Virus record (IMG/VR): IMGVR_UViG_3300025997_000005
Length of the DNA: 64,000 nucleotides
Origin: a virus
Direction: 5' to 3' (one strand)
How positions within the stretch are numbered: the first letter of the stretch is position 1; each line of letters starts with the position of its first letter. The notes under the pieces are model-generated. The model was not told where the DNA came from, ran no database searches, and was given only the letters and a program-made list of their open reading frames with translations. Below, one piece after another: positions 1-64,000 of this stretch. The position numbers and the translations under genes are program-made.

Positions 1-77
1 TAGCTATTGAATTTTTATAAATAAATTTGTTTTTTTTGTTTTAATTATGTATAATTACACAATTAAAACCAATCATT

Positions 78-656
78 ATGAAAAAAGTATTACTATATAT
101 AATCGTTTTATTAACATTTAGTATATCTTCAGCGCAAGTTGCTGGAGAAGACCCTAGGCTATCTTTTAGTCTTTATCAAGATATTAAGTTAGCAATGACT
201 ATAGATGATTATGGTAATGAACCTTTTACTCCAGATGTGAGATTTGAATTTATGATGGAAGGTGATTATGATGGAACTGGTAGTCTTGTAATTGGTTTGA
301 CTTTTGAGTATGCTGATTTATATGAATTCAATTTCACTCGTTATGGCCTTCAAGGGGGTTACAATTTTAGAAATAATAAATTGCCTTTTAATTTAGGTTA
401 TTTTGATAACGCAATTTATGGTGGTGCTGGGGTTATTATAAGAAATTTCCCTGAAGATAACTTAAGTTATATAAGTCTTGAAATCACTGATGATTTTGCT
501 ATATTCTTAACCAAGTGGTTAAGTCTTAATTTAAAAACAACATTAATGCAACGAGGGGATTTGGCCGCCAAATATGATGACCCCTCTGGTTCTTACAGAC
601 CTTGGGAATGGAGACTCAATGTTTATGGTGGTTTAAAAGCGTATATTAATCTTTAA
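78..656 (+). CDS. Secreted, putative outer-membrane beta-barrel-like protein
   Basis: Signal peptide MKKVLLYIIVLLTFSISSA-Q; alternating hydrophobic/aromatic beta-strand pattern to the C-terminus (LNVYGGLKAYINL). Confidence 0.5.
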   Translation: MKKVLLYIIVLLTFSISSAQVAGEDPRLSFSLYQDIKLAMTIDDYGNEPFTPDVRFEFMMEGDYDGTGSLVIGLTFEYADLYEFNFTRYGLQGGYNFRNNKLPFNLGYFDNAIYGGAGVIIRNFPEDNLSYISLEITDDFAIFLTKWLSLNLKTTLMQRGDLAAKYDDPSGSYRPWEWRLNVYGGLKAYINL

Positions 657-667
657 AATAATAATAT

Positions 668-898
668 TATGACAACTATGACAATTCTAAAAAACTTCCA
701 TATGGGAACCATAAAATGTTTTCCATGGAAAATAAATTTCTTGCACATGTAGATACCAAACGTATGAATTGGTATCTAGATAGGGATTTAGCTATCATGT
801 TAAACGAATATAGATACCAATCATTTTTAAAAGGGGCTATCCAAATCACCTGGTTCACCAGCCGAAGAGAGAAACTTCAAGCCCTTTTTATTTTTTAA
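668..898 (+). pseudogene. Truncated gene fragment (YDN...KRMNWYLDRDLA), possibly the N-terminus of an HNH-type protein
   Basis: Frame extends upstream of ORF 716 without a clear start, then degrades. Confidence 0.3.
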
Positions 899-1076
899 AT
901 GCTGAAAATCAAGTAGTTAAAAAAAGTTTAAAATTTTTTGTTATTTTACTTGTTTTTTAAATATATATTATGTACATTTGCAGAGTAAAAATAGGAAAGT
1001 TATAATGAGGCGAAATCATTATAAAACAACTTTAAGTGAGGCTCTTAAAACTTTTTTAAAAAAAATCGCAAAAAAC

Positions 1077-1140
1077 TTGTTTAATTAAAAAATAAGTTGT
1101 ATATTTGCACAAGAATTAAAATACGTTCATTAAAATATTG
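1077..1140 (+). promoter_or_regulatory. Bacteroidota sigma70-type promoter plus boxA-like element
   Basis: TATATTTG (TAnnTTTG) at 1100-1107; GTTCATTAAAATATTG at 1125-1140 resembles GTTCTTTGAAATATTG at 2974. Confidence 0.6.
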
Positions 1141-1968
1141 AAAATAATGGGGTGCTTATGCTCCTTCCTTCGGGAAAAGATAAACCTAGTGATAGGTATA
1201 AAGTGATGTCCAAACAAGGCATTGCGTTGAGGGCTTTCGGGTCAACAATCTGTGTAAGCATATTAACTACGAACAAGGGTCAATGGCTGAATGGCTGAGA
1301 TTAACGAGTTCACTCCCTAGCTTCGGGGAGTTGAGATAGAAATATCAATAGGCGGTTAGTAGATTTCGGTTGAAACGTGTAAAAAGCGGATAGGCTGATT
1401 TCATCATGATTTGTTATGGAATGTTTAATAATGATGCTTCATTATAATCTTGGGAAACCAAGCGTTATATTAAGTTAAGTTAATTTGTAAATCTAAGTAA
1501 TGAAGAAATGATGTGGTGGTAAAACACTGCAACGGGGTGTCGTAAACTAAACTGGTCAAAAGCCAGCACGTTTGTCAACTGCTAGACACATCCTGTAAGA
1601 GAGAGCATCGCTAATCAATTAGGTGGGGCGATAGCCCAACCACTTTTATGTTAAAAAAGCAAAGATAAGTAAAAGTTCTAGCGGTCACGGATACAAAATT
1701 AAGTTATCCCACTGAAATATGTGGGCAGTTATTAACCTCACAAGGGTAACGCTGAAACGGAGACTAGGTATCGTTAGTAGGAGGGTCGCACCTTCTCATC
1801 CTCGCAAGGGAGCTAGGTAGTGAAATTGGTTTATATCAATCTGTGGTAAAAGAGTTTGCAGTCACTCCAAGACTGTCTTAATGATGCCTACCAAGTGGAA
1901 ACATGAGGTGTGTGAAATAGGGAAACCGAAAGCAAAAGGTATTACAAGGGCCCAACACTCAAGCCTTT
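1141..1968 (+). ncRNA. Large structured ncRNA, GOLLD-like candidate
   Basis: ~830 nt without a long ORF, GC-richer than flanks, many short hairpins with UUCG/GNRA loops (CCTTCGGG, CTTCGG, GGAAACC, CTCGCAAGGG); follows a promoter and precedes tRNAs. Confidence 0.6.
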
Positions 1969-1970
1969 AA

Positions 1971-2042
1971 CGGAGATATCGTCTAATTTGAAGACACTTC
2001 CTATTGCTGGAAGGTAATGTAGTATCAAATCTACCATTCCGA
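1971..2042 (+). tRNA. Degenerate tRNA-like gene (anticodon TTG, Gln)
   Basis: Cloverleaf with D stem GTCT/AGAC, anticodon stem CTTCC/GGAAG, loop TATTGCT; non-canonical T loop and position 33. Confidence 0.45.
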
Positions 2043-2106
2043 CTATAAAATGAATATGTGAATACATGACGATATGAGTTGCCTACCACACATATTCATT
2101 TTGAAA

Positions 2107-2196
2107 GGCGCAGTAGCTCAATTGATAGAGCGTGTTGAAACATCCGATAAACGGTTGAAGTAGGCAAGGTTGGTGGTTTGAGTCCATCTTGTACCA
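2107..2196 (+). tRNA. tRNA-like gene with expanded anticodon arm (identity uncertain)
   Basis: TAGCTCAATTGATAGAGC D arm, GGTTTGAGTCC T arm, acceptor GGCGCAG/TTGTACC; extra ~17 nt in anticodon arm. Confidence 0.4.
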
Positions 2197-2260
2197 CTAA
2201 ATGGGGAGTGTAGCCAGACCAGCATTGAGTTGGTATCTGTAACCAAGCTGAAAATGCAAT

Positions 2261-2430
2261 TGTGAATGTTGCCACTTCCATAAAATCATGGAAAGCAAAT
2301 GAAAAGAATTTTCATGTCTGAATGTGGGACGCATTTCGGACAATAAACAAAAACAAGTGGAGGCGTTGTCGTTGGGCAAGTCAATGAAACTTGAAGCCCA
2401 TCCATCACGAAGTGTGGATGGGTAGTTCAC
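2261..2430 (+). mobile_element. IS200/IS605 remnant (tnpB 3' end / omegaRNA region and right end)
   Basis: GAAGCCCATCCAT...GTGGATGGGTAGTTCAC matches the right end of the full element at 22835; left boundary approximate. Confidence 0.7.
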
Positions 2431-2440
2431 AGTCCCTAGA

Positions 2441-2665
2441 GTGATGATTAGAACTAAATATAAATGTGAGAATGAATTATCATACATTCCAACTGAGTTA
2501 GCTTTAATGGATGCTTTTGATAAAAATGATATTGTCGTTCAAGTAACTTATAAGGCGAAAACTAAATATAATGTTGAATTATTATATACTGAAGTATATC
2601 GTATCAGTGAAAATTTAGAAATTGATGAATTATATAAAAAAAATATAAGACTGATAATCAAGTAG
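2441..2665 (+). CDS. Hypothetical protein
   Basis: 74-aa ORF with AT-rich codon usage. Confidence 0.5.
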   Translation: MMIRTKYKCENELSYIPTELALMDAFDKNDIVVQVTYKAKTKYNVELLYTEVYRISENLEIDELYKKNIRLIIK

Positions 2666-2901
2666 TTAAAAAATAATTTAAAAATAATTGCAAAAAAACT
2701 TGTTTTATATTAAAACATTTACTATATTTGCACTATATATTAATAACAAGGGTAAATCCCAAAATAAGAAATAATGAGAAATTATACAACATATACGAAA
2801 CAGTATCAACCGAAGGGCGGGAAGTCCCAAGGTCAACTGAGTATACGTTGTAGTGACATAACAGAATTCTAATGTAGAATATAGTTATATAAACAATATA
2901 T

Positions 2902-2940
2902 AAAAACCCAGTTGATAAAACAATTTCAACTGGGTTTTTT
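2902..2940 (+). terminator. Intrinsic terminator upstream of the tRNA cluster
   Basis: AAAAACCCAGTTGA...TCAACTGGGTTTTTT hairpin with U tract. Confidence 0.8.
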
Positions 2941-2998
2941 GCGTTTAATAGTTTCCAAATCTATAAAATTGGAGTTCTTTGAAATATTGTATTTTTAT

Positions 2999-3085
2999 CT
3001 AGGGGTTAGAGCAGATGGCTAGACTCGCTTGCCTTGGGTGCAAGAGTTAGAAATAACATCGTGGGTTCGAATCCCACCCCTTAGA
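2999..3085 (+). tRNA. tRNA-Pro(TGG) with long variable arm
   Basis: CTTGC-CTTGGGT-GCAAG anticodon arm, GTGGGTTCGAATCCCAC T arm, acceptor CTAGGGG/CCCTTAG. Confidence 0.8.
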
Positions 3086-3154
3086 CATGAAAATTTTTTG
3101 GATTTTGGTTCAAAATCTTTACTTATGTATAAATTAAAAGAATATATTAAAAAA

Positions 3155-3237
3155 CGGGAAATGACCAAGGTAGAATGAAAAAAGGCTACGGGGCCTTGGA
3201 AGCTTCAGTATGGTCGGTTCGATTCCGACTTTCCCGA
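3155..3237 (+). tRNA. tRNA-Pro(TGG)-like, aberrant D arm
   Basis: Acceptor CGGGAAA/TTTCCCG, loop CTTGGAA, GTCGGTTCGATTCCGAC T arm. Confidence 0.6.
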
Positions 3238-3413
3238 CGACCAGACTGTTACTAATTCATAGAAGGAGAAACGTATCCTAGCATAAAATTAGATTTATTG
3301 GGGCATCGTCTAGATTCCAGAAGGATTTAGATTAGGTCGTAAAATGAAATAAGAGAATAGTGAACCTAAGAAATACGTGGTAGCATGGTTAACAATGTCT
3401 TGTCTCTTATAAT

Positions 3414-3486
3414 GACCTCGAAGCTCAAGTGGACGGGCATCTCCCTTTTAAGGAGAGGGTTACGGGTTCGAAGCCCGTGGGGGTCA
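3414..3486 (+). tRNA. tRNA-Lys(TTT)
   Basis: TCTCC-CTTTTAA-GGAGA anticodon arm, GGGTTCGAAGCCC T arm. Confidence 0.85.
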
Positions 3487-3575
3487 CAAAGTTCAGTTGA
3501 TAGTCTGAACTGAACCAAAATTATCATTTGCCTATATCGCATACCAACATATAAAGCACTTAACACTGGATGATA

Positions 3576-3656
3576 TGCACCATAGACTGAATAGGAGAAG
3601 GTACTGGATTTGTAACCCAGAAGGCTGGTCGGTTCGATTCCGACATGGTGCCCCAC
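3576..3656 (+). tRNA. tRNA-Thr(TGT)
   Basis: GCACCAT/ATGGTGC acceptor, loop TTTGTAA, GTCGGTTCGATTCCGAC T arm. Confidence 0.7.
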
Positions 3657-3799
3657 AAAAAGAGGATATTATTTGGTGAGTAGACTATCGAGCCAGTTAT
3701 AGCGAGTATAGTTAAAGTGACAAGTAAGATGACAGGGCATATTGGGTATGTTTATAACAAACCTGAACTTAGCGGTTTTGGTGTCGTCCTCTTTAAAAT

Positions 3800-3880
3800 T
3801 GGGAAGTAGGTAAGCGGTCAAAACGGCCTGACTGTAAATCAGGTGCTTAGGCTTCGGGGGTTCGAATCCCTCCTTCCCAA
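3800..3880 (+). tRNA. tRNA-Tyr(GTA)
   Basis: CCTGA-CTGTAAA-TCAGG anticodon arm, long variable arm, GGGGTTCGAATCCCT. Confidence 0.9.
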
Positions 3881-4029
3881 CTATACATGTAGAAAGCAAT
3901 TATTGATGTCTAGCTTCAGCTTCGTGGAGAGGTCAGGCTACAATCTGGTGATAAGATTAATTACCTTAAGTCAGATACATTATGAATTGTGACATATCGC
4001 ATATTACGATATGGAATATTAGTAAATAT

Positions 4030-4103
4030 TGCCCCATGGTGTAATTGGTTAACACGTCTGGTTTTGAGCCAGAAGAGTCTAGGTTCGAGCCCTAGTGGAG
4101 TAA
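4030..4103 (+). tRNA. tRNA-Gln(TTG)
   Basis: TGGTGTAATTGGTTAACAC D arm, TCTGG-TTTTGAG-CCAGA anticodon arm, CTAGGTTCGAGCCCTAG. Confidence 0.85.
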
Positions 4104-4216
4104 CTTTGGAACTTTTGTACTTTTTGATATATTATATATAAAAGATTAGGTCGCAAAATGAAATAAAGATAAAGAGGGAGATGTTTTAACCTAACATCTT
4201 TAAAAAATAGGTTAAT

Positions 4217-4303
4217 GGCCCCGTAGCTCAGTTGGTTTGGAGAAATCCTTAGAGCTTTCCGCTTTTAACGGAAATGTCACAGGTTCGAATCCTGTCGGGG
4301 TCA
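4217..4303 (+). tRNA. tRNA-Lys(TTT) with D-loop insertion
   Basis: GGCCCCG/CGGGGTC acceptor, TTCCG-CTTTTAA-CGGAA, extra TGGAGAAATCCT in D loop. Confidence 0.8.
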
Positions 4304-4412
4304 CAAAAATTACCAGATGTTACCGTTAAGGTGGTATAAAAAGTGTAATTAATTGGTTTACAATGGATTGATTTTATAGAAAATCACAAAACGTTACCGT
4401 TAATTACCGAAT

Positions 4413-4485
4413 GCACCCATAGTTTAAGTGGTTAGAATTTTGGATTGGTATTTCAAGGGTCTCGTATCGTGTACGAGTGGGTGCT
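4413..4485 (+). tRNA. tRNA-Thr(GGT)-like, degenerate T loop
   Basis: GCACCCA/TGGGTGC acceptor, loop TTGGTAT, T stem CTCGT/ACGAG. Confidence 0.55.
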
Positions 4486-4608
4486 CCGAGCCATTTGGAT
4501 TGTGAAACTTGTGGTACAAGATATTGTGACCAAAGTTGTTAAATTATAAGGTATGATTTGGTTATTACATTAATATTTCGTATCTTTGTAGTAAATTAAA
4601 AATAAGAT

Positions 4609-5484
4609 ATGAGAGAATTAGTGGTAACACCATCGATAACAGATAGAAGTTCACCTTCATTACAAATGTACTTCAATGACATTCAATCAATTAAGATTTT
4701 AACACCTGAAGAAGAGTATGAAATTGCGGTAAAAGCGTTTGATGGTGATGAAAAATCTAAAGAATTATTAGTAAAACATAACCTAAGATTTGTAATAAGT
4801 GTTGCAAAACAATATCAAATATATGGGATTAAATTTGAAGATTTAATCAATGAGGGTAATATAGGGTTGCTTAAAGCGTCAGAAAAGTTTGACCCATCAA
4901 GAGGTTTTAAATTTATATCATATGCTGTATGGTGGATTAGACAAACAATAATAGCACACATACAAGCAAACAGTAAAATTGTTAGACCACCACTTGGTAA
5001 ATATATTAAATCATTTAAAATGAAAAAAGAATATACCTTGTTGGAGCAAAAGTTAGAAAGAACTCCAGCTTACAATGAATTGGTAGACCATTTAGGTAAT
5101 GAGTTTAGTGATTCTGAAATAGAGTTTTTTATTGATAATTTAAGTAATAAGGTACAATCATTAGACGCACCTTTAGGAGAAGATGATGATTCTATAACGT
5201 TATTAGATTTGTTAAAAGATTCAAATGATTTCGATTCAAATGACTTAGTTAAGTTAGGTGATTCTGACATTAGAACTGAAGTATTACTTAGTAGGTTAAA
5301 TGATGAAGAGAAAACCATATTAATATTATTATATGGCTTAGATGGTAGAGAACCAGTAAGTATCAAAGAAGTATCAAATATGTTAGAACTTAGCAAAGCA
5401 AGAATTGCTTTGATTAGAGATAAGTCTTTACGTAAATTAAAATTCCAATTGCTTCATAAGGGTAATTGGTTGAAAGAAATATGA
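4609..5484 (+). CDS. RNA polymerase sigma factor, RpoD/SigA family
   Basis: LVKHNLRFVISVAKQY, DLINEGNIGL, KFDPSRGFKFISYAVWWIRQ, region 4 HTH. Confidence 0.95.
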   Translation: MRELVVTPSITDRSSPSLQMYFNDIQSIKILTPEEEYEIAVKAFDGDEKSKELLVKHNLRFVISVAKQYQIYGIKFEDLINEGNIGLLKASEKFDPSRGFKFISYAVWWIRQTIIAHIQANSKIVRPPLGKYIKSFKMKKEYTLLEQKLERTPAYNELVDHLGNEFSDSEIEFFIDNLSNKVQSLDAPLGEDDDSITLLDLLKDSNDFDSNDLVKLGDSDIRTEVLLSRLNDEEKTILILLYGLDGREPVSIKEVSNMLELSKARIALIRDKSLRKLKFQLLHKGNWLKEI

Positions 5485-5587
5485 GGTAAAACAACCCCAG
5501 CAACTGTATAAGTAATATATTGTTGAGAGCTGACTCAACACTCCTTAGTGAACTGCTAGGTGTGAAAGGTAGTTGAGACACCGACTT

Positions 5588-5661
5588 GCGGGATTGGTGT
5601 CCAATGGCTAACATGTGACCCTTCCAAGGTTGAGCTGTCGGTTCGAATCCGACATTCCGCA
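5588..5661 (+). tRNA. tRNA-Gly(TCC)
   Basis: GCGGGAT/ATTCCGC acceptor, loop CTTCCAA, GTCGGTTCGAATCCGAC. Confidence 0.85.
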
Positions 5662-5675
5662 CAAAAATACAACAT

Positions 5676-6071
5676 TTAAATTGAATCTTTAATTCGTTTA
5701 AGTAAATCAATCTTATTCTCAAATAAGGTTTCTTTTAAGGCTTGTCGTTCATCTTCAAGTCTATCTCTTACGATACTTTTAACCTTTTCCGTAAATGATA
5801 AACCTAATTCCACAGTAGTACTAAATTTATGGTTAGCCAATATTATTTTATCATGGCCAATAACCATACAGTATTCATTTACCCTATCTATTAGAAAGTA
5901 TTCATCTGATTTAGGTGAAATCATTCTTTCAACATCAGTTCTATCTAATAACTTATTAACAATTTCAATTGTTTCTTTAGCTTCTTCATTATCTTCCAAT
6001 TTACTCTTAAATGTCCAATTCATAATTTTTATTTTTGAGTTAATCTTACAAAGATACAACAAATAACCCAA
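5676..6071 (-). CDS. Hypothetical protein
   Basis: 131-aa ORF filling the gap on the minus strand; real start probably the internal Met (MNWTFK). Confidence 0.65.
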   Translation of the reverse strand: MGYLLYLCKINSKIKIMNWTFKSKLEDNEEAKETIEIVNKLLDRTDVERMISPKSDEYFLIDRVNEYCMVIGHDKIILANHKFSTTVELGLSFTEKVKSIVRDRLEDERQALKETLFENKIDLLKRIKDSI

Positions 6072-6197
6072 TTATCAAAGTATTTCGACATTCTACCTAT
6101 AATATCGTTAAAGTGTAGATTAAAAGAAAATCATAGTTTTATTTGTGTAATTAAAATATTTTTCATATCTTTGTATTCTAATATAAAATATAGAATT

Positions 6198-6578
6198 ATG
6201 AGTTATTGGGATGATTGTGACGAATATTGGTTTGGGCAAGAATTTGGTAGCAAGAATAAAAATGCTCCTGAAGGTGTTCATATAATGAACAAAGACGAAA
6301 GTAAGTTACTTCGTAGGCTTATGTCTGAAAATGGAATGACTGAGGAAGAAGTGCGGAGTCACAAAAAATATCGAAAGATGTTATCTAATGCACAAAAGGA
6401 AGGTCAAAAATGTCATAGAAGTAAAAATCAAAAGGTTAAGGACGGTATTATGAAAGAAATAACTAAAGAGTTAAAACTTCCGAAAGAACATCCAGATGTT
6501 GTTGAAAGATACAATGCCAAGATAAAGGAAATTATGAGCGGTAAAGATATTTGGAATAGATACTATTTGTTCCATTAA
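6198..6578 (+). CDS. Hypothetical protein
   Basis: ATG after a TATCTTTG promoter. Confidence 0.7.
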   Translation: MSYWDDCDEYWFGQEFGSKNKNAPEGVHIMNKDESKLLRRLMSENGMTEEEVRSHKKYRKMLSNAQKEGQKCHRSKNQKVKDGIMKEITKELKLPKEHPDVVERYNAKIKEIMSGKDIWNRYYLFH

Positions 6579-6606
6579 CTGATGATGAATTTTAAGAAAT
6601 TAGCTG

Positions 6607-7038
6607 ATGATGAATTTTAAGAAATTAGCTGAAAGAGTAATTAAACGTTTAAAAGCGGAAGGGGTTGAATGTTATTTATGGCATGCGGCCACCACTGGTA
6701 GTGCTTATATACGTTTTAGTGATAGTAGAATAGGTTCAGTTAGATTTGGTGACCATAAAGGTAGAGCTCAATATAGCTACCGATGGAATGTTAGAAGTGA
6801 TTTTCCAGTTGGCCACAGCAAATGGCATAAGATAGAAGGTAGATGGAGATATTATACGCACACAAAGAATTGGATTGATATGATACCTTTAATTATTGAA
6901 CAAAAAAAGAAGGTTGAACAATGGGGACCTAACCCATATGAGTATTATGTACCTGAACATAAAAGGAAAAATGAAATAAAATCAACAACTAAAATAAAAT
7001 TAACGGAAGTCGAACTTAATAAATTAATAGATGGATAA
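6607..7038 (+). CDS. Hypothetical protein
   Basis: 143-aa ORF; 25-bp tandem duplication at its start. Confidence 0.7.
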   Translation: MMNFKKLAERVIKRLKAEGVECYLWHAATTGSAYIRFSDSRIGSVRFGDHKGRAQYSYRWNVRSDFPVGHSKWHKIEGRWRYYTHTKNWIDMIPLIIEQKKKVEQWGPNPYEYYVPEHKRKNEIKSTTKIKLTEVELNKLIDG

Positions 7039-7083
7039 TTCAAAAGAAATTAAAGAACAAAATGAACTTTTAAAAAATAAGTA

Positions 7084-7524
7084 ATGAATAACAAAGGTAG
7101 AAAAATATATATTAGGAAAGACTTAGTTGGTGTTGATGAATTAAGTGAATTGGATTTTGAACTACAGGATAGTTTTGGGTATGATTATGAAAATGATGAA
7201 ATATACATTATAGATTCAATTAAAAATGATTCAATTAGAAAGAAAGTACGATACTATGTTGATACAACACCACTTAAAATTAGTGATTTAGAAAAGCTAT
7301 TGAAGAAGTATAAAAAGAAAGGTGCGACACATATAGCTATAGAACATCATACTGACCATAATGGTTATGAATTTTCAGGATTTAACGTTGAGTTGGCAGA
7401 TGATGAGATTATACAAAGATATGAAGATGAATTATCAAAGAAATTAGAATTAAATAAAAAATATAATAAATTAAAACTTGAGATAGATAAAGTTAGGCAT
7501 GAATATGATAAATTAAAGGTTTAA
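7084..7524 (+). CDS. Hypothetical protein
   Basis: 146-aa ORF. Confidence 0.7.
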   Translation: MNNKGRKIYIRKDLVGVDELSELDFELQDSFGYDYENDEIYIIDSIKNDSIRKKVRYYVDTTPLKISDLEKLLKKYKKKGATHIAIEHHTDHNGYEFSGFNVELADDEIIQRYEDELSKKLELNKKYNKLKLEIDKVRHEYDKLKV

Positions 7525-7560
7525 TTTGTTTATATCAAAGTTTTATAGTATAATTGTAAA

Positions 7561-7820
7561 AATAAGTCAGAGGTTTATACGCACTACGGTGAGGAACTTC
7601 ACGGCATCACTGCTAGAGGTAGGAGAGTTTAATAAAGGAGAAGTCATAAAATAGGAAAGATACCAAAGACTTCGTTGGTAAATGCCTTTATTACTCGTTT
7701 GCACTACCGAGGATGCAACCCAAATAGATTTAGGTGAGAGGCAGACCTATGATAATCGGGTTGGGGCAAATAGGTAAATGTATAATTAAAACAGAACCGT
7801 GGGTACGACATGCACTTATT
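7561..7820 (+). ncRNA. rnpB: RNase P RNA (compact)
   Basis: GAGGAACTTCACGGCATC (CR-I), GGATGCAACCCAAATAG, AGGTAAATG (CR-IV), AACAGAACCGTGGGTA (CR-V); P4 pairing TCACGG/CCGTGG; terminal AATAAGT/ACTTATT. Confidence 0.85.
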
Positions 7821-7844
7821 TTTTAATTTAAATAAATTATAATT

Positions 7845-8204
7845 ATGAATGATGCATTAATAGAAGCTGAAGTTAACAAAAGAGTTCAATTTAAAATGAA
7901 TGAATTTTGGACCTCATTCGAAAATCACATGAAACGAAATGAGCACTATAAATGGGCTTCAATGAATAAAGATAATATAATGAGGGCAACCCATTATATT
8001 GATGCTTATGAAGAAATACGGGGTATCTTAAGGAAGGAAATTGACCTACCTACAGCATTGGATGGTGAGATAGCAAAACGAATTTGGGAAAATAAAGAAG
8101 AACTAGTCAGTAAGATAAGTGATAGAGTACTTAATAAAGGTACTTTCAATTATTTGTATCTTAAAAGCTTTATAAAGGAGCGTAAAACCCATTCATCGCT
8201 TTAG
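7845..8204 (+). CDS. Hypothetical protein, C-terminus disrupted by the IS derivative
   Basis: ORF runs into the element at 8174. Confidence 0.65.
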   Translation: MNDALIEAEVNKRVQFKMNEFWTSFENHMKRNEHYKWASMNKDNIMRATHYIDAYEEIRGILRKEIDLPTALDGEIAKRIWENKEELVSKISDRVLNKGTFNYLYLKSFIKERKTHSSL

Positions 8205-8407
8205 CGTGAATGGGATGTAAGCAACCAAAAGATTTGAATTTTAAAAATAAAGTCGTATATTTTTATTAACTCTGGTTTTGGGATGCAATCGGAGTATAAA
8301 CAAAAACGGGATGAGGCGTTACCATTAGGTGAGTCTGTGACCCCCGAAGCCCAACCCATCGCCTCTGGCGTGGGTGGGTAGTTCACTGGCGTGGGTGGGT
8401 AGTTCAC
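8174..8407 (+). mobile_element. Non-autonomous IS200/IS605 derivative (left end + omegaRNA-like region + duplicated right end)
   Basis: Inserted after TTAT; GGAGCGTAAAACCC left end; GGGTGGGTAGTTCAC right end twice; near-identical to 27551-27763. Confidence 0.85.
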
Positions 8408-8433
8408 TAATAATTGTATAGAAGATTTTATAA

Positions 8434-8733
8434 ATGGGTAAGAAATATTGTGATTGCGGTAAGCCAGCGAAATGGTTATACATGCCAGGTTATAGTGATA
8501 GTGATAATGATTTTTCATGTGATGATTGTGTTCCAAGAGGTTGCTCTTGTAATTCACACCATTTATTTAATAAATGGGAAAGTGCACCAACCGACAAAGA
8601 TGGGGTTGAAGGTAAAGATTGGAAGTGGCTTGAGAAAGACGTTGAATGGACTCCATTAGATAGTAAGGGTAGAGAATACCCATGTTGTGAATTTGAATAT
8701 GATACAGACGAAGATACTTTTAGTGATTTATAG
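8434..8733 (+). CDS. Cys-rich hypothetical protein
   Basis: CDCG, CDDCVPRGCSC, YPCCE motifs. Confidence 0.7.
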   Translation: MGKKYCDCGKPAKWLYMPGYSDSDNDFSCDDCVPRGCSCNSHHLFNKWESAPTDKDGVEGKDWKWLEKDVEWTPLDSKGREYPCCEFEYDTDEDTFSDL

Positions 8734-8776
8734 GTAAAAAATTTGTTTATTCATTTTTTTATAGTATAATTGCGTC

Positions 8777-9208
8777 ATGATAGAATCGTTTAAAGGTCAA
8801 TATGCTTGGTTAAGCAACATGACACCAGTTAAAATAATGTATGATGGAATTGAATATCCATCAGTCGAACACGCTTATATGTCGGCCAAATCGCATAATA
8901 TGGAATGGAAATCTAGATGTGCCGATGGTCAAATATCAGCAAGACAAATAAAAGCTGAAAGTAAAGGTATCTTCTTAATTGAGGGTTGGCATGATTTCAA
9001 ACTTGATGTAATGAGAGAATGTATTAACCAGAAGTTTTCTCAAGAACCATATAAAACCCAATTGGATGAAACGGGTAACATGTATATTCAAGAAGGCAAC
9101 TGGTGGAATGATACTTTTTGGGGTGTTGTTATCAAAACTGGTATAGGTGAAAACAATTTAGGTAAATTAATAATGGAAAAAAGGGATGAAAACAGAAAAA
9201 ATAAATGA
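8777..9208 (+). CDS. NADAR (YbiA-like) family protein
   Basis: LSN, YPSVEHAY.SAK, KFSQ, EGNWWNDTFWG, GENNLGKLIM. Confidence 0.9.
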   Translation: MIESFKGQYAWLSNMTPVKIMYDGIEYPSVEHAYMSAKSHNMEWKSRCADGQISARQIKAESKGIFLIEGWHDFKLDVMRECINQKFSQEPYKTQLDETGNMYIQEGNWWNDTFWGVVIKTGIGENNLGKLIMEKRDENRKNK

Positions 9209-9554
9209 ACTAATTGCTGAATTTATGGGTTATTCCAAACACCCCGATTACAATGGATATGAAATTGATGGTGACCCATATCATGCTAGTCAATTAAGAT
9301 ATCATGAAAAATGGGATAAATTAATGTTGGTGGTTGAAAAAATCGAATCAATCAAAGATGAGCATCATGGCTATTTCGCTGTATATATTGGTGCTAACGG
9401 GTGTACCATTCAAGGTACTAAATTAAGGCTTGATAAACCAATTGCTAATCCACCAATATATTTTAATAATGTTGTATTAAGTACAAAGTTAGAAGCAACA
9501 TATCAGGCGGTACTTAATTTCATTAAATGGTATAATAAACAAATAAAAAAATAA
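9186..9554 (+). CDS. Phage hypothetical protein
   Basis: NELIAEFMG...YHEKWDKLMLVVEKIE...FIKWYN pattern. Confidence 0.7.
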   Translation: MKTEKINELIAEFMGYSKHPDYNGYEIDGDPYHASQLRYHEKWDKLMLVVEKIESIKDEHHGYFAVYIGANGCTIQGTKLRLDKPIANPPIYFNNVVLSTKLEATYQAVLNFIKWYNKQIKK

Positions 9555-9556
9555 TT

Positions 9557-9811
9557 ATGTTAGAACAAATTTTAGAAAATTATGAAGATGAGTAAATCTT
9601 CATAGCTGATGGTTTTGATAAAGCTGTTATTGGTATTGCAACTGATTTTACAGACCCAAGATTAATATACTCTGTAAGTAAATGTATTGCAATATTAATG
9701 GAACGAGATGAAATGTCGTATGAAGAAGCATATGAATATTTTACATATAACGTTTCTGGCGGTTACATAGAAAATGGACCGATTTGGTGTTGGGATGATT
9801 TTGAGTGGTAA
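9557..9811 (+). pseudogene. Phage protein (ADGFDKAVIG...EEAYEYFTYN) with premature TAA at codon 13
   Basis: Frame from ATG 9557 is continuous except one in-frame TAA. Confidence 0.65.
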
Positions 9812-9864
9812 AAATTTATTATTTTCAAATAAATTTAGTATATTTGCAACACAAAATATAAATT

Positions 9865-10461
9865 ATGATAATACAATTAGTAGATAGAAATAAAGAAATG
9901 TGCGATGCATGGGCAAAAGAATTCGTGGATTGTGACGATGTTATTACATTTTGTGGCGACTTTTTCACACCAGAAACTGACTGCATAGTATCACCAGCAA
10001 ATTCATTTGGGTTTATGGATGGCGGCTTAGATGGTGTGATTACTAAACGTTTAGGTTCACAAGTTGAGAAAAATATTCAAGACCGAATTAAAGAAACTGA
10101 TATAAAAGAATTATTGGTTGGTCAAGCAATAATGGTTCCAACTGAAAACAAAGAAATACCATTTTGTATTTCAGCACCAACAATGAGAGTCTCCATGAAT
10201 ATTGAGAATACAGTTAATGTCTATTTAGCGGCCAAAGCTATTTTTAGTCAATTAAAAGGTGAAACTAGAATTAATAAAGTTACAATTAGTGGTTTAGGAA
10301 CTGGTGTGGGTAATGTATCACCTGAAATATGTGCCGCACAGATGAAACAAGCTTATGATGAAATTTGGTTAGGTAAATCAAAATTCCCGAATTCTTTAAA
10401 AGATGCTTTTTTATTAAACATAAAATATATTAATGAATCCATTAGAAAAAATAGAAAATGA
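9865..10461 (+). CDS. Macrodomain (Appr-1''-p / ADP-ribose processing) protein
   Basis: GD, IVSPANSFGFMDGGLD, APTMR, GLGTGVG. Confidence 0.92.
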   Translation: MIIQLVDRNKEMCDAWAKEFVDCDDVITFCGDFFTPETDCIVSPANSFGFMDGGLDGVITKRLGSQVEKNIQDRIKETDIKELLVGQAIMVPTENKEIPFCISAPTMRVSMNIENTVNVYLAAKAIFSQLKGETRINKVTISGLGTGVGNVSPEICAAQMKQAYDEIWLGKSKFPNSLKDAFLLNIKYINESIRKNRK

Positions 10462-10720
10462 CCCTAGATTGCAGACCATACTACATGGTTTAACCCAAAT
10501 GTGGCACTATCCTGAAGAATTTTTAGCGTTAGTTGTATATCATACTGATGATTTTGATTTAGCTAATGAAAGTATTGAAATGTTTTCTGAACATGATATT
10601 GATTTGGAAGAAGTATTCATTCAAATAATGGATATTACTGATTTTAAAGAAAGGTGTTTGAATAGTGAATATTTAAACCGAGAACGTTGCAAAGAAGTAT
10701 ATGATGAAAGAACTTTATGA
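10433..10720 (+). CDS. Hypothetical protein
   Basis: 95-aa ORF in operon. Confidence 0.6.
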   Translation: MNPLEKIENDPRLQTILHGLTQMWHYPEEFLALVVYHTDDFDLANESIEMFSEHDIDLEEVFIQIMDITDFKERCLNSEYLNRERCKEVYDERTL

Positions 10721-10833
10721 GTTTATAAATAAAAGAATTGAACATATTGAGAATTCAGCAACATCTTCAATGGGGTTAGGTAGAATTTTAGAGTTAAATA
10801 TTATAAAGTTTAAAGTAGAATAATTACTGAAAG

Positions 10834-11094
10834 ATGGATAGAGATGTAAAATTAAAACAATTACGTTATAAATTTCCAAAATTGATAAGTGAAGGTAAAG
10901 TTAAAATTTCTACTAGAAGAAGTGAAAATTCAAATAACCGCATGATAAATTTCTTAATACCCGCTGAAATAGTAGTTTATTTAGAGACTTCATGTTACTT
11001 TGAAGATGGTAAAGTTGGAAGGGATAAAGTTACTAGTTGGTTAAGACGTAATAATTATAGATATTCACCATTGTTTGATTCATATCTATATTAA
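10834..11094 (+). CDS. Hypothetical protein
   Basis: 86-aa ORF in operon. Confidence 0.6.
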   Translation: MDRDVKLKQLRYKFPKLISEGKVKISTRRSENSNNRMINFLIPAEIVVYLETSCYFEDGKVGRDKVTSWLRRNNYRYSPLFDSYLY

Positions 11095-11105
11095 TAAATT
11101 AAAAA

Positions 11106-11639
11106 ATGAAAAATAATAGTAAATTTTTAAGTTTGGTTTTAAGACATAAACCTGAAACCATTAAAATAAAATTGGATAAAAATGGATGGGTTGAGGTTGA
11201 TGAATTATTAGCTAAATTAAAACAGCATAATAAAGAGATTCCTTTAATGGAATTAAAGGAAATTGTTTATTTTAATGATAAAAAACGTTTCGAATTTAAC
11301 GAAGATGAAACCAAAATTAGAGCGGCTCAAGGTCATAGTGTAAAGGTTGATTTACAACTTAAAGCTCAACGACCACCAATGGAGTTATACCATGGAACTG
11401 TATCTAAATTTCTGGATGCAATCAAAAAAGATGGTCTAAAGAAAATGAATCGCCATGCAGTCAATTTAAGCCATGATTTATCTACTGCGACTAAAGTTGG
11501 TAGTAGAAGAGGTGAGGCAATCATATTGGTTGTTAATAGTGGTGCTATGTATGCTGATAAATTCAAGTTCTTTCAATCAAAGAATGGTGTTTGGTTAGTG
11601 GATGAAGTTCCACCAAAATATATAAAAGTTAAAGAATAA
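11106..11639 (+). CDS. kptA: RNA 2'-phosphotransferase Tpt1/KptA
   Basis: SKFLSLVLRH, DKKRF, IRAAQGHS, LYHGT, NGVWL. Confidence 0.95.
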   Translation: MKNNSKFLSLVLRHKPETIKIKLDKNGWVEVDELLAKLKQHNKEIPLMELKEIVYFNDKKRFEFNEDETKIRAAQGHSVKVDLQLKAQRPPMELYHGTVSKFLDAIKKDGLKKMNRHAVNLSHDLSTATKVGSRRGEAIILVVNSGAMYADKFKFFQSKNGVWLVDEVPPKYIKVKE

Positions 11640-12034
11640 TGTATAAAAAAATAATTGAAATTGAAATTAACGATATTAGGTATGAGGCTGAAATATTATT
11701 ACCTGAATATGATGAATCATTAAATCGTAACCCAAATAATTATAAAGTTGTTATTGAAAATGCCGATGAAGATTTGATTCTATATCTTAATGACCGTTTG
11801 GTTAATACAGAATATCATAATTCAAAACCAATAGCGTCTTCATATAAAATTGATTGTAAGATTTTTTATAAAAAACTTCATGTTGGTACATTAAAGGGTG
11901 TATTTCCTACTATAATAGACGCTAATTTTGAACACATTGTACTTAAATCAGATATATTTGAACTAGAAGTATTTAAACTGTTAGAAGGGACAAAAACCTT
12001 AAATGGTACTAAAATTTATAAACTAGGAGAATGA
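11639..12034 (+). CDS. Hypothetical protein
   Basis: TAATG-coupled 131-aa ORF. Confidence 0.65.
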   Translation: MYKKIIEIEINDIRYEAEILLPEYDESLNRNPNNYKVVIENADEDLILYLNDRLVNTEYHNSKPIASSYKIDCKIFYKKLHVGTLKGVFPTIIDANFEHIVLKSDIFELEVFKLLEGTKTLNGTKIYKLGE

Positions 12035-12188
12035 TAATAGAAGAAACAGAAAATGGTGATTTAAAGTTTGGAACGAATAATTTTGATGGTTTGAATAAGG
12101 GAATAGTGATTTTCCCTGAAAATTTGAGTGATATCAAAAAATTAGAACAAATTAAATTATTTTTAGAAAATATATTAAAAAAAGATTA

Positions 12189-12692
12189 ATGGGTGATATT
12201 AAATATTGGTTTAAAAGAAAATTTTGGCAAATACGTAACGTATTTAGATGGTTACCTATCATTTGGAATCAATTCGATTTTGATTATAGATATGCCATTG
12301 ATGTATTTAAATTTCAATTACAAAAAACTTCAGATTATTTAAATTCAGATAAAGCAATGACTTTATCAGCTAAAGATAATCATAAACGTTTACAGATGAT
12401 AATTAATTTAATGGATAAAGTTTATGATGAAGAATATGGAGGTGAATATTATGATAAACTAATTGAACTATATGGTGAAGATATATTAAAGCATAAATTT
12501 ATTCCATGTGAAGACAATCAAGGTTATAGTGAGTTGAAATATTCATATGAATTAACTGAAACCCCTGAGCGGATTAAAGAGATTAATGAAACTAGATTAA
12601 GGTTGTTAAAAGAAAGCCATGAAAAACAACTTAGAGCGCATAAACTTTTATGGGAATTAGTGGAACATAACATTCAAAAAATGTGGGATTAA
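12189..12692 (+). CDS. Phage hypothetical protein
   Basis: WLPIIWNQFDFDY...IQKMWD pattern. Confidence 0.7.
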   Translation: MGDIKYWFKRKFWQIRNVFRWLPIIWNQFDFDYRYAIDVFKFQLQKTSDYLNSDKAMTLSAKDNHKRLQMIINLMDKVYDEEYGGEYYDKLIELYGEDILKHKFIPCEDNQGYSELKYSYELTETPERIKEINETRLRLLKESHEKQLRAHKLLWELVEHNIQKMWD

Positions 12693-13621
12693 TGTTTGAA
12701 ATATATAAAATATATGGGTGTATAAGTGCTATATCTGAGCGTTGTAGAAATAAAATAAAAAATATAAAGGTTATATTTGGAATTTTAAAAATTAATAAAA
12801 TTAAAGATAATTTAGAAATAAAAAATACAAATAAAAAGGGGCGACGCTTCATCTTGGGCGACATACATGGCGCATATTTAGCACTTTTACAAGTTTTAGA
12901 ACGTTGTGGATTTGACTATGATAATGATGAGCTTATAACCATTGGTGATATTGTTGATGGATGGGGCGATTCATTCATGGTGGTTGAAGAGTTGCTTAAG
13001 ATTAAGAATAGAATTGATATTCGTGGGAATCATGACTTTTGGTTTCAAGAGTTTTTAGACACTACCGTTCATTCAGAACGATGGGGGATGGGTGCTTTAT
13101 CTACAGCTAAATCATACGCAAAAGCTGCTGGGATTGAATTATTGATTCAAAAGTTACCAAGTAAAGATGATGAATTTTTTAGAGATAATGGATATATTTT
13201 GAATTTTAATTCAGGTGATGTACCAGATAGTCATAAAGCTTTCTTCAGAAAACAAAACAATTATTATAAAGACCACCTTAATAATTTATTTGTTCATGGT
13301 GGGTTTAATCTAGGTATTCCGATAAAACAAACTTTACCTTACATATTCATGTGGGATAGACATTTATGGAAAAGAGCGTTAGAGATTAAAGATTCAGGAA
13401 TGATGTTGATTTATCCTGAACAATTCAACCAAATATTCATTGGACATACAGCGGTAAGAGGTACTGAACCTATAAAAGCTGATAAGATTTGGAATGTTGA
13501 TACTGGTGCTGGTGGGGGTGGTAAATTAACTATAATGGATATTGATACCAACGAATATTGGCAGTCAGATAACGTACCCGATTTATATCCTGATGATGAA
13601 CATAATAAAAACAATTGGTAA
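12692..13621 (+). CDS. Metallophosphoesterase (Ser/Thr phosphatase-like)
   Basis: GDIHG, GDIVD, RGNHD, FVHGG, IGHT, DTG; start uncertain. Confidence 0.9.
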   Translation: MFEIYKIYGCISAISERCRNKIKNIKVIFGILKINKIKDNLEIKNTNKKGRRFILGDIHGAYLALLQVLERCGFDYDNDELITIGDIVDGWGDSFMVVEELLKIKNRIDIRGNHDFWFQEFLDTTVHSERWGMGALSTAKSYAKAAGIELLIQKLPSKDDEFFRDNGYILNFNSGDVPDSHKAFFRKQNNYYKDHLNNLFVHGGFNLGIPIKQTLPYIFMWDRHLWKRALEIKDSGMMLIYPEQFNQIFIGHTAVRGTEPIKADKIWNVDTGAGGGGKLTIMDIDTNEYWQSDNVPDLYPDDEHNKNNW

Positions 13622-14196
13622 TGAAATATAAAATTAAAGAAGAATTAAGAAGAGGTTTATTAGAAAAGAAAGGTGACACTTATGATTATGGGTGTGTTAT
13701 GCTTTATTTTAATATAAAGAAAAGTGATTGGGATAGGATTCAATCATTAATAGCTGATGAGGACCTTTATGAAGAAGAAGGTGACCAGACATATGGCCGT
13801 GAAAATGACCCACATGTAACCGTATTATATGGTTTGCATGCGGATGTTCCAGATTCTAAAATTGAAGAATTGGTTGATGGACTTAAACCAACGGAATTGA
13901 TATTGAAAAAGATTTCAATCTTCGAGAATAATGATAAATATGACGTTGTTAAATTCGATATCACTGGGGTTAGTAAAGGTAAGTTAAGTGATATGAATAC
14001 TAAATTTGTAAAATTACCTCATACAAGCGATTACCCCGATTATTATCCACATGCAACGATAGCATATGTTAAAGCTGGAACTGGTAAGAAATATGTACAA
14101 ACGTTATCTACTAAAGATGCGATTACTGTAGAAGCAAAAGATTTTAGATATAGTAAGGCTGATGGGACTGAAAACAAATATAAATTAAAATGGTAG
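13621..14196 (+). CDS. 2H phosphoesterase, Acb1 (T4 gp57B)-like anti-CBASS candidate
   Basis: Two HxT motifs (PHVTVLYG, PHATIAY); N-terminal leader ending in LLE. Confidence 0.75.
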   Translation: MKYKIKEELRRGLLEKKGDTYDYGCVMLYFNIKKSDWDRIQSLIADEDLYEEEGDQTYGRENDPHVTVLYGLHADVPDSKIEELVDGLKPTELILKKISIFENNDKYDVVKFDITGVSKGKLSDMNTKFVKLPHTSDYPDYYPHATIAYVKAGTGKKYVQTLSTKDAITVEAKDFRYSKADGTENKYKLKW

Positions 14197-14573
14197 AACA
14201 AATTAAAAAAGACATGGTACAAGCCATGAAAGAAGGTGATACACTTAAAAGAGATGTGTTACGAGTATTACGAGGTGAATTACAAAGAGGTTTCTTAACT
14301 GAAGATGCTGATGTAATTAGAACAGTTAAAAAAATGATTGAAAATATCAAAGAAAACGGTGGTAATGATGCTGAAGTTGAAGTGTTGGAAAAATATTTAC
14401 CCCAACAAATAACTGAATCTCAAATGAGATATTTGGTTAAAGAAGTTATCAACAAAGATGATATCGAATCAATGAGTGGTATGGGGCTTATTATGGCTCA
14501 TTTCAAAAGTAAATATGATGGGACATACGATGGTAGGGTGTTAAGTACAATAGTTAGAGACGAATTATCATGA
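14190..14573 (+). CDS. GatB/YqeY domain protein
   Basis: IKKDMVQAMK, LEKYLPQQ, MGLIM, DGRVLS. Confidence 0.9.
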   Translation: MVEQIKKDMVQAMKEGDTLKRDVLRVLRGELQRGFLTEDADVIRTVKKMIENIKENGGNDAEVEVLEKYLPQQITESQMRYLVKEVINKDDIESMSGMGLIMAHFKSKYDGTYDGRVLSTIVRDELS

Positions 14574-14580
14574 GCATATA

Positions 14581-14898
14581 ATGAAAGCGTATAAATTAGT
14601 ACGAGAATTGAAAAATGGCGAAATCACTTCCTTATTCATCAACAAGCAAGAGCGATATGATTTTGGGATTTGGTATGAGGCGCAAAACCATCCAACAAAC
14701 GGTTTTGCGGAAAGACCATTTTTTCATTGTACAGCTAAGATGTCAGCACCACATTTGAAAACGCAACTTAAAACTGGTGAAAATCGAATTTGGGTTGAAT
14801 TGGAAATCGATGGGTTTACTGAAATGAAACGCCCCGAAAATCAAGGTGGTGTATGGTATCTAGCAGAAAAAATTAAATTCATTAAAAAAATACTTTAA
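14581..14898 (+). CDS. Phage hypothetical protein
   Basis: HPTNGFAERP.FHC, QGGVWYLA. Confidence 0.7.
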   Translation: MKAYKLVRELKNGEITSLFINKQERYDFGIWYEAQNHPTNGFAERPFFHCTAKMSAPHLKTQLKTGENRIWVELEIDGFTEMKRPENQGGVWYLAEKIKFIKKIL

Positions 14899-14908
14899 AT
14901 AATAAGCT

Positions 14909-15412
14909 ATGACAATATTTTTTATGATAACAACCATTATGTTTTTAACTTTATGGTTAAATACTTTCTGGATTACAAAAACACCTGATATCATTAAATC
15001 AATTGAGCGTGAATATCAAAATATGCGTGATAGAGGTTGGGATAGAATATTCTTGATGTTTGATTTGCATGGGACTATCATAAAACCTAATAGGGCTGTC
15101 GGAAATACTGACCTTGTTTATTATCCTTACGCTAAAGAAACACTTCAATTACTTAGTAAACAGAGTGATTTAGATTTAAATATCTACACATGTTCACATG
15201 AAGATGAGATTATTGAATATCAAGCAAAGTTCAAAGAAGATGGAATAATCTTCAAATATGTGAATGAAAACCCTGATGTTCAAACAAGTGGGTATGGAAA
15301 TTATGATAAGAAGCCATACATGAATATCTTATTTGAAGATAAAAGCGGTTTTGACCCAACAAAATGGAAGCTTATTTACGATTATTTTAAGGAAAAATAT
15401 AAAGATTCTTGA
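14909..15412 (+). CDS. HAD-like protein
   Basis: FDLHGT, YTCS, VNENP, KPY.NILFEDKSGF. Confidence 0.7.
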   Translation: MTIFFMITTIMFLTLWLNTFWITKTPDIIKSIEREYQNMRDRGWDRIFLMFDLHGTIIKPNRAVGNTDLVYYPYAKETLQLLSKQSDLDLNIYTCSHEDEIIEYQAKFKEDGIIFKYVNENPDVQTSGYGNYDKKPYMNILFEDKSGFDPTKWKLIYDYFKEKYKDS

Positions 15413-15457
15413 CTTTTCTAATAAATTGTAATATTTATATGTATAAGTATTACAATT

Positions 15458-15610
15458 ATGAAAAGAAAAAAAATTAAAAAAACATTTACATTAGATGAAG
15501 AAATTTATAATAACTTCTGTGAATTAGCTGATTCATTAGCAATTAATAAGTCAAAATTTGTTGATAATAAATTGAAAGAATTCATAAAACTTAATAGTGA
15601 TGAAAAATAA
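15458..15610 (+). CDS. Small ribbon-helix-helix DNA-binding protein
   Basis: MKRKKIKKTFTLDEEIYNNFCELADSLAINKSKFVDNKLKEFI; preceded by ATATTTATA. Confidence 0.65.
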   Translation: MKRKKIKKTFTLDEEIYNNFCELADSLAINKSKFVDNKLKEFIKLNSDEK

Positions 15611-15839
15611 GTTTTATATTACGTTTAGGGTGGTCACCAACTAAATACGATAAAAGTAATAATATTATAACTAAAGATAGGGCTATTAAAATGTTCTTAT
15701 CTGATGGTAAAATGAGAGCACCAAATTGTAAAGTCGATATTGTAAAATTAGATTGGTTTAATAAGAAATATAATAATGGTCTTTAATTACTTGGTTAATT
15801 AGAAAAAATTGTGTATATTTGCATTAAATAAAATTAGTT

Positions 15840-16253
15840 ATGAGTGAAATGGTAGATAAGTTAAAAGCCATACTTGAAAGTGAAGAGGGTAAAAAGGCAA
15901 CTGAAGAATATTTCGGTAGGCTTGCTCGTGCTGATAAACGACAAAAAAAGAGAGTTAAAAATCTTAATAAATACGTTCAAACATTAACTAATGAGTGTTT
16001 ACATAGTTTAGTAGTTAGATATTGTAAATGGGAAGAAAAGATTCAGGATAGATTATATTATCGTGGGATTGATGGTAGTAGTACGTTGATGGGCGTAGTG
16101 TTTGATTTTTTTCAAGAATATGGAACTGAATTAGAGAGTGAAGATATGTTTCAAACAGCTCGTTATCAATTTAGAAACTATGAAATGAGCCTTTATCAAG
16201 GTCAAGGTTGCTTTTTTAAAATAGAATACATAGAAAAAACAAGATTAATATAA
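15840..16253 (+). CDS. Phage hypothetical protein
   Basis: Ends in YQGQGCFF motif; TATATTTG promoter upstream. Confidence 0.7.
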   Translation: MSEMVDKLKAILESEEGKKATEEYFGRLARADKRQKKRVKNLNKYVQTLTNECLHSLVVRYCKWEEKIQDRLYYRGIDGSSTLMGVVFDFFQEYGTELESEDMFQTARYQFRNYEMSLYQGQGCFFKIEYIEKTRLI

Positions 16254-16609
16254 TGGTATTAGTAAAATTTGAAATAGAAGAGTATCACTTAATTTTAATT
16301 AAGCATTTGGGTTGGGAAATAATCAAAGACAGTAATAAAATATCAAGCTTTATCGAAGAAGGTGCTGAAACACCTTTTGGTGGTTTTCACATTATTGAAG
16401 ACATTGGTATTATGTTATTTGGTAAACCAGAAGATGATTTTGACCCATTAAGCCCATATGGACCACAATACACTGATGAACAAAAAGAAATCATAAAACG
16501 TGTATGGTATACATTACCAAAAGCGTTAGAAATTTGCTGTTATGTACAGAAATTTGAAGCTGGAGTTTATCGCACAAAATATAATCTTAAAAACTGGAAA
16601 AAGATATAA
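16253..16609 (+). CDS. Hypothetical protein
   Basis: TAATG-coupled 118-aa ORF. Confidence 0.7.
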   Translation: MVLVKFEIEEYHLILIKHLGWEIIKDSNKISSFIEEGAETPFGGFHIIEDIGIMLFGKPEDDFDPLSPYGPQYTDEQKEIIKRVWYTLPKALEICCYVQKFEAGVYRTKYNLKNWKKI

Positions 16610-17560
16610 ATGGAATCAGTAATATTTAATCTAAATGAAACTAATAGTTTATTCAATGGAATAATTGATTCCAGTTGGCACGCAATTGTTTTGGGTGAAG
16701 TTGCAATTCCAATCTTTAAAGATGGTGAAACATGCCCACATTTTAAAACAAGTGTTAGAGGTAAAAGAGTGTATCTTCTTACATCACCAAATTCATCATT
16801 AAAAATCATGCAACTAATGTTAGCAATAGATGCCCTTAAACGAGCTAGTGCTGCTGAAATAATACCCATAATACCTTATTTTCCTTATGCTAGACAAGAT
16901 AAACGTGACCAACGAAGAGGCCCAATTGGTGCTAGAGTTATGGTTGAAATGATTGAAGGTAGAGGGGCAACGTCTATTATTACATTAGACTTGCATTCAG
17001 ACCAAATTGAAGGGTTTTTTAGAATACCCGTAATTCATTTAAGAGGTAAATATCTATTCCATGATTATATAGTTAAAACAAGCTCTTCTAAGACCGTTTT
17101 ATGCTCACCTGACGCTGGTGGATTAAAACGTGTTAAAATGATAAGAGACCTTATATATAAGCGTAATGAAAGTATTAAATTATCATTCGTATCAATAGAT
17201 AAAACTAGGTCGGAAGCTAACAATGTTGATAGTATGGAAGTGTTGGGTAATGTTGAAGGTAAAGATGTTTTGGTAATAGATGATATGTGTGATACTGGTA
17301 ATACATTGGTTAAAGGAGCCAATGCATTATTAGCCGCTGGGGCATTAACCGTTAGAGTGTTGGTAACGCATGCGGTTATGAGTGGTAATGCTTATGAGAT
17401 GATTGAAAGTTCTATTATTGATGAATTTATTTGTTCAAATTCATTAGAACAAGAAGAAGAAATATATAATATGGGTGGTAAATTGACCGTCATTTCAGTG
17501 GCAAATGAAATAGCAAATGCAATAATTAATATTAATAACAGTGGAAGTATTCACAGATAA
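16610..17560 (+). CDS. prs: Ribose-phosphate pyrophosphokinase family protein
   Basis: PYFPYARQDKR, DLHSDQIEGFF, SPDAGG, VIDDMCDTGNT, THAV. Confidence 0.92.
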   Translation: MESVIFNLNETNSLFNGIIDSSWHAIVLGEVAIPIFKDGETCPHFKTSVRGKRVYLLTSPNSSLKIMQLMLAIDALKRASAAEIIPIIPYFPYARQDKRDQRRGPIGARVMVEMIEGRGATSIITLDLHSDQIEGFFRIPVIHLRGKYLFHDYIVKTSSSKTVLCSPDAGGLKRVKMIRDLIYKRNESIKLSFVSIDKTRSEANNVDSMEVLGNVEGKDVLVIDDMCDTGNTLVKGANALLAAGALTVRVLVTHAVMSGNAYEMIESSIIDEFICSNSLEQEEEIYNMGGKLTVISVANEIANAIININNSGSIHR

Positions 17561-17567
17561 GATTATA

Positions 17568-17795
17568 ATGGATGAATTAGAATTATTAATGTCGCAATGT
17601 GAGATATACTTAGACGTACCAAAAGAGCGTGTAGGTGGTCAAGTAGCTGGCATGCAGTATTACCCTACAGTTGTTGAACATAAAGACTTAGGAATTAAGA
17701 TAACTATAAACTCTAGTAAATCACAATATAAGAATAAAGAACTTGCTAAAACCCTTATGGAATTAGCCATTTTAGATTTAATTAAATTAAAATAA
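17568..17795 (+). CDS. Minimal GGQ (release-factor peptidyl-tRNA hydrolase domain-like) protein
   Basis: GGQVAG...VVEHKDLGIKIT...KSQYKNKELA resembles RF domain 3 (GGQ...H.PTGI...RSQ.KNK..A). Confidence 0.65.
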   Translation: MDELELLMSQCEIYLDVPKERVGGQVAGMQYYPTVVEHKDLGIKITINSSKSQYKNKELAKTLMELAILDLIKLK

Positions 17796-18053
17796 TGAAG
17801 ATTACGTGGAATTTTAGAGTGTTGGTCACAGAACATAAACATGCTGATGGTGAAGTGGAAACTTGGTTGGCTATTCATGAAGTTTATAGTGATGACAAAA
17901 GTAACCCCCATAGTTATACAGAAAACTCAGTTGATATTTCTGGAAATACAAAAAAAGAGTTGAAGTAGCGTATTAAAAATGAAGGAATGTTTAAACAAAC
18001 CTTATTTATGGGGTGATGATAGATTCCCACAAGAATATAAAAAAGGTGAGTAG
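17795..18053 (+). pseudogene. Phage protein (WNFRV...IHEVY...KPYLW) with internal TAG and a frameshift
   Basis: ELK*RIK, then a frameshift to MKECLNKPYLWGDDRFPQEY. Confidence 0.55.
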
Positions 18054-18273
18054 TTTTACAGACCCAATTATTAAGCAACTTAGAAAATCTATTCCTGAAT
18101 CTGAAGCAAGACTTAGACAGCTTAAGAAAGAGATAATACCTGAATTCATTAAACCATATCACGTTAGGATATGTGAATTGATGGAAGGTAATCTTGAAGC
18201 TAATATAAGGTTTCTTAAAAAGATGGAAGCGTTTAAAAATGAAGAAATGACATCGAAATTTAAAAAGAAAAAA

Positions 18274-19620
18274 ATGAATAATTTAATTGGTGTTAGTGGG
18301 GGCATTAAAGCTGGTAAAGACCTTGTAGGGCAGATGATTCAATATATTGGTGATGAAATTGCTGAACCAACATTTGAAGGCTTTCAAGAGTTTCAAGTTA
18401 CATTTACATTTACATTATATACCAAATATCAAATAAAGAAATTCGCTGATAAACTTAAAGATTGCCTATGCCTTATTTTAGGTTGTACTAGGGAACAACT
18501 TGAAGATAGAGATTATAAGAATACTGAATTAAGTGAAGATTGGTGGTATTATAAAGGAAATACTGGAATTTATCTTTATAATACTCCTTATAAAAGTAAT
18601 AAGAAATTACCTCTTATTAAATTAACTCCTAGACTTTTACTTCAATTATTAGGTACTGAATGTGGTAGAAATATTATTCATCCAAATATTTGGTGCAACT
18701 CGCTTTTTTCTGACTACACAGGAGATATTGAAACTTGGAAAAATATTAAAAGTTATGAAGGATTATACCAAATCTCTTCTTTTGGTAATGTAAAAAGTTT
18801 GGATAGAAAAATAACTTATGGTAATCATAAAGGAGAATACCACACTAGAAAAGGACAATTATTAAAACCTACTTTAAGTGGTGGATATGCAACAGTATCG
18901 TTAAGTGGAATTACTTACACTGTACATAGTTTAGTGGCTAGACATTTTTTGAAACAACCTGAAGGTAAAGATTATGTGATTAATCATATTGATTACAATA
19001 AAGAAAATAACTTTTATAAAAATCTTGAGTGGGTTAAACAAGCAGATAATGTAAGATATAATTATAAAGTAGGTAAAGCTAATATAGGAGAAAAGCAAAA
19101 AGATGCTAAACTTACAGATACTATTGTTTTACAAATTAAAGACTGGTTATTTTCTGGAAAATATACCAATACTGAAATAGCAAGAAGAGTTAATGTATCA
19201 CCTACAACTATTACAGATATAAAAAAAGGAAGGAAATGGAAGCATGTAGGTAAAGAAATAGAAGAAATTCAACCAATATTACCTGAACCTACCTCTAACT
19301 GGATTATAACTGACGTTAGATTTCCTGAAAATGAAGGTAAAGCTGTTAGTGATAGAGGCGGTTTATTGATTGGCGTTAGACGAAAATTTGGGTTAAGATT
19401 TCCAGAGTATGCATTTCGTGAAATGCCTGATGACCCATATGCCATACCATCAATGCTACAGAATGATGACGAAAAGTTATTTGATACTTTAACTCATGAG
19501 TCCGAGGTAAATATGGGTGACCATTCATGGTGTGATGTAGTAATAGAAAACAACGGAACGGTTGAAGAGTTATTCAATGAAGTTTTGAAAGCTGTTTATT
19601 ATAAAAAAGAATTAGTATGA
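18274..19620 (+). CDS. Deoxynucleoside monophosphate kinase with in-frame NUMOD4-HNH endonuclease insertion
   Basis: IGVSGGIKAGKD, FADKLK, TPRLLLQLLGTECGR, WIITDVRF, HESE, IENNGT; insert ETWKNIKSYEGLYQISSFGNVKS...HIDYNKENN...NLEWV; the listed ORF from 18013 also includes an upstream in-frame segment. Confidence 0.9.
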   Translation: MNNLIGVSGGIKAGKDLVGQMIQYIGDEIAEPTFEGFQEFQVTFTFTLYTKYQIKKFADKLKDCLCLILGCTREQLEDRDYKNTELSEDWWYYKGNTGIYLYNTPYKSNKKLPLIKLTPRLLLQLLGTECGRNIIHPNIWCNSLFSDYTGDIETWKNIKSYEGLYQISSFGNVKSLDRKITYGNHKGEYHTRKGQLLKPTLSGGYATVSLSGITYTVHSLVARHFLKQPEGKDYVINHIDYNKENNFYKNLEWVKQADNVRYNYKVGKANIGEKQKDAKLTDTIVLQIKDWLFSGKYTNTEIARRVNVSPTTITDIKKGRKWKHVGKEIEEIQPILPEPTSNWIITDVRFPENEGKAVSDRGGLLIGVRRKFGLRFPEYAFREMPDDPYAIPSMLQNDDEKLFDTLTHESEVNMGDHSWCDVVIENNGTVEELFNEVLKAVYYKKELV

Positions 19621-19764
19621 GTTTATTTAGTGTAGCTTTTAGAGATAAATTAGGTCTATATATTAAGCTATAATCATAGAGAAAAACAATCAAAATTAGG
19701 TGACTTTTATCACTTTTTTTGATATTTATAGTATAGGGAATTTTACAAAAAACGTTTTAAAAAT

Positions 19765-20034
19765 ATGCAAATATTAGTTAGTATTGATGGCGATGGACAC
19801 TTCATGGCCGCATATCCAAGTGATAGAAAATCAGTGATAAAATTATTAGAAAGTATCAATGATGGTGATTATTATTATGACATTATAAATGATAATGGAA
19901 TAAAATTACCTTCTGATATATCAACTATGTGCTGTCAAGATTGGGATGATTTTATCCAAAATTTTACCCAAAGAGGTATGTTAGAATATGTAGAAATTCC
20001 TAATATAATTCCTAAAGCTTGTGAGTGTGTATAA
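19765..20034 (+). CDS. Hypothetical protein
   Basis: ATATTTATA motif upstream. Confidence 0.6.
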   Translation: MQILVSIDGDGHFMAAYPSDRKSVIKLLESINDGDYYYDIINDNGIKLPSDISTMCCQDWDDFIQNFTQRGMLEYVEIPNIIPKACECV

Positions 20035-20114
20035 AAATAAATCACAAAAAACGGGGTTTATATACCTAAAAAGCGTACATTTGCTTTAATTAACAAAAAA
20101 ATTTATTATATTGT

Positions 20115-20645
20115 ATGGATGTAACCAAGATTACAAAAGTCTCTGTCTTCGATTTTGACGGTACGTTAATAGACACTACGATGCCTGATGAGGGTAAAAA
20201 ATTATGGAAAGAGAAAACTGGTGAAGACTTCCCACACAAAGGTTGGTGGAGTAAAAGAGAGTCACTTGATTTAAACATTTTCCCTAATAACGCCTTTGAT
20301 GATATGGAAAGTGAATTTAATAAAGCCAAATCACAACCTGATACTTTTGTAGCATTATGCACTGGTAGAATCACACCATTAACAAATCAAGTTAAAGCTA
20401 TTTTAAAGAAACATGGTTTTAAGTTTGATGACGTTGTTTTAACTGGTGATAAGAGATTTAACAACGGAGCTAATAACACATTATCATTTAAAATAAACTA
20501 TCTAAATTCATTACAAAAACAATTTCCAAATTTAAAAGAAATTACTTTTTTTGATGACCGTAAAATACATACCGATGCATTTTTAGAATGGGGAAAAACA
20601 CAAAAAATTACATTTAACCATCATTTAGTTGAACGTGGGGAGTAA
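20115..20645 (+). CDS. HAD phosphatase (Swiss-army-knife RNA repair HAD-like)
   Basis: VFDFDGTL, WWS, CTGR, FFDDR. Confidence 0.8.
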   Translation: MDVTKITKVSVFDFDGTLIDTTMPDEGKKLWKEKTGEDFPHKGWWSKRESLDLNIFPNNAFDDMESEFNKAKSQPDTFVALCTGRITPLTNQVKAILKKHGFKFDDVVLTGDKRFNNGANNTLSFKINYLNSLQKQFPNLKEITFFDDRKIHTDAFLEWGKTQKITFNHHLVERGE

Positions 20646-20729
20646 TACACCACGTAAAAAGACAAGAAAATCATTACGACACCAACATGTAAAACACTAA
20701 ATAATTATAAATTTTAACCTAATTAAATA

Positions 20730-21584
20730 ATGAAATCAGTCGAAATTAAACAATCTATCACAAATCGTGACTCTCATGCCTTGAAGTCATACTTCCAAGA
20801 ACTTGCAAAAATAAAAGTTTTAAAACATGACGAAGAATACGAGATAGCTTACTTAGCCTTTAATGGTAATGAAAAAGCTAAAGAATTATTAGTAAAACAT
20901 AACCTAAGATTTGTTATAAGTGTTGCAAAACAATACGAAAAATCTCAGCTTAGACTTGAAGATTTAATCAATGAGGGTAATATAGGATTGGTTATCGCTT
21001 CATCTAAATTTGACCCATCAAGAGGTTTTAAATTCTTATCATATGCAGTATACTGGATTAGACGTTATATTTTATCTTTTATTGCTGAAAATGGTAAAAC
21101 AATTAGATTACCAAATAACAAAATTAACGTTATTACCAAGATAAAAGAAGAATTTAATATTCTTGAACAAAAATTACAAAGGTCACCATGTTATGATGAA
21201 GTTGTACATGCATTAGATGGTGTTTTTTGTGAAGAAGATGTGGCATTTTATTTTGATTCAATTGATACTCATACAATCTCTTTAGATGCTGAAATGGGTC
21301 ATGAAGGTTCAACAACAGCCTTGTATAATCTTATTCAAGAAACCAATAACATTGATGCATCACACTATCTAGATGAAGAAGATACTAAAAAACGTCAAAA
21401 CGCCATTTTAAATCTTTTAGATAAAGATATTGAGCGTGAAGTTGTTAAATTAATCTACGGTTTGGATGGGCAAGAACCTATACCGCTTAAGACAATAGGC
21501 TTCTTATTAGGTATTACAGCTGAGAGAGTTAGACAAATCAGAGATGAGTCTTTGGAGAAATTAAAATTAAATTTAGTAAAATAA
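20730..21584 (+). CDS. RNA polymerase sigma factor, RpoD/SigA family (second paralog)
   Basis: LVKHNLRFVISVAKQY, KFDPSRGFKFLSYAVYWIR, GITAERVRQI. Confidence 0.95.
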   Translation: MKSVEIKQSITNRDSHALKSYFQELAKIKVLKHDEEYEIAYLAFNGNEKAKELLVKHNLRFVISVAKQYEKSQLRLEDLINEGNIGLVIASSKFDPSRGFKFLSYAVYWIRRYILSFIAENGKTIRLPNNKINVITKIKEEFNILEQKLQRSPCYDEVVHALDGVFCEEDVAFYFDSIDTHTISLDAEMGHEGSTTALYNLIQETNNIDASHYLDEEDTKKRQNAILNLLDKDIEREVVKLIYGLDGQEPIPLKTIGFLLGITAERVRQIRDESLEKLKLNLVK

Positions 21585-21608
21585 TTTTGTATTTTAATTA
21601 ATTTTTAT

Positions 21609-21908
21609 AAAAGGGAGCGTAAAACCCACAGGTCTTTAGCCTGTGGGATGTAAGCGACTAACCTTGTGAAAGGATATACTCACGAATGGTATCAGGAGAA
21701 GCCTCACCGATTGAGCAAACGAAATAACCATCTGACCAAAAAGTATGTTCTTTCCAAAAATGTTTAAATAAGAATGACCTGTGAGATGAACGCCAAATGT
21801 GATAAGTAATTTCGGGGTTAGGGACAACCCTTTGTACGCTAACGTGAGCCATTAGGCTATGCGTTGTGCAAGAAGCCCACACATCTTTTTAGTGTGTGGG
21901 TAGTTCAC
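21609..21908. mobile_element. Internally deleted IS200/IS605 element with tnpA 3' fragment
   Basis: After TTAT; left end GGAGCGTAAAACCC; minus-strand FWSDGYFVCSIGEASPDTIREYILSQG; right end GGGTAGTTCAC. Confidence 0.85.
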
Positions 21909-22090
21909 TACATAACATAGGGGTCAATTGGTATAATGGTCAGGGTAAATTATATAAAGAGTTTGGATATCCACCTTTCTGGAATGAACCTGAAAACCTA
22001 GAATTAATATAATATTTTACGTCTTTTTATTACTTTTCAGTATATTTATAGTATAACTGTAATAAGTTTGATGTGTAAAGTTATAATATA

Positions 22091-22471
22091 ATGGAAAAAA
22101 ATAAGATTAAAAAAATATTGCGAGAAATAAGTGTTGGGCTATCTGAAGCTCCCAACCCACATATTCAGCATGCTGTTAAGCCTAAATCTAACGATGAAGC
22201 GGCTAAAGATAACGATTATGAAAAAGTTGTCAAGTTATTAGATAATGACCTTATCAATCATGCAGCAATTGTTCGTAGAATGAAAGGTGAAGAATGGTCT
22301 AATAATAGTGAAGCTACCAACAGGTCTAAATTCAGAAAGAAAGTTAAGAAAATGCAAAATGATGAAGGTGGTACTTACATGTTTGATGAAGATGAATTAG
22401 GACAAATTCAAAAAGTTCTTATGAATTTTTCTTCAACAATAAATCATTCATTAGGTAGGCAAGGAAGATAA
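22091..22471 (+). CDS. Hypothetical protein, putative late/virion-internal
   Basis: ATATTTATA upstream; leader MEKNKIKKILRE...LSE. Confidence 0.6.
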   Translation: MEKNKIKKILREISVGLSEAPNPHIQHAVKPKSNDEAAKDNDYEKVVKLLDNDLINHAAIVRRMKGEEWSNNSEATNRSKFRKKVKKMQNDEGGTYMFDEDELGQIQKVLMNFSSTINHSLGRQGR

Positions 22472-22472
22472 T

Positions 22473-22838
22473 TTGAGTAAAAAAGTAGACACTAATGACA
22501 TTAAAAGTCTAATCGATAACATTCATGAGACTTTTGACCAATTACTATCATTAAGAGAACAAGCTAAAAAAGAATTATCTGAATTAGATAAAGACTTATC
22601 AAATCAATATCATAATATTGAAGGTACTGAAATTGACCATATGTGTGATTCACATTTTATGGTCATGAAACTAAAAGATATTCTATATCAACGAAGAACA
22701 GCTAAAATTAATCATACGTTATTGGAATCATTTATCACTGCCCTAGATTTAAATATGAGGAAAACTAAAAAACGGACCGCTGAGATAGTTAAACGACATG
22801 ACGAAGTAATACAAGAAATTATAAATAGAGCCAAGTGA
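22473..22838 (+). CDS. Coiled-coil hypothetical protein
   Basis: Stop codon supplied by the IS right end. Confidence 0.65.
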   Translation: MSKKVDTNDIKSLIDNIHETFDQLLSLREQAKKELSELDKDLSNQYHNIEGTEIDHMCDSHFMVMKLKDILYQRRTAKINHTLLESFITALDLNMRKTKKRTAEIVKRHDEVIQEIINRAK

Positions 22839-22839
22839 A

Positions 22840-24072
22840 CTACCCACCCACAGCATAGCTGATGGGATGGGCTTCTGGTTTCATAGAGTGTGCTTTGTTA
22901 CCAAAGTCTGATTTCCTCTCCACCTTTGTAATCGCACCAAAGTCTGATTTACTCTCCACCTTTGTAATCGCAAGTTCCTCACGATATATTTTTAACCCTT
23001 CATTTAAGATATTGGTGCTTGCATTTAAATCACGGTCTAATTTATGACCATTATTGCAAGTCCACTCTCTATCTGAAAGATTTAAGTCTTGATTTATATA
23101 TCCACAAACACTACAAGTCTTACTTGAGGGATACCAACGATTGATTTTAACAACAGTTTTATCATTCCAATTTGCTTTGTACTCAACAAATCTAACAAAC
23201 GTACCCCAACTTGCATCAGAGATATGTTTGGATAATTTTCTGTTTTTAACCATTCCTTTAATATTTAAATCTTCAAGGCATATTACATCATAATTATTTA
23301 CAATTTCATTACTTACTTTATGTAATACATCTTGCCTTGTGTTTGTGATTTTCTCGTGAATTAAGGCAACTTTGAGTTTTTGTTTTTCAAACCCATTACT
23401 ACCATTCTGTTTACGAGAAAGATGTTGTTGTGCTTTCTTTAATTTTCTTTCATATCTTTTTGTGTATCTATTATTTTTATACTTTATTCCATCAGAAGTG
23501 ATAGCAAAGTCTTTTAAACCTAAATCTATTCCAACCGATTTATAAGTTTTTTTACTTGGATGATATTCTTGTTCAGTGAAAATTGAAACAAAATACTTCC
23601 CAGTTGGAGTTTTAGATATTGTGAATTTACCCACCTCACCTTTAATTTCTCTATGAATATTCACCTTAATACCACCTTTAAATTTAGGTGCGTATATTCT
23701 GCCATCCATAACTTTAGTATGTTGTGGTACTGTAAATGTATTTTTATTCTTTTTTGATTTAAATCTTGGGAACTTAGCGTTACCTCTAAAGAAGTTCACA
23801 TAAGCGGTGTCTAAAGAGCGTAAAGCAAATTGAAGTGTTTGGCTATTCACTTCTTTCAACCAAATGGTGTCTTCTTGTTTTTTTAATTCAGTTAATGTTT
23901 TGGCTTGTCCGTAATAGTTATCGGTTTTTTTATCTGCTTGATACTGTTCCTTACGTTCATTTAAAAAGTGATTGTAAATATACCTAACACAACCAAAGTG
24001 CTTATCCAATAAGGTTTTCTGCTCCTTATTAGGTAATAATTCAAATTTATATGTTCTGTGTATATTCTTCAC
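22840..24072 (-). CDS. tnpB: RNA-guided endonuclease TnpB
   Basis: HTH_OrfB N-terminus, GIDLG, LEDL, SSKTCSVCG zinc finger, DRDLNAS. Confidence 0.95.
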   Translation of the reverse strand: MKNIHRTYKFELLPNKEQKTLLDKHFGCVRYIYNHFLNERKEQYQADKKTDNYYGQAKTLTELKKQEDTIWLKEVNSQTLQFALRSLDTAYVNFFRGNAKFPRFKSKKNKNTFTVPQHTKVMDGRIYAPKFKGGIKVNIHREIKGEVGKFTISKTPTGKYFVSIFTEQEYHPSKKTYKSVGIDLGLKDFAITSDGIKYKNNRYTKRYERKLKKAQQHLSRKQNGSNGFEKQKLKVALIHEKITNTRQDVLHKVSNEIVNNYDVICLEDLNIKGMVKNRKLSKHISDASWGTFVRFVEYKANWNDKTVVKINRWYPSSKTCSVCGYINQDLNLSDREWTCNNGHKLDRDLNASTNILNEGLKIYREELAITKVESKSDFGAITKVERKSDFGNKAHSMKPEAHPISYAVGG

Positions 24073-24219
24073 TCTATTATTAAATAGTCTAAACTTTTGT
24101 AAAAGTACAATATTTTATACGATTTGTTAAGTTTTTTGTAAATTTATTTCATTTGATGCCATATTTTGTTTAAATCATTTCGTCTTTGGTTGTAAATAAT
24201 TTAAACAAAATACTACATT

Positions 24220-24624
24220 ATGCAATCAAATTACATTTCTACAAATCATTCAAAACATTATCTAAAAGCACATATCATATTGGTTACAAAGTATCGTAAA
24301 CCATTATTAGTTAATCAACTAAAGGAAGATATGTACTTAATATTCAACAATATCATAGATAATTCAGATTTTAGTGTAGAGGTCTTCGAGTCAGATATAG
24401 ACCATATACATTTCCTTATCCGTTACATACCACGTCTTTCAATATCACAAATAGTCCGTAGGTTAAAACAAGAATCTACATATCGCATTTGGCAATTATA
24501 CCCAACCTTACTTCGTAGAGAATACTGGTACAAAGATATGTTCTGGTCAGCAGGTTATTTCGTTTGTTCAATAGGTGAAGCAAGTCCAGAAACCATACGT
24601 CAATATATCTTATCACAAGGTTAG
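24220..24624 (+). CDS. tnpA: IS200/IS605 Y1 transposase
   Basis: HIILVTKYR, DHIH HUH motif, FWSAGYF, YILSQ. Confidence 0.95.
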   Translation: MQSNYISTNHSKHYLKAHIILVTKYRKPLLVNQLKEDMYLIFNNIIDNSDFSVEVFESDIDHIHFLIRYIPRLSISQIVRRLKQESTYRIWQLYPTLLRREYWYKDMFWSAGYFVCSIGEASPETIRQYILSQG

Positions 24625-24973
24625 TGTGTCGCTTACATCCCATTGGTGAAACGACCAATGGGTTTTACGCTCCGTTTCGTATAAATTAAAAATTATTTGG
24701 TTTTTTCGTTTTTATAGCACCTGAAACAATCAGCCCGTTTTATGGCAATATTCGTATTCCCAGAAAATTAAAGAAAAAAGTTAAAGCCTTTGTCGGCACC
24801 TCATGGAGTAATAATGATAATGCTAGTAGATTATGGTATTACATGGAAAAAAGTAATCCAAATTATAAGCGATTTTTAATAAAACAAATCTGTGAAGAAA
24901 AAAAACCAAGATTTTATTAGGATATATCAAACATTCTTTTTATCTTTGTATCATAATAATTAAAAACTACATC

Positions 24974-25459
24974 ATGGAAATTACAAAAACATTAGAATTC
25001 AATTCAATTAAAACAATTAGATTAATCAACAAAGACCCTTTACTTCAAAGAGTGCACATCGACAAAACTGGTACATATGGTTTTAATACCTTATTAGAAT
25101 CCGCTGAAAATGGTACGTTAACACCTAAAGAAGTTGAATCTCTTGAAACTATTCACCAAGATGTGATATTGGTTTCTGATAGGCATAAACAACTTTATCA
25201 AGAAATTAAAATTAAACCTGACACACCTAGACGTTACGGTAAGAAACAAGTCTTGGTCGAAGTTAAAAAGCAAGGTGGTAAAGCAACTTCACAACAAGAA
25301 ACGGCATTAGAAATAGCCGATTTAAAGGCTATAGCTGCTACTTTTAATAGTAGAGTTACATCTGATAGATATAAAGGCACTAACAAGCTTACAGATGAGA
25401 AACAACGTATTATCAAAGCGGCCATTAGAGACCTTAAAAAGAAATTAAAAGCAATATAA
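24974..25459 (+). CDS. Hypothetical protein
   Basis: TATCTTTG promoter upstream; 161 aa. Confidence 0.7.
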   Translation: MEITKTLEFNSIKTIRLINKDPLLQRVHIDKTGTYGFNTLLESAENGTLTPKEVESLETIHQDVILVSDRHKQLYQEIKIKPDTPRRYGKKQVLVEVKKQGGKATSQQETALEIADLKAIAATFNSRVTSDRYKGTNKLTDEKQRIIKAAIRDLKKKLKAI

Positions 25460-25718
25460 TAAGATAAATACAAAAATGAAAAGTAACACAGGACAATTGA
25501 TTAGATGTAGAAAATATAATATTAACAACAGCAATAGTAAAAACATCTAACAGTTATTGCTTATACAATTTGTTAGCCCAGTACGCTTTATTAGTAGAAT
25601 TTTAAATTTGGAATATTTATATATAAAATAAAGGACAAATGGAATTGAGAAAATTTATAAAAACAATAATCAAAGAATACTTAATGTCTGGTGCGGATTT
25701 TAAACAAAAAACTTTGAT

Positions 25719-27464
25719 ATGAAAAACGAACGTAGTAATAATATTTTTTTGAGCGAGGGCATTAACGTACTGTCTTTATTTGATGGCATTAGTTGTGGAC
25801 AAGTAGCTTTAGAACGTGCAGGAATTAAAGTAAATAAATACTTTGCTTCCGAGATTGACAAACACGCAATTAAGGTAACTCAAAGCAACCACCCAAATAC
25901 AAAACAGATTGGTGATGTAACCAAAGTAAAAGTAAAATTACTTTACTTATCGGAGGTTTATTCGTATATTTGCAATTATGATAACAATTTACAAAGCAAA
26001 ATTTCCGAATGGGAAATATTATATTGGCTTGACAAGAAATACGCTATGTCAACGAAAGTCGGAACACAAAAGTCGAATGAAGGACAAGAAGTACAAGAAT
26101 TTACCACTTTACAATGCATTGAGGAAATACGGTTTTCAAACAATAGTATGGGAAGTATTACTAAAGGTAGGAACAATACAGGAAGCAGAAAGAATGGAGA
26201 TGAAAATGATTGTAGAAAACCCTTTAAACTACAATGTAGCAGCTGGGGGTATGACTATGAGTTTCACACCCGAAATTTGCAAGAAAATATTAGAGAGTCA
26301 AAAGGGAGTGCCAAAGACAGATATTCAGAAAAAGAGAATATCACAAACATTGAAGAAAAGATTTCAAGACAAAAAGGAGAGGGATTTAATTTCAAAGAAA
26401 ACCAAAGAAGCGATGCGGACTCCAGAAGTGAGAAAGAAATACTTGGAGAGTCGGATGAAGATAGATTACGAAGAGAGGTCAAGAAAAAAGAAAGAGACCG
26501 AAAAGAAGAAGAGATTAATTCTATTGAAGAAATTATCAAAGAATTACAAAGATGGGATGAAGTTGACAAAATTGAAAAGAATTACTGGGATTTCTTACGA
26601 CTTCATAAGGAGGAACAAGTCACGGTGGTTGAGTATGAGGGAGGATTAAACGTATTTAAAGGAAGAATAGACCTTTTATGTGGTGGTTCTCCTTGCCAAG
26701 GATTTAGTTTTAGTGGTAAGCAATTGAACTTTGAAGACCCACGAAGTAAACTATTCTTTGAATTTGTTCGGTTGCTTAATGAAGTGAAGCCTAAATACTG
26801 GCTACTTGAAAATGTGGTAATGAAGCAAGAATACCAAGACGTAATAAGCCAACATTTGGGTGTTGAGCCAGTAAAATTGAATAGTTCTTTAACTTCTGCT
26901 CAAAACCGTGTGAGATTGTATTGGGCAAACTTCGATATTACTGAACCAACCGACAAAGGAATAGGACTTGAAGATATTTTGGAAGATACTGAAATGATTG
27001 GCCCAAGTGCGATACGTGGCAGAAGATTGAATAAAGCCACTATTTTAGGGCGTAGATTAGATGAACTAGGTAAACGACAAGATTATGACAAAACCATACC
27101 AATTACGCAATGCCTTGAAGTAAGAGCAACTAATCGAGATAAAAGTAATTGCCTTACTACCGTAGCAAAAGACACGGTTTTAACGACAATGGAAATAGGG
27201 CGACACCCTGACGCTTTTAATAGGAAATTACCATTTAGGAACTACAATAAAATTGAAAGGTGTAGGTTGATGAATTTGCCTGACAATTATTGTGATGAGA
27301 TAAGTGATAACCAAACAGTAAAAGCGACTGGTAATGGTTGGGAAGTTGGAATGATTACTCACATATTTAACCAAATGGCTGCCCAAGCAGACAAAGAGCG
27401 TGGGGAAGAAAAAAATATTATTACGGCTTATATGCACGAACCATCATTGAAAACGGGAACGTAG
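25719..27464 (+). CDS. DNA (cytosine-5)-methyltransferase with ~240-aa insertion encoded in an alternate frame of a nested endonuclease gene
   Basis: LSLFDG, SEID, GGSPCQ, ENV, QNRVRLYW, GNGW; insert between GDVTKVK and IDLLCGG. Confidence 0.85.
   Translation: MKNERSNNIFLSEGINVLSLFDGISCGQVALERAGIKVNKYFASEIDKHAIKVTQSNHPNTKQIGDVTKVKVKLLYLSEVYSYICNYDNNLQSKISEWEILYWLDKKYAMSTKVGTQKSNEGQEVQEFTTLQCIEEIRFSNNSMGSITKGRNNTGSRKNGDENDCRKPFKLQCSSWGYDYEFHTRNLQENIRESKGSAKDRYSEKENITNIEEKISRQKGEGFNFKENQRSDADSRSEKEILGESDEDRLRREVKKKERDRKEEEINSIEEIIKELQRWDEVDKIEKNYWDFLRLHKEEQVTVVEYEGGLNVFKGRIDLLCGGSPCQGFSFSGKQLNFEDPRSKLFFEFVRLLNEVKPKYWLLENVVMKQEYQDVISQHLGVEPVKLNSSLTSAQNRVRLYWANFDITEPTDKGIGLEDILEDTEMIGPSAIRGRRLNKATILGRRLDELGKRQDYDKTIPITQCLEVRATNRDKSNCLTTVAKDTVLTTMEIGRHPDAFNRKLPFRNYNKIERCRLMNLPDNYCDEISDNQTVKATGNGWEVGMITHIFNQMAAQADKERGEEKNIITAYMHEPSLKTGT
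25978..26649 (+). CDS. GIY-YIG homing endonuclease nested in the MTase gene (+1 frame)
   Basis: TIY...YYIGLT, R..EH, ALRKYG, E, YN; basic NUMOD3-like tail; TATATTTG at 25965-25972. Confidence 0.88.
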   Translation: MITIYKAKFPNGKYYIGLTRNTLCQRKSEHKSRMKDKKYKNLPLYNALRKYGFQTIVWEVLLKVGTIQEAERMEMKMIVENPLNYNVAAGGMTMSFTPEICKKILESQKGVPKTDIQKKRISQTLKKRFQDKKERDLISKKTKEAMRTPEVRKKYLESRMKIDYEERSRKKKETEKKKRLILLKKLSKNYKDGMKLTKLKRITGISYDFIRRNKSRWLSMRED

Positions 27465-27550
27465 CACTTGCAGCTAACGGTTGTGTGTATGAAACGTAGC
27501 CATAGTAAACAGTTGATATAAACCACAGACCTTGATTGGGTATGTTTTAT

Positions 27551-27763
27551 AAAGGAGCGTAAAACCCATTCATCGCTTTAGCGTGAATGGGATGTAAGCG
27601 ACAAAAAGATTTGACTTTTAAAAATAAAGTTGTATATTTTTATTAACTCTGGTTGTGGTATGCAGTCGGAGTATAAACAAAAACGGGATGAGGCGTTACC
27701 ATTAGGTGAGTCTGTGACCCCCGAAGCCCAACCCATCGCCTCTGGCGTGGGTGGGTAGTTCAC
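27551..27763 (+). mobile_element. Non-autonomous IS200/IS605 derivative inserted in an attC arm
   Basis: Near-identical to 8174-8386; follows TTAT. Confidence 0.85.
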
Positions 27764-27890
27764 GTTACATTTAAACCAAATCAAATTAAATCGGTTGATA
27801 ATGATGGAACTTGGGATATTGGGGATAATAACATTTTTTCTTAAATTTGTGTGGTGGGAGAAAAAATAAAACAATGAAAGATTTGAAACA

Positions 27891-28451
27891 ATGAAAGATT
27901 TGAAACAATTTATAAAAACAACGATGCGAGAATTTTTGAATGAGAATAGAGTTTATCATTTATCCGATAATCCAAATTTAAAAATTGATAAAAACTATAA
28001 CCCGAAACAAGGACAATTGGGTAAAGGTTTTTATGTAACAAAAAATATTGATGATTGGGGTATAGAATCTATTGGAAAACGTGATTATATATATGTAATA
28101 GAAAATTTTGAGGAATTAAGAATAGCCAAACCAAATGAACAACCAAATAGGGAACAACTCGTTGATTTTGGAATTAAAAATGGGTTTTATGAAATGGATA
28201 AGGTAATTAAACCTAATGGTGATGTTGTTAAGAATTTAGATGGGAATGATTTAATTAGACCTATTGAAACTGATAAATATAAAAAATATGCAACATATAT
28301 AGACCCGATGACTGGTAGTAGTATTGATTTTTTAGAACAAGAATATTTAAAATCAAAAGGCTTTGATGGCAAAGAACCATATTATAGCAGAGATGGTCAT
28401 CAAATAATTATATGGAATTATGATAAAATCAAATTAAAAAGAATTAAATAA
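27891..28451 (+). CDS. Cassette gene: leader (FIKTTMREFLNE) + ADP-ribosyltransferase-like domain
   Basis: VYH, GKGFYVT, GFDG motifs. Confidence 0.55.
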   Translation: MKDLKQFIKTTMREFLNENRVYHLSDNPNLKIDKNYNPKQGQLGKGFYVTKNIDDWGIESIGKRDYIYVIENFEELRIAKPNEQPNREQLVDFGIKNGFYEMDKVIKPNGDVVKNLDGNDLIRPIETDKYKKYATYIDPMTGSSIDFLEQEYLKSKGFDGKEPYYSRDGHQIIIWNYDKIKLKRIK

Positions 28452-28673
28452 AGTGGGTGGGATTTTCTTTTAAATTTTTCAACCGAAATGTTGGTTAGAA
28501 CGATGAACTGAACACTTACACATAACGTTTTGCGTGTATATGCCAGGTGGCGATTAGAAGCACTTACCTTTCAATTACACAGAATGTTTGATAGAAGAAC
28601 GAATGTTGAATAAACAACAGAACTCCCACTTGCATATATACCTTGTTATAACACGTTTTTAAAAATTAAAATT

Positions 28674-29000
28674 ATGAAAAGAAATATAACCGAAACCCCT
28701 GAAAAGTGGGTAATATTAAAACTATCAAACAATTATTATAAAGTTTTTGGAACTTGGAGTGGTGATTATTTAAATGGTGACAGGTGGAAGTTAAATTCTG
28801 GAATTGAAAAAGTTGAACAAGATGCTGATTTCTATTATTTTATCGGTTTTAGCGGTAGTTGCTACAAATGTCATAAAAAGAGTTATGGAACTGCAACTTC
28901 TTATGGATTAGGTATGTTGAATAAAATAATAGAAGATAGTAATAGTCAGATTGAATTAGTTGAAGATGAGGATATTGATGATTGGTCAAATGGGTGCTAA
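28674..29000 (+). CDS. Cassette gene: phage hypothetical protein
   Basis: PEKWVIL, YYKVFGTWSG.YL.GD.WKLNSGI, GFSGSCYKC. Confidence 0.75.
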   Translation: MKRNITETPEKWVILKLSNNYYKVFGTWSGDYLNGDRWKLNSGIEKVEQDADFYYFIGFSGSCYKCHKKSYGTATSYGLGMLNKIIEDSNSQIELVEDEDIDDWSNGC

Positions 29001-29830
29001 CGTTTAGTGTATGGCAAGTAAGCCACGCACGAAACTATCAAATTACTAATAACTTAATAGAATGAACGAAACTTTAAATAACGCAGAAACCCACCATGTT
29101 TTATACACGGTGTTAGGCACAGTTTTATATCAAATTTGTGCAAAAGGAAAATATGCTTCATTTGATGGAAAAACCAAATATTATAGTAAAAACGCTTACA
29201 TTAACAAACCATCACAAGATGAAATAGATTCTTTTATTGATAAGTGCTGTAACAGTAAACATCCTAAGAATTTATATGATTTGGAAAAGGAAACAGTTGA
29301 AATATTTATTGTTGAATTGAAACTTGCTCGTTAAATAGTGTATAACGGGTTGCATATAACCTAAGTAGCGGACTTTAAAACCAAATGTTGAATATAAAAA
29401 TAAACTTGATATGAAAGAAAAATGGACAATTAACATACCTAACCCGCTATTTTGGTTATATGCTGTTATGTATCGTTTTCATAAGTGTAAATTTGAAAAT
29501 AAATTGTATGATATACCTATGGAAAACAATACAAATTTTCTAGTAACACAATGCAGATGTGGAAAAACTAATATGGTAAGAGCACACAGGGAAAGTGAAA
29601 TGTATAAGGATTGGATTAAATGATACATACCAAGTAGAACAAAATGGGCACTGCGTGTATCAAGGAACTGAAAGTGATTGTAATGAATGGCTTAAATGTC
29701 AGTTAGGGTATTGTGGCTCTCGTGCCGAATTATTAAGCACAAAACTTAATTTGGAACAATAAAGAAAAACAAAAAGAATTTTAGGGTGGAAATTTTAATT
29801 TGGAATATTTATATATATAAAGAAAATACT

Positions 29831-30418
29831 ATGAGTGAGATGAAAAACCATATTAAAACTACCTTAAAAGAATTTGTTGCTAAAATTATTAAAGAAGAAC
29901 TTGAAAATGACACATATGCTTCATTTAAAGGTGTAAAGCCATATAAAGAAAGATTATTAGATTTTAAAAATTCAATAAAAACATTCCACGATTTAGATGA
30001 TGATAAAATATTGAAATGTATTGATTTTTTTGGGTGGGAAGGATTTGAAGATGAAGAAGAAGCTTTTAAAGAATTAAAAGAAAGGGTGGAATTTTATAAA
30101 AAATTACCAAATCCTTCAATAATGTATAGAGCAGTTGGTGTTAAAAATAAAAAACTGATAGACATTGAAAATATTGGGGAACACGTTACACCATATAAAT
30201 GGGCTATTGATGGAGATATGCTTTTAATGATTGGTAGTGAGAACTGGGATAATGATGTAGTGCCTTATATAATGGAACTTAGTGTTCCTTTATCTGAAAT
30301 AGATATTATTCAAACAATAATTCAGAATTTATCATTTCCAAATGAACATGAAATAAATTTGAAAAATAAAGGAAAAGGTGCTAAATTTGTAAAAGCATAT
30401 AAATTAAAAGGTTTTTAA
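29831..30418 (+). CDS. Cassette gene: leader (IKTTLKEF...ELE) + possible ART-like domain
   Basis: ATATTTATA at 29805; MYRAV, IGEHVT, EHEI. Confidence 0.5.
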   Translation: MSEMKNHIKTTLKEFVAKIIKEELENDTYASFKGVKPYKERLLDFKNSIKTFHDLDDDKILKCIDFFGWEGFEDEEEAFKELKERVEFYKKLPNPSIMYRAVGVKNKKLIDIENIGEHVTPYKWAIDGDMLLMIGSENWDNDVVPYIMELSVPLSEIDIIQTIIQNLSFPNEHEINLKNKGKGAKFVKAYKLKGF

Positions 30419-30615
30419 AAGTGCGTTGGGAAAATTCTTTTTGTTTTTCATCACAAATGTTAAATAGAAGGACTGAACTAAGGCATGGAGCATAACGGCT
30501 GCAAATATATTGTCGTTTTAATGCAATATATTTGTTGTTAGCACCAGTACGGTAATTTAAGATAAAACTTGATTAAATGGATAATAATTAGTATATTTGT
30601 AAAAAAAATAAATTT

Positions 30616-30987
30616 ATGGAAAAACAATGGAACTGGTTTGAAAAAACCAATAAAAAAGATGCAATTAAAAATGAGTTACAACCATTAATTACTGAAATGA
30701 TTAGTGATGATGTACAGTGTTTATTTATTAGCCCACAAGTTGGCGTAATTTTAGAAGAGTGTGACAATGTGTTTATAATACCTAATGATGAAATAATCCA
30801 TCATAACGAAAATTTAACCGTAGAACATTTTTTTAATTTTTATAAAAATGATGAGCCGATAAGGGTTTACATTGATAGAAACAAAGAAGATGTTGAAATT
30901 ATTGATTTTCGTGGACATAAAGAAATTGTTAATACTTTAAGAATTGGTAGTGATGGATTTTTTACAAAATATAGCAATAAACTTTAA
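30616..30987 (+). CDS. Cassette gene, hypothetical
   Basis: Own TATATTTG promoter inside body 30537-31018. Confidence 0.65.
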   Translation: MEKQWNWFEKTNKKDAIKNELQPLITEMISDDVQCLFISPQVGVILEECDNVFIIPNDEIIHHNENLTVEHFFNFYKNDEPIRVYIDRNKEDVEIIDFRGHKEIVNTLRIGSDGFFTKYSNKL

Positions 30988-31324
30988 ATCGAAGCACTTT
31001 CGTAGTATTGGTGCTAACGGTTGGGTGTATGAGAAGGTTTGCTTGTATAAACTTTCAAATTACCACACTGTTAATAGCAAACTTTCTTATACACCTTGTT
31101 ATAACCAGTACGGTAATTTAAGATAAAACTTGATTAATTGGAAAATAATTAGTATATTTGTAAAATAATGAATTATGGAGAATAGAAGAATTATTAAAGT
31201 AGAAGTTCCAAAAGAAATTTGGGATGCACATATGTCTATTTTTAATTTTAGAAAAGATATATTAGGTGCTTGGATGGAAAGCGTTAGAAAAGTAATTAAC
31301 GAAATGACATTAACAAATTAATTT

Positions 31325-31654
31325 ATGGATAATAGTTTATTAATATTTGGTAATGAAAAACAAAATTACACTTCAGATATATTTTATATTGAAAATGATA
31401 ATGTTTATTTTACCGAAGTAAATGTTTTTAAATTAAACGGAAACATCTACGCAATAGATGATACTTGTAAAGTAGATAGAAATGATATAGTTGATGGAAT
31501 TAACAATGGTGATGATGTTATAATTAAGATAGATAGTTCTTTTTTAGTTGCAGTTATAATACCAAGGAGTTTAGAAACCAAACTAAAAAACGCAATTGAT
31601 AATGAAGATTATGAATTAGCAAAAATAATAAATGATAAAATTAAAAACAAGTAA
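31325..31654 (+). CDS. Cassette gene with C-terminal UVR (UvrB/C) motif
   Basis: LKNAIDNEDYELAKIINDKI. Confidence 0.7.
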   Translation: MDNSLLIFGNEKQNYTSDIFYIENDNVYFTEVNVFKLNGNIYAIDDTCKVDRNDIVDGINNGDDVIIKIDSSFLVAVIIPRSLETKLKNAIDNEDYELAKIINDKIKNK

Positions 31655-33036
31655 AATGGAAAATTTAACAATTAAAATCACTATTAGTGATGATGAAAAA
31701 GAAATCAAAGCTACAAACATCAATGTGGGTGATTATAAAAAAACTAAAGACTTACATGGTATCTCTTTGGTTGATGAAATGGTTAATGAATTATTATCTA
31801 CAATCGAAGCGGATAAGTAGTATTGGTTATAACGTATCGGTTGTATGGTTAGTGCGATTTAATAATAATAAACTTTAATGAAATGACAGAAGCAGAGTAA
31901 ATATTCGAAAAACACATTGGGTTAAATACTGAATTAGGTTATTTGCCTTTTGAAAGACGAACCTTTTAATTATTAACCGCCCTTTTTCTTTTATTTTTTT
32001 TGAGCGTGGGCAAATGCTTGTAAAAGCAATTATTTACAAAATAATTAAAATATTTTGCTTTTTTCTTTGGTAGTTACAAAATAAGTTATATATTTGTAGT
32101 GTAATAATTAATTAATAACAATTTAAAACACAAAATTATGAAAACTTTACATTACATCTTAAACACAAAAACAGACGAAAGCTTTGATACAATAGAAATG
32201 AAATTTTATCCTAATAATTGGGAACCTGAAATGGAAGAGGATAAAGATTATTTACAAAGCTTAATTGACGAAGACCCAGAAAAATTTAAAAACTGTATAA
32301 TCGAAACAAGAACTTTTGAATAATGGCTTACTGGTTTTTAAATAAGCAAACAAAAGAGCCGAGAATATTCTCGACTCTTTGCCTGTTATGTGTGAAGAAA
32401 TTACTGAACTTGATAAGCAAAGTTTAGAGTACCATTTTAGCAGACTGAAAAAAGAAGAATTTGAAAACGATAATTACAGAATTGTTAAGCGTAATCTTGA
32501 GAGGGGTGGAAAAAAATAAAAGAAAAAGATTAGAAGCACTAAACGTTGATACAGCACGGAATTAGGCATAAACTATATACCGTGTTGTGCAATCGTTTTA
32601 ATGTTGCACAACGTTTTTCGGCTTGGTGTCTGTTATTTTGCCTTGCAGACATTTCAAGTTTTAGATAAATTTAATAGGTAAAATAATAGCACCAAACCGC
32701 TGTTAGTGGCTGGTGCGGTAAATTAAACGAAAATGAAATTTCATAAAACAAAAGATGGTAAAAAAATTAAGTTGACTGATTTAGAAACGAATCACTTGAA
32801 AAATATCATTAAATGGATTGAACGGAAAGCAAAGGAAGGATTAACGGTAGGAATGGGCGGTGGCTCGTGTGCTGAAGATATGTGGTATGATGAGGAAACT
32901 TATTATGGCAAAGAAGCTAAAAGCCAACTTAATTTTTCAGACTACAAAGCTGAATTGAAGCGGAGAGTTAGCACTTGCCACTAACGTAGATAGGCTATGA
33001 ATAGTAAGGCGATTTTAAAACACAAAACTTTGAATT

Positions 33037-33225
33037 ATGAAATGGATTAAATTAAAAGACCGAAAGCCATCTTGCGAGATTGATGGTGAAAAGATGTTGG
33101 TTTACAGAATAATGAATGAAAGCCAAGCGAGTATGGCAATAAGCATCCTTGATACGAAGATGATTAAATACAGTAATGAGGATGAAACTTGGTGGATGGC
33201 TTTACCTGATGAACCACGAACCTAA
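33037..33225 (+). CDS. DUF551-like small protein encoded inside an attC loop
   Basis: WIKLKDRKP...WWMALPDEP; lies between hairpin arms at 32982 and 33247. Confidence 0.65.
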   Translation: MKWIKLKDRKPSCEIDGEKMLVYRIMNESQASMAISILDTKMIKYSNEDETWWMALPDEPRT

Positions 33226-34494
33226 GCCTTATTATTTATAGCCTTTGTTGTAAAATCGTTTTAATGTTTTACAACGATTTGCAGCTAACCGAAGTTGGCG
33301 ATTACGAAGCACAAAACTTGAATTTAAAAAAAATGTATAATCGAAGCATAAACGTTGATATAACCACTGAACCGCCAATTTTGGTTAGGTGCTGTTATAA
33401 GCCGTTTTTCTTCACAAATTTTAAATAAAATGTATAATAAAATACCAGATAACAAAGTAAAAGAAGCTATAAAGGATTATAGTATTACCAAATTGAAATT
33501 ATTTATAGATGCAATGGATATAGCTAATGAAAAAGCAGAAAGAGGTTCAGATGTTCGTTTCCAAACTTATGATGCTAAACAAGTAGCTATCGACTTGCTT
33601 TATGAAAAGACGTGTAGTTTCTTAAATGGCTTATAACGGAAAAATGTAAAAAATCGTTGCGATATGAATGAAGAACTATTTGGAAAACTGCACGAACAAG
33701 AAGAATATGGATTGTTTGGGAAGGAACACGAACGCCAGCAATGTTTTTTACATAGTGTTAGCACCAGTGCCTACACGAAATTAAATATTAAAACTTAAAT
33801 AAAAATACAATGGCAAAAACAGTAAAATTACCCGATAACATTTCCGAAGAAGAATTAGTAAGGCTTTCTAAAATGAAAGAACTTTATATGACATACACCA
33901 ATGAAGGATTAAAAGATGATGAGTATGAACAAATGAGGCAATTAGCAGAAGAATTATCTTACTGTTTTGCTGTCGATACGAAGGTCTGATGGCATTGGTG
34001 CTAACGGTTTGCAGATAGGCGATGTGGCGGATTTTGGAACGCTGAACTATCTGTAAGCACTTAACTTGATTTGAAACACTAAACTTAATATTAACCGAGA
34101 AACCCGCCATAGTGCTGTTATGTGCTGGCCTTCTCAAAAACTCAAATAGAATGATAAACAAAATAATTGAAATCGCATTTAGTGGCTTTTGGCCATTTGT
34201 AGGAATGATGATATTACTAAACGGAGCGGCCTATTTTGCTGTAAACGGTTTGGTAAAAATGTGGAGCAGGTTTATGAGAATGTTAATGGTTAGGAAACAT
34301 GGTTGGCCGCCTATTCATTTAGATGCTGATGGCGATTGGAAACCTGAGCCAAAAGCTGACTATGACGCTAATTAGGCTTGCACATAACGGTTGCAAATAT
34401 AAAACGTTGTAACAAAAATTATAATTAGTGTAACAAAATTTGAAATTAAACGTATAATATAATTGAAAAACGACAGCAATGTTTTATATTTGTT

Positions 34495-34611
34495 GTTATA
34501 TTTCAGTTTTGGGGATGAGTTTCAGTAAAACTCCTTGAACTATTTGCCATCTGAGAAGGATGCGGTCTGAATTAACAGATACACAATGGTTTCCCCAAAA
34601 TTGAATATAAC
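34495..34611 (+). ncRNA. ORF-less cassette, putative small structured RNA
   Basis: TTTTGGGGA/TCCCCAAAA closing stem with three internal hairpins. Confidence 0.4.
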
Positions 34612-35378
34612 GTTACGCAAGTATGAAACGTGCCAACACAAACTTTGATTGAAACAATGGACATTAAATTAACATAAATATTAACTTAGATGCAGGATAG
34701 GCATGTTTTATACTTGCTGTTAGGCATCTGTAAAAATTACGGATATGAAAGACCAAGACAAACAAATGATGAAATTTAGAGCAAAAGAAGAATTGAAGAT
34801 AAAACTTCTCAAAGTTATATTAGACTATAAAAGTGAAGAAGAACCTAAATGTGAATTAACAAGCACTGATATTATTAATGTTTTATCTTCAATGATAGTA
34901 AGACAAACTGAGTAATTTTTATTGTGCCTAACGTTTTGCGTGTATATGTCAGGGGGGCGATTAGAAGCTCTAACTTTTCAATTACGCAGAAAGTTTGACA
35001 GAAGAACTAAACTTGAATAAACCACAGAACCGCCACTTGCATATACACGCTGTTAGTGGCTGGGCTTTTCACAAAAAAAATTAAAATGACAGACGAAATT
35101 AAAAGACTGAAAAAAGAACTGAAAGACTGGAAATCTCAAGAAGTTAAAGAACGATTTGAAAGAGTTAATTCTCAACTTCATCTTGTTACTATCAATGAAT
35201 TGCAACACAAAATTAAAAGATTGAAACGTGGTGAAGATATTTAGGTCGTTCTTTAGCCTTGCCACTAACGAAAAGTTTATGGCGTGTTGCGTGAACAGAG
35301 AATTAACTTAACAAATAGATAATGAAACATAGTGAAGATATTAAAATGGAAATTGGGGGTAAATTTATAAGTAAAAAT

Positions 35379-35855
35379 ATGGAAATAAGAAAATTAATAG
35401 ATAAAGTTAAAAACTTTGGTAAAACCAAAGTGTATAAATGTGTTGATGGTGTTTACGATAAAAACCGAAGTGGTGTTGATTATTTAGCGGTTAACTTAGA
35501 TTACGCTAAAAAATTCGGTGATAATTGTTATAAAATAACCATAGATACAACAAATTATAATATTCTAAAATTAGATAAATGGAATAAAATTTATAGTGAA
35601 AAAACTGGTAAAAACGGAAATAGATTTAATAGACAACAAGGATTATTCGTAATCGGTGATATAGCAATTACATCAAATTACAAAGAAGAACTTGATTTAT
35701 TTTCAAATGTTTTGGGAGAATACTTATCAAGCAAATTTCTAACTGAATTGAATAGTTGCGATGCTATTTACGGAGAAGACGCAGGATATGTAGGTGAATT
35801 TGTTTTTGCTGTAAAAAATAAAGATATGATACTTGAAATCGAAGCACTTTCGTAG
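35379..35855 (+). CDS. Cassette gene, possible ART-like protein
   Basis: VYK, YLAVNLDYAKKFG, DAI, E motifs. Confidence 0.4.
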   Translation: MEIRKLIDKVKNFGKTKVYKCVDGVYDKNRSGVDYLAVNLDYAKKFGDNCYKITIDTTNYNILKLDKWNKIYSEKTGKNGNRFNRQQGLFVIGDIAITSNYKEELDLFSNVLGEYLSSKFLTELNSCDAIYGEDAGYVGEFVFAVKNKDMILEIEALS

Positions 35856-38586
35856 TATTGGTGCTAACGTTTAGTGTATGGCAAGTAAGCCACGCACGAA
35901 ACTATCAAATTAGTACAAACTTTAATGGCTTATTTGCTATACACTTTGTTAGCATTTCGGCTTTTGTTAAACAATAATATTTAAAAATATGAATGAATTG
36001 AACGATTGGCAAACAGAAATAACAATTGATGCTTTAAATCATTATTGGCGTTATGTTGTTGAAAAACTATCTCAGACAGACTTAGGAGATATTGAACGCA
36101 AGAATTTAGAGTTAGATAAAGAAAGAACTCATTCAACTCTACGGCATCTCGGAGCATTTTAAGCTGAATGCTAACGGTTGCAAATATAAGTAGTTATTAA
36201 CTAAACTTAATTAAAAGAGTAAAAATATTATTAAACAACAATATTTATTAAAAGTAATGAAATAATTGCTTATATTTGTTGTTATAAATATGTAAAAATT
36301 ATGTATAAAAAGAAAGAACAATTTGCAGTTTATGAAAAAGAACCTGCACATGGAAAAGATAAGAATGGTGTGATACTTGCACCATATAATACAAAAGAAG
36401 AAGCAGAAACTGCAAAGAAGCAATATGGTTATGATAACGATAATTATTATGTTGATATACTTAGGTAATAATTTTTATTATTTATAACGTTTTGTAGCTA
36501 TAAGCAGTTGCCAATAAAACTGCCTAAACTTCAAATTAATAAACAATGAAAACAAGAACAAAACGGTCTTTAAATTTAAGACAAAAGTGGCAATTGCTTA
36601 TAACCACTGTTATGAGTAGTGCGGTGTTGTTAAAAGCAAATCACATTTTATTTTGGTGGTATTATAAAAGAGTTCCAAAATTCTTTCATAAATGGACAAT
36701 TTTAAAAAGTGTTACACTACTTAAGCAAAATTATGAACACGCAGAATTTAGATATGAAGGGTTAAATGAAGTTGTTAGAAATGCTTCAAAAAGGGAAAGA
36801 GAAATGACTACTGAAATTTCTAATTTAAGATTAAAATTAATGGGAGTTTCTCAAGATGTTATTGACCCTTTAAATGAAATTTTCGGAACGAATTTAAAAG
36901 GAAAATCGACTTTTGAAAGGGATAATTAGCATTACTCATAACGGTTACGTATAAGAAACGTTGCCATTTTGAAACACGAATGTTAAACTTAAAATAAACT
37001 TGATATGAAATACGAATTTAAAATTACCGATGAAGCTGGCAATGTTTTTTTATACGATGTTAGCCGTAGTTCATCTGATGAAGAAAAAAGTTTGAATGAC
37101 TTCATTTTAGAGGCATTACAGATTTCGGAAGATAAACGTAAGCTACCATTTAAAATACAATGCCCAAACAATTTAGAAGTATATCCTTTATTAAAAATGA
37201 AGTTTGAAAACTATGGTTCGCCACTGCTCGGAGATAAGCTCGAAGCAATGCACGTAACATGGCGTGATTGAATTACGGCTAACGGACGAGTGTATGAAAA
37301 TTAGCCCATACATAGGCGTTCGGAATTATTACAAAACTTAATTAGGCTATTTTTTATACACATTGTTAGAAACCTTTTTTATTATGACAGTAGTACAAGA
37401 ATTAATTGATTATATTAAAACTTATACAAGTTTGAATGACCCTTTGAGAAATAATATAGATGCAGATATTCAAATTTGGTTGAACAAAGAGAAAAAGCAA
37501 ATAGTTGATGCCGTAAATAATGGATGTAAATCTAGGTGTAATATAGATGCTCCAAGAGATGGGGAAACTTATTATAAAGAACGTTTCTCAAATGGTGGCT
37601 AACGGACGGGTATAAACCATCGTTTTAATGTGGTTTATACCTTGTTACCTGCTGGTGCGGTTAATTAACGATAAACTTAAATTAATACACAAGTTTGAAG
37701 AAAAAAGTGGTAGAACATGTGTTGAATTCAGGATATTTTCTGATGGAAGTGGAACTATAAATGAATATGATGTTGAACTTTTTTCTTTTGATACATTAGA
37801 TTACTTAATACAATGGTTGGAAGCATAATTTTTATGTTTGCTAACGAACGAGTGTATGGGTAGTTTTTGCCCGATTAAATAAAACTGAATTATGGATAAG
37901 ATTAAAGAATTAACAGACTTTTATATGTGGATGCAAGAAAATGACTATGACCACAACATAAGAGCAAGAGTTGAAAAAAAAGCAGAAATGTACTTAAAAG
38001 GTATTAACGTAGGGCAAAAATTACCTATACACAATGTTAGCAATCTTTTATGTGGCTCTTTCGACCCTGACAATAGCACAAGCAGTGCCACTAAATGTAA
38101 ATGCGGACGTGAGAAATGTGAACACCCCAAAGCCACATAATTGTTGCTAACGGCAAGGTATAAAAACAGTAGCGACATGAAAGAAAAGATAACTGAATTA
38201 ATGGAAAGATTTGATGAAGGAAACATGTGTATAAATGACCTAGAGCAAGAGCTATTGGTTTTATACAATGTTACCCCACGTTATTCTGTTTCATTGGTAT
38301 TTGTAAACGCAAGAGAAAACCTTTTGCGATGCTTAATAACTGATGCTTCAAATGAACACGAGGCTTTAGGTAAAGCACTTGACCACTTTAAAGAAGAAAC
38401 AAAAGGTTTTAATCTAAGTATGAAAGTTGTACTCCCTGCTTATAATGTGGGGTAACGGTTTGGCTATGTGCCGTTGTGAGGTACGAGCAATGGACATATA
38501 GCCGTTGTTACCATTAGTACGGTAAAATTATTACAAAACTTTTTAATATTCCTTTTGTATTTACAAATTATTTACTATATTTGCAT

Positions 38587-38842
38587 AAGTTCTTTGAGTA
38601 AACAAAACCGAAAACGTGAAAGCAACAAGATGCGGTCTATGGAGATGAGAGTTATGAAGGTTATACGCTATATAAGATAGGGAAAAAGTACGCTTTAGGA
38701 AAATAAAACCCGAACACTTGGCGAAGTGTTCAACCTAAATAAACGGTGGTGTCATAGTTATGCAGGAATTAAAACCGATGCACTGAAAAGAATGTGTTGA
38801 CAGGCTTGATAACAGGCGACTGGGCTGATACTCAAAGAACTT
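38587..38842 (+). ncRNA. Promoter-driven ORF-less cassette, putative ~255-nt structured RNA
   Basis: TATATTTG promoter directly upstream; perfect 14-bp terminal IR AAGTTCTTTGAGTA/TACTCAAAGAACTT; internal GAACACTT/AAGTGTTC hairpin. Confidence 0.55.
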
Positions 38843-39338
38843 TATTATTATAAATTAAGACAAAAAATAAAAAATAACGATATGAATGACTGAAGATACC
38901 AAACAGAAAGCAGTTAATTTATCTGTTTTGGTATTAGGAACTGAAAATATAAGCGGTTATATAAGCTACTTAATCAATAAGGCACATTTAGAAGCACAGA
39001 AGTAGTATTAATGGTAACGTATCGCAGCTAAACGCCTGTGTCCCGCAGGGCATGGCGTTTTAGGTGTTGTTATCTTCTGTTTTTGCGTGCGGTGGGAAAA
39101 TATATTTGTACCTGATTTGGTACTTCCAAATATTATGCGTACCTTTGTTGGTACAAGCACTAAAATATAAAGTTATGCTGAAATGTAAAAAATGCTCTTA
39201 TGAATTTGAAGTACCAAAGAATGCAATTGAACCTGTCTTTGCCATATACTGTAAAGCATGTATCAAAGAAGGTTTAAAAAAAATGGCTAAAATGCCGCTC
39301 AAAGAATACATGAAAATGACAGCTAAATCAATTGGACT

Positions 39339-39623
39339 ATGAATTTGACAGACGAGCAACTCAATGCCTTTCGCAAATTGTGGTTTATATACGGCAATGA
39401 CGGGGGGAAATGCACAATGCTTAACCATAAGCTGGTGCAAGGTTTTTACCAATACCACGAAGATAGGCGGGAAGCCTACCGAGAGGCAGAAAAGAACATG
39501 ACCGAACGCTTTGGTAAGGACAGCCCACGGCTGAAAGACCTCCCCACCGAAGAATGTTTTCAGGTATGCGGTTTGGTATTGGATGGAAAAATAGCTAAAG
39601 CGTTAGAAATAGCTAAAGAATGA
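39339..39623 (+). CDS. Cassette gene, hypothetical (GC-richer than surroundings)
   Basis: ATGA-coupled in a three-gene cassette. Confidence 0.7.
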   Translation: MNLTDEQLNAFRKLWFIYGNDGGKCTMLNHKLVQGFYQYHEDRREAYREAEKNMTERFGKDSPRLKDLPTEECFQVCGLVLDGKIAKALEIAKE

Positions 39624-39796
39624 AAGACTGGCTAAAAGAAAGACCTTGCCTTTCGCTTCGTTGTTTGGAACGTGAGGCAGGGCTTCCTACTAAAACCCTT
39701 AGCCATTACTTGCAGGGGAGGCGGGAATTGAATGAGCAACATCTTCAAAAGCTGACTCCTGTACTTGAGCGGTATGGGTGGGAAAGCAAAAATTGA
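39620..39796 (+). CDS. Small HTH protein closing a three-gene cassette
   Basis: LRCLEREAGLPTKTLSHYLQGRR (below the ORF-track length cutoff). Confidence 0.7.
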   Translation: MKDWLKERPCLSLRCLEREAGLPTKTLSHYLQGRRELNEQHLQKLTPVLERYGWESKN

Positions 39797-40521
39797 AGAT
39801 AACGTTAAAAATAAACGCAGAACGATGAAAGAGAAAATAGAACAGATGTACATACAGGCTTTGATAGATGACCTTGCGCCCAATGTATTCGCAGACCAAG
39901 TTTTGCGTTTATTGGGTGTTGGCACACGTACTTTCCGATTTTCTGGAATGGCAAACGGAGTGAAGTTTGTAATAAATGTACAAGCACCAAACAGGGAATC
40001 AGCTATTGCTTACTTTGAAGATGAACATCCTAAACTGAATTGGAGGACAACTACTGAAATAACGGACATTTCTTAGTATGTGTGCCAACGGTTGGGTATA
40101 TATGCAGTACCTTTGCACGAACTTTGAATATTAGTATAAACCTTAATAAGGTATTGCATATATACCTTGTTAGCAACAGTAATATTTTATGAACGAAATT
40201 AAAATCGGAGAAAATAGATTAATTCCCAAAGGAACTAAGTTTTGGTCAATCAAAAACCAAACAAATATTTTATTGGATGAAGATGCTATTGTAGAAGTAA
40301 AACATACTTGTATTGGAAGTGATGTGGTTTTTGTTGAACCAAAACAGTTGATATTTAATATGATTGGACACATACCAACATTAATAGGAAGAGGAACTGA
40401 TGAATGGGAATTAAGCTATTCCAAAACATTACCATATACTGTTCCAGAAGCACAATTCTAATTATTGTTGCTAACGTTTTGGGTATGGTTAGTTTTTTAA
40501 CGGGTAAATAAAACAGAAATT

Positions 40522-40770
40522 ATGATAAAAGAAATAGAAAATAAAATAGGACAATTGCAATACGAGATTAGTTGTTTAGGATTGGATAAAGAAGAATTGA
40601 CTGGTGTTAGTGTAAGAACGGAAGAATTAAAGGTACTAGTTAAAAAATTAACTATACCCGTTGTTGTAGGGCGAAGCGAACAGTTAAAATGCGAACACAA
40701 AGGTCGCAGAACAGCAACTGAACTCGTGGAATATTGCGAAGATTGTAAAAAGATACTTTACCATCCGTAG
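40522..40770 (+). CDS. Loop-to-body fusion ORF with C-terminal zinc-finger module
   Basis: VVGRSEQLKCEH...CEDC shared with 52467-52712. Confidence 0.75.
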   Translation: MIKEIENKIGQLQYEISCLGLDKEELTGVSVRTEELKVLVKKLTIPVVVGRSEQLKCEHKGRRTATELVEYCEDCKKILYHP

Positions 40771-40936
40771 CATTTTAATTGCCTACAACGGATGGTGCTA
40801 TATGTCAGGTTTGCCTTGTAGAAATTGTCAAGTTACAACAAACTTAATGGCAAACTTGCATATAGCACGTGTTATAGCCAGTACGGTTTAATTAGTACAA
40901 AACTTTAATCGAAGAACTAAAAAAAGAATTTAAAAA

Positions 40937-42022
40937 ATGAGCGTGGGAAAAGAAAAAATAAATGTATTGAGTTTGTTTGATGGTATTAGCTGTGGACAGA
41001 TTGCGTTAGAACGACAAGGAATTGAAGTTGAAAATTACTTTGCTTCTGAAATTGAGCCATCACCAATAAAAGTAACACAAGCAAATTATCCAAATACAAA
41101 GCAATTAGGAAGTGTTTTGACTGTAAAAGGTGCTGACTTACCAAAGATTGATTTATTGATAGGTGGAAGCCCTTGTCAAGGGTTTTCATTTGCAGGGAAG
41201 CAACTAAACTTTGATGACCCAAGAAGTAAACTGTTTTTTGAGTTTGTGAGATTGAAAAACGAATGTAATCCGACTTACTTTTTATTGGAAAATGTAAAGA
41301 TGAAAAAGGAATACCAAAATATAATTTCAAGTTATTTAGGTGTAGAGCCAATAATGATAAACTCAAATTTAGTATCAGCACAAAATAGAGTTAGGTATTA
41401 TTGGACAAACATACCAGTAAAAGGATTACCAAACGATAAAACCATCCTACTAAAAGATATTACCGAAGATGGATTGCAAAGTTTAGGTTTAGCACAAAGA
41501 GGTAGATACGATGAGAATGGGAAAGTAATTCAGAAATATGAGTTGAACGGTACAGAAAAAAGCAATGCAATGACAACCGTTGCAAAAGATACTTTGCTAT
41601 TTATACCTGTTGACAAACATTCTTCAAACTCTGGATTAGTTTGCTTGGGTGGTGTAATGAAACCAACACATAAACTTTGGCTTGATAATGGAAAATTATT
41701 ACAGCGTAATTTTTCACAAGGAAATAGAGTTTATTCAAGCAATGGAAAATCAGCAACACTAAACGCAAATAGCGGTGGGATTGGTGGAAAAACGGGACTA
41801 TATGAGATTGAGGGTGTAATTAGAAAACTAACAAGATTAGAGTGTGAAAGATTGCAAACTGTACCTGATGGATATACAAACTCAATTTCAGACACACAAG
41901 CAATTAAGGCGCTTGGTAATGGCTGGACTGTGGATGTGATTTCTTTTATTTTTTCTTTTTTGAGAGGGGAAAATTTTTTAAATTCTTTTTCTTACGAAAG
42001 TTCAATCGAAGCACAAAAGTAG
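40937..42022 (+). CDS. DNA (cytosine-5)-methyltransferase (cassette)
   Basis: LSLFDG, GGSPCQ, ENV, QNRVRYYW, RLQT, LGNGW. Confidence 0.93.
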   Translation: MSVGKEKINVLSLFDGISCGQIALERQGIEVENYFASEIEPSPIKVTQANYPNTKQLGSVLTVKGADLPKIDLLIGGSPCQGFSFAGKQLNFDDPRSKLFFEFVRLKNECNPTYFLLENVKMKKEYQNIISSYLGVEPIMINSNLVSAQNRVRYYWTNIPVKGLPNDKTILLKDITEDGLQSLGLAQRGRYDENGKVIQKYELNGTEKSNAMTTVAKDTLLFIPVDKHSSNSGLVCLGGVMKPTHKLWLDNGKLLQRNFSQGNRVYSSNGKSATLNANSGGIGGKTGLYEIEGVIRKLTRLECERLQTVPDGYTNSISDTQAIKALGNGWTVDVISFIFSFLRGENFLNSFSYESSIEAQK

Positions 42023-43127
42023 TATTGGCTATAACGTGATGCAGCTAAACGCTGCGGAGCGTAGCGGAGTTGCGATTTAGGTGCTGTTATGCATCTGGTG
42101 GCGGACTTAAAAGACAAATATTATGAAAAATAAAGCAGATTACAGTAAATACGAATGCCCATACTCGCATTTAGAAAAGGAAAGTGGACACGAACTGCAC
42201 GGACCAGAAGGTTATCAAGATTGCTATGGTGTATGGTGTGCTTGTGGTTTTCGAGCACCTGTATTTTATTTAGAGCCTGATGAATTAGGACTAAAGTTGA
42301 AAAAGGAAACGGATGTAGCCACTTGTGCATAACGGGAAGTATATGCGTTCGGTTGCGATTAGAAGCACGAACGTATCAATTTAAAAGAAAACTTAATAGA
42401 ATGGAAAAAGTATCGAATAAGCACCAAACTGCAACTGACGTATATACAGTGTTACCCACCGTTTTTGATTCGGTGGCTGATGCCGTTAAAAAACTAAAAC
42501 TTGACAAAAGGCATAAATGGGAAGAGTTTTGCGGTGAATTAGTTTACCCTTACAAGTATAGCCACGCTTGTAGTGGATGTGCAGAACAAAAAGAAATGCA
42601 ACAAACACCACAAAAAGGTTGTGGATGCCATGAATGTGGATATACAGGTAGAAAGCGTGATGTAGTTCCTGTACCTGCATTTATGCCTGACGGAAGTATT
42701 GTGAAAGTACGTTCTTCAAATGGTGGGTAACGGTTGAGGCTAAAAGCAGTTGCCTATAACAAATACTGCTTGATAACACGCTTAGTTGCAATTGCTTTTT
42801 AGCCTTTGTTATAAGCTGTAAAAATTAAACTTATGAATTGGGTAATTTGGAATAAAACAAAAGACAAGTTTTGGGATGATAAAAATAAAGATTGGAGCAA
42901 TCAATTTTATGCTACAAAATTTACGTTTAAAGAACTTGAAAAGCGATTAGAAACAAAAACTTGGCTTGGTGGTGGAGATGTGATATTAGCAGTAGTAGCG
43001 GTGTATGTTTAATTTTTATTGCTTATAACGATAGGTATATGGTTTGTGCCTTTTGAAAAACGAACCTTTTAATTATTAACCGCCCTTTTTCTTTTATTTT
43101 TTTAGCGAGGGCAAAAGAACTAAAATT

Positions 43128-43430
43128 ATGAGAGGTGGATACACTTTAGACTGGAATGATAAAATGCTTTCAGAAAAGAAAATAACTAAAAGCACTTATT
43201 TGGTAAACAAAAAGTACATCGAATTGGACGATGCTTTAGATAAAGCTATTGATAAACTTAAAAAACATTATAGGAAACTATATAAAGCTGAAATTGAAAG
43301 TGCTGAAACGAAGGAAGATTTTGAAGCTATTAAAAACAAACTTCGTATGATGCCAGAATCTGTAGCTAAAGTTTTTATGTTTAGAGATATTATTTTAAGG
43401 GAGGAAGAAAAAATAAAAGAAAAAGATTAG
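43128..43430 (+). CDS. Hypothetical protein encoded inside an attC loop
   Basis: Between arms GGTATATGGTTTGTGCCT and AGGCATAAACTATATACC. Confidence 0.7.
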   Translation: MRGGYTLDWNDKMLSEKKITKSTYLVNKKYIELDDALDKAIDKLKKHYRKLYKAEIESAETKEDFEAIKNKLRMMPESVAKVFMFRDIILREEEKIKEKD

Positions 43431-43976
43431 AAGCACAAAACTTTTATACAGCACGGAATTAGGCATAAACTATATACCGTGTTGTAAAATCGTTTTAATG
43501 TTTTACAACGTTAAAGTATAACCGCTAGTTGGCGATTTAAAAGCGAAAATTATGGATAAAAAACAAAGTAAAATAAAAAGCACAGACGATGGATTAAGCA
43601 CTAAACCAGCCAATTACGGTTATACAGTGTTAGCCACCGTTTTTGAAAAGCACATACTCCATTTTGACATTGGGGATAGTGTTTATTTAAAAACAGACCC
43701 TGAACAATGTGAGAGACTTGTAACTGGTATAAATATTAGACAAAATGGAATTAGTTACGCACTATCACATTTGACAAACGAAAGCTATCACTATGACTTT
43801 GAAATAAGTAAAGAACGTGATATTGTAAAAGCCACTTCATCTTAAATGGTGGCTAACGGACAGGTATATGAAAAGTAGCCTAACCACAGACTTTGATATT
43901 ATGTACTGACCTTTCATAGGCTATTTTTTATATACCATGTTAGCCATATGGTGCGGTTTAATTAACGAAATTTAAA

Positions 43977-44489
43977 ATGAAAACATTAGTAATACATCCG
44001 AAAGATTCAACAACCGATTTCTTGTGTGAAATATACAAGGATAAAGATTGGACTGTTATCAATACAAACACATCAAAAAAAGTGTTGAAAGAACAAATAA
44101 AAGAACACGATAGAATTGTGATGTTAGGACACGGAACAGAAAAAGGATTACTTGGATTTAACAAATTTGTAATTGATTCAACGTGGGTTTATTTGTTACG
44201 TGATAAAAATTGTGTTTGTATTTGGTGTAATGCTGATGAATTTGTTATGAAATATGGATTAAAAGGATTTTATACTGGTATGATAATTTCAGAATATGAA
44301 GAAGCTATTATATGTTGTGTCCCTACAAATTCACAATGGATAGCTGAATCAAATACTGATTTTGCATTAGCAATTAAAAACTCAATTAATGATGAAAATA
44401 TGTTAGAAAAAGCAAAAATTCTATACGAAGGTAATTCTTCGGTTGTTGAATTTAATCGCAACAATCTTTATTACGAAGCACTATCGTAG
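43977..44489 (+). CDS. Cassette gene, hypothetical (MLGHG, CIWCNA)
   Basis: 170-aa ORF filling body 43939-44503. Confidence 0.75.
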   Translation: MKTLVIHPKDSTTDFLCEIYKDKDWTVINTNTSKKVLKEQIKEHDRIVMLGHGTEKGLLGFNKFVIDSTWVYLLRDKNCVCIWCNADEFVMKYGLKGFYTGMIISEYEEAIICCVPTNSQWIAESNTDFALAIKNSINDENMLEKAKILYEGNSSVVEFNRNNLYYEALS

Positions 44490-45409
44490 CACTTGTGGCT
44501 AACGGTAAGTATAAGAATAGTAGGCGATTTAAAACGCTAAACTTCGCAACCAGAAAGAGTTAATTAAATGAATATAAACAACCTACTTGCACGGACACGC
44601 CTATTGTTTTTATACATTGTTATGCGTTCGTTTTGTGCGGTGGTATAAAACTTTAAAAATGACACGAACAAAGAAACTTTACGGATTCAGATTAGGAGAA
44701 AGCATTCCAAAATGGACTGACAGATTTGGAAGAAAAGGAGGTAAAATAATTCAGTTAATTAGATTAAAATACTGTAATAAATTTCAGATACAGATAAGCA
44801 ACGGGGATATCTTGACAACTGAATTTATGATACAGGATGATTTTCATAAGCGTGGGTTGGCAAATGAGGCATAACGGATTAGTATAAACTTAGTTAAAAA
44901 AACGGAAAATTATGTACACAAGTTTTTATATAGCAGAAAGCAGACTTAACGAACTAAAATCTTTTATTAGGGTCGGTTTTTTATTTAGTCCCCTGCGAAG
45001 AAGGTCAAGCTTTAATTTCTGAAGAATTACCTACTATGAAAGATTGGTGTTTGAATATGTATGCAACTAACTTTAGTAGACGAGTGCAACCACCTAAGAA
45101 AATTAGACATTATAAAAATGCCATTAAGGATTATAGATGGGAGTACCATAGAAAAGTAGTAGCAGCAGACCACATAAGAGACTTACCAAACATTAAGGCG
45201 TTTTTAAATTGCGACTAACGTTTTGCGTGTAAGGAAATTTGCGTGCAAGTACACTGCAATTTTCAGATTAATAAATAAAAATAATTAAAAAACCAGAACA
45301 AATGGAATTAAACATAATTAGCAATTTTTACAAATCGATGTTTGCAGTAGTGCCTTTATAGAATTAAAATAAAACTTCTAGGTGAAGTTATAAAACCCAA
45401 ATAAATAAA

Positions 45410-45613
45410 ATGAATAAATTAAAACAAGCACCAATGGCTAAGTATAGTAACCAAGTGCAAACAAGTAGGGATTACTCAAAGTTTAAAACTTTGATTGGTA
45501 ACAGAAAGCCAAATGAATTGCACATTAAAAGGCTAATCAGTTCATTTAAGGAACGCTATTTATTCAGTCCAATACTTGTAAATGAAAAAATGCAAATCAA
45601 TGTTGTGCTTTAG
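45410..45613 (+). pseudogene. Truncated ParB-like N-terminal fragment
   Basis: DYSKFK.LIGNR...PILVNEKMQI, cut before the expected IDGQHR by a junction at ~45600. Confidence 0.6.
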
Positions 45614-46136
45614 TTATTTTGCGGGTTATGTAAAAATATGTTTACTTTAATTTGGTAGTTAGTAAATTTATGTTTACATTTACAGAGTAAAACAAATAGA
45701 GATGGAAACTGTAACAATAACAAAAAGAATTATAAACGGAACAGAGGTTTATAACAAAAGGTTTGATGATTATGAAAAAGGTTTTTATGGCGAAAAAATT
45801 TCTAAAAAAGAATATGAAGAAAGTAAATCTTCTAATACGCCAAAATATACAGATACAAATAAAACATTAAACATTATAGAAAGGATAACTTATGAAAACT
45901 AGAAAGAAAAAAGTTTTTACAAACTGGTGCAGAAGTTGTCATTTTGATTGGATGATTGCTGTAAGAGAAGTAAAAGGTAAAAGGTGGATGAATGTATTAT
46001 CTCACCTTGAAAACAAAGGAAATTTTAATGTTGATGATTTTAATAAAATTGAAGATTCTTGGAAAAAGATATTAGAAACAATCAATTTAATGACAGAAGA
46101 AGAAATAAGTTATTTACACAATCAAAAATACAATGT

Positions 46137-46316
46137 ATGAATTGGCACGAAAGATTTAAAGCAATGAAATCAGGGTTAGGATTAACTAACTCCGATATTG
46201 CTGGCATAACTGGTAATAGTGATGATTCTGTAAAGTCGATTACTCAACCAAATAAAGACATACCACGTTGGCTAAAACTCGCTATTGTAGTTTATGAACG
46301 GATGGTAGCAAAATAA
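46137..46316 (+). CDS. Small HTH protein closing a three-gene cassette
   Basis: LGLTNSDIAGITGNSDDSVKS...IPRW. Confidence 0.7.
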   Translation: MNWHERFKAMKSGLGLTNSDIAGITGNSDDSVKSITQPNKDIPRWLKLAIVVYERMVAK

Positions 46317-49300
46317 TTAAGCACAACGGTCTTGTATATGAAAAGTAGCGTGTAAATAAGCACATACTTTTCCGACTAAAATAACGTTATTAAATTAGTA
46401 AAGCAAATTGAGTTTAGCACTTATTTAGCTATTTTTTATATACGGTGTTGGCAATAGTTATTTTATTTTCGTATTATTAACAATAATTTAAGTCAAAAAT
46501 ATTTACTTTTGCACTCAATTTCACTTATATTAGTATTATGGAATTAAATTTTTTAGAAATGATAGACACAGATAAAAGGACAGACTTTTTGTTTCCAAAG
46601 AGAAGTTTTTGGACAGGTTTTTCTAATGTATTAAGCATTTTCGGAGAACCAAATAAATTTAACACTTCAAAATCAGGAGAAGAAGCAGACTACAAAGCTT
46701 TAAAATCCGATTGGGAAATGGTTGGACAAGATATTCGGAATGTAATGTCTGATGAAATTAAATTGTCAGACTGTGAGTAAACGAAAGGAGGATGATAATC
46801 ATTAGTGTTTTCATCAACTTTTTTATATCTAAATGTATTATTAAAATAATTTCTATTTTTATAAATCATCATTTTTTTTTCAAATGTGTGCCAACGTTTT
46901 GCGTGTAAGGAAATTTGCGTGCAAGTACACAGCAAGTTTCAGATTAATAACTAAAAATAATTAAAAAATAAAAATAAGTGATAAAATATTTGGAAATTTG
47001 ATTTAAATGTTTTATATTTGTTGTTATAAAATCGTAAAATTATGAACTTAGAAACTTGGATTGTAGTTGAAAATGGTGATATGTTTGAAGGAACACGAGA
47101 ACAGTTTATGGATTGTTTCTTTTCAAATGCAACAGATGAAGAAATTAAAGATTGGTGTTTTGATAATGGTTGGAAACTTAAAATAGGCGAAGAAACAATC
47201 TTTGCTTAATAATTTTATGTTTTATAACGGACAGGTATATGGTTAGTGCACCTACCACAAACTATTAAACTAAGCACTGACCTTCATTGGTACATTAACT
47301 ATATACAATGTTGTGTGCCGTTAATTTTAGAATTATGAGAACTGGATATTTTGCAAACACAAAAACAACAACAAAAACACATTTGGTAGATAGCAATAAT
47401 AAACCAATATGTAAAAGTAACATCAGAAATAAAACTTTTCAATGGTGTGCAAACGGTGTAATGTACTCTTACATTGAATGCAATACTTGCAAAACAAAAG
47501 CAAAACAACTATTGGAGCAAGAGGTTAAAGACCGTTTGCGTTAATGGCACACAACGATGAGGCTAAGAAACGTAGCCTTGTAATCACGTTTCAAAATAGG
47601 TAGGAACTTTATTGGCTATGTTTTTTAGCCTGTGTTACCACCAGTTAATTTAATAATTATGTTTAAAATTTACAAAGGATATTTGAAATGGAAAATGATT
47701 TCCTTAATCAAGGATAAAATAATACACTACACAGTTGAAAAAAACAATTATTTACAACGACAAAATGAATGGGAAAAGAAAGAATATAAACCAAATAGAT
47801 GTTCAGATGAAGCAAGGTTTGAAAAAGAAAAAGCAGAACAAATAAGATGGTCTAATGAACAATATAAAGTAAACCATTTTAAAGGTGAGGCTGTTTTAGA
47901 AATACTCCGAATGGTTGAGAACCTTTAATTGGTGGTAACGGGTTGTGTATGAAACGTGGTGGAATAGAAACCACATAACTATCAAATTACTAATAACTTA
48001 ATAGAATGAACGAAACTTTAAATAACGCAGAAACCCAGCATGTTTTATATTGCGTGTTGTGCGTAGTGCTTTAATAATCAAAACGATGGAACAAATTTAT
48101 TATTGGATTGGATTAGTAGTTTTTTGGCTTTCTGCAATAATTGGAAGCGTAGTAGCAGTAGGATATTTAAGTAAACTTCTACTTGATAAATTAGGTAGGC
48201 AGATAAAAACTACTTGGATAATTGTTGAGTTTGCTTATTATCGAAAAGAGTTTAAAGAGTGGGTTAAAGACAAAAAACGGCATCCGAAGTGCAAATCTTA
48301 GCATTACGCACAACGTTTTGCGTATATACAAGGTACGCCTTAACGAAATTTCAATTATAAACAAATGCTTGTAGGCGTATCTTGTATATACGCTGTTAGC
48401 AGATAGTAAAAATTACGGATTATGAAAGAAAAACATATTTGTTCTGCTACTGTAAATGACAAAACAAGTAGGCAGATTATGAGTAAAATGATAAACGGAT
48501 TTTCTGATGAAATATGTGGGTTTAATGCTAAATACTTTGAAAATAATAATTGGTATTGTGGCAAACACGCACCAAGTAAAATAGCAGAACGAGAACGAAT
48601 AAGTTATGAAAAGTGGAAAGCTAAAATTGAAGCACGAAAGCAGTAATTTTTATTTCTGCTAACGGTACGCAAGTATAAAACGTGCCAACACAAACTTTGA
48701 TTGGAACAATGAATTTGAAATTAACATAAATATTAACTTAGATGCACGACAGGCATGTTTTATACTTGCTGTTAGGCATCTGTAAAAATTACGTATATGG
48801 AACAAAAAGTAAAACACGATATTTATAAGATGCTGATACCAATAATTGGTACATGGTGGGTAATAAAGCGAATATTGCCTGATTTGGGTGAAATAACATG
48901 GTGGGATATATCTAAATATTCAATTCCATTAACATTCGGATTAGTGATGTATCAGGCGATATGTTGGATAGGGTACAAAGTGTTTTACATGATGTACTTT
49001 TTTGATTACACATTTGAACAAGTATTTACGCAATGGTAGTAATTTTTATTGTGCCTAACGGACGAGTGTATGGCAAGTGCCTACACAGAACTTAATTAAT
49101 AATACAAAATATTGAAATTATGAAACAAATTATCAAAAGAATACAAAAGGCATTTGCTATACACATTGTTAGCAAACGTTTTAAGATTGAATTTTTAATG
49201 GATGGAAATTTAGAACCATTACACACAACTTACTTGGAAGGTAAGAATAAAAATGACGTAGAAAAAAGGTTTGATAGACTTGATTTAGAAAGCAGACGAG

Positions 49301-49749
49301 ATATTGTTAGTGTAAATGTTTGCTAACGTTTTGCAAATAAAAACAGTAAAAGATATGAAACGACAAATTTTAAAAATAGCAGATGAACTTGCCAATGATG
49401 TAATAACTACGGAACAGGCAAAAAACCTTTTATTGGTTTTATTTGATGTTAGCCACAGTACTTCTTACTTAGATGATAAGTACGAGGTTAAATGGCTAAT
49501 AAATAATACATACCAAGTAGAACAAAATGGGCACTGCGTGTATCAAGGAACTGAAAGTGATTGTAATGAATGGCTTAAATGTCAGTTAGGGTATTGTGGC
49601 TAACGTGCCGAGTATATGAAATGTAGCGTGTAAACAGCCGAAAAGCAACGATTAAGAGCTGAATTAAATAAATAGAATATTAACCAAGTGGGAAGCGAAA
49701 ACAGCTATATTTTATATACTGTGTTACCCACTTTTAAAAATAGCGGTAA

Positions 49750-50052
49750 ATGAAAGCTAAACTAGAAAAATATAACGGAATTGATTACTTGACTTTTAAA
49801 GTAAATGAAGAAATTGGATTAACACAACTTCCTGTAATTACAAAAGGAACACGAGAAGGCACAAATGCTTGGACTTGGAACGGTGATTTGGAAAAACCAA
49901 CACTAAGACCAAGCGTAAGAACAGGCTACTACAATGGTAAAGAAACGACGGAAATACATTACTGGCTTAATGATGGAATTGCTGATTGCTTGGGCGATTG
50001 CAAAGATGGAAATGCAGGTAAAAAACTTGCCTTAATGGAACTCGAACAGTAG
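49750..50052 (+). CDS. DUF6527-like protein (cassette)
   Basis: WTWNGDLEKPTLRPSV, H.WLNDG. Confidence 0.7.
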   Translation: MKAKLEKYNGIDYLTFKVNEEIGLTQLPVITKGTREGTNAWTWNGDLEKPTLRPSVRTGYYNGKETTEIHYWLNDGIADCLGDCKDGNAGKKLALMELEQ

Positions 50053-50701
50053 CCATTTTTTATTGTGGCTAACGGTTGCGTGTATATTCAGGTTTGCTTG
50101 TAGAGACCTTGAATTATGCACAAATGCTGATGCAAACTTGAATATACACGTTGTTATGCTCTCGTTGCGGTAAATTTACTCAAACCCTTCAATCGAAGCA
50201 CTAAAAACATTTTTATTCTTTTGTGTGATGGGGAAAATAATTATATTGATTATCAACATATTAGAAAATATATTGAAAATATTTGCAAATTTATTAGGTA
50301 ATTTGAAACAAAAGTATTACCTTTGACGTATAAATTAATAAACAACTTAAAATTTAAAGGTATGACAAATTCAGAATTAAACAAATTATCAGTTGCTGAA
50401 CTTAGGGAGTTAAGAAATAGAGTAACTGAAATGCTTCAATTGAAAATGCAAATTGAAGGTAAATTAAACAAGGATGTTTTAAAATTTGGTATGACCGTTA
50501 AATATATTGGTGGTCGTGATAAAATTAAAAACGAAACTTTTGTAATCGAAAGAATTAACAAAGTGAATGCTGTTTGTAAAAGTAATGTAGATGGAAGACG
50601 TTGGAATATTAATATTGCAAACATTCAACCATGTGAAGATTTAATAGAAACAATGGGAGATGATAATTATGAACCAGAAAGTGGTTTCCAAAAATAAAAT
50701 T

Positions 50702-50887
50702 ATGGCAAAGCGAATATCATTAAAATTAACTGACAAAAATGATTGGTTAGTTGAAGCAATAAATAAGGAAATTGATGAAACGAATAGACCATCATTTAAT
50801 AATATGGTTGAAACCATTCTTGTTTCTTATTTTAAAGCGAAGGAAGAAAAGAATAAAAATGTTACCACAAATGCTAATTCGGAGTAG
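50702..50887 (+). CDS. Small ribbon-helix-helix protein closing a cassette
   Basis: KRISLKL...SFNNMVETIL. Confidence 0.6.
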   Translation: MAKRISLKLTDKNDWLVEAINKEIDETNRPSFNNMVETILVSYFKAKEEKNKNVTTNANSE

Positions 50888-50942
50888 TTCCTTAGCAATG
50901 GAGCATAACGGACAATAATAAACAATCGTAAAATTATGACTT

Positions 50943-51209
50943 ATGAAAAAATTTAAAGGAAGCAAACACTCACATGCTAAATGGGTGGCAGAAGAATTAT
51001 TTAATGAGATGCAAAACACAGTTGATGAAGCAGCAGAATTGTTTGCTTCTGATATTTATAGCATAGCCAAGTGTTGCTCTTATAAAGCTATTGAACTAAA
51101 TAAACTAGCAGTTCTTGACGGATGGGGTTATAAAGAGGTTTGTAATCAAACACAAGAGCAACACGACTTTTGGGAACTCGTGAAATCATATTTAGATGAC
51201 ATTAAATAA
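50943..51209 (+). CDS. Hypothetical protein encoded inside an attC loop
   Basis: Between arms at 50906 and 51230; followed by a 29-bp empty body. Confidence 0.7.
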   Translation: MKKFKGSKHSHAKWVAEELFNEMQNTVDEAAELFASDIYSIAKCCSYKAIELNKLAVLDGWGYKEVCNQTQEQHDFWELVKSYLDDIK

Positions 51210-51864
51210 TTTTATGTTGTTTATTTATTGTTGTGGTGTCGTTTTAATGCAGCACAACGTTAAGTATATGGCAAGTTGGGGATTAAAATGTGCTACCCTT
51301 TTAATTTGCAGAAAAGTAAATTAAAAGCACAAATGTAGTTTATTGGAATTGCGCCCCAATTTGCTATATACATTGTTAGGCGCAGTTATTTTTAAAATTA
51401 TGACAACAAAAAAATTAGTGAACTTAATGATGAAATCTTCTGACCACAATCCATATACTGGTAAGCTGTCAGAAAGTGCTAATGTATTGGCTGCAATAGA
51501 ACTTGCAAAAAAGTTTAAGGAATTTGCAGACGAAGTATATACAGACGAGGCAATGGGTATTGAAAGCAGCCAATGGGTTGAAGTGATAAACAAACTTGAA
51601 GAGAAGCGACTTAATTGCGCCTAACGGTTGGGTGTATATGTAGTAGTGGATAGAAAGAACCGAGCTTTGATTAACCACTGAACTTCATAGAAACAACTAA
51701 CGTTGATTTACAGATGAAACCACCATTACATATACACCTTGTTATGACCAGTACGGTTTATTTACCACAAAACTCGATTAGAACCACTGAACAAAACTTT
51801 TTAAAAATGTGCGGTGGGAAATTTAATTATGAATATTTATATATAAGATAAAGTATTTACTTAT

Positions 51865-52341
51865 ATGGAAAACGACAAATTAAGAAGTTTTATAAAAACG
51901 ACAATCAGAGAATTTCTAAATGAGAATGTTAAAGGTAAAACAATATACCATTTTACTGATGGTTTGGATTCATTATATTCAATTTTGAAAGGTGACTCAT
52001 TAGAATCTGGTTCATTTAATGGTATTTATGGTAAAGGATATGATAATATTTCCTTTACTTGGAATCCAAAATTATGGGATATTGAGTATGCTGGTGATAG
52101 CAATGGTAGATATAATGCAAGAATATCATTTGACTATGGTAGAATTAGTCAGAAATGGAATTTTAAACCATTTAATTACGGTATAGATGAGGAAATGGAA
52201 GAAATAGTTGAAACTGATGAAATGCACGGAATTGTTGCATATATTACAGAAATTCTTATTAGTGATGAAGAATCTATGTTAGAGATTAATAATTTGAAAC
52301 GTTCTTATCCGAATTTAAATATTAGAACAATTAAAAGGTAG
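51865..52341 (+). CDS. Cassette gene: leader (FIKTTIREFLNE) + ART-like domain
   Basis: ATATTTATA at 51833; IYHFT, L.SIL, ISFT, EMEE. Confidence 0.55.
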   Translation: MENDKLRSFIKTTIREFLNENVKGKTIYHFTDGLDSLYSILKGDSLESGSFNGIYGKGYDNISFTWNPKLWDIEYAGDSNGRYNARISFDYGRISQKWNFKPFNYGIDEEMEEIVETDEMHGIVAYITEILISDEESMLEINNLKRSYPNLNIRTIKR

Positions 52342-52466
52342 GAAATTTTTAAAAAGTTTTGAAACAAAAACCCAATTAGAACGTATAATATAGTATTGGT
52401 CATAACGTATCGCAGATATGGAGTCGATTTTTTACGGATTTAAAACACACTAAAATAATTATTATT

Positions 52467-52712
52467 ATGAGAAAAGAAGAAATACTTAGGAAGCATTTTA
52501 AAGTTGAATTTGGACACGAGGGACATGGTAAATTTATGCAGTATATTTTAGCAGCAATGGATGAGTATGCAAAACAGGAAGTAAAAAAATGCTCTATACC
52601 TGCTGTTGTAGGGAGAAGCGAACAGTTAAAATGCGAACACAAAGGGCGCAGAACAGCAACTGAACTCGTGGAATATTGCGAAGATTGCAAAAAGATACTT
52701 TTCCATCCGTAG
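52467..52712 (+). CDS. Loop-to-body fusion ORF with the same zinc-finger module as 40522
   Basis: Near-identical 3' half, unrelated 5' half. Confidence 0.75.
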   Translation: MRKEEILRKHFKVEFGHEGHGKFMQYILAAMDEYAKQEVKKCSIPAVVGRSEQLKCEHKGRRTATELVEYCEDCKKILFHP

Positions 52713-53726
52713 CATTTTAATTGCCTACAACGTTGAGTATATAATTTCGTTGTTGCTTAACAGCACGACACTAACAAAATAAGATAAAGATGAAGAAAGC
52801 AAAAAGAATCCAAAAACGCAGAACCCACAACAATGAATTATATACATTGTTAACTACTGGCGTTTTACAAGAACTTAACTTTAAGGACATTGGACAGAGT
52901 GAATTTGAGTTATTTGAAAACATGAGTTATTGGATAAAGAATAGTATTTGCCTATTCTATAACACCCCAATAAATAAAGATTGGCAAGATAGCTTTTATA
53001 TAGGATATGCTGAAATGAGGCAAGGCAAATACGTTGCTGTTACTTTTAGATGGATTGATAGTGTAGAAGAACTAACTCAAATTTACGAGAGTATAACACG
53101 AAAGAAAATAGATGAGCCGATTTAACGGTTGTAGTTAACGGCTGGCGGTATGAAAAGTTGCGTTTTTAACCGCACGAACTTCTACTAACCGATGAACGTT
53201 AAATAAATGTAGAAACTTAAATATTAACCGCTGACCCCGCAATTTTTTATGACCGCTTGTTATAGTGCGTTTTCTGCGGGTAGGCATTAAAACTAATAAA
53301 ATGGCAAATTTATATGTAAAAGAAATTGGATTGCTTAATATCAAAGAAAGCAAAGAGGAAGTTTTAATTGAGCTAAAAAATGAAAATCCTGAGTGGGCTG
53401 AATATACAGTTATAGAAAGTTTTTATGGTGAAATGAGCGGAAAAACTCACACAAATGAAAAACTATTAACTATACGAACAAGAAATATAATTGCAGTTGA
53501 ATAGTGCGGTAGGAAAATGCACTATAACGGTTGGGTGTATGAGAAGGTTTGCTTGTAGAAACTTTCAAATTTACCACTACCGTTGATAGCAAACTTTCTT
53601 ATACACCTTGTTATGCTCTCGTGCCGACTTATTAAGCACAGAACTTGATTTGAAATACGAAAGAAAAACAAAAAGAATTTTAGGTGGATTTTTTTAAATT
53701 TGAATATTTATATATAAAAGAAAACA

Positions 53727-54236
53727 ATGAATGATTTGAAAAAGTTTATAGCAACCACAATAAGAGAATATTTGAACGAAACTTCAAAATCTATTGTAAC
53801 TTATAATAATGATACTGTAATTAAGAAATTTAATGACAAATATGAATTAGAAAATACTATTAAATATTTTCCAAACCATCCTAATTTATTTCCTATAATT
53901 TATAATATTAATGGAGACGAAATAGAAATTGAAAGATTAGATACTAAAAAAGCAATAAAAGAATTTAATATATTAAATAATTGGTTTAAGAAAAATCTTA
54001 AAATATCTTTTGGTTCATATTTAATGAGAGATTATACTTTCAAACATATCTATCCAGATAGACCATATCCGAAATTACCATCAGATTTTCCAAAAGAATA
54101 TAAACAAATACTTGATAAGTATCAAAAACTAATTAATGATATAATGAAAATTGTTGGTAAATATTTCTTACTTGATGTTCATTCATTAAATTTTGGATAT
54201 GATAAAAATGGAAATTTAAAAATGTTTGATATTTAA
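53727..54236 (+). CDS. Cassette gene: leader (FIATTIREYLNE) + protein kinase-like domain
   Basis: ATATTTATA at 53704; VIKK, DVHSLNFG catalytic-loop-like, MFDI. Confidence 0.65.
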   Translation: MNDLKKFIATTIREYLNETSKSIVTYNNDTVIKKFNDKYELENTIKYFPNHPNLFPIIYNINGDEIEIERLDTKKAIKEFNILNNWFKKNLKISFGSYLMRDYTFKHIYPDRPYPKLPSDFPKEYKQILDKYQKLINDIMKIVGKYFLLDVHSLNFGYDKNGNLKMFDI

Positions 54237-55587
54237 AAAATATTTAGTATCTTTGTTGTGTGTTGGTAAAATTCTTTTTGTTTTTCATCACAAATGTTAA
54301 ATCGAAGAACTGAACTAAGGCATGGAGCATAACGACTGCGTGTATGTTGTCGTTGCGGTAAATTAGTATAAACTTTAATAAATGAACGAAATGAAAAAAC
54401 TTTGGAAATGGTTATTTGGAAAACGAAAACAGCAATGCAATATACACGATGTTGTGTGTAGTGCGACCACTGAAAGGAAACCAAACCCATATATGCTGTT
54501 GTGGTATAAACAAGGTTGGAGTGAAAAAAGAATTGCTATTAATAACTCAAAGTATTGGAAATGGGAGATAGACCACAACGGTTTTCGTCCATAGCATTAC
54601 ACACAACGTTGGTAATATGAAAAGTTGGCTTTGCAGCCACTTTCAAGTTACCAAACAGTTTGATAGCCAATTTTTTATATTACGTGTTATCGCTTCGGGT
54701 TTTATTAATCTTTTAAATTAAAATATATGATAGTCAGAATTAAACTAAAATCAAAAGGAGAAACATTCACAATGATGTTTGGAAATTCTTATAAAAATTG
54801 GGAAGAGCAATTTCGTGAATATTGCTTTACTTTCAAACCAATAGAAATAATTCAAATTGAAACATCTCCTGAAAAATGGAAAGGTTGGGGAGGGTTGAAG
54901 TGGTGCAATGAAACAGAGTTTCAACACGAATTAAACCGTGAGGGTTGTCAGCAAAATGAACCAGATAATCCTAAACCAAGAAAGTATGAATATATGAGAT
55001 TCAATTCAAATCAAATTGTTTCAAATATTGCCAATAAGATTGCTCGTAGGTATCTTTAACCTGAGCGATAACGTTTTGTGGCTTTGTGTCTGTTATTTTG
55101 GCTTGCAGACACTTGCCTTTAAAGATAAATTTTATAGCCAAAATAATAGCACAAAACCACTGTTAGTGGCTGGTGCGGTAAATTAAACGAAAATGAAATT
55201 AACAGAAGAACAATTTAATGAGCAGTATGGTGAAGCAAAAGTTGTTTTCGCCTATTATTACAAGTATTCATTCTCATTTGTGGGTGAATTTGAAGGTAAA
55301 ACGATAAATATTAGTGTAGGTGGCAACGCTGATGATATTTATAGATTTGATGTTGAATCTAACAAAGAATATCAAGTAAAGGAATTAGGTATTAATTATG
55401 CCACCGTAAAAGAAGGCGAAACAACTATTGCTGAATTTACAGACGGATGGTAGCACTTGCCACTAACGGACAGGTATATGAAAAGTAGCCTGACCACAAA
55501 CTTTGATATTATGCACCGAACTTTCATAGGCTATTTTTTATATACCATGTTAGCTGTCTGGTGCGGATTTAAACGATAAACTTTGAT

Positions 55588-56421
55588 ATGGAAAACGAAC
55601 GTAGTAATAATATTTTTTTGAGCGGTGGCAAAAATGGTTTTGAAAAAACCAAGAACGTTCTTTGGTATGGAGAATGCCTTCAGTTAATGAAACAGATACC
55701 CGACCAAAGCATAAACCTTATTTGTTGTGATTTGCCGTATGGGGTGACTAAAAACAAATGGGATTCATTAATTGATTTGGATTTACTTTGGAAGCAATAT
55801 GAACGGGTAATTATTGAAAATGGTGCAATAGTTCTTTTTGGGCAGGATAAATTTTCTGCAAGGTTGATGCTCTCAAATGAAAAGCTACACAGATATAATT
55901 TGGTATGGCAAAAAACAACACCAACTGGACACTTGAATGCTAAAAAAATGCCTTTGAGAAGCCACGAAGATATATTGGTGTTCTACAAGAAATTACCGAC
56001 CTATAACCCACAAAAAACAACAGGACACGAAAGGAAGGTAAGCACCGCAAAGCATAAGCGAAACTCGAAAAAGACAACCAACTATGGTGAACACGGACTT
56101 ACTACCTATGATAGTACTGAACGATACCCAAAAAGTGTTTTGACTTTTGCAACGGATAAACAGAAATCTGCATTACACCCAACACAAAAACCACTGGAGT
56201 TGATTAAGTATCTTGTAAGAACTTACTCAAATGAAAATGATTGGGTACTTGATAATACTTGTGGAAGTAACACTACTGGTCTTGGTTGTTTTGAATTAAA
56301 CCGAAACTATATTGGAATTGAAAATGATTTTGATATGTACGAAATTTCAAAAGAGCGGGTGGGAGAAAAAAATATTATTACGGCTTATACGCACGAACCT
56401 TCAATTAAAACGGGAACGTAG
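55588..56421 (+). CDS. DNA amino-methyltransferase (N6-A/N4-C, beta class; cassette)
   Basis: DLPY, HPTQKP, VLDNTCGSNTT, YIGIE. Confidence 0.92.
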   Translation: MENERSNNIFLSGGKNGFEKTKNVLWYGECLQLMKQIPDQSINLICCDLPYGVTKNKWDSLIDLDLLWKQYERVIIENGAIVLFGQDKFSARLMLSNEKLHRYNLVWQKTTPTGHLNAKKMPLRSHEDILVFYKKLPTYNPQKTTGHERKVSTAKHKRNSKKTTNYGEHGLTTYDSTERYPKSVLTFATDKQKSALHPTQKPLELIKYLVRTYSNENDWVLDNTCGSNTTGLGCFELNRNYIGIENDFDMYEISKERVGEKNIITAYTHEPSIKTGT

Positions 56422-56734
56422 CACTTGCAGCTAACGATAAAGCTAAACACCGTCTGAGGCGGATAAATAATGAAAACTATGATAATAGAACTAACAAAAA
56501 CAGAAACACGAGCCTTGAAATGGTTGCTTCATAAAGGCATGGAAATAACCAAGAGCGACCAAAAATACGAGGTGTTTGATGCTTTGAGCCAACGACTAGC
56601 CTCAGATGGTGATTTAGCTGATGTTGTAGGGCGAAGCGAACAGTGCGCCCATCCGAGAGATAAGCGTGAGTATATAGGCTCTAATATGCTTAGATGTAAA
56701 GTTTGCGGCAAAGAGTTCAGTTAGGGCGCATTGC

Positions 56735-56770
56735 CTACAACAACACTTATACACAATATATAAAAACGTC
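56735..56770 (-). promoter_or_regulatory. Putative attI-like site
   Basis: Last core CTACAAC is not followed by G or a hairpin; minus strand reads TGTGTATAAGTGTT-GTTGTAG; directly upstream of the integrase ATG. Confidence 0.55.
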
Positions 56771-56791
56771 AATAAAAACAACAACTTTAAA

Positions 56792-57601
56792 ATGAATTTG
56801 ACAGAATTACGTAAAAATTATGACAGGTATTTAACATTAAACTACGATGCTCAAAACACTATAGAAGCATATACAAATTGTTTTGAGAAGTTTATTTTTG
56901 AGAATAATAGGGTTTATAGAATGTCAAAAATAGATTTGGAAAATTATTTTATGGAATACACTAAACGGTACTCAAATTCTTATTATAACCAAATGTTATC
57001 CTCGGTCAACATAATATATAAATTGCTTGGACAACCTTTCAAGTTAAAAGGTATTTCATATAAAAGAGTAATCGAAAAACCTATTGACATACTATCAAAA
57101 AACGAGTTGATAGAAACGTTCAAATCAATTAAAAATCTAAAACATAAGGTTATCATATCTGTTTTATATTTAGGCGGACTTAGGGTTTCGGAATTGTTGA
57201 ATATGGAACTACGGAATATTGATTTTGAGAATAAAAGGATTTTAATCAAGTCCTCTAAAAATAATATTTCAGGGTATTTCCCAATAAATGATAAGTTTGT
57301 TAAGACACTTAGTGAATATATTGAACAATATAGCCCTTCAAAATACTTAGTTGAGGGGAGAAGTGGTGTTAAGTACTCGGCTACTTCTGTCAGGAATATA
57401 GTTAAAAACAAAATAAAGAGTGGAAAAAGATTATATCCCCACCTACTTAGGCACACCTGTTTGACCAATTTAGTTGATGAAGGACACAATACAGTGAAAG
57501 TTCAGGTTTTTGCAAGACATAAAACACCTAAATCCACACAACGATATTACCATATAAGCAACACAGCACTTCAAGGTATGACACTTTCTCTTAAACCATA
57601 A
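56792..57601 (+). CDS. Tyrosine recombinase (putative array integrase)
   Basis: GLRVSE (R), KSSK (K), HLLRH, ARH, TQRY (Y); SAM-like N-terminus with SYYNQMLSSV; no IntI-specific insertion before HxxR. Confidence 0.93.
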   Translation: MNLTELRKNYDRYLTLNYDAQNTIEAYTNCFEKFIFENNRVYRMSKIDLENYFMEYTKRYSNSYYNQMLSSVNIIYKLLGQPFKLKGISYKRVIEKPIDILSKNELIETFKSIKNLKHKVIISVLYLGGLRVSELLNMELRNIDFENKRILIKSSKNNISGYFPINDKFVKTLSEYIEQYSPSKYLVEGRSGVKYSATSVRNIVKNKIKSGKRLYPHLLRHTCLTNLVDEGHNTVKVQVFARHKTPKSTQRYYHISNTALQGMTLSLKP

Positions 57602-57746
57602 TACATATAAATTTTATGATAGTAAAATATTTAACTCAAAATTATTTATAATACGACAATATAGAAGATGTAAATAATAGTTAATATTATTGGAAATATG
57701 AAAAATATTTTGTATCTTTGTAGTATAATAATTAAAATATAAGATT

Positions 57747-58097
57747 ATGACAGCTGGTGAAAGGCAAAATTTTCAATGGAGACCGAATGATAATTCGGCC
57801 ACCACTCGTTTAAGATACGACCTTGAAGCCCAACATTGGGTAAATTCAATCGACACCGCTTTAAAAACTAAATCAACTGGAAGTACATTCCATGGTTTAG
57901 GTCTAGTTTTAGGGATTATCCTTAATATATTATCTTTACTTTTTTGGGGCATAGCTAGTATTGTTCGTTGGGATTCCAATGAAAGACGTAAATCTAAAAT
58001 GAGAAAAGAAACAAGATTCGTTCCATTAACTGATGATGAATTTGAATCTAGAATAAATAGTGGCCGAATGAAAGTAGTTGATTTATATGAAGATTAA
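57747..58097 (+). CDS. Membrane protein, hypothetical
   Basis: One hydrophobic segment; TATCTTTG promoter. Confidence 0.65.
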   Translation: MTAGERQNFQWRPNDNSATTRLRYDLEAQHWVNSIDTALKTKSTGSTFHGLGLVLGIILNILSLLFWGIASIVRWDSNERRKSKMRKETRFVPLTDDEFESRINSGRMKVVDLYED

Positions 58098-58386
58098 AGG
58101 AGTTATATTTGATGAAAATGGTGTTACCTATTCAATTGATAATCTAGAGATATTCGTAGGTGATATGAAAGATGCATTGTTAGCTAAGAGTTATGTTAGA
58201 ACAATCTTTCACCATGAATCTATTTTAAAAATAGAAGAGTTGGTGAAAGAAGGTAAGGTTGAAGCTGTTGCAACAGCCTATAACGCTGAATTAACAATGA
58301 ATGCGATTGCAGCAATGAGAGATGAAATTGTAGAACGTTTTGGTGAAGAATATCACAATTATTTAATAACTAAAATTGACTTATGA
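58087..58386 (+). CDS. Hypothetical protein
   Basis: ORF overlapping the previous stop. Confidence 0.65.
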   Translation: MKIKGVIFDENGVTYSIDNLEIFVGDMKDALLAKSYVRTIFHHESILKIEELVKEGKVEAVATAYNAELTMNAIAAMRDEIVERFGEEYHNYLITKIDL

Positions 58387-58401
58387 AAGCATACCTTTTA
58401 A

Positions 58402-58442
58402 GTGAACTACCCACCTACGCTAAAGCGATGAATGGGTTTTAC
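58402..58442 (-). mobile_element. Minimal fused IS200/IS605 ends
   Basis: GTGAACTACCCACC joined to TAAAGCGATGAATGGGTTTTAC. Confidence 0.7.
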
Positions 58443-58632
58443 CTGAGAGAGTAAAGCTCTGTGAGCCAATGATTAACCCAAATGATAGAAGAGTATTCAT
58501 ATCAGGGATTGACCCATATAAAGTGGATAACCCATTTAAAAAATTTAAAAAAAAGATAATGTTTAAAGTAGCAAGATTTTTAAATAAGAAGAGTAAACAG
58601 TAAACACCCCACGCTAAGTTGTAGGGGTACAC

Positions 58633-58706
58633 TCCCCTATAACTCAGTTGGTTAGAGTACCGTGCTTTTAACACGGGAGTCCCAAGTTCGAATCTTGGTG
58701 GGGAAA
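58633..58706 (+). tRNA. tRNA-Lys(TTT)
   Basis: CCGTG-CTTTTAA-CACGG, CCAAGTTCGAATCTTGG. Confidence 0.88.
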
Positions 58707-58854
58707 CAAAAATTAAAGTAATGGGAAAGACTTATAGAAGGTCAGTCAGGATGTCTAAGAACTTATAGATGCAAATGTTTAGCTTGCACTAATAAAAAGA
58801 GAAGGAATAAGAACACTACTAGTGTGGATGAAGCATTAGATTTAGATTACTAAG

Positions 58855-59325
58855 ATGAAAAAAATTTGGATAACAATTAAGAAGTTTTTCGGGTGGAAGC
58901 CTAAAGTAACACCAACTTTAAGAAATAATTTCTTGGAGTGGAATTTTGAGGAACAAGACCTAGCTGCTGTAATAAACAGTGTAAGAGAAGACAATATACA
59001 TAACTCCATGTTAGGTATGAAGCAAATTAAAGTTGAGGAGTTATTGTGGTGGGAAGCTAGGAGAAGATGTAATGCCCAAATAAAAAAGGGAGTTATATCC
59101 CATGATGGGGTTGGAGCCACTTTTGAGGTAATTACTGGAGGGGGCTTTAAGTACCCTGCGGAAATATTAGCTTCTGGATACACCTCAGCTGAGGCTGTAG
59201 TACAAGCTTGGTTGAATAGCCCAAGCCATAAAAAAATAATTTTGAATCCATTACACACCTATTTTGGTGTGGGTGTATTAAAGAATAATGGTAAATATTA
59301 CTATTGTGTATTATTTGCTAGATAA
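58855..59325 (+). CDS. CAP (SCP) domain protein
   Basis: IN..R, SHDG, EILA.G, VVQAWLNSPSHKKIIL, GVG. Confidence 0.9.
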   Translation: MKKIWITIKKFFGWKPKVTPTLRNNFLEWNFEEQDLAAVINSVREDNIHNSMLGMKQIKVEELLWWEARRRCNAQIKKGVISHDGVGATFEVITGGGFKYPAEILASGYTSAEAVVQAWLNSPSHKKIILNPLHTYFGVGVLKNNGKYYYCVLFAR

Positions 59326-59530
59326 AATGGGTAAGAGAGAAAAGACCATTTTGGTTATGGTTTGATGATGAAGATGGGTTTTGGGTATAGATATACATTT
59401 AGATTTAAAATTAGAAATGTAGTTTACGCAAAAAGTTAAAATTATGTTAATAACTTGCACAGTAAATAAATAAGTGCTACATTTGTACCATCAAAATGAA
59501 ACAATAAGTATTAATTAAAACGAAGAAGTT

Positions 59531-59743
59531 ATGTCAGTAAAGACAAATGGAGTTAAGCACAGTATGAGCCTTACAGTAAAAGGGCGCAGGCTACGAGCTT
59601 TAGAGAGGTTAGATGCTCAATTACAATTAGGGAAGAAACCTATTAAAAACCAAGTAGGTGACCACAATGGTATGACAGAGTTAACAGCTAGTGATATCAA
59701 GCGTATTAATAAGGAAATGGAAATACTTAAAAAAAGATGTTAA
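59531..59743 (+). CDS. Hypothetical protein
   Basis: TACATTTG promoter upstream. Confidence 0.6.
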   Translation: MSVKTNGVKHSMSLTVKGRRLRALERLDAQLQLGKKPIKNQVGDHNGMTELTASDIKRINKEMEILKKRC

Positions 59744-60006
59744 GATGAGCAAGATACTTATAATAGACAAAAAAGAAGAGGAAATTAATTATGTTGCTAT
59801 ACTTACAAAAAATAAAGTTAAGTTAAGACGTAGTAAGAGTGAGATTTGGGCTGATTCAGCCAAAGGGGAGTATATAGGAGCTCTAAAAGATACTGGAAAT
59901 GGTATTGAGATTTCTTTAGGAAGTCAAGAACTTAATCTAGATTATTCAGAATTTGTAGAGTTATATCATTTAGTAGCTTTAAAATATAAAACTGATAAAA
60001 ATTTAT

Positions 60007-60150
60007 AATCACTTTTTAAATGAAGGGTTAAAAATATCGTGAGGAACTTGCGATTACAAAGGTGGAGAGGAAATCAGACTTTGGTAACAAAGCACACTCT
60101 ATGAAACCAGAAGCCCATCCCATCAGCTATGCTGTGGGTGGGTAGTTCAC
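60007..60150 (+). mobile_element. Orphan tnpB 3' end / omegaRNA region with IS right end
   Basis: Near-identical to the reverse complement of 22835-23006 lacking the 39-bp duplication. Confidence 0.85.
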
Positions 60151-60226
60151 AACTATCTTTGTTCAGATAAAAGTAATTAATTTAGATATGAGACTACAAA
60201 TAGTTAAAACACCTGATTACAATATT

Positions 60227-60562
60227 ATGATTGAAAATAAAATTAAAGAAATTCAAGATTATTTTATAGACAAAGTTAAAAAAGGCGAGTATAAGGTTGT
60301 AAAAATAGAAACACATACGGCTACTATAATTATAGATGATAAATATGAGTTTGAGATGTGGATTTGTAATGGAAAAGAGTCATATGATTTTTATAGTGAT
60401 AATATGTTTTCATCTAAAACTTTAATTATGACAATGAAAGGTTATAAAAGTAGAGGTTGGAATCATATGAAAGTCCATTTACTAAAAATAGATAAAGAAA
60501 AAGAAAGACAGGAAAAATTAAAAGAGTTTAACCGCCTTAAAAAAGAACTGCAAATACCATGA
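60227..60562 (+). CDS. Hypothetical protein
   Basis: ATGA-coupled operon. Confidence 0.65.
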   Translation: MIENKIKEIQDYFIDKVKKGEYKVVKIETHTATIIIDDKYEFEMWICNGKESYDFYSDNMFSSKTLIMTMKGYKSRGWNHMKVHLLKIDKEKERQEKLKEFNRLKKELQIP

Positions 60563-61107
60563 ATAAAAAGTTTAAAATAATTATAGAAGATTCATACTTA
60601 AAAGCGTATGATGAAAACAATGTTTCGGTGGGATACCAACCAAAAAACAATGCACCTGAATTAGATGGATTACCATTGCTTCCAGAAATAGTTGTGGAAG
60701 ATGATGTTGAGAAGTTGGCTGAAATAAATGTTAAAAAAGTTATGGGTCATCTTTTTGATAAGAGTGATTTGAATACACTATCAAGAATAGAAATGTTTAA
60801 AAGAGGTTACAAAGTAGCAACTAAAATTTATAGTGAAGAGGATTTGAGGAAAGCATTTAACTATGGAACTAATGAAGGTTATAATTATAGAGATTTAGAA
60901 TCAATAGATGAAAAGCCTGAACAACTATCTGAAGAAGAGTGGAATAGTTTTGTTAAAAATCTCAAACAATTTAAAACACCTAAATGGTTTGCTGCTGAAA
61001 TGAAAAATGAAATAGCTTTAGATGGACATACTGTAATAGGGCAAGAATTAAAAACCACAACAATTAATGGTAAAACTTATTTAGTAGGAACTTACTTATA
61101 CGAATAA
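60559..61107 (+). CDS. Phage hypothetical protein
   Basis: APELDGLPLLP, YSEEDLRKA, LKTTTINGKTYLVG. Confidence 0.7.
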   Translation: MNKKFKIIIEDSYLKAYDENNVSVGYQPKNNAPELDGLPLLPEIVVEDDVEKLAEINVKKVMGHLFDKSDLNTLSRIEMFKRGYKVATKIYSEEDLRKAFNYGTNEGYNYRDLESIDEKPEQLSEEEWNSFVKNLKQFKTPKWFAAEMKNEIALDGHTVIGQELKTTTINGKTYLVGTYLYE

Positions 61108-61109
61108 TT

Positions 61110-61535
61110 ATGAAAAATATACATGTATTACCAACAGATAAACCAAGTAGAATTTATAATATTTTAGGAAGTAAAAAAATTGGATTTACTTCAAATGACC
61201 CATTTTATACTGAAAATTGTGGTGGTGGTACTAAAAACCAAAACATCTACATCACTTCTGATGAAGAAATTAAAGAAGGTGATTGGTATTTAGACACTTT
61301 TAATACCCAAAGAATCAAAGCTAATCAATTTTCAGACCATAAGCATTATAGAAATGCTTGCAAAAAAATTATTTTGACTACAGACCAAGACTTAATCAAT
61401 GATGGTGTACAAGAAATTAATTATGAGTTTTTAGAATGGTTTGTTAAAAATCCAAGTTGTGAAAAAGTTGAAATTAGATATAGTTATCCTACTATTGATG
61501 ATGAAGGAGATGGTTCTATTAGTGAAGGTTATTAA
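61110..61535 (+). CDS. Phage hypothetical protein (MKNIHVLPTDKPSR family)
   Basis: NIYITSDEEIKEGDW, CKKIILTTDQDLI, FLEWFVKNPSCE; coding-like sequence continues past the stop. Confidence 0.7.
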   Translation: MKNIHVLPTDKPSRIYNILGSKKIGFTSNDPFYTENCGGGTKNQNIYITSDEEIKEGDWYLDTFNTQRIKANQFSDHKHYRNACKKIILTTDQDLINDGVQEINYEFLEWFVKNPSCEKVEIRYSYPTIDDEGDGSISEGY

Positions 61536-61895
61536 TCATTCCAGAAGAAGAACCTAAACAAAGACTTGAAAAATATTCTGAAAGATTTGATAATAAAGAT
61601 AATCAAATTGTAGAGGGTATTTTTAATTCTGATACTTGGGGCAAGAGAATTGTAGAAGAACATAAACAAGAAATAACTCTTAAAGAAGAGGAATGAAAAT
61701 TGTAAAATATCTTGATAAATACAGAGGTCAAAATATATAGAACCTAATTCAAGTGGAGTATGGGATTCATTTGAAGATGCACTGGAAAATGCTTTACAAA
61801 TTCAATTATCTTATGATTTACCCAATGATACTAAAGTAATTAAACATTGGGGAAATTATGTGAGTTTTGCTTTAAAAATATTAAATTAATTAAAA

Positions 61896-62765
61896 ATGAA
61901 AACATATAAATTAAAAAAATGGTATCCTAGTTTACCAAAAGATTGGGAAGTTGGGATGGAAGTTAGTCGTTGGGGTAGAGCAGTAAATAATATATTTAGC
62001 CCACGTAGTAGTAAATATAAAAATTATTATGTTTCATTTGATGAAATTAATAATTTTGAATTTTGGGAAGAAGTGATTGAATATCCTATTGGAACTAATA
62101 TGGGAGTTGTAATAGAGGAGATAGTTGAAAAAGATTATGAGATATTATCTTTTGTAAGAAATGAAAGCAGTCTAATTTATAAAGGAACTATTTTTATGAA
62201 AGATGAAAATAATAAATATAATTCTTCTTATAAATATTCTGGACTTACTTTAGAGCATTGTTTAAAGGGTGGATTTGATATTCATTCAATCAAAAGGTTA
62301 AGTGATGGGGAAGTGTTTACTGTTGGTGATAAAATAATAGGAACTTATTCTACAAAAGAACGAACTCATGGATATGTAACTATACAAAAAATTTATTTGA
62401 AAAATGGTATATTACATATAAGTATAGATGCTGGTTTTATTGATAGTTCTTTGTGTAATGGTTTTGAAAAAATAAATCATTTTAAACAACCATTATTCAC
62501 AACAGAAGATGGGGTTGATATTTTTGAAGGAGATAAAGTACATACTGTAACTCCTAATTTTAATCTAGGTTTATCAGGAGAATTAAAATACAAATCAGTA
62601 ATGAAATGCTTTTCAACAAAAGAAAAAGCTGAAGAATATGTCTTAATGAATAAACCTTCTTTAACTTATATAGAAGTAATGAAATTATGGAATAGTCAAT
62701 GTAGTAATTGGAGAGACAGTTTTAAATCAGAGTTAACTAAATTAGTAAAATCAAAATTATTATAA
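61896..62765 (+). CDS. Phage hypothetical protein
   Basis: IHSIKRLSDGEVFTVGD, PLFTTEDGVDIFEGD, FSTKEKAEEY. Confidence 0.75.
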   Translation: MKTYKLKKWYPSLPKDWEVGMEVSRWGRAVNNIFSPRSSKYKNYYVSFDEINNFEFWEEVIEYPIGTNMGVVIEEIVEKDYEILSFVRNESSLIYKGTIFMKDENNKYNSSYKYSGLTLEHCLKGGFDIHSIKRLSDGEVFTVGDKIIGTYSTKERTHGYVTIQKIYLKNGILHISIDAGFIDSSLCNGFEKINHFKQPLFTTEDGVDIFEGDKVHTVTPNFNLGLSGELKYKSVMKCFSTKEKAEEYVLMNKPSLTYIEVMKLWNSQCSNWRDSFKSELTKLVKSKLL

Positions 62766-63275
62766 AAAGGCTAAACATTGAAAAAAACAATTTTGTGAAT
62801 TAACAAAAAAAGGATTACTTGGTATCAAGGTAAATGTGAATAATAGTAACATTATACAGGTATTGATATTTCATAATAGATAACAACTGAAAACGAAACA
62901 GAAGTTAATTCACATAAAGATACTAATCCTGAATTGACAGGATATTAATAAGAGACGTTAAACGCCTTGATGTAATGGAGTAATCCTAGTATCTTTTCAA
63001 TGTTTAATAACTCGGAAAATATAAATAAGAATATGTTTTGGTAAAAACTAAGTGTTAATAAATTCTAATGAAACTAGAAAACTCAGATAAACTAAGCTTA
63101 ATTATAATAGCAATAGCTATATTGATATGCCTAACTATATACTATAAATAATAAACACTATAACAACCTAAAAAGAAAATTTTTTAAAGATTTCCCATAT
63201 AAAGATATATATACACATACACATTTGTGTACCTGTAAATTTACTACCCACCCATATAACACATTTGTATATATA

Positions 63276-63359
63276 TACAGACACTTTTGTGTATCTGGAA
63301 ATATTTCCCTATATGGAGCCCGTACGGACCAACCTACAGACACTTTTGTGTATCTGGAA
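63276..63359. repeat. 25-bp direct repeat TACAGACACTTTTGTGTATCTGGAA (2 copies)
   Basis: Copies at 63276-63300 and 63335-63359 in a non-coding region. Confidence 0.85.
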
Positions 63360-64000
63360 CCCACCCGCAGAGATAATCGCTCTAGAGAGCTGAAACATAA
63401 CTTAAAAAGGGTGTATAATACCACCGATAGGGATTTCTAACAACACGTTGCGTCTAAATCGACATTATAACCTTTTCCCACTTTTTACCACAAAAAACCA
63501 CTTTGAGTCCTCTACACGTTTTCGGGATATAGTCGAATGTTAAAAAGGGACCGACCTCTCCCTAAAATTTCAGAGAAAAACCAGCGATTTTTAAAGAGCC
63601 ACGCCCCGAAGGCACCGCTCTGAAACGGCTGTTAATTTATTTAATTTAAAAGCGTGGACAGTTAGGCCCAGAGATATTTACATATGGGATATAAGCGGGT
63701 ATAAGAAATCGCTATGGTATCGGCATCAGAAAAAACTTACACAAACTCCGTAAAGTTTGGGCAGTTTTCATCTAAGCCGTCATGTAAGCGATTTCTTACA
63801 AGCGGAGTATAGGTGTAACACGTTAGCCCGAAAGCCAAATGGTTTTCGGGAATAAAGGTGTGTTCGGGTATATTGCTATAACCGATTGGAAGTACAAAGA
63901 TACGAAATATATCTCGAATAAAAAAGAAAAAAAATTAGGATATTAAAAAAGAATTTCGTATCTTTACGGGGCCATAGGTGGTCATCGTATTGGGGCAATT

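What the first reader, a model, noticed from the sequence alone, without database searches (positions are those of the whole stretch)
27475..56741. Cassette ORFs are antisense to the attC polarity
Seen: G.T wobbles form on the + strand (they would be A.C mismatches on minus); the short 5-bp core-to-arm spacer and the conserved C-GTT are on the minus strand; homologous bodies keep their LEFT hairpin but not the right one (32609/55069 with bodies 32702/55162; 34608/48660 with 34719/48771). So the mobile unit is left hairpin + body and the array reads leftward from the integrase, yet every credible ORF points toward the integrase. Known: canonical cassettes are read away from attI from the Pc promoter. 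Inference: expression comes from phage read-through or internal promoters, the hairpin becomes a 5' leader, and insertion at attI would not raise expression.
Basis: partly seen in the sequence, partly recalled or inferred. Interest (0 to 1): 0.85.

Follow-up and report, generated by a model that had tools for sequence, protein, structure and literature searches.

The report
Phage gene-cassette array built backwards
A large marine phage carries about 55 small genes as integron-like swappable cassettes, but the genes lie on the DNA strand that folds and is exchanged and point towards the recombinase gene, the reverse of bacterial integrons.

Summary
Between 25482 and 56741 lie about 55-60 imperfect hairpins of the form X-[T/C]AAC...GTT[A/G]-X'. 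A 269-aa Xer/XerA-like tyrosine recombinase gene (56792-57601, + strand) follows the last core.

- **Folding strand:** in 53 curated sites the + strand forms 160 G·T pairs against 37 on the minus strand. It is the more stable strand in 43 of 49 sites.
- **Exchange point:** near-identical relatives diverge exactly at the left core of a hairpin or at the lone core beside the recombinase. The unit is therefore left hairpin plus body, and arrays grow at the recombinase end.
- **Gene direction:** every credible ORF in this array is on the + strand, pointing at the recombinase.
- **Relatives:** a few cassettes (SOD, 4HBT thioesterase, a 356-aa gene) point the other way, while their hairpins keep the same polarity.
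- **Enzyme:** the recombinase is not an IntI, because it lacks the IntI-specific insertion.

I found no paper describing this system. Earlier notes of this scan reported the same system, and the same reversed stacking, on other phage DNA.

The parts
25482..56741 (+). Whole cassette array. About 55-60 hairpin sites alternate with bodies.
   Evidence: Site scans, left-end sequence, right-end sequence.
25482..25575 (+). Most distal, degenerate hairpin site (GTAAC...TTATACAATTT-GTTAGCCCAGTACG).
   Evidence: Sequence read directly.
25719..27464 (+). C5 cytosine methyltransferase gene (581 aa). It shares its 5'UTR with first codons, and its last 87 nt, with the unrelated N6/N4 methyltransferase cassette at 55588-56421.
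   Evidence: Pfam PF00145; self-BLAST blocks 25685-25761/55555-55630 and 27393-27479/56350-56436.
27475..27548 (+). Hairpin site whose 3' arm is cut off by an inserted 218-bp IS200/605-derived miniature element (27546-27763).
   Evidence: Sequence; 97% identical copy at 8169-8386 and matches to both ends of the IS at 22835-24676.
32609..32705 (+).
   Evidence: Alignment A3. Homology starts at the AAC of the left core and ends at the next TAAC.
34608..34722 (+). Hairpin of the second named pair; its paralogue is 48660-48774.
   Evidence: Alignment A4 and self-BLAST block 34608-34764/48660-48816 at 90%.
43854..43942 (+). Typical site: TAAC-GGACA-GGTATATG...loop...TTATATACC-AT-GTTA. Paralogue at 55464-55552.
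   Evidence: Fold of both strands gives -12.7 kcal/mol (+) against -10.1 (minus).
40937..42022 (+). C5 cytosine methyltransferase cassette (361 aa).
   Evidence: Pfam PF00145, E = 3e-42.
55588..56421 (+). N6/N4 DNA methyltransferase cassette (277 aa), second-last body before the recombinase.
   Evidence: Pfam PF01555.
56432..56626 (+). Last complete hairpin (191-nt spacing). An 84-aa ORF starts in its loop.
56738..56741 (+). Last, lone core (CAAC), the exchange point of the docking site.
   Evidence: L006 is 99.9% identical to the window from 56738 rightwards only.
56742..56791 (+). attI-like docking segment between the lone core and the recombinase start codon (ACTTATACACAATAT...ACTTTAAAATG).
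   Evidence: Conserved in L002/L004, L093, L094-L098, L099, L101 and L213, although their recombinases are only 51-67% identical.
56792..57601 (+). Tyrosine recombinase, 269 aa, Xer/XerA-like, not IntI.
   Evidence: Pfam PF00589. NCBIfam: XerA 136 bits, integron integrase TIGR02249 72 bits against a cut-off of 265. PDB alignments. Catalytic residues R131, K156, H217, R220, H243 and Y253 are invariant in 25 homologues.
22840..24624 (.). IS200/IS605 element (tnpB on the minus strand, tnpA on the plus strand) left of the array. It is not part of the system.
   Evidence: Pfam PF01385/PF07282 and PF01797.

Best explanation
This is a phage-borne, integron-like gene-capture system run by a short Xer/XerA-type tyrosine recombinase.

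Each cassette, read on the + strand, is [C - hairpin - GTTA-X' - short leader - ORF - X-TAA]. The hairpin (attC-like) folds in the + strand, which is also the coding strand of the cassette genes and of the recombinase gene. Strand exchange takes place in the 5'-AA|C-3' of the core at the 5' foot of that hairpin.

The docking site (attI-like) is a lone core plus a conserved ~50-nt segment immediately upstream of the recombinase start codon. New cassettes therefore enter at the recombinase-proximal end.

As a free circle a cassette looks like a classical integron cassette (ORF, stop, R box, hairpin, R box, leader). It is opened on the other side of the hairpin, so in the array the hairpin precedes its gene and the genes point towards the docking site and the recombinase.

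Shown here: the site anatomy, the folding bias, the exchange points, the ORF direction and the non-IntI nature of the enzyme. Inferred: that this recombinase is the catalyst, that the substrate is single-stranded DNA, and that expression comes from read-through or cassette-borne promoters.
For: - **Circle-junction logic.** The 7 nt outside the cores are complementary across the body (mean 4.4 of 7, mostly 5-6) and not across the hairpin (2.1 of 7, the chance level).
- **Folding strand.** G·T counts are 160 on the + strand against 37 on the minus strand in the window, and 54 against 10 in relatives. The + strand is more stable in 43 of 49 sites. Classical attC sites show the same bias for their recombined bottom strand: 1.24 against 0.39 G:T per site (PMC5027507, read).
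- **Exchange points.** Three natural comparisons map the break to the left core or the lone core: L004 against L002, L094-L098 and L006 against the window. Inside the window, 8 of 11 core-anchored ends of paralogous blocks lie at the left core.
- **Array end.** In every lineage examined the array ends at the recombinase side with a body abutting a lone core, never with a hairpin.
- **DNA rather than the cassette's own mRNA.** Hairpins beside minus-strand genes (4HBT, SOD, the 356-aa gene of L093) keep the + strand bias, 14 G·T against 1. The polarity therefore follows the recombinase and not the gene.
- **ORF direction.** Shown by the coding score. Stop codons end a median of 11 nt before the next left core.
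- **Linkage.** The recombinase gene and the conserved docking segment sit together at the array end in several lineages whose recombinases are 51-67% identical.
Against: - Three of 11 core-anchored block ends lie at the right core, so exchange is not confined to one core.
- Only one clean natural event (L004/L002) lies at an internal hairpin. The others are at the docking site.
[quoted passage not shown] Strand choice therefore cannot be assumed to work as in IntI.
- The enzyme lacks the IntI insertion that holds the I2 helix, to which the gain of single-strand recombination is attributed (PMC7790495 abstract, seen).
- The + strand is also the sense strand, so part of the G·T bias could reflect RNA folding.
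- No biochemical or expression data exist.
Confidence: 0.8

Rival explanations
1. Classical polarity. The + strand is the integron 'top' strand, each cassette is an ORF plus its downstream (right-hand) hairpin, exchange is at G|TT of the right core, and the recombinase merely sits at the far end of the array.
For: ORFs are followed closely by a hairpin, as in classical cassettes. The longer arm is the 5' arm of the + strand, which resembles the arm that carries the extrahelical bases in the classical top strand. Three block ends lie at right cores.
Against: Every high-identity natural breakpoint lies at the left core or at the lone core beside the recombinase. The G·T and stability biases favour the + strand as the folded strand. 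No recombinase or docking site exists at the left end, only an IS200/605 element. The conserved docking segment always sits next to the recombinase.
Confidence: 0.04
2. The hairpins are RNA or regulatory elements (terminator, processing or leader stem-loops, like the PeSL modules of T4-type phages). Genes are shuffled by homologous or illegitimate recombination between them, and the neighbouring recombinase is only the phage's lysogeny integrase.
For: The G·U-compatible bias is on the sense strand. Hairpin plus 5'UTR modules are shared between unrelated ORFs. Homologous recombinases sit in ordinary-looking 40-50 kb phage genomes near the terminase gene.
Against: Breakpoints fall within a 4-nt core, which is too short for homologous exchange. 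Flanks pair across the body as expected for excised circles. Hairpins beside minus-strand genes keep the + strand bias. The lone core plus conserved segment beside the recombinase is itself a variable junction in natural populations. No Rfam family matches the hairpins.
Confidence: 0.06
3. No fixed polarity. Either strand can fold and either core can be exchanged, and the co-orientation of genes with the recombinase is produced only by selection for read-through transcription in a one-directional phage genome.
For: Block ends occur at both cores, 8 left and 3 right. Relatives carry cassettes in both gene orientations. All flanking phage genes are on the + strand.
Against: Hairpin polarity is uniform. 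In 51 of 53 window sites and all 14 sites in relatives the longer spacer is on the 5' arm and the G·T bias is on the + strand, whatever the gene direction. Minus-strand events would invert the hairpin together with the gene, and no inverted hairpin was seen.
Confidence: 0.08

Closest known systems
Classical integrons (IntI integrase, attI, attC cassettes; sedentary chromosomal integrons such as the Vibrio cholerae superintegron)
   Same: - Long array of small, mostly promoterless-looking cassettes separated by imperfect hairpins with AAC/GTT cores.
- R-box flanks that pair only in the excised circle.
- Exchange in the AAC of the better-folding, G:T-rich strand.
- A lone-core docking site beside a divergently placed tyrosine recombinase gene, judged relative to site polarity.
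   Different: - The enzyme is Xer/XerA-like and lacks the IntI insertion.
- The extra unpaired bases sit on the arm that carries the exchanged AAC.
- The R box extends to about 13 bp.
- Nearly all ORFs lie on the exchanged strand and point towards the docking site, so no Pc-type promoter at attI can drive them.
- The host replicon is a phage.
attC clusters (CALINs) and integron fragments reported in phage genomes (Qi et al. 2023, PMC9892861)
   Same: Cassette-associated hairpin sites in phages, including a Polaribacter (Flavobacteriia) phage, and methyltransferase cargo.
   Different: Those are sites found with IntI-type models and tested with IntI1, in clusters of a few sites and mostly without a recombinase. 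That paper does not describe a Xer-like recombinase, a docking site or reversed gene polarity.
PeSL (promoter-early stem-loop) modules of T4-type phages
   Same: Stem-loop plus leader modules lie between small accessory genes in a phage hyperplastic region, and shuffling is associated with them.
   Different: As I recall (not checked here), PeSL shuffling is thought to be homology-driven with no dedicated recombinase. Here there are 4-nt exchange cores, circle-junction flanks and a linked recombinase with a docking site.
Xer-dependent modules (pdif modules of Acinetobacter plasmids; IMEX such as CTX phage using folded ssDNA with XerCD)
   Same: A Xer-type tyrosine recombinase acts on small modules. 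CTX shows that Xer enzymes can use a folded single strand.
   Different: As I recall (not checked here), pdif sites are 28-bp duplex sites in alternating orientation, and IMEX integrate at the chromosomal dif site. Neither forms hairpin-separated arrays beside its own recombinase gene.

Membership tests
Integron (sensu stricto) | IntI-clade integrase with the additional domain or I2 helix between the catalytic Lys and the HxxR box | tested here: not met
   The protein has 269 aa. TIGR02249 scores 72 bits against a cut-off of 265 and aligns only to profile positions 9-180. Against VchIntIA (2a3v), query residues 157-212 face chain residues 161-262, so about 46 residues are missing. The alignment to XerA (5hxy) is continuous.
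Integron (sensu stricto) | Array of cassettes bounded by imperfect-palindrome sites with RYYYAAC / GTTRRRY-type cores | tested here: met
   53 curated sites with [T/C]AAC...GTT[A/G] cores and paired arms.
Integron (sensu stricto) | attI docking site adjacent to the integrase gene, where cassette content varies | tested here: met
   A lone core plus a conserved segment lies upstream of the recombinase. Natural variants diverge exactly there.
Integron (sensu stricto) | Exchange in the AAC of the folded bottom strand, which carries more G:T pairs than the top strand | tested here: inconclusive
   The breakpoint position and the G·T and stability biases fit. Single-strand chemistry itself cannot be shown with sequence tools.
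Integron (sensu stricto) | Extrahelical bases on the arm opposite the exchanged AAC | tested here: not met
   Extra unpaired nt are 183 on the arm next to the exchanged AAC and 30 on the other arm. The classical geometry is taken from PMC5027507.
Integron (sensu stricto) | Cassette ORFs in the sense of the array, read away from attI (Pc-driven) | tested here: not met
   All credible ORFs in the window point towards the docking site. By gene calls, relatives have 54 ORFs pointing towards it and 6 pointing away.
Xer/XerA-type tyrosine recombinases | Two-domain tyrosine recombinase of about 260-300 aa with the R-K-H-R-H-Y catalytic set; best profile match Xer | tested here: met
   Best NCBIfam match is XerA_Arch (136 bits, below its equivalog cut-off of 220, so it is not an orthologue). 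Best PDB matches are XerA 5hxy and 4a8e. The catalytic residues are invariant.
Xer chromosome-dimer resolution system | Acts at a 28-bp dif-type duplex site | not tested
   No dif-like site was looked for. The context is a phage cassette array.

The most novel reading that the evidence does not exclude
A 'strand-inverted integron'. A Xer-type enzyme without the IntI I2 helix recombines folded single-stranded hairpins on the coding (non-template) strand, so arrays are built towards the recombinase gene. Each captured gene brings its own hairpin as a 5' leader and regulatory module. This would mean that integron-style single-strand cassette capture evolved independently of IntI, or predates it, in Bacteroidota phages. 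It would also mean that expression logic (position relative to a Pc promoter) is not an essential part of such systems.
Probability: 0.35. Interest if true: 0.88.

Novelty: new variant of a known kind. Interest (0 to 1): 0.74.

Why it matters
Integron biology rests on two linked ideas. One is that the IntI-specific domain allows recombination of a folded single strand. The other is that strand choice places each new gene in sense behind the Pc promoter.

This system has the same site logic (cores, circle-junction flanks, a G:T-rich folding strand, a docking site beside the enzyme gene), but it uses a Xer-like enzyme without that domain and places the genes the other way round. If confirmed at the bench, it would separate cassette capture from promoter-driven expression. 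It would also offer a natural test of what really sets strand selectivity.

It would further show that phages own large private gene-swapping platforms. This one holds about 55 cassettes, including three DNA methyltransferases, which are plausibly anti-restriction cargo.

The reversed polarity also matters for annotation. Tools that assume ORF-then-attC would assign each hairpin to the wrong gene.

Tried and rejected
- **Searches for more relatives.** Searching IMG/VR with the recombinase protein gave no close relative. The JGI metagenome scan gave only the window's own phage (L006) and relatives of 37% identity or less. The species-genome scan gave nothing close. A degenerate docking-site pattern in IMG/VR gave 118 stretches, of which one (L213) was genuine.
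- **Promoter hypothesis.** TAnnTTTG is not enriched on the + strand of the array (22 against 29), so a general Bacteroidota-type promoter in each cassette is not supported. About eight cassette leaders have a well-placed box.
- **Leader motif.** GTRCGGTWWAWTTA after the right core occurs 8 times, only inside the array and only on the + strand. It is therefore part of a cassette subfamily and not a general phage promoter.
- **Rfam.** No family matches the hairpins.
- **First guess dropped.** I first took SOD and 4HBT in L004 for host genes flanking a prophage. I rejected that because both are bounded by hairpin sites with matching flanks.
- **L006.** I considered that it shows an empty docking site. 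I rejected that because its left flank has a proper cassette-type X-CAAC end and a restriction endonuclease gene.


Full report
**Setting.** The window is AT-rich (about 30% G+C) and phage-like. Almost all genes are on the + strand. They include two sigma factors, PRPP synthetase, phosphatase, RNA-ligase and kinase genes, and a tRNA cluster. A 269-aa tyrosine recombinase gene lies at 56792-57601 on the + strand. An IS200/IS605 element (tnpB and tnpA) lies at 22840-24624. Small + strand ORFs separated by repeated imperfect hairpins fill the space from about 25.5 kb to the recombinase.

**Site anatomy.** I curated 53 sites, and a few more are visible by eye. On the + strand each reads: aATTG-N5-[T/C]AAC-G-(4-6 nt)-GTGTATG...loop (about 40 to more than 450 nt)...TATACAC-(1-3 nt)-GTT[A/G]-N6-GT.
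- The G after AAC is as conserved as the core.
- The unpaired spacer is much longer on the 5' arm: 183 extra nt against 30 on the 3' arm. Fifty-one of 53 sites have the longer 5' arm, and the two exceptions were wrong partner choices that I corrected.
- The seven bases outside the cores do not pair across the hairpin (2.1 of 7, the chance level). They do pair across the body that follows (4.4 of 7 overall, 5-6 of 7 wherever no site was missed).

This is the signature of units that exist as circles and are opened at a core, as in integron cassettes. The signature is symmetric, so on its own it does not tell which hairpin belongs to which body.

**Which strand folds.** Aligning each 5' arm with the reverse complement of its 3' arm gives 988 matches and 160 + strand G·T pairs. 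Only 37 pairs would be G·T on the minus strand, and 37 are transversions. Two G·T positions are fixed in the stem. A third conserved T·G lies in the extended R box (offsets -7 and +10). With DNA parameters the + strand is more stable in 43 of 49 sites, by 2.0 kcal/mol on average, p = 1e-8.

Nivina et al. 2016 report the same kind of bias for the recombined bottom strand of classical attC sites: 1.24 against 0.39 G:T per site, with the bottom strand more stable (PMC5027507). Fourteen sites in relatives show the same pattern, 54 against 10. The three hairpins that lie beside minus-strand genes keep the + strand bias (14 against 1). The bias therefore follows the recombinase and not the sense of the neighbouring gene. 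This argues for a DNA-level substrate and against folding of each gene's own mRNA.

**Where exchange happens.** The recombinase has about 25 homologues at 51-67% identity in marine metagenomes. Their contigs show the same layout: hairpins on the recombinase strand, an array upstream, a lone core, and then a conserved ~50-nt segment ending in the start codon. Three natural comparisons locate the exchange point.
1. L004 and L002/L003/L092 encode the identical recombinase P0021. They are 100% identical from the 'CAAC|GG' left core of one hairpin rightwards, through the hairpin, the 4HBT gene, the last core, the docking segment and the recombinase. They are unrelated to the left of that core. L004 has an Fe/Mn superoxide dismutase cassette there. 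The hairpin therefore travels with the body on its recombinase-proximal side.
2. Five contigs with the identical recombinase P0011 (L094-L098) are identical from 'TAAC|GTTACTTATATACAATATC...' rightwards and carry four different sequences to the left. A contig of another lineage, L100, starts exactly at this core.
3. L006 is the window's own phage at 99.9% identity. It matches the window only from 56738, the last CAAC, rightwards.

Inside the window, paralogous blocks of at least 80% identity have 8 ends at left cores and 3 at right cores. It resumes for the last ~20 nt up to the next TAAC and stops there. In every lineage the array ends at the recombinase side with a body abutting the lone core, never with a hairpin. 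That is what the unit [C-hairpin-GTTA-X'-body-X-TAA] predicts.

**Gene direction.** I scored ORFs with a codon-usage log-odds trained on 15 genes of at least 150 aa outside the array. The 81 + strand ORFs of at least 45 aa in the array average +0.22 (training genes +0.33). The 54 minus-strand ORFs average -0.18. Only five minus-strand ORFs score above zero, and the highest (0.13) lies inside a 170-aa + strand ORF. Stops of + strand ORFs end a median of 11 nt (interquartile range 9-16.5) before the next left core. Starts lie a median of 20 nt after the right core, and 19 start inside the hairpin.

All credible genes in this array therefore lie on the strand that folds and is exchanged, and all point at the recombinase. 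This is not an absolute rule of the family. SOD and 4HBT in L004/L002, a 356-aa gene in L093 and a HindVP-type restriction endonuclease next to the docking site in L006 are on the other strand. By gene calls the relatives have 54 ORFs pointing towards the recombinase and 6 pointing away.

**The enzyme.**
- NCBIfam: the best match is XerA (136 bits, below its equivalog cut-off of 220). XerC and XerD score 77 and 76 bits. Integron integrase TIGR02249 scores 72 bits against a cut-off of 265 and aligns only to the part before the IntI insertion.
- PDB: the alignment to XerA (5hxy) is continuous. Against VchIntIA (2a3v), query residues 157-212 face chain residues 161-262, so about 46 residues, the region of the IntI-specific domain, are absent.
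- Catalytic residues R131, K156, H217, R220, H243 and Y253 are invariant in 25 homologues.

The gain of single-strand recombination by IntI is attributed to the I2 helix (PMC7790495 abstract). Either this enzyme achieves it differently or the chemistry differs. The spacers next to the core vary between sites and differ from that of the docking site. This would disfavour a classical two-strand exchange with branch migration. That last point is inference.

**Comparison with the classical integron.**
- Same: cores, circle-junction flanks, a G:T-rich folding strand, exchange in the AAC at the 5' foot of that strand, a docking site beside the enzyme gene, and an enzyme gene transcribed away from the array relative to site polarity.
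- Different: the enzyme family, the placement of the unpaired bases, the longer R box, and above all the genes on the exchanged strand.

In circle form a cassette here is indistinguishable in layout from a classical one. It is simply opened on the other side of its hairpin.

**Expression.** TAnnTTTG boxes are not enriched on the + strand (22 against 29). Some leaders do have one 22-50 nt before the start, for example at 30592, 31153, 32089 and 53695. A leader motif GTRCGGTWWAWTTA is confined to 8 cassettes.

**Prior knowledge.** Qi et al. 2023 (PMC9892861) reported integron fragments and small attC clusters in phages, found with IntI-type models. They describe no Xer-like enzyme, no docking site and no reversed polarity. 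Four full-text searches found no description of this system.

Earlier AI notes of this scan describe the same kind of system on other phage DNA (e1-3423632, e1-5340526, e1-3640844, e1-5659434, e1-5340602). One of them, e1-5340590, reaches the same conclusion about reversed stacking. I did not use these notes as evidence. Everything above was tested on this window and its relatives.

**Verdict.** This is a new variant of the integron idea that I could not find in the literature. Its mechanism and expression await bench tests.

Noticed in passing
window 27546-27763; copies at 8169-8386 (97%), partial at 21603-21661, 60098-60150, 2317-2430, 58417-58442: A 218-bp miniature element derived from both ends of the IS200/IS605 at 22835-24676 is scattered through the phage. 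One copy sits in the 3' arm of the hairpin that starts at 27475 and removes that site's right core.
   Followed up: partly
L006:1-1318 against window 56738 and 63159-63554: In a 99.9% identical variant of this phage, the DNA left of the docking-site core holds a HindVP-type restriction endonuclease gene on the minus strand (Pfam E = 1e-111). Next comes window 63554-63159 in reverse orientation. The junction in the window is at ATAACAAC (63159), possibly a secondary site or an inversion.
   Followed up: partly
window 31829-32587 and 43026-43484; L093:7447-8140; L101:6581-7099; L213 (reverse) about 2480-3240: A hairpin family with a 450-700 nt loop that holds ORFs is conserved in several phages. 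In the window both copies are followed by a 25-nt 'empty' body (GTTG-TAAAATCGTTTTAATGTTTTA-CAAC). The same TCGTTTTAATG also forms the loop of short empty hairpins (30493-30540, 37600-37647).
   Followed up: partly
window 25685-25761 / 55555-55630 and 27393-27479 / 56350-56436: A C5 methyltransferase (581 aa) and an N6/N4 methyltransferase (277 aa) share 92% identical leaders with first codons and 92% identical last 87 nt, while the enzymes between are unrelated. The same 'shell with a different payload' is seen in pairs 32609/55069 and 34608/48660.
   Followed up: partly
window 32713, 37655, 38517, 40881, 43951, 50165, 51751, 55173: The motif GTRCGGTWWAWTTA lies 10-15 nt after the right core in eight cassettes. 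It occurs only on the + strand and only inside the array (8 found, 0.9 expected).
   Followed up: yes
L094-L098, L100: Metagenome assemblies of relatives break at or within a few hundred bases upstream of the docking-site core, which is consistent with array heterogeneity in natural populations.
   Followed up: partly
window 29617-29728 against 49500-49611: A 97% identical copy of a cassette tail in which the left core is mutated (TAAC to TCTC) and no hairpin follows. It looks like a cassette fusion by loss of a site.
   Followed up: no
window 58633-58706 and 2107-5658: One tRNA gene lies about 1 kb downstream of the recombinase. A cluster of eight tRNA genes lies near the start of the window.
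   Followed up: no

What the first reader, a model, noticed from the sequence alone, without database searches (positions are those of the whole stretch)
29062..56724. ORFs that start in the attC loop and read through the core give modular chimeric proteins
Seen: about 17 ORFs begin in a hairpin loop and cross the GTT core; 13 read GTT as Val in frame (e.g. 37005 YDVSRS, 37892 HNVSN, 49120 HIVSKR, 54382 HDVVCS). 40522-40770 and 52467-52712 share a near-identical C-terminal zinc-finger module (VVGRSEQLKCEH...CEDC) with unrelated N-termini, and 56470 has VVGRSEQ with a third N-terminus and another finger. Inference: loop-encoded and body-encoded modules are reassorted. Caveat: with the inferred polarity the canonical crossover is at AAC, so swaps at this GTT need opposite-strand or homologous recombination.
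Basis: partly seen in the sequence, partly recalled or inferred. Interest (0 to 1): 0.8.

Follow-up and report, generated by a model that had tools for sequence, protein, structure and literature searches.

The report
Phage hairpin sites splice protein halves
In this large flavobacterial-type phage, integron-like DNA hairpins between small genes carry a start codon and a short protein "head" that is read in frame across the recombination core into the next gene segment. The same heads and bodies occur in dozens of other combinations in other phages, so these sites shuffle half-proteins as well as genes.

Summary
The window holds about 56-62 attC-like hairpins (25.6-56.6 kb) that end at a 269-aa Xer-like tyrosine recombinase.

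- **ORFs:** 19 ORFs start inside a hairpin and cross its GTT core: 12 read GTT as Val, 6 read xxG-TTA, 1 uses the third frame.
- **Frame bias:** it is weak. TAG/TAA in the core closes one frame, and 12:6 gives p=0.24.
- **Wide occurrence:** the 21-nt junction that encodes VVGRSEQ occurs letter for letter in 52 viral contigs, always in that frame. Upstream open frames have a median of 52 codons, against 6 and 9 in the other frames.
- **Body swapping:** the window's zinc-finger body sits on 44 unrelated head clusters in public proteins.
- **Head swapping:** the window's own head (40522) sits on five other bodies. Nucleotide homology ends at the GTT, and each body brings its own R boxes.
- **Translation:** bodies evolve under purifying selection (12 synonymous, 1 non-synonymous change) and lack a start codon of their own, so the fusions are almost certainly translated.
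- **AAC edges:** exact edges also fall at AAC.
- **Mechanism:** site-specific exchange on either strand is the best reading, but it is inferred, not shown.

Earlier AI notes of this scan describe the same kind of element on other DNA. I found no paper that describes it.

The parts
25558..56643 (+). Array of about 56-62 attC-like hairpins, alternating with gene bodies, all in one orientation
   Evidence: Half-site matrices and arm pairing. Cognate L arms pair at -10.4 against -4.8 kcal/mol for non-cognate arms. R'(n) matches R''(n+1) at 5.16 of 6 outer positions, against 2.45 within a hairpin.
40467..40671 (+). Hairpin with AAC at 40473 and GTT at 40663. Its 187-nt loop holds the ATG and 47 head codons.
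40522..40770 (+). Fused ORF, 82 aa: a head predicted as two helices, then VVGRSEQ, then a Cys/His body
   Evidence: The head recurs on five other bodies. The AF2 model has low confidence.
40663..40790 (+). Body module, copy 1, bounded by GTTGTAGGG and CCTACAAC
   Evidence: 93% identical to 52605-52732 and 94% to L024
52398..52613 (+). Hairpin with AAC at 52404 and GTT at 52605. Its loop holds the ATG and 46 head codons.
52467..52712 (+). Fused ORF, 81 aa: an unrelated head on the same body
52605..52732 (+). Body module, copy 2
56427..56631 (+). Last complete hairpin, with AAC at 56433 and GTT at 56623
56470..56724 (+). Fused ORF, 84 aa: a third head, the same 21-nt junction, and another Cys body
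   Evidence: The body recurs in L018 on another head, with 12 synonymous and 1 non-synonymous change.
56623..56643 (+). 21-nt junction motif (R' box plus 12 nt, containing GCGAAGC). It also lies at 40663-40683 and 52605-52625.
   Evidence: Exact in 52 viral contigs. No synonymous variants in 562 kb.
56733..56765 (+). Terminal half site (R''-type box, 5 nt, TTATACAC...) directly before the recombinase gene
   Evidence: The same layout is seen in L054, Polaribacter phage Leef_1 and G001.
56792..57601 (+). 269-aa tyrosine recombinase, Xer-like and not IntI
   Evidence: Pfam PF00589. In NCBIfam the best hit is XerA_Arch at 136 bits, below its cut-off. IntI models score 72 bits (cut-off 265) and 32 bits (cut-off 435).
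29411..29623 (+). Frame-0 crossing ORF. An ATG also lies right after the GTT, and the gene is frameshifted relative to its homologue 49355-49603.
36546..36929 (+). Frame-0 crossing ORF, with an ATG also right after the GTT
37005..37271 (+). Frame-0 crossing ORF (YD|VSRS)
37892..38140 (+). Frame-0 crossing ORF (HN|VSN) with 48 head codons. There is no ATG after the GTT.
38177..38455 (+). Frame-0 crossing ORF
39825..40076 (+). Frame-0 crossing ORF
49120..49326 (+). Frame-0 crossing ORF (HI|VSKR)
49355..49603 (+). Frame-0 crossing ORF with no ATG after the GTT
54382..54594 (+). Frame-0 crossing ORF (HD|VVCS)
29062..29334 (+). Frame-2 crossing ORF. Its head recurs at 48006 in front of another body, where it is not fused.
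42401..42730 (+). Frame-2 crossing ORF
43552..43845 (+). Frame-2 crossing ORF. Its body occurs elsewhere with at least five heads, and also without a head.
44587..44874 (+). Frame-2 crossing ORF (TTG start)
51343..51624 (+). Frame-2 crossing ORF (TTG start)
52790..53125 (+). Frame-2 crossing ORF
37628..37828 (+). The only frame-1 crossing ORF. It starts at the ATG of the short-loop motif TCGTTTTAATG.

Best explanation
The crossing ORFs are real genes for small proteins of about 70-130 aa. Each is built from two DNA modules that move independently.

- Head module: the interior of an attC-like hairpin. It holds the 5' arm, a leader, the ATG, 16-51 codons, and the 3' arm, which encodes the last head residues.
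- Body module: a segment bounded by 9-nt inverted R boxes, GTT-N6 ... N6-AAC.

The two meet at the conserved GTT core, and the core is read as part of the protein. Heads and bodies are exchanged by breakage and joining exactly at the GTT, and whole units are exchanged at the AAC.

The most likely agent is a structure-specific tyrosine recombinase of the Xer-like kind encoded at the end of the array. It would act on the folded single strand of either DNA strand, so that both arms of a hairpin serve as crossover points.

Shown: the anatomy, the in-frame reading, the combinatorial pairing, the nucleotide break points, and purifying selection on bodies.

Inferred: that the recombinase does the exchange, that single strands are the substrate, and that the fused proteins are made and useful.
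For: 1. Hairpin anatomy with covariation. Cognate L arms pair at -10.4 against -4.8 kcal/mol for non-cognate arms, and stems of 10-14 bp differ from site to site in other phages.
2. Cassette signature. R'(n) is complementary to R''(n+1) at 5.16 of 6 outer positions (33 of 55 perfect). R'' and R' of one hairpin match no better than chance.
3. Break without flanking homology. The head of ORF 40522 is joined in five other contigs to bodies that begin GTTGTAAAA, GTTAGCCAA, GTTGTAGAG or GTTGTAGGG. Homology ends at the GTT, and two of the bodies visibly end in their own matching R''.
4. Scale. One body occurs on 44 unrelated head clusters. The IMG/VR sample has 44 head clusters and 37 body clusters. 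The frame-2 body 43552 has five heads.
5. Coding.
   - In 49 distinct junctions, frame 0 is open for a median of 52 codons upstream (minimum 35), against 6 and 9 in the other frames (p=3e-23).
   - Bodies show 12 synonymous against 1 non-synonymous change (binomial p=6e-7).
   - Several bodies have no in-frame ATG.
   - Cultured phages (Leef_1 gp37, phi19:3 gp032) carry such ORFs, annotated across the junction.
6. Link to recombinases. The layout of array, terminal half site and tyrosine recombinase on the same strand is seen in the window, L054, Leef_1 and the 266-kb phage G001. Their recombinases are only 30-55% identical to the window's.
7. Exact recent edges at AAC. L054 and L056 are 100% identical from the base before AAC onward. 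L021 and L053 are 99.4% identical from R'' onward.
Against: - No recombination product, excised circle or activity has been seen.
- Three of four complete phage genomes that carry the junction motif have no tyrosine recombinase at all. In those genomes any site-specific step would need an enzyme supplied in trans.
- Some mosaic edges are not at AAC or GTT. They lie near the ATG in L065, L067 and L068, and 48 nt before the GTT in L021/L053.
- The letter-for-letter conservation of 12 nt beyond the R' box is not explained by the model.
- The recombinase is not an IntI.
- Much of the comparative material is short metagenome contigs.
- The choice between frame 0 and frame 2 is not statistically biased in the window.
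- Frame-2 bodies could start at the NTG that overlaps the core.
Confidence: 0.6

Rival explanations
1. Heads and bodies are reassorted by general (homologous or microhomology-driven) phage recombination at conserved junction sequences, as proposed for the promoter/stem-loop cassettes of T4-type phages. In this reading the hairpins serve expression (terminator, promoter, translation control) rather than recombination.
For: - A block of 21-31 nt is identical in all junctions of the VVGRSEQ class, and 13 nt are conserved at the 3' end of the body. These could serve as homology patches.
- Three of four complete genomes with the motif lack a tyrosine recombinase.
- Some edges lie away from AAC or GTT.
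Against: - One head is joined to bodies with four different R' boxes. Only the GTT and the head's own arm are shared at the break, so there is no homology on the body side.
- R' and R'' of each body are complementary over 9 nt, although the sequence differs from body to body. An expression signal would not require that.
- Arrays end in a half site next to a recombinase in four phage lineages.
Confidence: 0.2
2. The true cassette is hairpin plus body (from AAC to the next AAC, the reverse of textbook polarity). A head and its body then normally travel together, the protein is not chimeric in origin, and the mixed pairs are rare accidents.
For: - Exact recent edges lie at AAC.
- Several in-window repeats start at AAC and run through the GTT into the body.
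- L034 carries a duplicated unit from about -187 to +114.
- 21 homologues of ORF 43552 keep head and body together.
- The half site next to the recombinase is of the AAC type.
Against: - Mixed pairs are not rare: 44 head clusters on one body, six bodies on one head.
- In-window repeats are as often bounded at the GTT as at the AAC.
Confidence: 0.12
3. The upstream extensions are not translated. The real starts lie at or after the GTT, and the open head frames are by-products of constraints on the hairpin DNA.
For: - An NTG start-type codon overlaps the core in all six frame-2 ORFs.
- GTT-ATG occurs in three frame-0 cases.
- Some relatives of body 43552 exist without any head.
- Head sequences are poorly conserved.
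Against: - Bodies of the VVGRSEQ class have no start codon, yet evolve under purifying selection.
- Frame 0 alone is open, for a median of 52 codons, in 49 independent junctions.
- Head A of ORF 43552 stays open in 20 variants with 10-20% divergence, and one has an in-frame two-codon deletion.
Confidence: 0.05
4. The mixed head/body pairs are assembly chimeras created at the repeated junction.
For: Many comparators are Logan contigs built with 31-letter words, and the junction block can reach about 31 nt.
Against: - The decisive joins (L064, L065, L066) share fewer than 31 identical letters across the junction, so the joining words must have been read.
- Two copies of one body on different heads lie in this single contig.
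- Complete genomes of cultured phages carry such ORFs.
Confidence: 0.03

Closest known systems
Integron attC sites and gene cassettes, including attC clusters without an integrase (CALINs) reported in phages (Qi et al. 2023, PMC9892861; one case is Polaribacter phage P12002L, with methyltransferase cassettes)
   Same: - Imperfect hairpins with conserved AAC...GTT cores, where structure is conserved rather than sequence.
- The R' at the start of a unit is complementary to the R'' at its end.
- Long one-way arrays of small accessory genes, among them DNA methyltransferases.
- A tyrosine recombinase next to a half site at one end of the array.
   Different: - The recombinase is a 269-aa Xer-like enzyme without the IntI hallmark.
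- The genes point towards the recombinase.
- Loops reach 750 nt and carry starts, heads or whole genes.
- Both AAC and GTT act as break points.
- The core lies inside reading frames, so exchange makes new proteins, not only new gene orders.
Translational fusions at integron cassette junctions (fused cassettes, PMC4670013; the attI1-derived or neighbour-derived N-termini of AAC(6')-Ib are from my own knowledge)
   Same: A cassette gene can take its start codon and first residues from the sequence upstream of the recombination point.
   Different: Those are sporadic accidents affecting a few genes. Here about a third of the sites are built this way, with fixed frames and a junction peptide conserved at DNA level across many phages.
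Shufflons and invertible C-terminal segments (R64 Rci/sfx, phage Mu Gin, P1 Cin; own knowledge)
   Same: Site-specific recombination sites lie inside a reading frame, and alternative protein ends are joined in frame to a constant part. A tyrosine recombinase gene (Rci) sits beside the shufflon.
   Different: Those systems work by inversion between inverted double-strand repeats within one genome, and they serve one protein. Here all ORFs keep one orientation, the sites are hairpins, both halves vary, and the exchange is seen between genomes.
PeSLs, the promoter/stem-loop cassettes that flank genes in hyperplastic regions of T4-type phages (Arbiol et al. 2010; own knowledge)
   Same: Repeated stem-loop units lie between small accessory phage genes and are linked to modular shuffling.
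   Different: PeSLs are conserved in sequence, lie between genes, and are thought to act through homologous recombination. Here the stems covary, the R boxes are specific to each body, and the breaks lie at a 3-nt core inside ORFs.

Membership tests
Complete integron | IntI integrase with the IntI-specific extra domain | tested here: not met
   269 aa. TIGR02249 scores 72 bits (cut-off 265) and covers residues 14-180 only. PRK15417 scores 32 bits (cut-off 435). The best model is XerA_Arch at 136 bits (cut-off 220).
Complete integron | attC sites: R''-L''...L'-R' imperfect inverted repeats with AAC/GTT cores, where structure is conserved and sequence is not | tested here: met
   56 curated sites. 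Cognate arms pair far better than non-cognate arms. Stems covary in other phages. IntegronFinder and HattCI were not available.
Complete integron | R' at the start of a cassette is complementary to R'' at its end (trace of the circular form) | tested here: met
   5.16 of 6 outer positions match, and 33 of 55 pairs are perfect. Non-cognate pairs match at 2.28 of 6.
Complete integron | Cassette genes point away from intI/attI and are read from a common promoter | tested here: not met
   All array ORFs and the recombinase gene are on the + strand, with the recombinase downstream. A Pc promoter was not tested.
Complete integron | A single crossover point (G|TT of R', bottom strand only) | tested here: not met
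   Exact edges fall at the GTT and at the AAC. In-window repeats end at both.
CALIN in a phage | Two or more attC sites close together, with no IntI | tested here: met
   An array of attC-like sites with no IntI in the window. The standard detection programs were not run.
Shufflon / invertible C-terminal exchange | Inverted double-strand repeats inside the ORF, with segments found in both orientations | tested here: not met
   Half sites lie almost only on one strand and all ORFs are on the + strand. No inverted copies of modules were found.
PeSL-type regulatory cassette | A sequence-conserved promoter plus terminator stem-loop between genes | tested here: inconclusive
   Stems vary and covary, and they lie partly inside ORFs. 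Promoter function was not tested. Bacteroidota-type -7 boxes are visible in some leaders (read by eye).

The most novel reading that the evidence does not exclude
Flavobacterial phages have a natural in-frame domain-shuffling system. The recombination cores of attC-like hairpins have evolved into coding linkers with fixed reading frames. A Xer-like recombinase, acting on either strand, can then build new small proteins combinatorially from a shared pool of heads (helical) and bodies (zinc-ribbon-like and others). This would be a protein-level counterpart of the integron, probably serving the arms race with the host.
Probability: 0.4. Interest if true: 0.9.

Novelty: new variant of a known kind. 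Interest (0 to 1): 0.8.

Why it matters
Integrons are known to reorder whole genes. Here the same kind of folded site sits inside reading frames, and the comparative record shows half-proteins being recombined on a large scale, with one body found on 44 heads.

If the exchange is enzymatic, three things follow:
- It would be a natural system for combinatorial protein assembly in viruses.
- It would explain part of the very large diversity of small orphan phage proteins.
- It would offer a compact recombination tool, a 269-aa recombinase and hairpin sites that tolerate translation.

It also makes a standing question testable: can attC-like sites be used on both strands?

Three cultured phage-host pairs carry the element (Cellulophaga phi19:3, Polaribacter Leef_1, Tenacibaculum Gundel_1), so the key experiments are feasible.

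Tried and rejected
- **Near-identical DNA search** of 12 kb of the window against 50,697 phage records: no match.
- **tblastn of ORF 40522** against the same records: no match. Only the junction motif itself found cultured phages.
- **Relatives of the recombinase in IMG/VR:** one distant locus.
- **Genome collection scan with P0021:** one unrelated locus. Whether L056 is a prophage-host junction stays open.
- **Own genome:** none is held for this window.
- **P0006 contigs:** no DNA was available.
- **Family and cluster searches:** Pfam found nothing for ten crossing ORFs. The Atlas search gave only unnamed viral clusters.
- **Structure:** the AF2 model of ORF 40522 has low confidence (pLDDT 67). 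It shows a two-helix head and a small beta-hairpin body, and I use it only as a hint.
- **Folding of the 24-nt junction:** nearest-neighbour folding predicts no structure. The GCGAAGC mini-hairpin is therefore a lead from the literature (PMC13037366), not a result.
- **First hairpin finders:** the crude versions were too noisy or too strict and I replaced them with half-site matrices.
- **Covariance model:** none was built.
- **Rejected idea, frame bias as proof of design:** the bias is largely forced by TAG in the core.
- **Rejected idea, the 21-nt motif as the only exchange point:** bodies without the motif are joined to the same head.

Full report
**What the window is.** It has 30% G+C and one dominant coding strand. 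It holds phage-type genes: sigma factors, a tail protein family, a NinI-like phosphatase, RNA ligase, PRPP synthetase, an HNH endonuclease and several DNA methyltransferases. No whole genome is held for it and no close relative exists among 50,697 phage records. The protein of ORF 40522 is on record on contigs of up to 162 kb. The junction motif occurs in cultured phages of Cellulophaga, Polaribacter and Tenacibaculum, so the host is probably a flavobacterium.

**The array.**
- Between about 25.6 and 56.6 kb lie 56 curated hairpins, plus a few degenerate or interrupted ones. Their form is YAAC-G-N4-6-L''...L'-N2-3-GTTR, and all are on the + strand.
- Half sites of either type are almost absent from the opposite strand and from the rest of the window.
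- Within a hairpin the L arms pair at -10.4 kcal/mol on average, against -4.8 for non-cognate arms. The R boxes of one hairpin share only the AAC:GTT triplet: 2.45 of 6 outer positions match, and chance gives 2.28.
- By contrast, the R' of one hairpin is complementary to the R'' of the next, across the gene body, at 5.16 of 6 positions, and 33 of 55 pairs are perfect. That is the signature expected of units that have existed as circles, as in integron cassettes.
- The array ends in a half site (R''-type box, 5 nt, TTATACAC...) 27 nt before a 269-aa tyrosine recombinase gene on the same strand.
- That enzyme scores best against an archaeal XerA model and far below the IntI cut-offs.

**The observation.**
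- 19 ORFs of 66-127 aa start inside a hairpin interior and run through the GTT: 12 read GTT as Val, 6 read xxG-TTA, 1 uses the third frame.
- Such ORFs are tied to long loops: 18 of 35 loops of 100 nt or more hold one, against 1 of 21 shorter loops (p=3e-4).
- Frames that are open after the GTT are open further upstream than other frames (p=0.0016).
- The Val-frame preference is weak evidence. TAG/TAA in GTTAG/GTTAA closes the third frame at once in 21 of 56 cores, and 12 against 6 is not significant.
- In frame 2 the codon that overlaps the core is always NTG, a possible start.
- In three frame-0 cases an ATG follows the GTT directly.
- For at least eleven ORFs the loop ATG is the only plausible start, because the body has no in-frame ATG or only a late one.

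**The shared module.** 40638-40790 and 52580-52732 are 93% identical. The identity runs from the 3' arm of the hairpin to the AAC-G of the next R'', and neither the heads nor the following hairpins are alike. The third case (56623) shares only the 21-nt junction and the 3' end, AATTGCCTACAAC.

**Other genomes: the junction motif.**
- The 21-nt junction (R' box plus 12 nt) occurs letter for letter in 52 IMG/VR contigs with 28-45% G+C.
- In every one it lies in frame 0 of an ORF, with an ATG 18-110 codons upstream and about 33 codons downstream, often with CxxC...CxxC.
- In 562 kb of these loci the peptide VVGRSEQ is never written with other codons. The only variants are single-base changes. The constraint therefore lies on the DNA or RNA, not only on the protein.
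- A pairing partner for the 3' arm lies 165-210 nt upstream. Its stem is 10-14 bp and differs from site to site.
- The body ends 108-123 nt after the GTT in a conserved AATTGCCTACAAC.
- In 49 distinct instances frame 0 is open for a median of 52 codons upstream (minimum 35), against 6 and 9 in the other frames (p=3e-23).

**Combinatorial pairing.**
- In the IMG/VR sample there are 44 head clusters and 37 body clusters. The window's two bodies recur on other heads (L024, L018), and one head (L011/L012 against L037) sits on two bodies.
- Homology blocks match the modules: hairpin only (-197 to +29), body only (-9 to +127), or both (-187 to +114).
- In the protein collection, 58 proteins carry the window's LKCEH...HP body at 79-100% identity (most at 93% or more), on 44 unrelated head clusters.
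- The head of ORF 40522 occurs on five other bodies (P0122-P0125, P0128).
- The nucleotide alignment of these contigs is the key result. Identity runs through the head and its 3' arm and stops at the GTT. After the GTT come GTAGGG, GTAAAA, AGCCAA or GTAGAG. The bodies of P0128 and P0124 end in R'' boxes that match their own R'.
- No homology exists on the body side of the break. This argues for a core-directed (site-specific) exchange rather than homologous recombination.
- On the left, homology starts after AAC plus the spacer in two contigs, but near the ATG in three others.
- The frame-2 gene 43552 shows the same pattern. 21 homologues keep head and body together, but at least five head types and several headless forms exist.

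**Translation.**
- Bodies are under purifying selection: 12 synonymous against 1 non-synonymous change between L018 and the window, and 4-5 against 0-1 for the other body (binomial p=6e-7).
- These bodies have no start codon, so translation must enter from the head.
- Heads are too divergent for such a test. Their frames stay open everywhere, and one head family keeps its frame through 20 variants, one of which has an in-frame deletion.
- Annotators of cultured phages called the ORFs across the junction.
- An AF2 model (pLDDT 67) suggests a two-helix head and a small beta-hairpin body. No family matched.

**Polarity and mechanism.**
- Recent events give exact edges at AAC. L054 and L056 encode the same recombinase protein and are 100% identical from the base before an AAC onward. 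Upstream they differ, and L056 carries a superoxide dismutase gene between matching R boxes.
- L021 and L053 are 99.4% identical from an R'' onward, after bodies with different R boxes.
- In-window repeats end about equally often at AAC and at GTT, and the commonest shared unit is the hairpin interior alone.
- Both arms of a hairpin therefore behave as crossover points.
- The simplest enzymatic model is an integron-like reaction on folded single strands that can use either strand. AA|C on the top strand gives the AAC edges, and AA|C on the bottom strand gives the GTT edges.
- Arrays that end in a half site beside a tyrosine recombinase occur in four lineages. The recombinases in L054, Leef_1 and G001 are 55%, 30% and 32% identical to the window's, and phi19:3 carries a different, 418-aa recombinase.
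- Against a dedicated enzyme: three of four complete genomes with a single junction element have no tyrosine recombinase. This resembles isolated cassettes or CALINs.
- The extra conserved 12 nt contain GCGAAGC, a heptamer known to form an unusually stable DNA mini-hairpin (PMC13037366). The folding program does not predict it, and its role here is unknown.

**Comparison with what is known.** attC clusters without integrase have been reported in phages, one of them in a Polaribacter phage with methyltransferase cassettes (PMC9892861). I found no paper with the junction peptide, the motif, or a description of in-frame head/body exchange. Earlier AI notes of this scan describe the same kind of element in other phage DNA. 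They are unchecked notes and were not used as evidence.

**Verdict.** The anatomy, the pairing matrix and the break points are shown. The enzyme, the single-strand substrate and the production of the proteins are inferred.

Noticed in passing
window 29411-29760 and 49355-49603: ORF 29411-29623 looks frameshifted. From 29617 the +1 frame continues the homology to the C-terminal half of ORF 49355-49603 (97% identity over 112 nt) up to about 29760. This could be a broken gene, a sequencing error or a programmed shift.
   Followed up: partly
window 40670-40676, 56630-56636 (and 52612-52618, where it reads AGAAGC): The junction motif contains GCGAAGC, the heptamer of the very stable DNA mini-hairpin (PMC13037366). 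CGAAG is enriched on the + strand of the array, 37 against 6.
   Followed up: partly
window 30990, 31805, 35840, 42007, 44474: A recurrent motif, ATCGAAGCAC...GTAGTAT, lies 26-27 nt before the AAC of the next hairpin, at the 3' end of five bodies.
   Followed up: no
window 47937-48074: The head of ORF 29062 recurs here (98.6% over 73 nt), but in front of a body in another frame. The result is only a 22-aa stub, and the body has its own ATG. This is an unproductive head/body pair.
   Followed up: partly
window 22840-24690; 8169-8386 and 27546-27763: An IS200/IS605 element (TnpA 24220-24624, TnpB 22840-24072) lies just before the array. A 218-nt repeat (97% identical) interrupts the 3' arm of the hairpin that begins at 27476. 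The 3' end of TnpB recurs at 60049-60150.
   Followed up: no
window 30514, 32594, 33257, 37621, 43491, 51240: The motif CGTTTTAATG fills empty loops and empty bodies. It contains a TAATG stop-start overlap, and ORF 37628 starts at that ATG.
   Followed up: partly
proteins P0121-P0203: Within one head/body combination, both VVGR and VVGQ occur repeatedly (CGA to CAA). This suggests recurrent change at a CpG, possibly tied to the many C5 methyltransferases of these phages.
   Followed up: no
L056 1-1250 against L054 9100-9500: Two contigs with the same recombinase protein differ upstream of one hairpin. L056 carries a superoxide dismutase gene on the opposite strand between matching R boxes. This is either a cassette difference or a prophage-host junction.
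   Followed up: partly
L053 (reverse complement 1849-2056) against L021 4642: A 207-nt in-frame insertion lies inside a head module, so loops accept extra coding sequence.
   Followed up: no
window 25685-27479 and 55555-56436: Two methyltransferase units share about 77 nt at the 5' end and 87 nt at the 3' end (92% identical) but have different interiors: the same shell with another payload.
   Followed up: no

What the first reader, a model, noticed from the sequence alone, without database searches (positions are those of the whole stretch)
30493..51258. Empty cassettes and empty loops share the motif TCGTTTTAATG, a candidate gene-capture site
Seen: four 29-bp gene-less bodies (32584, 33247, 43481, 51230; e.g. 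GTTGTAAAA-TCGTTTTAATG-TTTTACAAC) and two minimal 48-bp hairpins (30493, 37600) have the same loop. Filled bodies read stem-CGTTTT[gene]AAATG-stem (33394-33637, 42451-42731, 43629-43857, 49168-49327). Known: how integron cassettes are created is unresolved. Inference: these are pre- and post-capture states, with payload inserted in the loop of a blank cassette.
Basis: partly seen in the sequence, partly recalled or inferred. Interest (0 to 1): 0.88.

Follow-up and report, generated by a model that had tools for sequence, protein, structure and literature searches.

The report
Cap loop of phage cassette hairpins
An 11-letter DNA motif closes the unoccupied hairpins of an integron-like gene-cassette system in this large Bacteroidota phage and in hundreds of other phage contigs; it is real and strongly conserved, but the "empty cassettes" keep their gene in the neighbouring hairpin, and the evidence does not show that genes enter through this loop.

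Summary
TCGTTTTAATG occurs six times, all on the + strand (0.11 expected). It is the loop of four 29-bp GTT...AAC hairpins and of two minimal attC-like hairpins. Public phage contigs hold over 170 distinct copies, with more than 20 co-varying stems and an almost invariant loop, so these are not ragged deletion scars.

The capture reading is mostly not supported.
- The "empty cassettes" are not blank. The hairpin just upstream, which travels with them, is gene-sized in 69% of cases against 14% for filled ones, and in all four here.
- Only 6% of filled shells carry both half-motifs. These are one covariation class of a general junction: a closing pair, a G-T mismatch, then an inner stem.
- In three of the four cited filled bodies the reading frame starts upstream and runs through CGTTTT.
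- Every gene-less GTT...AAC hairpin with an unbiased loop has a bulged T. Filled shells with the same stems lack it.
- No filled and empty pair shares both stem and flanks.

Most likely the motif is the conserved cap of the unused arm pair of a mirror-image integron-like site, served by a Xer-like recombinase. This scan has noted the wider system in at least 42 other genomes.

The parts
32584..32612 (+). Gene-less B-type hairpin 1: 9-bp GTT...AAC arms plus the 11-nt cap.
33247..33275 (+). Gene-less B-type hairpin 2.
43481..43509 (+). Gene-less B-type hairpin 3. Its upstream 105 nt are 93% identical to those of hairpin 1. The arms differ by compensatory changes and the cap is identical.
   Evidence: (family D20)
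51230..51258 (+). Gene-less B-type hairpin 4, with one arm mismatch.
30487..30545 (+). Minimal attC-like site: R'' box, A-type arms 30501-30512 and 30524-30534 closed by the cap, then the R' box.
37594..37652 (+). Minimal attC-like site: A-type arms 37609-37619 and 37631-37641 closed by the cap. It is 95% identical over 67 bp to a site in megaphage LR745206.
31838..32582 (+). Gene-bearing A-type hairpin directly upstream of gene-less hairpin 1. Its loop holds a promoter-like site and ORFs 32138-32323 and 32379-32519.
32992..33244 (+). Gene-bearing A-type hairpin upstream of gene-less hairpin 2. It has 19-bp arms with two G-T mismatches, and ORF 33037-33225 lies in the loop.
43034..43478 (+). 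Gene-bearing A-type hairpin upstream of gene-less hairpin 3. It has 17-bp arms with two G-T mismatches, and ORF 43128-43430 lies in the loop.
50912..51231 (+). Gene-bearing A-type hairpin upstream of gene-less hairpin 4. It has a TCG...TG junction, and ORF 50943-51209 is tightly enclosed.
33394..33637 (+). Filled B shell with CGTTTT...AAATG. ORF 33430-33636 ends inside the 3' arm.
42451..42731 (+). Filled B shell with CGTTTT...AAATG. ORF 42401-42730 starts in the preceding hairpin loop and reads through the arm and CGTTTT.
43629..43857 (+). Filled B shell with CGTTTT...AAATG. ORF 43552-43845 starts in the preceding hairpin loop.
49168..49327 (+). Filled B shell with CGTTTT...AAATG. ORF 49120-49326 starts upstream of the arm.
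53259..53528 (+).
56739..56767 (+). End of the array: the last R'' box (...AAC) abutting an attI-like AT-rich motif, 25-50 nt before the recombinase start.
56792..57601 (+). Xer-like tyrosine recombinase, 269 aa.

Best explanation
The motif is the conserved closing loop, or cap, of hairpin arms in a mirror-image, integron-like cassette system of Bacteroidota phages. Along the sense strand the array alternates two hairpin types. The A type has GTATA...TATAC-like arms, which correspond to the L boxes of an attC site. The B type has GTT-X...X'-AAC arms, which correspond to the R' and R'' boxes of neighbouring sites. One A hairpin and the B hairpin after it usually travel together as one cassette, and most breakpoints fall at AAC|G. 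Cassettes turn over at an attI-like junction just upstream of a small Xer-like recombinase gene. The gene can sit in either loop. The unoccupied loop is shut by the cap. The cap keeps the junction that all 37 filled B shells in this window show, namely a closing pair, a G-T mismatch and a T-A pair, and then turns back through about four bases. So the 29-bp 'empty cassettes' are the collapsed ORF slot of cassettes whose gene lies inside the attC loop, and the 48-bp hairpins are minimal attC sites. Shown here: the anatomy, covariation, strand bias, linkage and cassette turnover. Inferred: that the cap is kept by selection for snap-back folding of the sense strand as a recombination substrate, and for recognition of the junction by the recombinase.
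For: All 37 filled B shells between 30.5 and 55.5 kb have perfect 9-bp arms followed by the G...T junction. The classes are AG..TT 14 (+2), CG..TG 8, TCG..TG 5 and TG..TT 7 (+1). The cap belongs to the TCG..TG class. The cap closes both hairpin types and is strand-specific, 197 against 5. Arms covary while the loop stays fixed. Single arm mismatches are mostly G(5')-T(3'), 20 against 5 for A-C. The flank upstream of a gene-less hairpin is followed by a gene-less hairpin elsewhere 120 times against 6. The downstream flank is preceded by something else 43 times. The upstream A loop is 200 nt or longer in 95 of 138 gene-less cases against 26 of 191 filled cases, Fisher p = 3e-25. All four cases in the window fit this. 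Recombinase homologues lie beside such arrays in 15 cap-selected loci. In 64 recombinase-centred loci, most by eye (18 by a strict pattern match) show ...AAC next to a conserved AT-rich motif 45-70 nt before the start codon, and caps lie 28 upstream against 1 downstream. Four phages with the same recombinase leader carry four different terminal cassettes, joined exactly at AAC. Polaribacter phage P12002L has an attC cluster that was reported and partly shown to recombine with IntI1 (PMC9892861). It carries two cap-closed minimal hairpins between its methyltransferase genes.
Against: Nothing here shows why the loop sequence itself is invariant: a structural cap could tolerate many sequences. 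The folding program leaves the 11 nt open rather than forming the proposed extra pairs. A and B hairpins sometimes assort separately, so the two-hairpin unit is a majority rule and not a law. The G-T bias fits RNA folding as well as sense-strand DNA folding.
Confidence: 0.6

Rival explanations
1. Gene-capture site. A capped hairpin is an unoccupied slot, and payloads enter between CGTTTT and AATG, perhaps by microhomology at the accessible loop. This would create new cassettes.
For: The cap is uniform. The shell with stem GTTATAAAA and CGTTTT...AATG holds at least nine unrelated ORFs and also exists capped. The same gene family occupies either slot. For the 42451 family, homology to three non-cassette relatives starts at the V/I-F codons inside GTTTTT and ends at Q-N inside AAAT. 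ORFs are enclosed very tightly.
Against: With the loop left free, the 40 caps on the GTTGTAAAA stem all carry the bulged T. Only 26 of 417 filled shells carry both half-motifs. Three of the four cited bodies are read through from upstream. No filled shell shares both stem and upstream hairpin with a capped one. Most capped B hairpins belong to cassettes that already hold a gene. For the 33394 cassette, a non-cassette relative keeps the last 12 nt, AATG plus arm, as coding sequence. No enzyme for such insertion is known.
Confidence: 0.12
2. Excision scar. A site-specific step removes a payload precisely and always leaves the same 11 nt.
For: The loop is uniform, and filled shells exist that carry the two halves.
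Against: The bulged-T discrepancy applies here too. The leaders of filled shells vary, so independent losses should give varied scars. No matched pairs were found. The halves are not direct repeats or recombinase core sites.
Confidence: 0.06
3. RNA-level element. The hairpins fold in the polycistronic mRNA, and the loop is bound by a phage or host factor for processing, stability or translation control.
For: All copies are on the sense strand. G-T, read as G-U, is preferred over A-C. The 5' and 3' flanks of each gene pair with each other.
Against: Cassette turnover falls exactly at the conserved AAC boxes beside a recombinase. A related phage site recombines as DNA (PMC9892861). The cap's ATG rarely opens an ORF: 40 codons or more in 8%, against 26% for control ATGs. 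No RNA data were available.
Confidence: 0.12
4. Double-stranded 9-11-9 site of the Xer/dif or lox kind, used as duplex DNA by the recombinase.
For: It has inverted arms around an asymmetric spacer, the recombinase is Xer-like, and in 5 of 64 loci it lies next to the recombinase gene.
Against: An 11-bp spacer is longer than the 6-8 bp of known sites (general knowledge of the family). The arms vary freely from copy to copy, which a binding site would not allow. The same loop caps hairpins with unrelated arms. The site shows no enrichment at the recombinase-proximal position: 8% there, the same as in the array.
Confidence: 0.04

Closest known systems
Integron attC sites and their variable terminal structure, including the attC cluster (CALIN) reported in Polaribacter phage P12002L (PMC9892861).
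   Same: The box order is R''-L''-loop-L'-R' with conserved AAC and GTT. Each cassette's start complements the R'' of its own site. The shortest sites are about 57 nt. Stop codons often lie in R''. P12002L carries two cap-closed minimal hairpins, and the paper reports that one of its attC sites recombined with IntI1.
   Different: Here the short loop is nearly invariant rather than variable. The ORFs run in the opposite sense relative to site polarity. Genes can lie inside the site's loop. The recombinase is Xer-like and lacks the IntI signature. I could not confirm that the sites tested in the paper are the cap-bearing ones.
Homogeneous attC repeats of sedentary chromosomal integrons, such as the Vibrio cholerae repeats (from general knowledge).
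   Same: Many sites in one array share sequence, which suggests a common origin or a common constraint.
   Different: There the whole repeat is conserved. Here the arms diverge and covary while only the loop and junction are fixed.
ORF-less integron cassettes (from general knowledge).
   Same: A cassette slot without a gene sits between two recombination sites.
   Different: Those are usually hundreds of bases of non-coding DNA. Here the slot is exactly 11 nt, and the cassette's gene lies in the adjoining site's loop.
pdif modules of Acinetobacter plasmids, in which genes are flanked by inverted Xer sites (from general knowledge).
   Same: Genes are bracketed by inverted recombination half-sites, a Xer-type enzyme is implied, and modules are shuffled.
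   Different: pdif sites are fixed 28-bp duplex sites with an 11-6-11 layout. Here the arms are cassette-specific and the geometry is that of a folded single strand.
Promoter-stem-loop (PeSL) regulatory cassettes of T4-type phages (from general knowledge).
   Same: Small early genes in a hyperplastic phage region are separated by repeated stem-loops, and gene swapping is modular.
   Different: PeSLs are thought to act through homologous recombination at promoter-terminator repeats. Here there are AAC and GTT core boxes, a dedicated recombinase and an attI-like junction.

Membership tests
Classical integron | IntI-type integrase with the integron-specific extra domain. | tested here: not met
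   The 269-aa protein scores 72 bits on TIGR02249 (cut-off 265), matching only profile positions 9-180 of 315. Its best hit is a Xer-type model at 136 bits, below that model's cut-off of 220. Pfam finds PF00589.
Classical integron | attC sites: imperfect palindromes R''-L''...L'-R' with AAC and GTT cores, with the cassette start complementary to its own R''. | tested here: met
   There are 37 filled shells with perfect 9-bp complementary ends, with A-type hairpins between them. Covariation was confirmed.
Classical integron | attI site next to the integrase gene, where cassettes are inserted. | tested here: met
   A conserved ...AAC plus AT-rich motif lies 45-70 nt before the recombinase start in most of 64 loci. 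Four phages with an identical leader carry four different terminal cassettes joined at AAC. This is an analogous site; its function was not assayed.
Classical integron | Cassette ORFs oriented to be read from a promoter at the integrase end, with the integrase divergent. | tested here: not met
   The ORFs and the recombinase share one strand, and the array lies upstream of the recombinase gene. In most cases the site travels with the gene downstream of it. This is a mirror-image arrangement.
Classical integron | Recombination of folded single-stranded sites by the integrase. | not testable with these tools
   Only indirect evidence exists: G-T bias on one strand, and a literature report for a related phage site with IntI1 (PMC9892861).
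CALIN (attC cluster lacking an integron integrase) | Two or more predicted attC sites with no IntI nearby, as called by IntegronFinder or HattCI. | not tested
   Those programs are not available here. By anatomy the array would probably be called a CALIN, because the recombinase is not IntI.
Xer/dif-type duplex site | Two conserved 11-bp binding arms around a 6-8 bp spacer. | tested here: not met
   The arms are 9 bp and vary freely between copies, and the spacer is 11 nt.

The most novel reading that the evidence does not exclude
The cap marks an open payload slot. Both hairpins of a cassette begin capped, and ORFs are loaded into either loop by annealing at the short CGTTTT and AATG stretches. 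The capped and filled forms would then be the first visible before-and-after states of cassette genesis, an unsolved step in integron biology.
Probability: 0.12. Interest if true: 0.9.

Novelty: new variant of a known kind. Interest (0 to 1): 0.55.

Why it matters
How integron cassettes are made is unknown. This system is unusually legible on that question. Each gene is pinched between arms of known geometry. The same arms occur with many different ORFs or with none. The gene-less state is one fixed 11-nt sequence found in hundreds of phages and in Bacteroidota genomes. Even if the loop is only a structural cap, it gives a defined element to mutate in recombination assays with a small Xer-like recombinase. 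It also corrects the picture of "blank cassettes": these cassettes have two alternative gene slots. An isolated phage, Polaribacter phage P12002L, carries the cap, so experiments are possible.

Tried and rejected
1. I first saw a gene-less hairpin directly before the recombinase gene in 7 of 15 loci and suspected it was part of attI. An unbiased recombinase-centred sample gave 5 of 64, or 8%, close to the 4 of 41 B hairpins that are gene-less in this window's array, so the enrichment came from how the loci were chosen.
2. The cap's ATG as a start codon: rejected. The median ORF is 8-13 codons, and 8% reach 40 codons against 26% of control ATGs.
3. G-rich direct motifs at payload borders as a general loading site: they are strand-biased (258 against 51) but lie at both borders in only 3 shells.
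4. Same-flank filled and empty alleles: none among 119 gene-less hairpins. None share both stem and upstream hairpin among 207 filled and 216 gene-less forms.
5. No close relatives of the window: no whole genome is held, megablast to phage records gave only a 67-bp hit, and the recombinase search gave one distant locus.
7. Rfam found only tRNAs.
8. Megaphage LR745206 has just two caps and no recombinase homologue.
Full report
**Setting.** The window is AT-rich (about 30% G+C). It carries nine tRNA genes, two sigma-70 paralogues, DNA methyltransferases, an IS605-type TnpB and mostly small + strand genes, so it is a large Bacteroidota-type phage. No whole genome is held. A protein look-up indicates a source contig of about 162 kb.

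**The observation.** TCGTTTTAATG occurs six times, always on the + strand, against 0.11 expected. Four copies are the loops of 29-bp hairpins whose 9-bp arms start GTT and end AAC. Two are the loops of short hairpins that sit between an ...AAC box and a GTT... box. All six fold as described. The four cited filled bodies, plus a fifth at 53259, read stem-CGTTTT...AAATG-stem.

**Anatomy of the array.** Between 30.5 and 55.5 kb a script found 37 gene-holding segments, each flanked by a perfect 9-bp inverted repeat GTT-X...X'-AAC (B-type hairpins). These alternate with hairpins whose arms resemble GTATA...TATAC (A type).
- This is the box order of an integron attC site, R''-L''...L'-R'. Each cassette's first bases complement its own R''.
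- After the 9-bp arm, every filled shell continues with one closing pair, a G opposite a T, and then 3-7 further complementary bases. These often include the stop codon.
- The classes AG..TT, CG..TG, TCG..TG and TG..TT differ mainly by covariation of the closing pair.
- The cap is the TCG..TG junction with almost nothing inside it.
- A-type hairpins show the same junction.

- Of 179 non-redundant 29-mers, 137 have perfect arms and 37 have one mismatch, most often G(5')-T(3').
- Forty-six distinct arm pairs give 96.6% pairing against 70.3% in shuffles, and 123 double changes against 35.
- With the arm fixed and any 3-30 nt loop allowed, 40 contexts have the exact loop and three differ by one base. 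Everything else is an unrelated singleton.
- The motif is sense-strand specific, 197 against 5, and caps A-type hairpins as well.
- It also occurs in a 634-kb megaphage beside methyltransferase genes, and in Polaribacter phage P12002L, whose attC cluster was reported in PMC9892861.
- In bacterial genome records, 55 of 123 hits have complementary arms. Most are Bacteroidota, including a Formosa chromosome with a six-shell array.

**What the unit is.** The 90 nt upstream of a gene-less hairpin, when found elsewhere, are again followed by a gene-less hairpin 120 times against 6. The 90 nt downstream are preceded by something else 43 times. So in most cases the hairpin travels with the A hairpin before it, and most breakpoints fall at AAC|G.
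- Homologues of the window's recombinase (56792-57601; PF00589; Xer-like, not IntI) lie in 15 of the cap-selected loci.
- In 64 non-redundant recombinase-centred loci, most by eye (18 by a strict pattern match) show ...AAC abutting a conserved AT-rich motif 45-70 nt before the start codon. Caps lie 28 upstream against 1 downstream.
- Four phages with the same leader have four different last cassettes, joined exactly at AAC.
- This is an integron-like system read in mirror image. It agrees with earlier notes of this scan on this genome and on at least 42 others.

**The "empty cassettes" are not blank.** All four in the window directly follow an A hairpin whose loop holds a gene. Across the loci, the A loop before a gene-less B hairpin is 200 nt or longer in 95 of 138 cases. 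Before filled B shells the figure is 26 of 191, with a median of 81 nt (p = 3e-25). A cassette therefore has two slots, and the unused one is capped. Units with both slots capped are rare, about 3 of 138.

**Tests of capture.**

For:
- The loop is uniform.
- The shell with stem GTTATAAAA and CGTTTT...AATG holds at least nine different ORFs and also exists capped.
- The gene of the 43629 body has homologues at 55% and 53% identity that sit in an A loop followed by a capped B hairpin in L069 and L109.
- The 42401 protein family has three non-cassette relatives. Their homology starts at the V/I-F codons within GTTTTT and, in one of them, ends at Q-N within AAAT.

Against:
- Only 26 of 417 filled shells carry both halves.
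- In three of the four cited bodies the ORF starts in the preceding A loop and reads through the arm and CGTTTT.
- On the GTTGTAAAA stem every cap found with the loop left free has the bulged T. Yet a complete IMG/VR scan for the stems GTT[AG]TAAAA followed by TCGTTTT and a non-A base found only 2 genuine shells among 90 hits.
Simple insertion or excision would keep the T.
- No filled shell shares both stem and upstream hairpin with a capped one. Where the upstream hairpin is shared (L094 and L038), the whole B hairpin differs, arms included.
- The 33430 gene has a non-cassette relative in L007 whose last 12 nt equal AATG plus the 3' arm. There, homology runs through the supposed boundary.

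**Reading.** The best-supported view is that the motif is a conserved cap. It keeps the recognised junction and lets the unused arm pair snap shut on the sense strand. Why its sequence is invariant is not explained. Capture remains possible but unsupported, at about 0.12. An RNA-level role cannot be excluded. The anatomy, statistics and turnover are shown here. The folding-substrate role and recombinase recognition are inferred.

Noticed in passing
window 42401-42730, 43552-43845, 49120-49326: ORFs start in the A-hairpin loop and read through the L' arm, the R' arm and CGTTTT. In two of them the arms are translated as YTVL[P/A]TVF. In 12 of 16 homologues of the first, the same stretch is kept.
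   Followed up: partly
window 43085-43102 and 43408-43425; also 31990-32010 and 32511-32530: There is a third, nested layer of pairing inside gene-bearing A loops: a T-run before the gene and a complementary A-run after it. A G-rich word of the GAGCGnGGGCA type is repeated directly at both inner borders. The word is strongly sense-strand biased, 258 against 51.
   Followed up: partly
L007, about 11340-11560 in the orientation used: A homologue of the 33430 gene lies in a plain operon without hairpins, yet keeps the last 12 nt (AATG plus the 3' arm) as its C-terminal codons. Either it is a former cassette gene, or cassette arms can derive from a gene's own end.
   Followed up: partly
L243, L298, L299, L300 (recombinase upstream regions): The 70-nt recombinase leaders are identical but the last cassettes are four different ones, joined at AAC. 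This is direct evidence of recent cassette turnover at the attI-like site.
   Followed up: yes
L365 (Formosa sp. A9 chromosome) and L399 (Gillisia contig with a recombinase homologue): The same shell architecture, including a capped hairpin, occurs in bacterial genome records. Whether this is a prophage or a chromosomal array was not determined.
   Followed up: partly
L275 9600-11000 (megaphage LR745206): Two cap-closed minimal hairpins bracket DNA methyltransferase genes in a 634-kb phage that has no recombinase homologue, which looks like an acquired mini-array.
   Followed up: partly
L092 about 7732, L111 about 6954, L008 about 6007: Some capped hairpins have a 3' arm followed by a T-run instead of AAC-G, so they look like terminators. 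They may mark array ends.
   Followed up: no
window 8169-8386 and 27546-27763: A 218-nt repeat is present in two copies at 97% identity. It contains a hairpin with the loop TCGCTTTAGCG, and a third, weaker copy lies at 2336-2403. Its function is unknown.
   Followed up: no
window 22840-24072 (-): An IS605-type TnpB (OrfB_IS605, Cas12f-like TNB domain) is the only long gene on the minus strand. It lies just before the cassette region.
   Followed up: no
window 4609-5484 and 20730-21584: Two sigma-70 family paralogues are present, 73% identical over the first 300 nt. A tRNA cluster lies at 2999-5662 and one more tRNA-Lys at 58633.
   Followed up: no

What the first reader, a model, noticed from the sequence alone, without database searches (positions are those of the whole stretch)
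31830..51258. Genes encoded inside the attC hairpin loop
Seen: each 29-bp empty body is preceded by a hairpin whose loop holds whole genes: 33037-33225, 43128-43430, 50943-51209, and a promoter plus ORF 32138-32323. Known: attC sites are usually under ~150 bp and long loops reduce folding and recombination. Inference: an inside-out cassette type where cargo lies within the recombination site.
Basis: partly seen in the sequence, partly recalled or inferred. Interest (0 to 1): 0.8.

Follow-up and report, generated by a model that had tools for sequence, protein, structure and literature searches.

The report
Genes inside phage cassette hairpins
In a large Bacteroidota-type phage, four small mobile gene units carry their gene inside the loop of the DNA hairpin that marks the swap point, leaving the usual gene slot nearly empty. 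The same design recurs in over a hundred other viral contigs and in cultured Cellulophaga phages, so this integron-like system has two places to load cargo.

Summary
Three long inverted-repeat pairs (32983-33249, 43027-43483, 50907-51232) each enclose one plus-strand ORF. Each is followed at once by a 29-bp hairpin, GTTGTnnnn-TCGTTTTAATG-nnnnACAAC. A fourth case (31831-32612) has the same right end, but its left arm has decayed.

The design is general:
- The 29-bp hairpin occurs in more than 117 IMG/VR contigs, in Cellulophaga phages phi39:1 and phi19:1, and in Bacteroidota genomes.
- In 40 canonical units, a plus-strand ORF fills at least 60% of the hairpin in 35. Cargo includes Mom-like, DNA methylase and HNH genes.

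The whole unit, from AAC to AAC, is a discrete module. It sits in different contexts at 85-98% identity, and strain variants of this phage mostly break at AAC triplets.

The array obeys the integron cassette rule and ends at a conserved site beside a Xer-like (not IntI) tyrosine recombinase. Relatives of that enzyme always lie downstream of such hairpin arrays.

So the "inside-out cassette" reading is supported as architecture. Recombination itself, and whether the long stem must fold, are inferred.

I found no paper describing this. Earlier notes of this scan report the same design on other DNA.

Verdict: new variant of a known kind; interest 0.72.

The parts
31831..32612 (+). Unit e1. Cassette from AAC (31831) to the last AAC of its 29-bp hairpin (32584-32612). 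It holds a promoter-like site (32036-32099) and ORF 32138-32323. The left arm is decayed. An inner perfect 19-nt inverted repeat lies at 31982-32000 / 32510-32528.
   Evidence: It shares its shell with e2. The boundary AAC pairs 7/7 with the preceding R' flank. Arm pairing probability is only 0.02.
32983..33275 (+). Unit e3. Long hairpin 32983-33249 (267 nt) enclosing ORF 33037-33225 (62 aa), then the 29-bp hairpin 33247-33275.
   Evidence: arm pairing P 0.78-0.81 on the + strand. Weak DUF551 hit only.
43027..43509 (+). Unit e2. Long hairpin 43027-43483 (457 nt) enclosing ORF 43128-43430 (100 aa), then the 29-bp hairpin 43481-43509. Inner 18-nt perfect inverted repeat at 43085-43102 / 43408-43425.
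   Evidence: (P 0.84-0.90). The same shell occurs with other payloads in L103, L017, L105, L031 and L071.
50907..51258 (+). Unit e4. Long hairpin 50907-51232 (326 nt) enclosing ORF 50943-51209 (88 aa), then the 29-bp hairpin 51230-51258.
   Evidence: P 0.82-0.93.
30494..30539 (+). Compact AAC...GTT hairpin whose apical loop is the same 11-nt filler TCGTTTTAATG (empty loop slot).
   Evidence: The same hairpin family precedes ordinary genes in L165 and L186, and an empty body in L184.
37601..37646 (+). Second compact AAC...GTT hairpin with the TCGTTTTAATG loop.
42808..43029 (+). Ordinary cassette body upstream of e2. ORF 42833-43012 is enclosed by 26-nt GTT...AAC arms (GTTATAAGC.../...GCTTATAAC). 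This is the filled counterpart of the 29-bp hairpin.
   Evidence: (I4, 88% complementary).
56739..56791 (+). Array end. The last AAC is followed by a conserved A/T-rich site (relatives: AAC|TAnnATATATA) about 55 nt before the recombinase start. Candidate primary integration site (attI-like).
56792..57601 (+). 269-aa Xer-like tyrosine recombinase with a full catalytic set (R131, K156, H217, R220, H243, Y252).
   Evidence: Relatives lie downstream of + strand hairpin arrays: 0.67 hairpins/kb upstream against 0.019/kb downstream.

Best explanation
Each unit is one mobile cassette of a phage-borne, integron-like gene-capture system, and it is built inside-out.

On the gene-sense strand a cassette runs from one AAC triplet to the next. 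An ordinary cassette reads:
- AAC, spacer, left arm (GTATATGR...);
- a short loop;
- right arm (...YATATAC), spacer, GTT;
- then leader, ORF and a short stretch that pairs with the bases just after GTT;
- then the next AAC.

In the four units the ORF with its leader lies between the two arms. The ORF slot is reduced to the 11-nt filler TCGTTTTAATG, which looks like a leader plus ATG with no ORF. The filler is closed by the 9-bp GTTGTnnnn/nnnnACAAC stem.

As a single-stranded circle both cassette types are the same dumbbell: one stem (R box plus L box) and two loops, either of which can hold cargo. In the inside-out type the R box folds locally as the 29-bp hairpin, and the L box must close across the gene.

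The Xer-like tyrosine recombinase encoded at the array end presumably binds the folded stem. It would exchange strands at A|AC with the conserved AAC|TAnnATATATA site upstream of its own gene.

Shown: the anatomy, its generality, the AAC-to-AAC unit boundaries, the cassette rule, the strand bias of folding, and the link between recombinase and arrays.
Inferred: single-strand folding, the enzyme's role, the exact cut, and how a gene came to lie in the loop.
For: - Anatomy and predicted folding of three units.
- Empty 29-bp hairpins follow only the four longest of 40 hairpins.
- More than 117 viral contigs carry the 29-bp hairpin, always after a right arm.
- The upstream partner arm scores above a reversed control in 72/100 units.
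- Arms are specific to their own partner: -22.1 against -8.1 kcal/mol, and the own arm is the best partner in 35/41.
- A + strand ORF covers at least 60% of the hairpin in 35/40 units, against 1/40 for the - strand.
- Loop cargo includes Mom-like, N6/N4 methylase, HNH and DUF7768 genes.
- The design occurs in cultured Cellulophaga phages phi39:1 (gp03) and phi19:1 (gp045).
- The unit is a discrete AAC-to-AAC module in four pairs with different flanks.
- A cassette triplicated in L161 is bounded AAC to AAC, and no GTT-to-GTT module was seen.
- Strain variants of this phage break at AAC at window positions 49324, 52412 and 34005.
- Cassette rule: the 7 nt after GTT pair with the 7 nt before the next AAC (mean 5.5/7), against 2.6/7 for the site's own flank and for the null.
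- 40/42 hairpins are more stable on the sense strand, with 103 G-T/U pairs against 18. In integrons the recombining strand is likewise the favoured one (PMC5027507).
- Recombinase homologues sit directly after the 29-bp hairpin in L017 and L028 and downstream of hairpin arrays in 57 loci.
Against: - No recombination was observed. Each of the three units whose loop ORF was looked up lies at the same place in all 23-24 contigs of this phage that were read.
- Unit e1 is not predicted to fold.
- Loops of 200-800 nt should slow hairpin formation in single-stranded DNA (established for attC sites).
- The enzyme lacks the IntI-specific part. It matches TIGR02249 only over residues 14-180, at 72 bits against a cut-off of 265.
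- One of the four strain breakpoints lies inside or after a hairpin rather than at AAC.
- Many homology ends fall at GTT because hairpin families are shared.
- The sense-strand G-U bias fits an RNA structure equally well.
- The left arm was chosen as the best-scoring partner, which inflates the arm scores somewhat.
- The window's four loop ORFs have no detectable homologues.
Confidence: 0.6

Rival explanations
1. The units are mobile cassettes, but the long stem is a relic and plays no part. Recombination uses only local structure: the 29-bp hairpin supplies a complete R box, and the neighbouring arm sequences (the right arm of the unit and the left arm of the next hairpin, which share the GTATAT/ATATAC core) supply an L box. 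Together they form a compact 'mirror' site capped at the R-box end.
For: - The 29-bp hairpin folds in every prediction.
- Unit e1 keeps its right end and 29-bp hairpin although its left arm has decayed.
- All arms share a consensus core, so adjacent arms can pair.
- Long loops are known to hamper attC folding.
Against: - Arms are far more complementary to their own partner than to the arms of other units, with compensatory differences between families. That would not persist without selection, or without very recent origin in every one of about 40 units.
- The left boundary of the mobile module is the AAC of the distant left arm.
Confidence: 0.2
2. The hairpins act in the mRNA, as processing, stability or translation signals between small phage genes. 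An ORF enclosed by a long stem would then be like rRNAs in RNase III stems. Modules would be shuffled by homologous recombination at short conserved boxes, as proposed for PeSL motifs in T4-type phages. The recombinase would be incidental.
For: - Strong bias for folding on the sense strand, with 12% G-U pairs.
- Leader-like motifs (CGnTTTAA...ATG) sit in the loops.
- Hairpin modules and gene modules assort independently.
- One strain breakpoint looks like exchange inside a hairpin.
Against: - Breakpoints are sharp and fall at the AAC triplet.
- Under the RNA reading, the pairing of each GTT flank with the flank of the next AAC has no obvious role. It follows directly from circular cassette intermediates.
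- Hairpin density is 36-fold higher upstream than downstream of a conserved recombinase family, with a conserved site at the junction.
- Units also occur singly in unrelated phages.
Confidence: 0.12
3. The loop gene arrived as a separate element that inserted into the tip of a pre-existing hairpin of about 190 nt. The 'cassette within the site' would then be a nested insertion by a second mechanism. This applies at least to the e1/e2 shell family.
For: - In e1, e2, L103, L017, L105, L031 and L071 the payload lies between direct repeats of GAGCGnGGGCAAAA at the tip of an inner 18-19-bp inverted repeat that covaries between subfamilies.
- Without the payload the shell would resemble the 190-193-nt hairpins at 37847, 40473 and 56433.
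- The repeat is read in different frames at its two ends, so it is conserved as DNA.
Against: - Most units (e3, e4 and most IMG/VR units) have only a short leader and an ORF between the arms, with no inner repeat.
- The same inner shell also surrounds the two methylase genes in the ordinary body position at 25.7 and 55.6 kb, so it is not specific to loops.
- No enzyme for such insertion is identified.
Confidence: 0.2
4. Chance inverted repeats in AT-rich DNA around ordinary small genes. There is no special unit.
For: AT-rich sequence gives many spurious arm matches; the reversed control reaches scores up to 32.
Against: - The arms carry the array's specific consensus (AACG-N4-GTATATG...).
- They coincide with module boundaries and ORF boundaries.
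- They are always joined to a 21-base-specified motif found in more than 117 viral contigs, where about 0.03 are expected (my arithmetic).
Confidence: 0.01

Closest known systems
Integrons (IntI integrase, attI, attC-bounded gene cassettes)
   Same: - Imperfect hairpin sites with AAC/GTT cores and an asymmetric internal spacer.
- The flank after one site pairs with the flank before the next site (cassette rule).
- An array of promoterless-looking small genes ends at a conserved site beside a tyrosine recombinase of the Xer/IntI clade.
- One strand folds better than the other.
- Cargo is enriched in DNA-modification genes.
   Different: - The recombinase is 269 aa, closest to XerA, and lacks the IntI-specific insertion.
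- It is carried by phages of Bacteroidota.
- Genes run toward the recombinase, which is antisense to the canonical cassette orientation.
- The crossover maps to AAC on the gene-sense strand.
- Here the gene lies inside the hairpin (200-800-nt loop), whereas attC sites are roughly 57-141 nt by my recollection and hold no genes.
Clusters of attC sites in bacteriophage genomes (CALINs; Qi et al. 2023, PMC9892861)
   Same: attC-type sites in virulent phages, including the flavobacterial Polaribacter phage P12002L. Methyltransferase cargo. Some of those sites recombine with IntI1 in an assay.
   Different: That paper reports 2 or more canonical attC sites per phage found with IntegronFinder/HattCI. 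It reports no phage-encoded Xer-like recombinase, no large arrays, and no gene-in-loop cassettes. Sites with loops longer than 200 nt would be missed by such tools (my knowledge of their default size limit).
PeSL motifs (promoter-early stem-loops) in T4-type phages (PMC2839356, PMC4122927)
   Same: Conserved intergenic stem-loop modules flank small accessory genes in hypervariable phage regions and mark the borders of swapped modules.
   Different: PeSLs are promoter-terminator composites thought to act through homologous recombination. They have no AAC/GTT core, no cassette rule, no associated recombinase, and no genes inside the stem-loop.
Xer-mediated integration of folded single-stranded phage DNA (CTX phage of Vibrio cholerae)
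   Same: A Xer-type recombinase acts on a hairpin formed by single-stranded phage DNA (established knowledge). This shows that enzymes of this clade can use folded sites without the IntI insertion.
   Different: CTX uses host XerCD and a dif site to integrate a whole phage genome. It is not an array of gene cassettes.

Membership tests
Integron | IntI-type integrase with the family-specific additional domain | tested here: not met
   TIGR02249 scores 72 bits against a cut-off of 265 and matches only residues 14-180. The best NCBIfam hit is XerA, at 136 bits against a cut-off of 220. The closest solved chains are XerA (4a8e, 5hxy); IntI4 (2a3v) matches in two pieces. The protein is 269 aa.
Integron | attC sites: imperfect inverted repeats R''-L''...L'-R' with conserved AAC and GTT | tested here: met
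   About 40 curated sites in the window have an AACG start, a GTT end, GTATAT/ATATAC inner boxes and a longer 5' spacer.
Integron | Cassette rule: bases after the crossover in one site are complementary to the R'' of the next site, not of its own | tested here: met
   Next site 5.5/7 (19 of 28 with at least 6/7). Own site 2.6/7. Null 2.6/7.
Integron | attI site next to the integrase gene, at the array end where cassettes enter | tested here: inconclusive
   A conserved AAC|TAnnATATATA sequence lies about 55 nt upstream of the recombinase start in the window and in at least 11 other loci. Its function was not tested.
Integron | Crossover at G|TT of R', so that each gene travels with the attC downstream of it, and ORFs are sense to the attC top strand | tested here: not met
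   Modules are bounded AAC to AAC, with the hairpin upstream of its gene. Viewed from the recombinase this equals the canonical geometry, but with all genes inverted.
Integron | attC length of roughly 57-141 nt with a short variable terminal structure | tested here: not met
   The four units have hairpins of 267, 326, 457 and about 756 nt with whole ORFs in the loop. Ordinary sites in the array are 46-193 nt.
Integron | Recombination of folded single-stranded sites by the integrase | not testable with these tools
   Only indirect evidence: strand-biased stability and sharp module boundaries.
PeSL-type regulatory cassettes | Early promoter fused to a terminator stem-loop at module borders | tested here: not met
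   The hairpins lack a T-run and a promoter consensus by reading the sequences; the promoter/terminator scan tool was not run. Only e1 carries a Bacteroidota-type promoter-like site, and it lies inside its loop (D10 family).

The most novel reading that the evidence does not exclude
The hairpin-plus-29-bp structure is a reusable two-slot scaffold. New cassettes would be born when an ORF is loaded behind the leader-ATG filler TCGTTTTAATG in either loop: the apical loop or the body. Fully empty scaffolds (as in L184), half-filled ones, and both filled types would then be stages of cassette genesis. If so, the origin of integron-type cassettes could be observed directly in phages.
Probability: 0.25. 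Interest if true: 0.9.

Novelty: new variant of a known kind. Interest (0 to 1): 0.72.

Why it matters
How genes become joined to their recombination sites is an open question in integron biology, and attC sites are treated as short, cargo-free hairpins.

These units show a natural, widespread cassette form in which the gene lies inside the site. Tools that cap attC length will therefore miss such cassettes. The units also place a ready-made experimental contrast side by side in one array: the same scaffold with its loop filled or its body filled.

They circulate counter-defence-type genes (Mom-like, DNA methylases) among Bacteroidota phages, including cultured Cellulophaga phages in which the idea can be tested.

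Tried and rejected
- **Rfam.** No family matches the units. At gathering threshold only tRNAs match; in 31700-33500 at E up to 5 there was one chance hit.
- **CRISPR repeat or IS200/IS605 end.** I considered both for the 29-bp hairpin and dropped them. Copies are single, always joined to a right arm, and bounded by AAC.
- **Circular-permutation origin** (the same dumbbell cut at a second AAC in the L box). The arms of the inside-out units look like ordinary arms, not like R-box sequences, so this is not supported.
- **Filled versus empty site pairs.** None were found among the 117 loci. Relatives of phi39:1 have a different gene (HNH) upstream of terS, so no clean comparison was possible.
- **Recombinase as a single-protein query.** It found only one distant locus; an alignment was needed.
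- **Whole genome.** None is held for this window.
- **Homologues of the loop ORFs.** Searches returned nothing for the window's four loop ORFs.
- **Detour.** A 420-nt gene shared at 91% among unrelated Cellulophaga phages has no hairpin flanks and was set aside.
- **Relaxed pattern in species genomes.** The 17-base pattern gives about half chance hits, so only the 55 hits with paired stems were used.


Full report
**Context**

No genome is held for the window. Its genes are those of a large AT-rich phage-like genome:
- tRNAs;
- a sigma-70 factor, a PRPP synthetase, a NUMOD4/HNH endonuclease, DNA methylases and a TnpB.

From about 27.4 to 56.7 kb, small + strand ORFs are separated by imperfect hairpins. 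Each hairpin starts with AAC(G) and ends with GTT. A 269-aa tyrosine recombinase gene follows at 56792-57601. It is Xer-like, not IntI, and carries all the catalytic residues.

**The observation**

The motif TCGTTTTAATG occurs six times, all on the + strand. Four copies are the loop of a 29-bp hairpin, GTTGTnnnn-TCGTTTTAATG-nnnnACAAC, whose stems covary. Two are the apical loop of compact AAC...GTT hairpins (30494-30539, 37601-37646).

Each 29-bp hairpin abuts the right arm of a long inverted repeat:
- 32983-33249, around ORF 33037-33225;
- 43027-43483, around ORF 43128-43430;
- 50907-51232, around ORF 50943-51209.

Full-length folds pair these arms with probability 0.78-0.93. The four 29-bp hairpins follow exactly the four longest of 40 curated hairpins.

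The fourth unit (31831-32612) is a degraded example. It shares 57 nt of left inner shell and 105 nt of right end with the 43027 unit, and it begins at a true cassette boundary. It holds a Bacteroidota-type promoter-like site and ORF 32138-32323. Its arm next to the shell has decayed, and the arm at 31831 is not predicted to pair.

**Generality**

By my arithmetic about 0.03 are expected by chance. In every case an arm of the form ...TTATATACnGT precedes the hairpin.

- A partner arm of the form AACG-N4-GTATATGAnTAGT lies 200-900 nt upstream in most cases. Its score beats a reversed control in 72/100 units.
- In 40 canonical units, the longest + strand ORF covers at least 60% of the hairpin in 35. 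The longest - strand ORF does so in 1.
- Arms fit their own partner far better than the arms of other units: -22.1 against -8.1 kcal/mol, and the own arm is the best partner in 35/41. Because I selected the best-scoring partner, this figure is somewhat inflated.
- Loop cargo includes full-length Mom-like proteins (two different shells), an N6/N4 DNA methylase, an HNH endonuclease and a DUF7768 protein.
- The window's four loop ORFs match no family or homologue.
- The design also occurs in cultured Cellulophaga phages. In phi39:1, gp03 sits in the loop, followed by the 29-bp hairpin and a compact hairpin, just upstream of terS. A degenerate copy surrounds gp045 of phi19:1.
- In species genomes, 55 of 120 hits to a relaxed pattern have paired stems and the arm. 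They are mostly Bacteroidota: Formosa, Aequorivita, Gillisia, Polaribacter, Flavobacterium and Bacteroidales MAGs.

**What the unit is**

Three lines of evidence show that the array is built of cassettes with integron-like logic.

1. The cassette rule holds. The 7 nt after each GTT pair with the 7 nt before the next AAC (mean 5.5/7). They do not pair with the flank of their own AAC (2.6/7, equal to the null). Every gene is therefore enclosed by a GTT...AAC stem; arms reach 26 nt around ORF 42833-43012. The 29-bp hairpin is the empty version of that stem.

2. Module borders lie at AAC.
   - Four pairs of units at 85-98% identity sit in unrelated flanks, with identity beginning at AAC and ending at ACAAC.
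   - A cassette present three times in L161 is bounded AAC to AAC, and no GTT-to-GTT module was seen.
   - Strain variants of this same phage, more than 99.9% identical in shared blocks, diverge at AAC at 49324, 52412 and 34005.
   - One further breakpoint lies inside or after hairpin 51256-51377.
   - Many homology ends also fall at GTT. These are mostly shared hairpin families.

3. The recombinase is tied to the arrays.
   - Homologues lie directly after the 29-bp hairpin in L017 and L028.
   - In 57 loci found with an alignment of the family, + strand hairpins are 36 times denser upstream than downstream.
   - The last AAC is followed by a conserved TAnnATATATA sequence about 55 nt before the start codon.

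Seen from the recombinase, the geometry is that of an integron (enzyme, primary site, cassettes with the site at the far end), except that all genes are inverted.

The hairpins are more stable on the gene-sense strand in 40/42 cases, with 103 against 18 G-T/U pairs. In integrons the recombining strand is likewise favoured by nucleotide skew (PMC5027507).

**Mechanism proposed**

A cassette as a single-stranded circle is a dumbbell with one stem and two loops. Ordinary cassettes put the gene in the loop beyond the R box. The four units put it in the loop beyond the L box and leave the other loop with the filler.

The filler resembles the conserved start of all gene-bearing loops (CGnTTTAA...ATG) with the ORF missing. 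Fully empty scaffolds also exist (L184).

In the inside-out form the R box is a local 29-bp hairpin, and only the L box needs long-range pairing.

All of this is inference from anatomy. No recombination was seen, and each of the three units whose loop ORF was looked up occupies the same place in the 23-24 contigs of this phage that were read.

**Rivals**

- The long stem may be a relic, with a local mirror site doing the work.
- The hairpins may act in RNA, with exchange by homologous recombination as proposed for PeSL motifs.
- For the e1/e2 shell family, the payload may have entered the tip of a 190-nt hairpin by another route. In that family the payload lies between direct repeats of GAGCGnGGGCAAAA inside a covarying inner inverted repeat. 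The same inner shell also surrounds two methylase genes in the ordinary position, and its repeat is read in different frames at the two ends.

**Known and new**

Qi et al. 2023 reported attC clusters in phages, including a Polaribacter phage. PeSL motifs are the nearest phage analogue.

I found no paper on hairpin cassettes with a Xer-like enzyme in phages, or on genes inside attC-type sites. The library is limited, so this absence is weak evidence.

Earlier notes of this scan describe the same system on other DNA, and one (e1-5692990) describes the same gene-in-loop design. My tests agree with them, but they are not independent evidence.

**Verdict**

This is a new variant of a known kind. 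The mechanism is open but directly testable in cultured Cellulophaga phages.

Noticed in passing
window 25719-25761 and 55588-55630; right ends 27393-27425 and about 56360-56385: Two unrelated methylases (C5 and N6/N4) begin with the same peptide, M(K/E)NERSNNIFLS(E/G)G. It is encoded by a shared DNA module (inner inverted repeat plus GAGCGnGGGC) that recurs at their 3' ends in another frame. The L-S-E motif resembles a prohead-protease cleavage site, by my recollection of T4.
   Followed up: partly
window 49324, 52412, 34005 (against L346 and L345): Near-identical strain variants of this phage from other samples carry different cassette blocks. Sequence identity switches on or off exactly at AAC triplets.
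   Followed up: yes
window 29700-29730 against 49590-49611 and 53605-53640: At 29716 a gene's end (GTGGCT) is joined directly to a downstream leader (CTCGTGCC). In paralogous copies a whole hairpin lies between these two sequences. This looks like a precise hairpin deletion.
   Followed up: partly
window 8169-8386 and 27546-27763 (also 2336-2403): A 218-nt G+C-richer repeat, 97% identical, has one copy at the start of the cassette array. It has no Rfam match. It may be a structured RNA or an element end.
   Followed up: no
window 22840-24072 (-): An IS605-type TnpB (OrfB_IS605, Cas12f-like TNB domain) lies just upstream of the array.
   Followed up: no
L119:4117-4542 (Cellulophaga phage phi19:1 gp051): A single 420-nt gene is about 91% identical in Cellulophaga phages of several unrelated genome types (phi4:1, phiST, phi13:1, phi18:3, phi46:3). 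It has no hairpin flanks.
   Followed up: partly
L022, L089, L056 (29-bp hairpins): The two halves of some 29-bp hairpin stems belong to different stem types (for example GTGCTT with TGCTAC). This is as expected from an exchange within the conserved 11-nt loop.
   Followed up: no
L184:2530-2610: A fully empty cassette: a compact hairpin with the filler loop is followed directly by an empty GTT...AAC hairpin with the same filler.
   Followed up: partly
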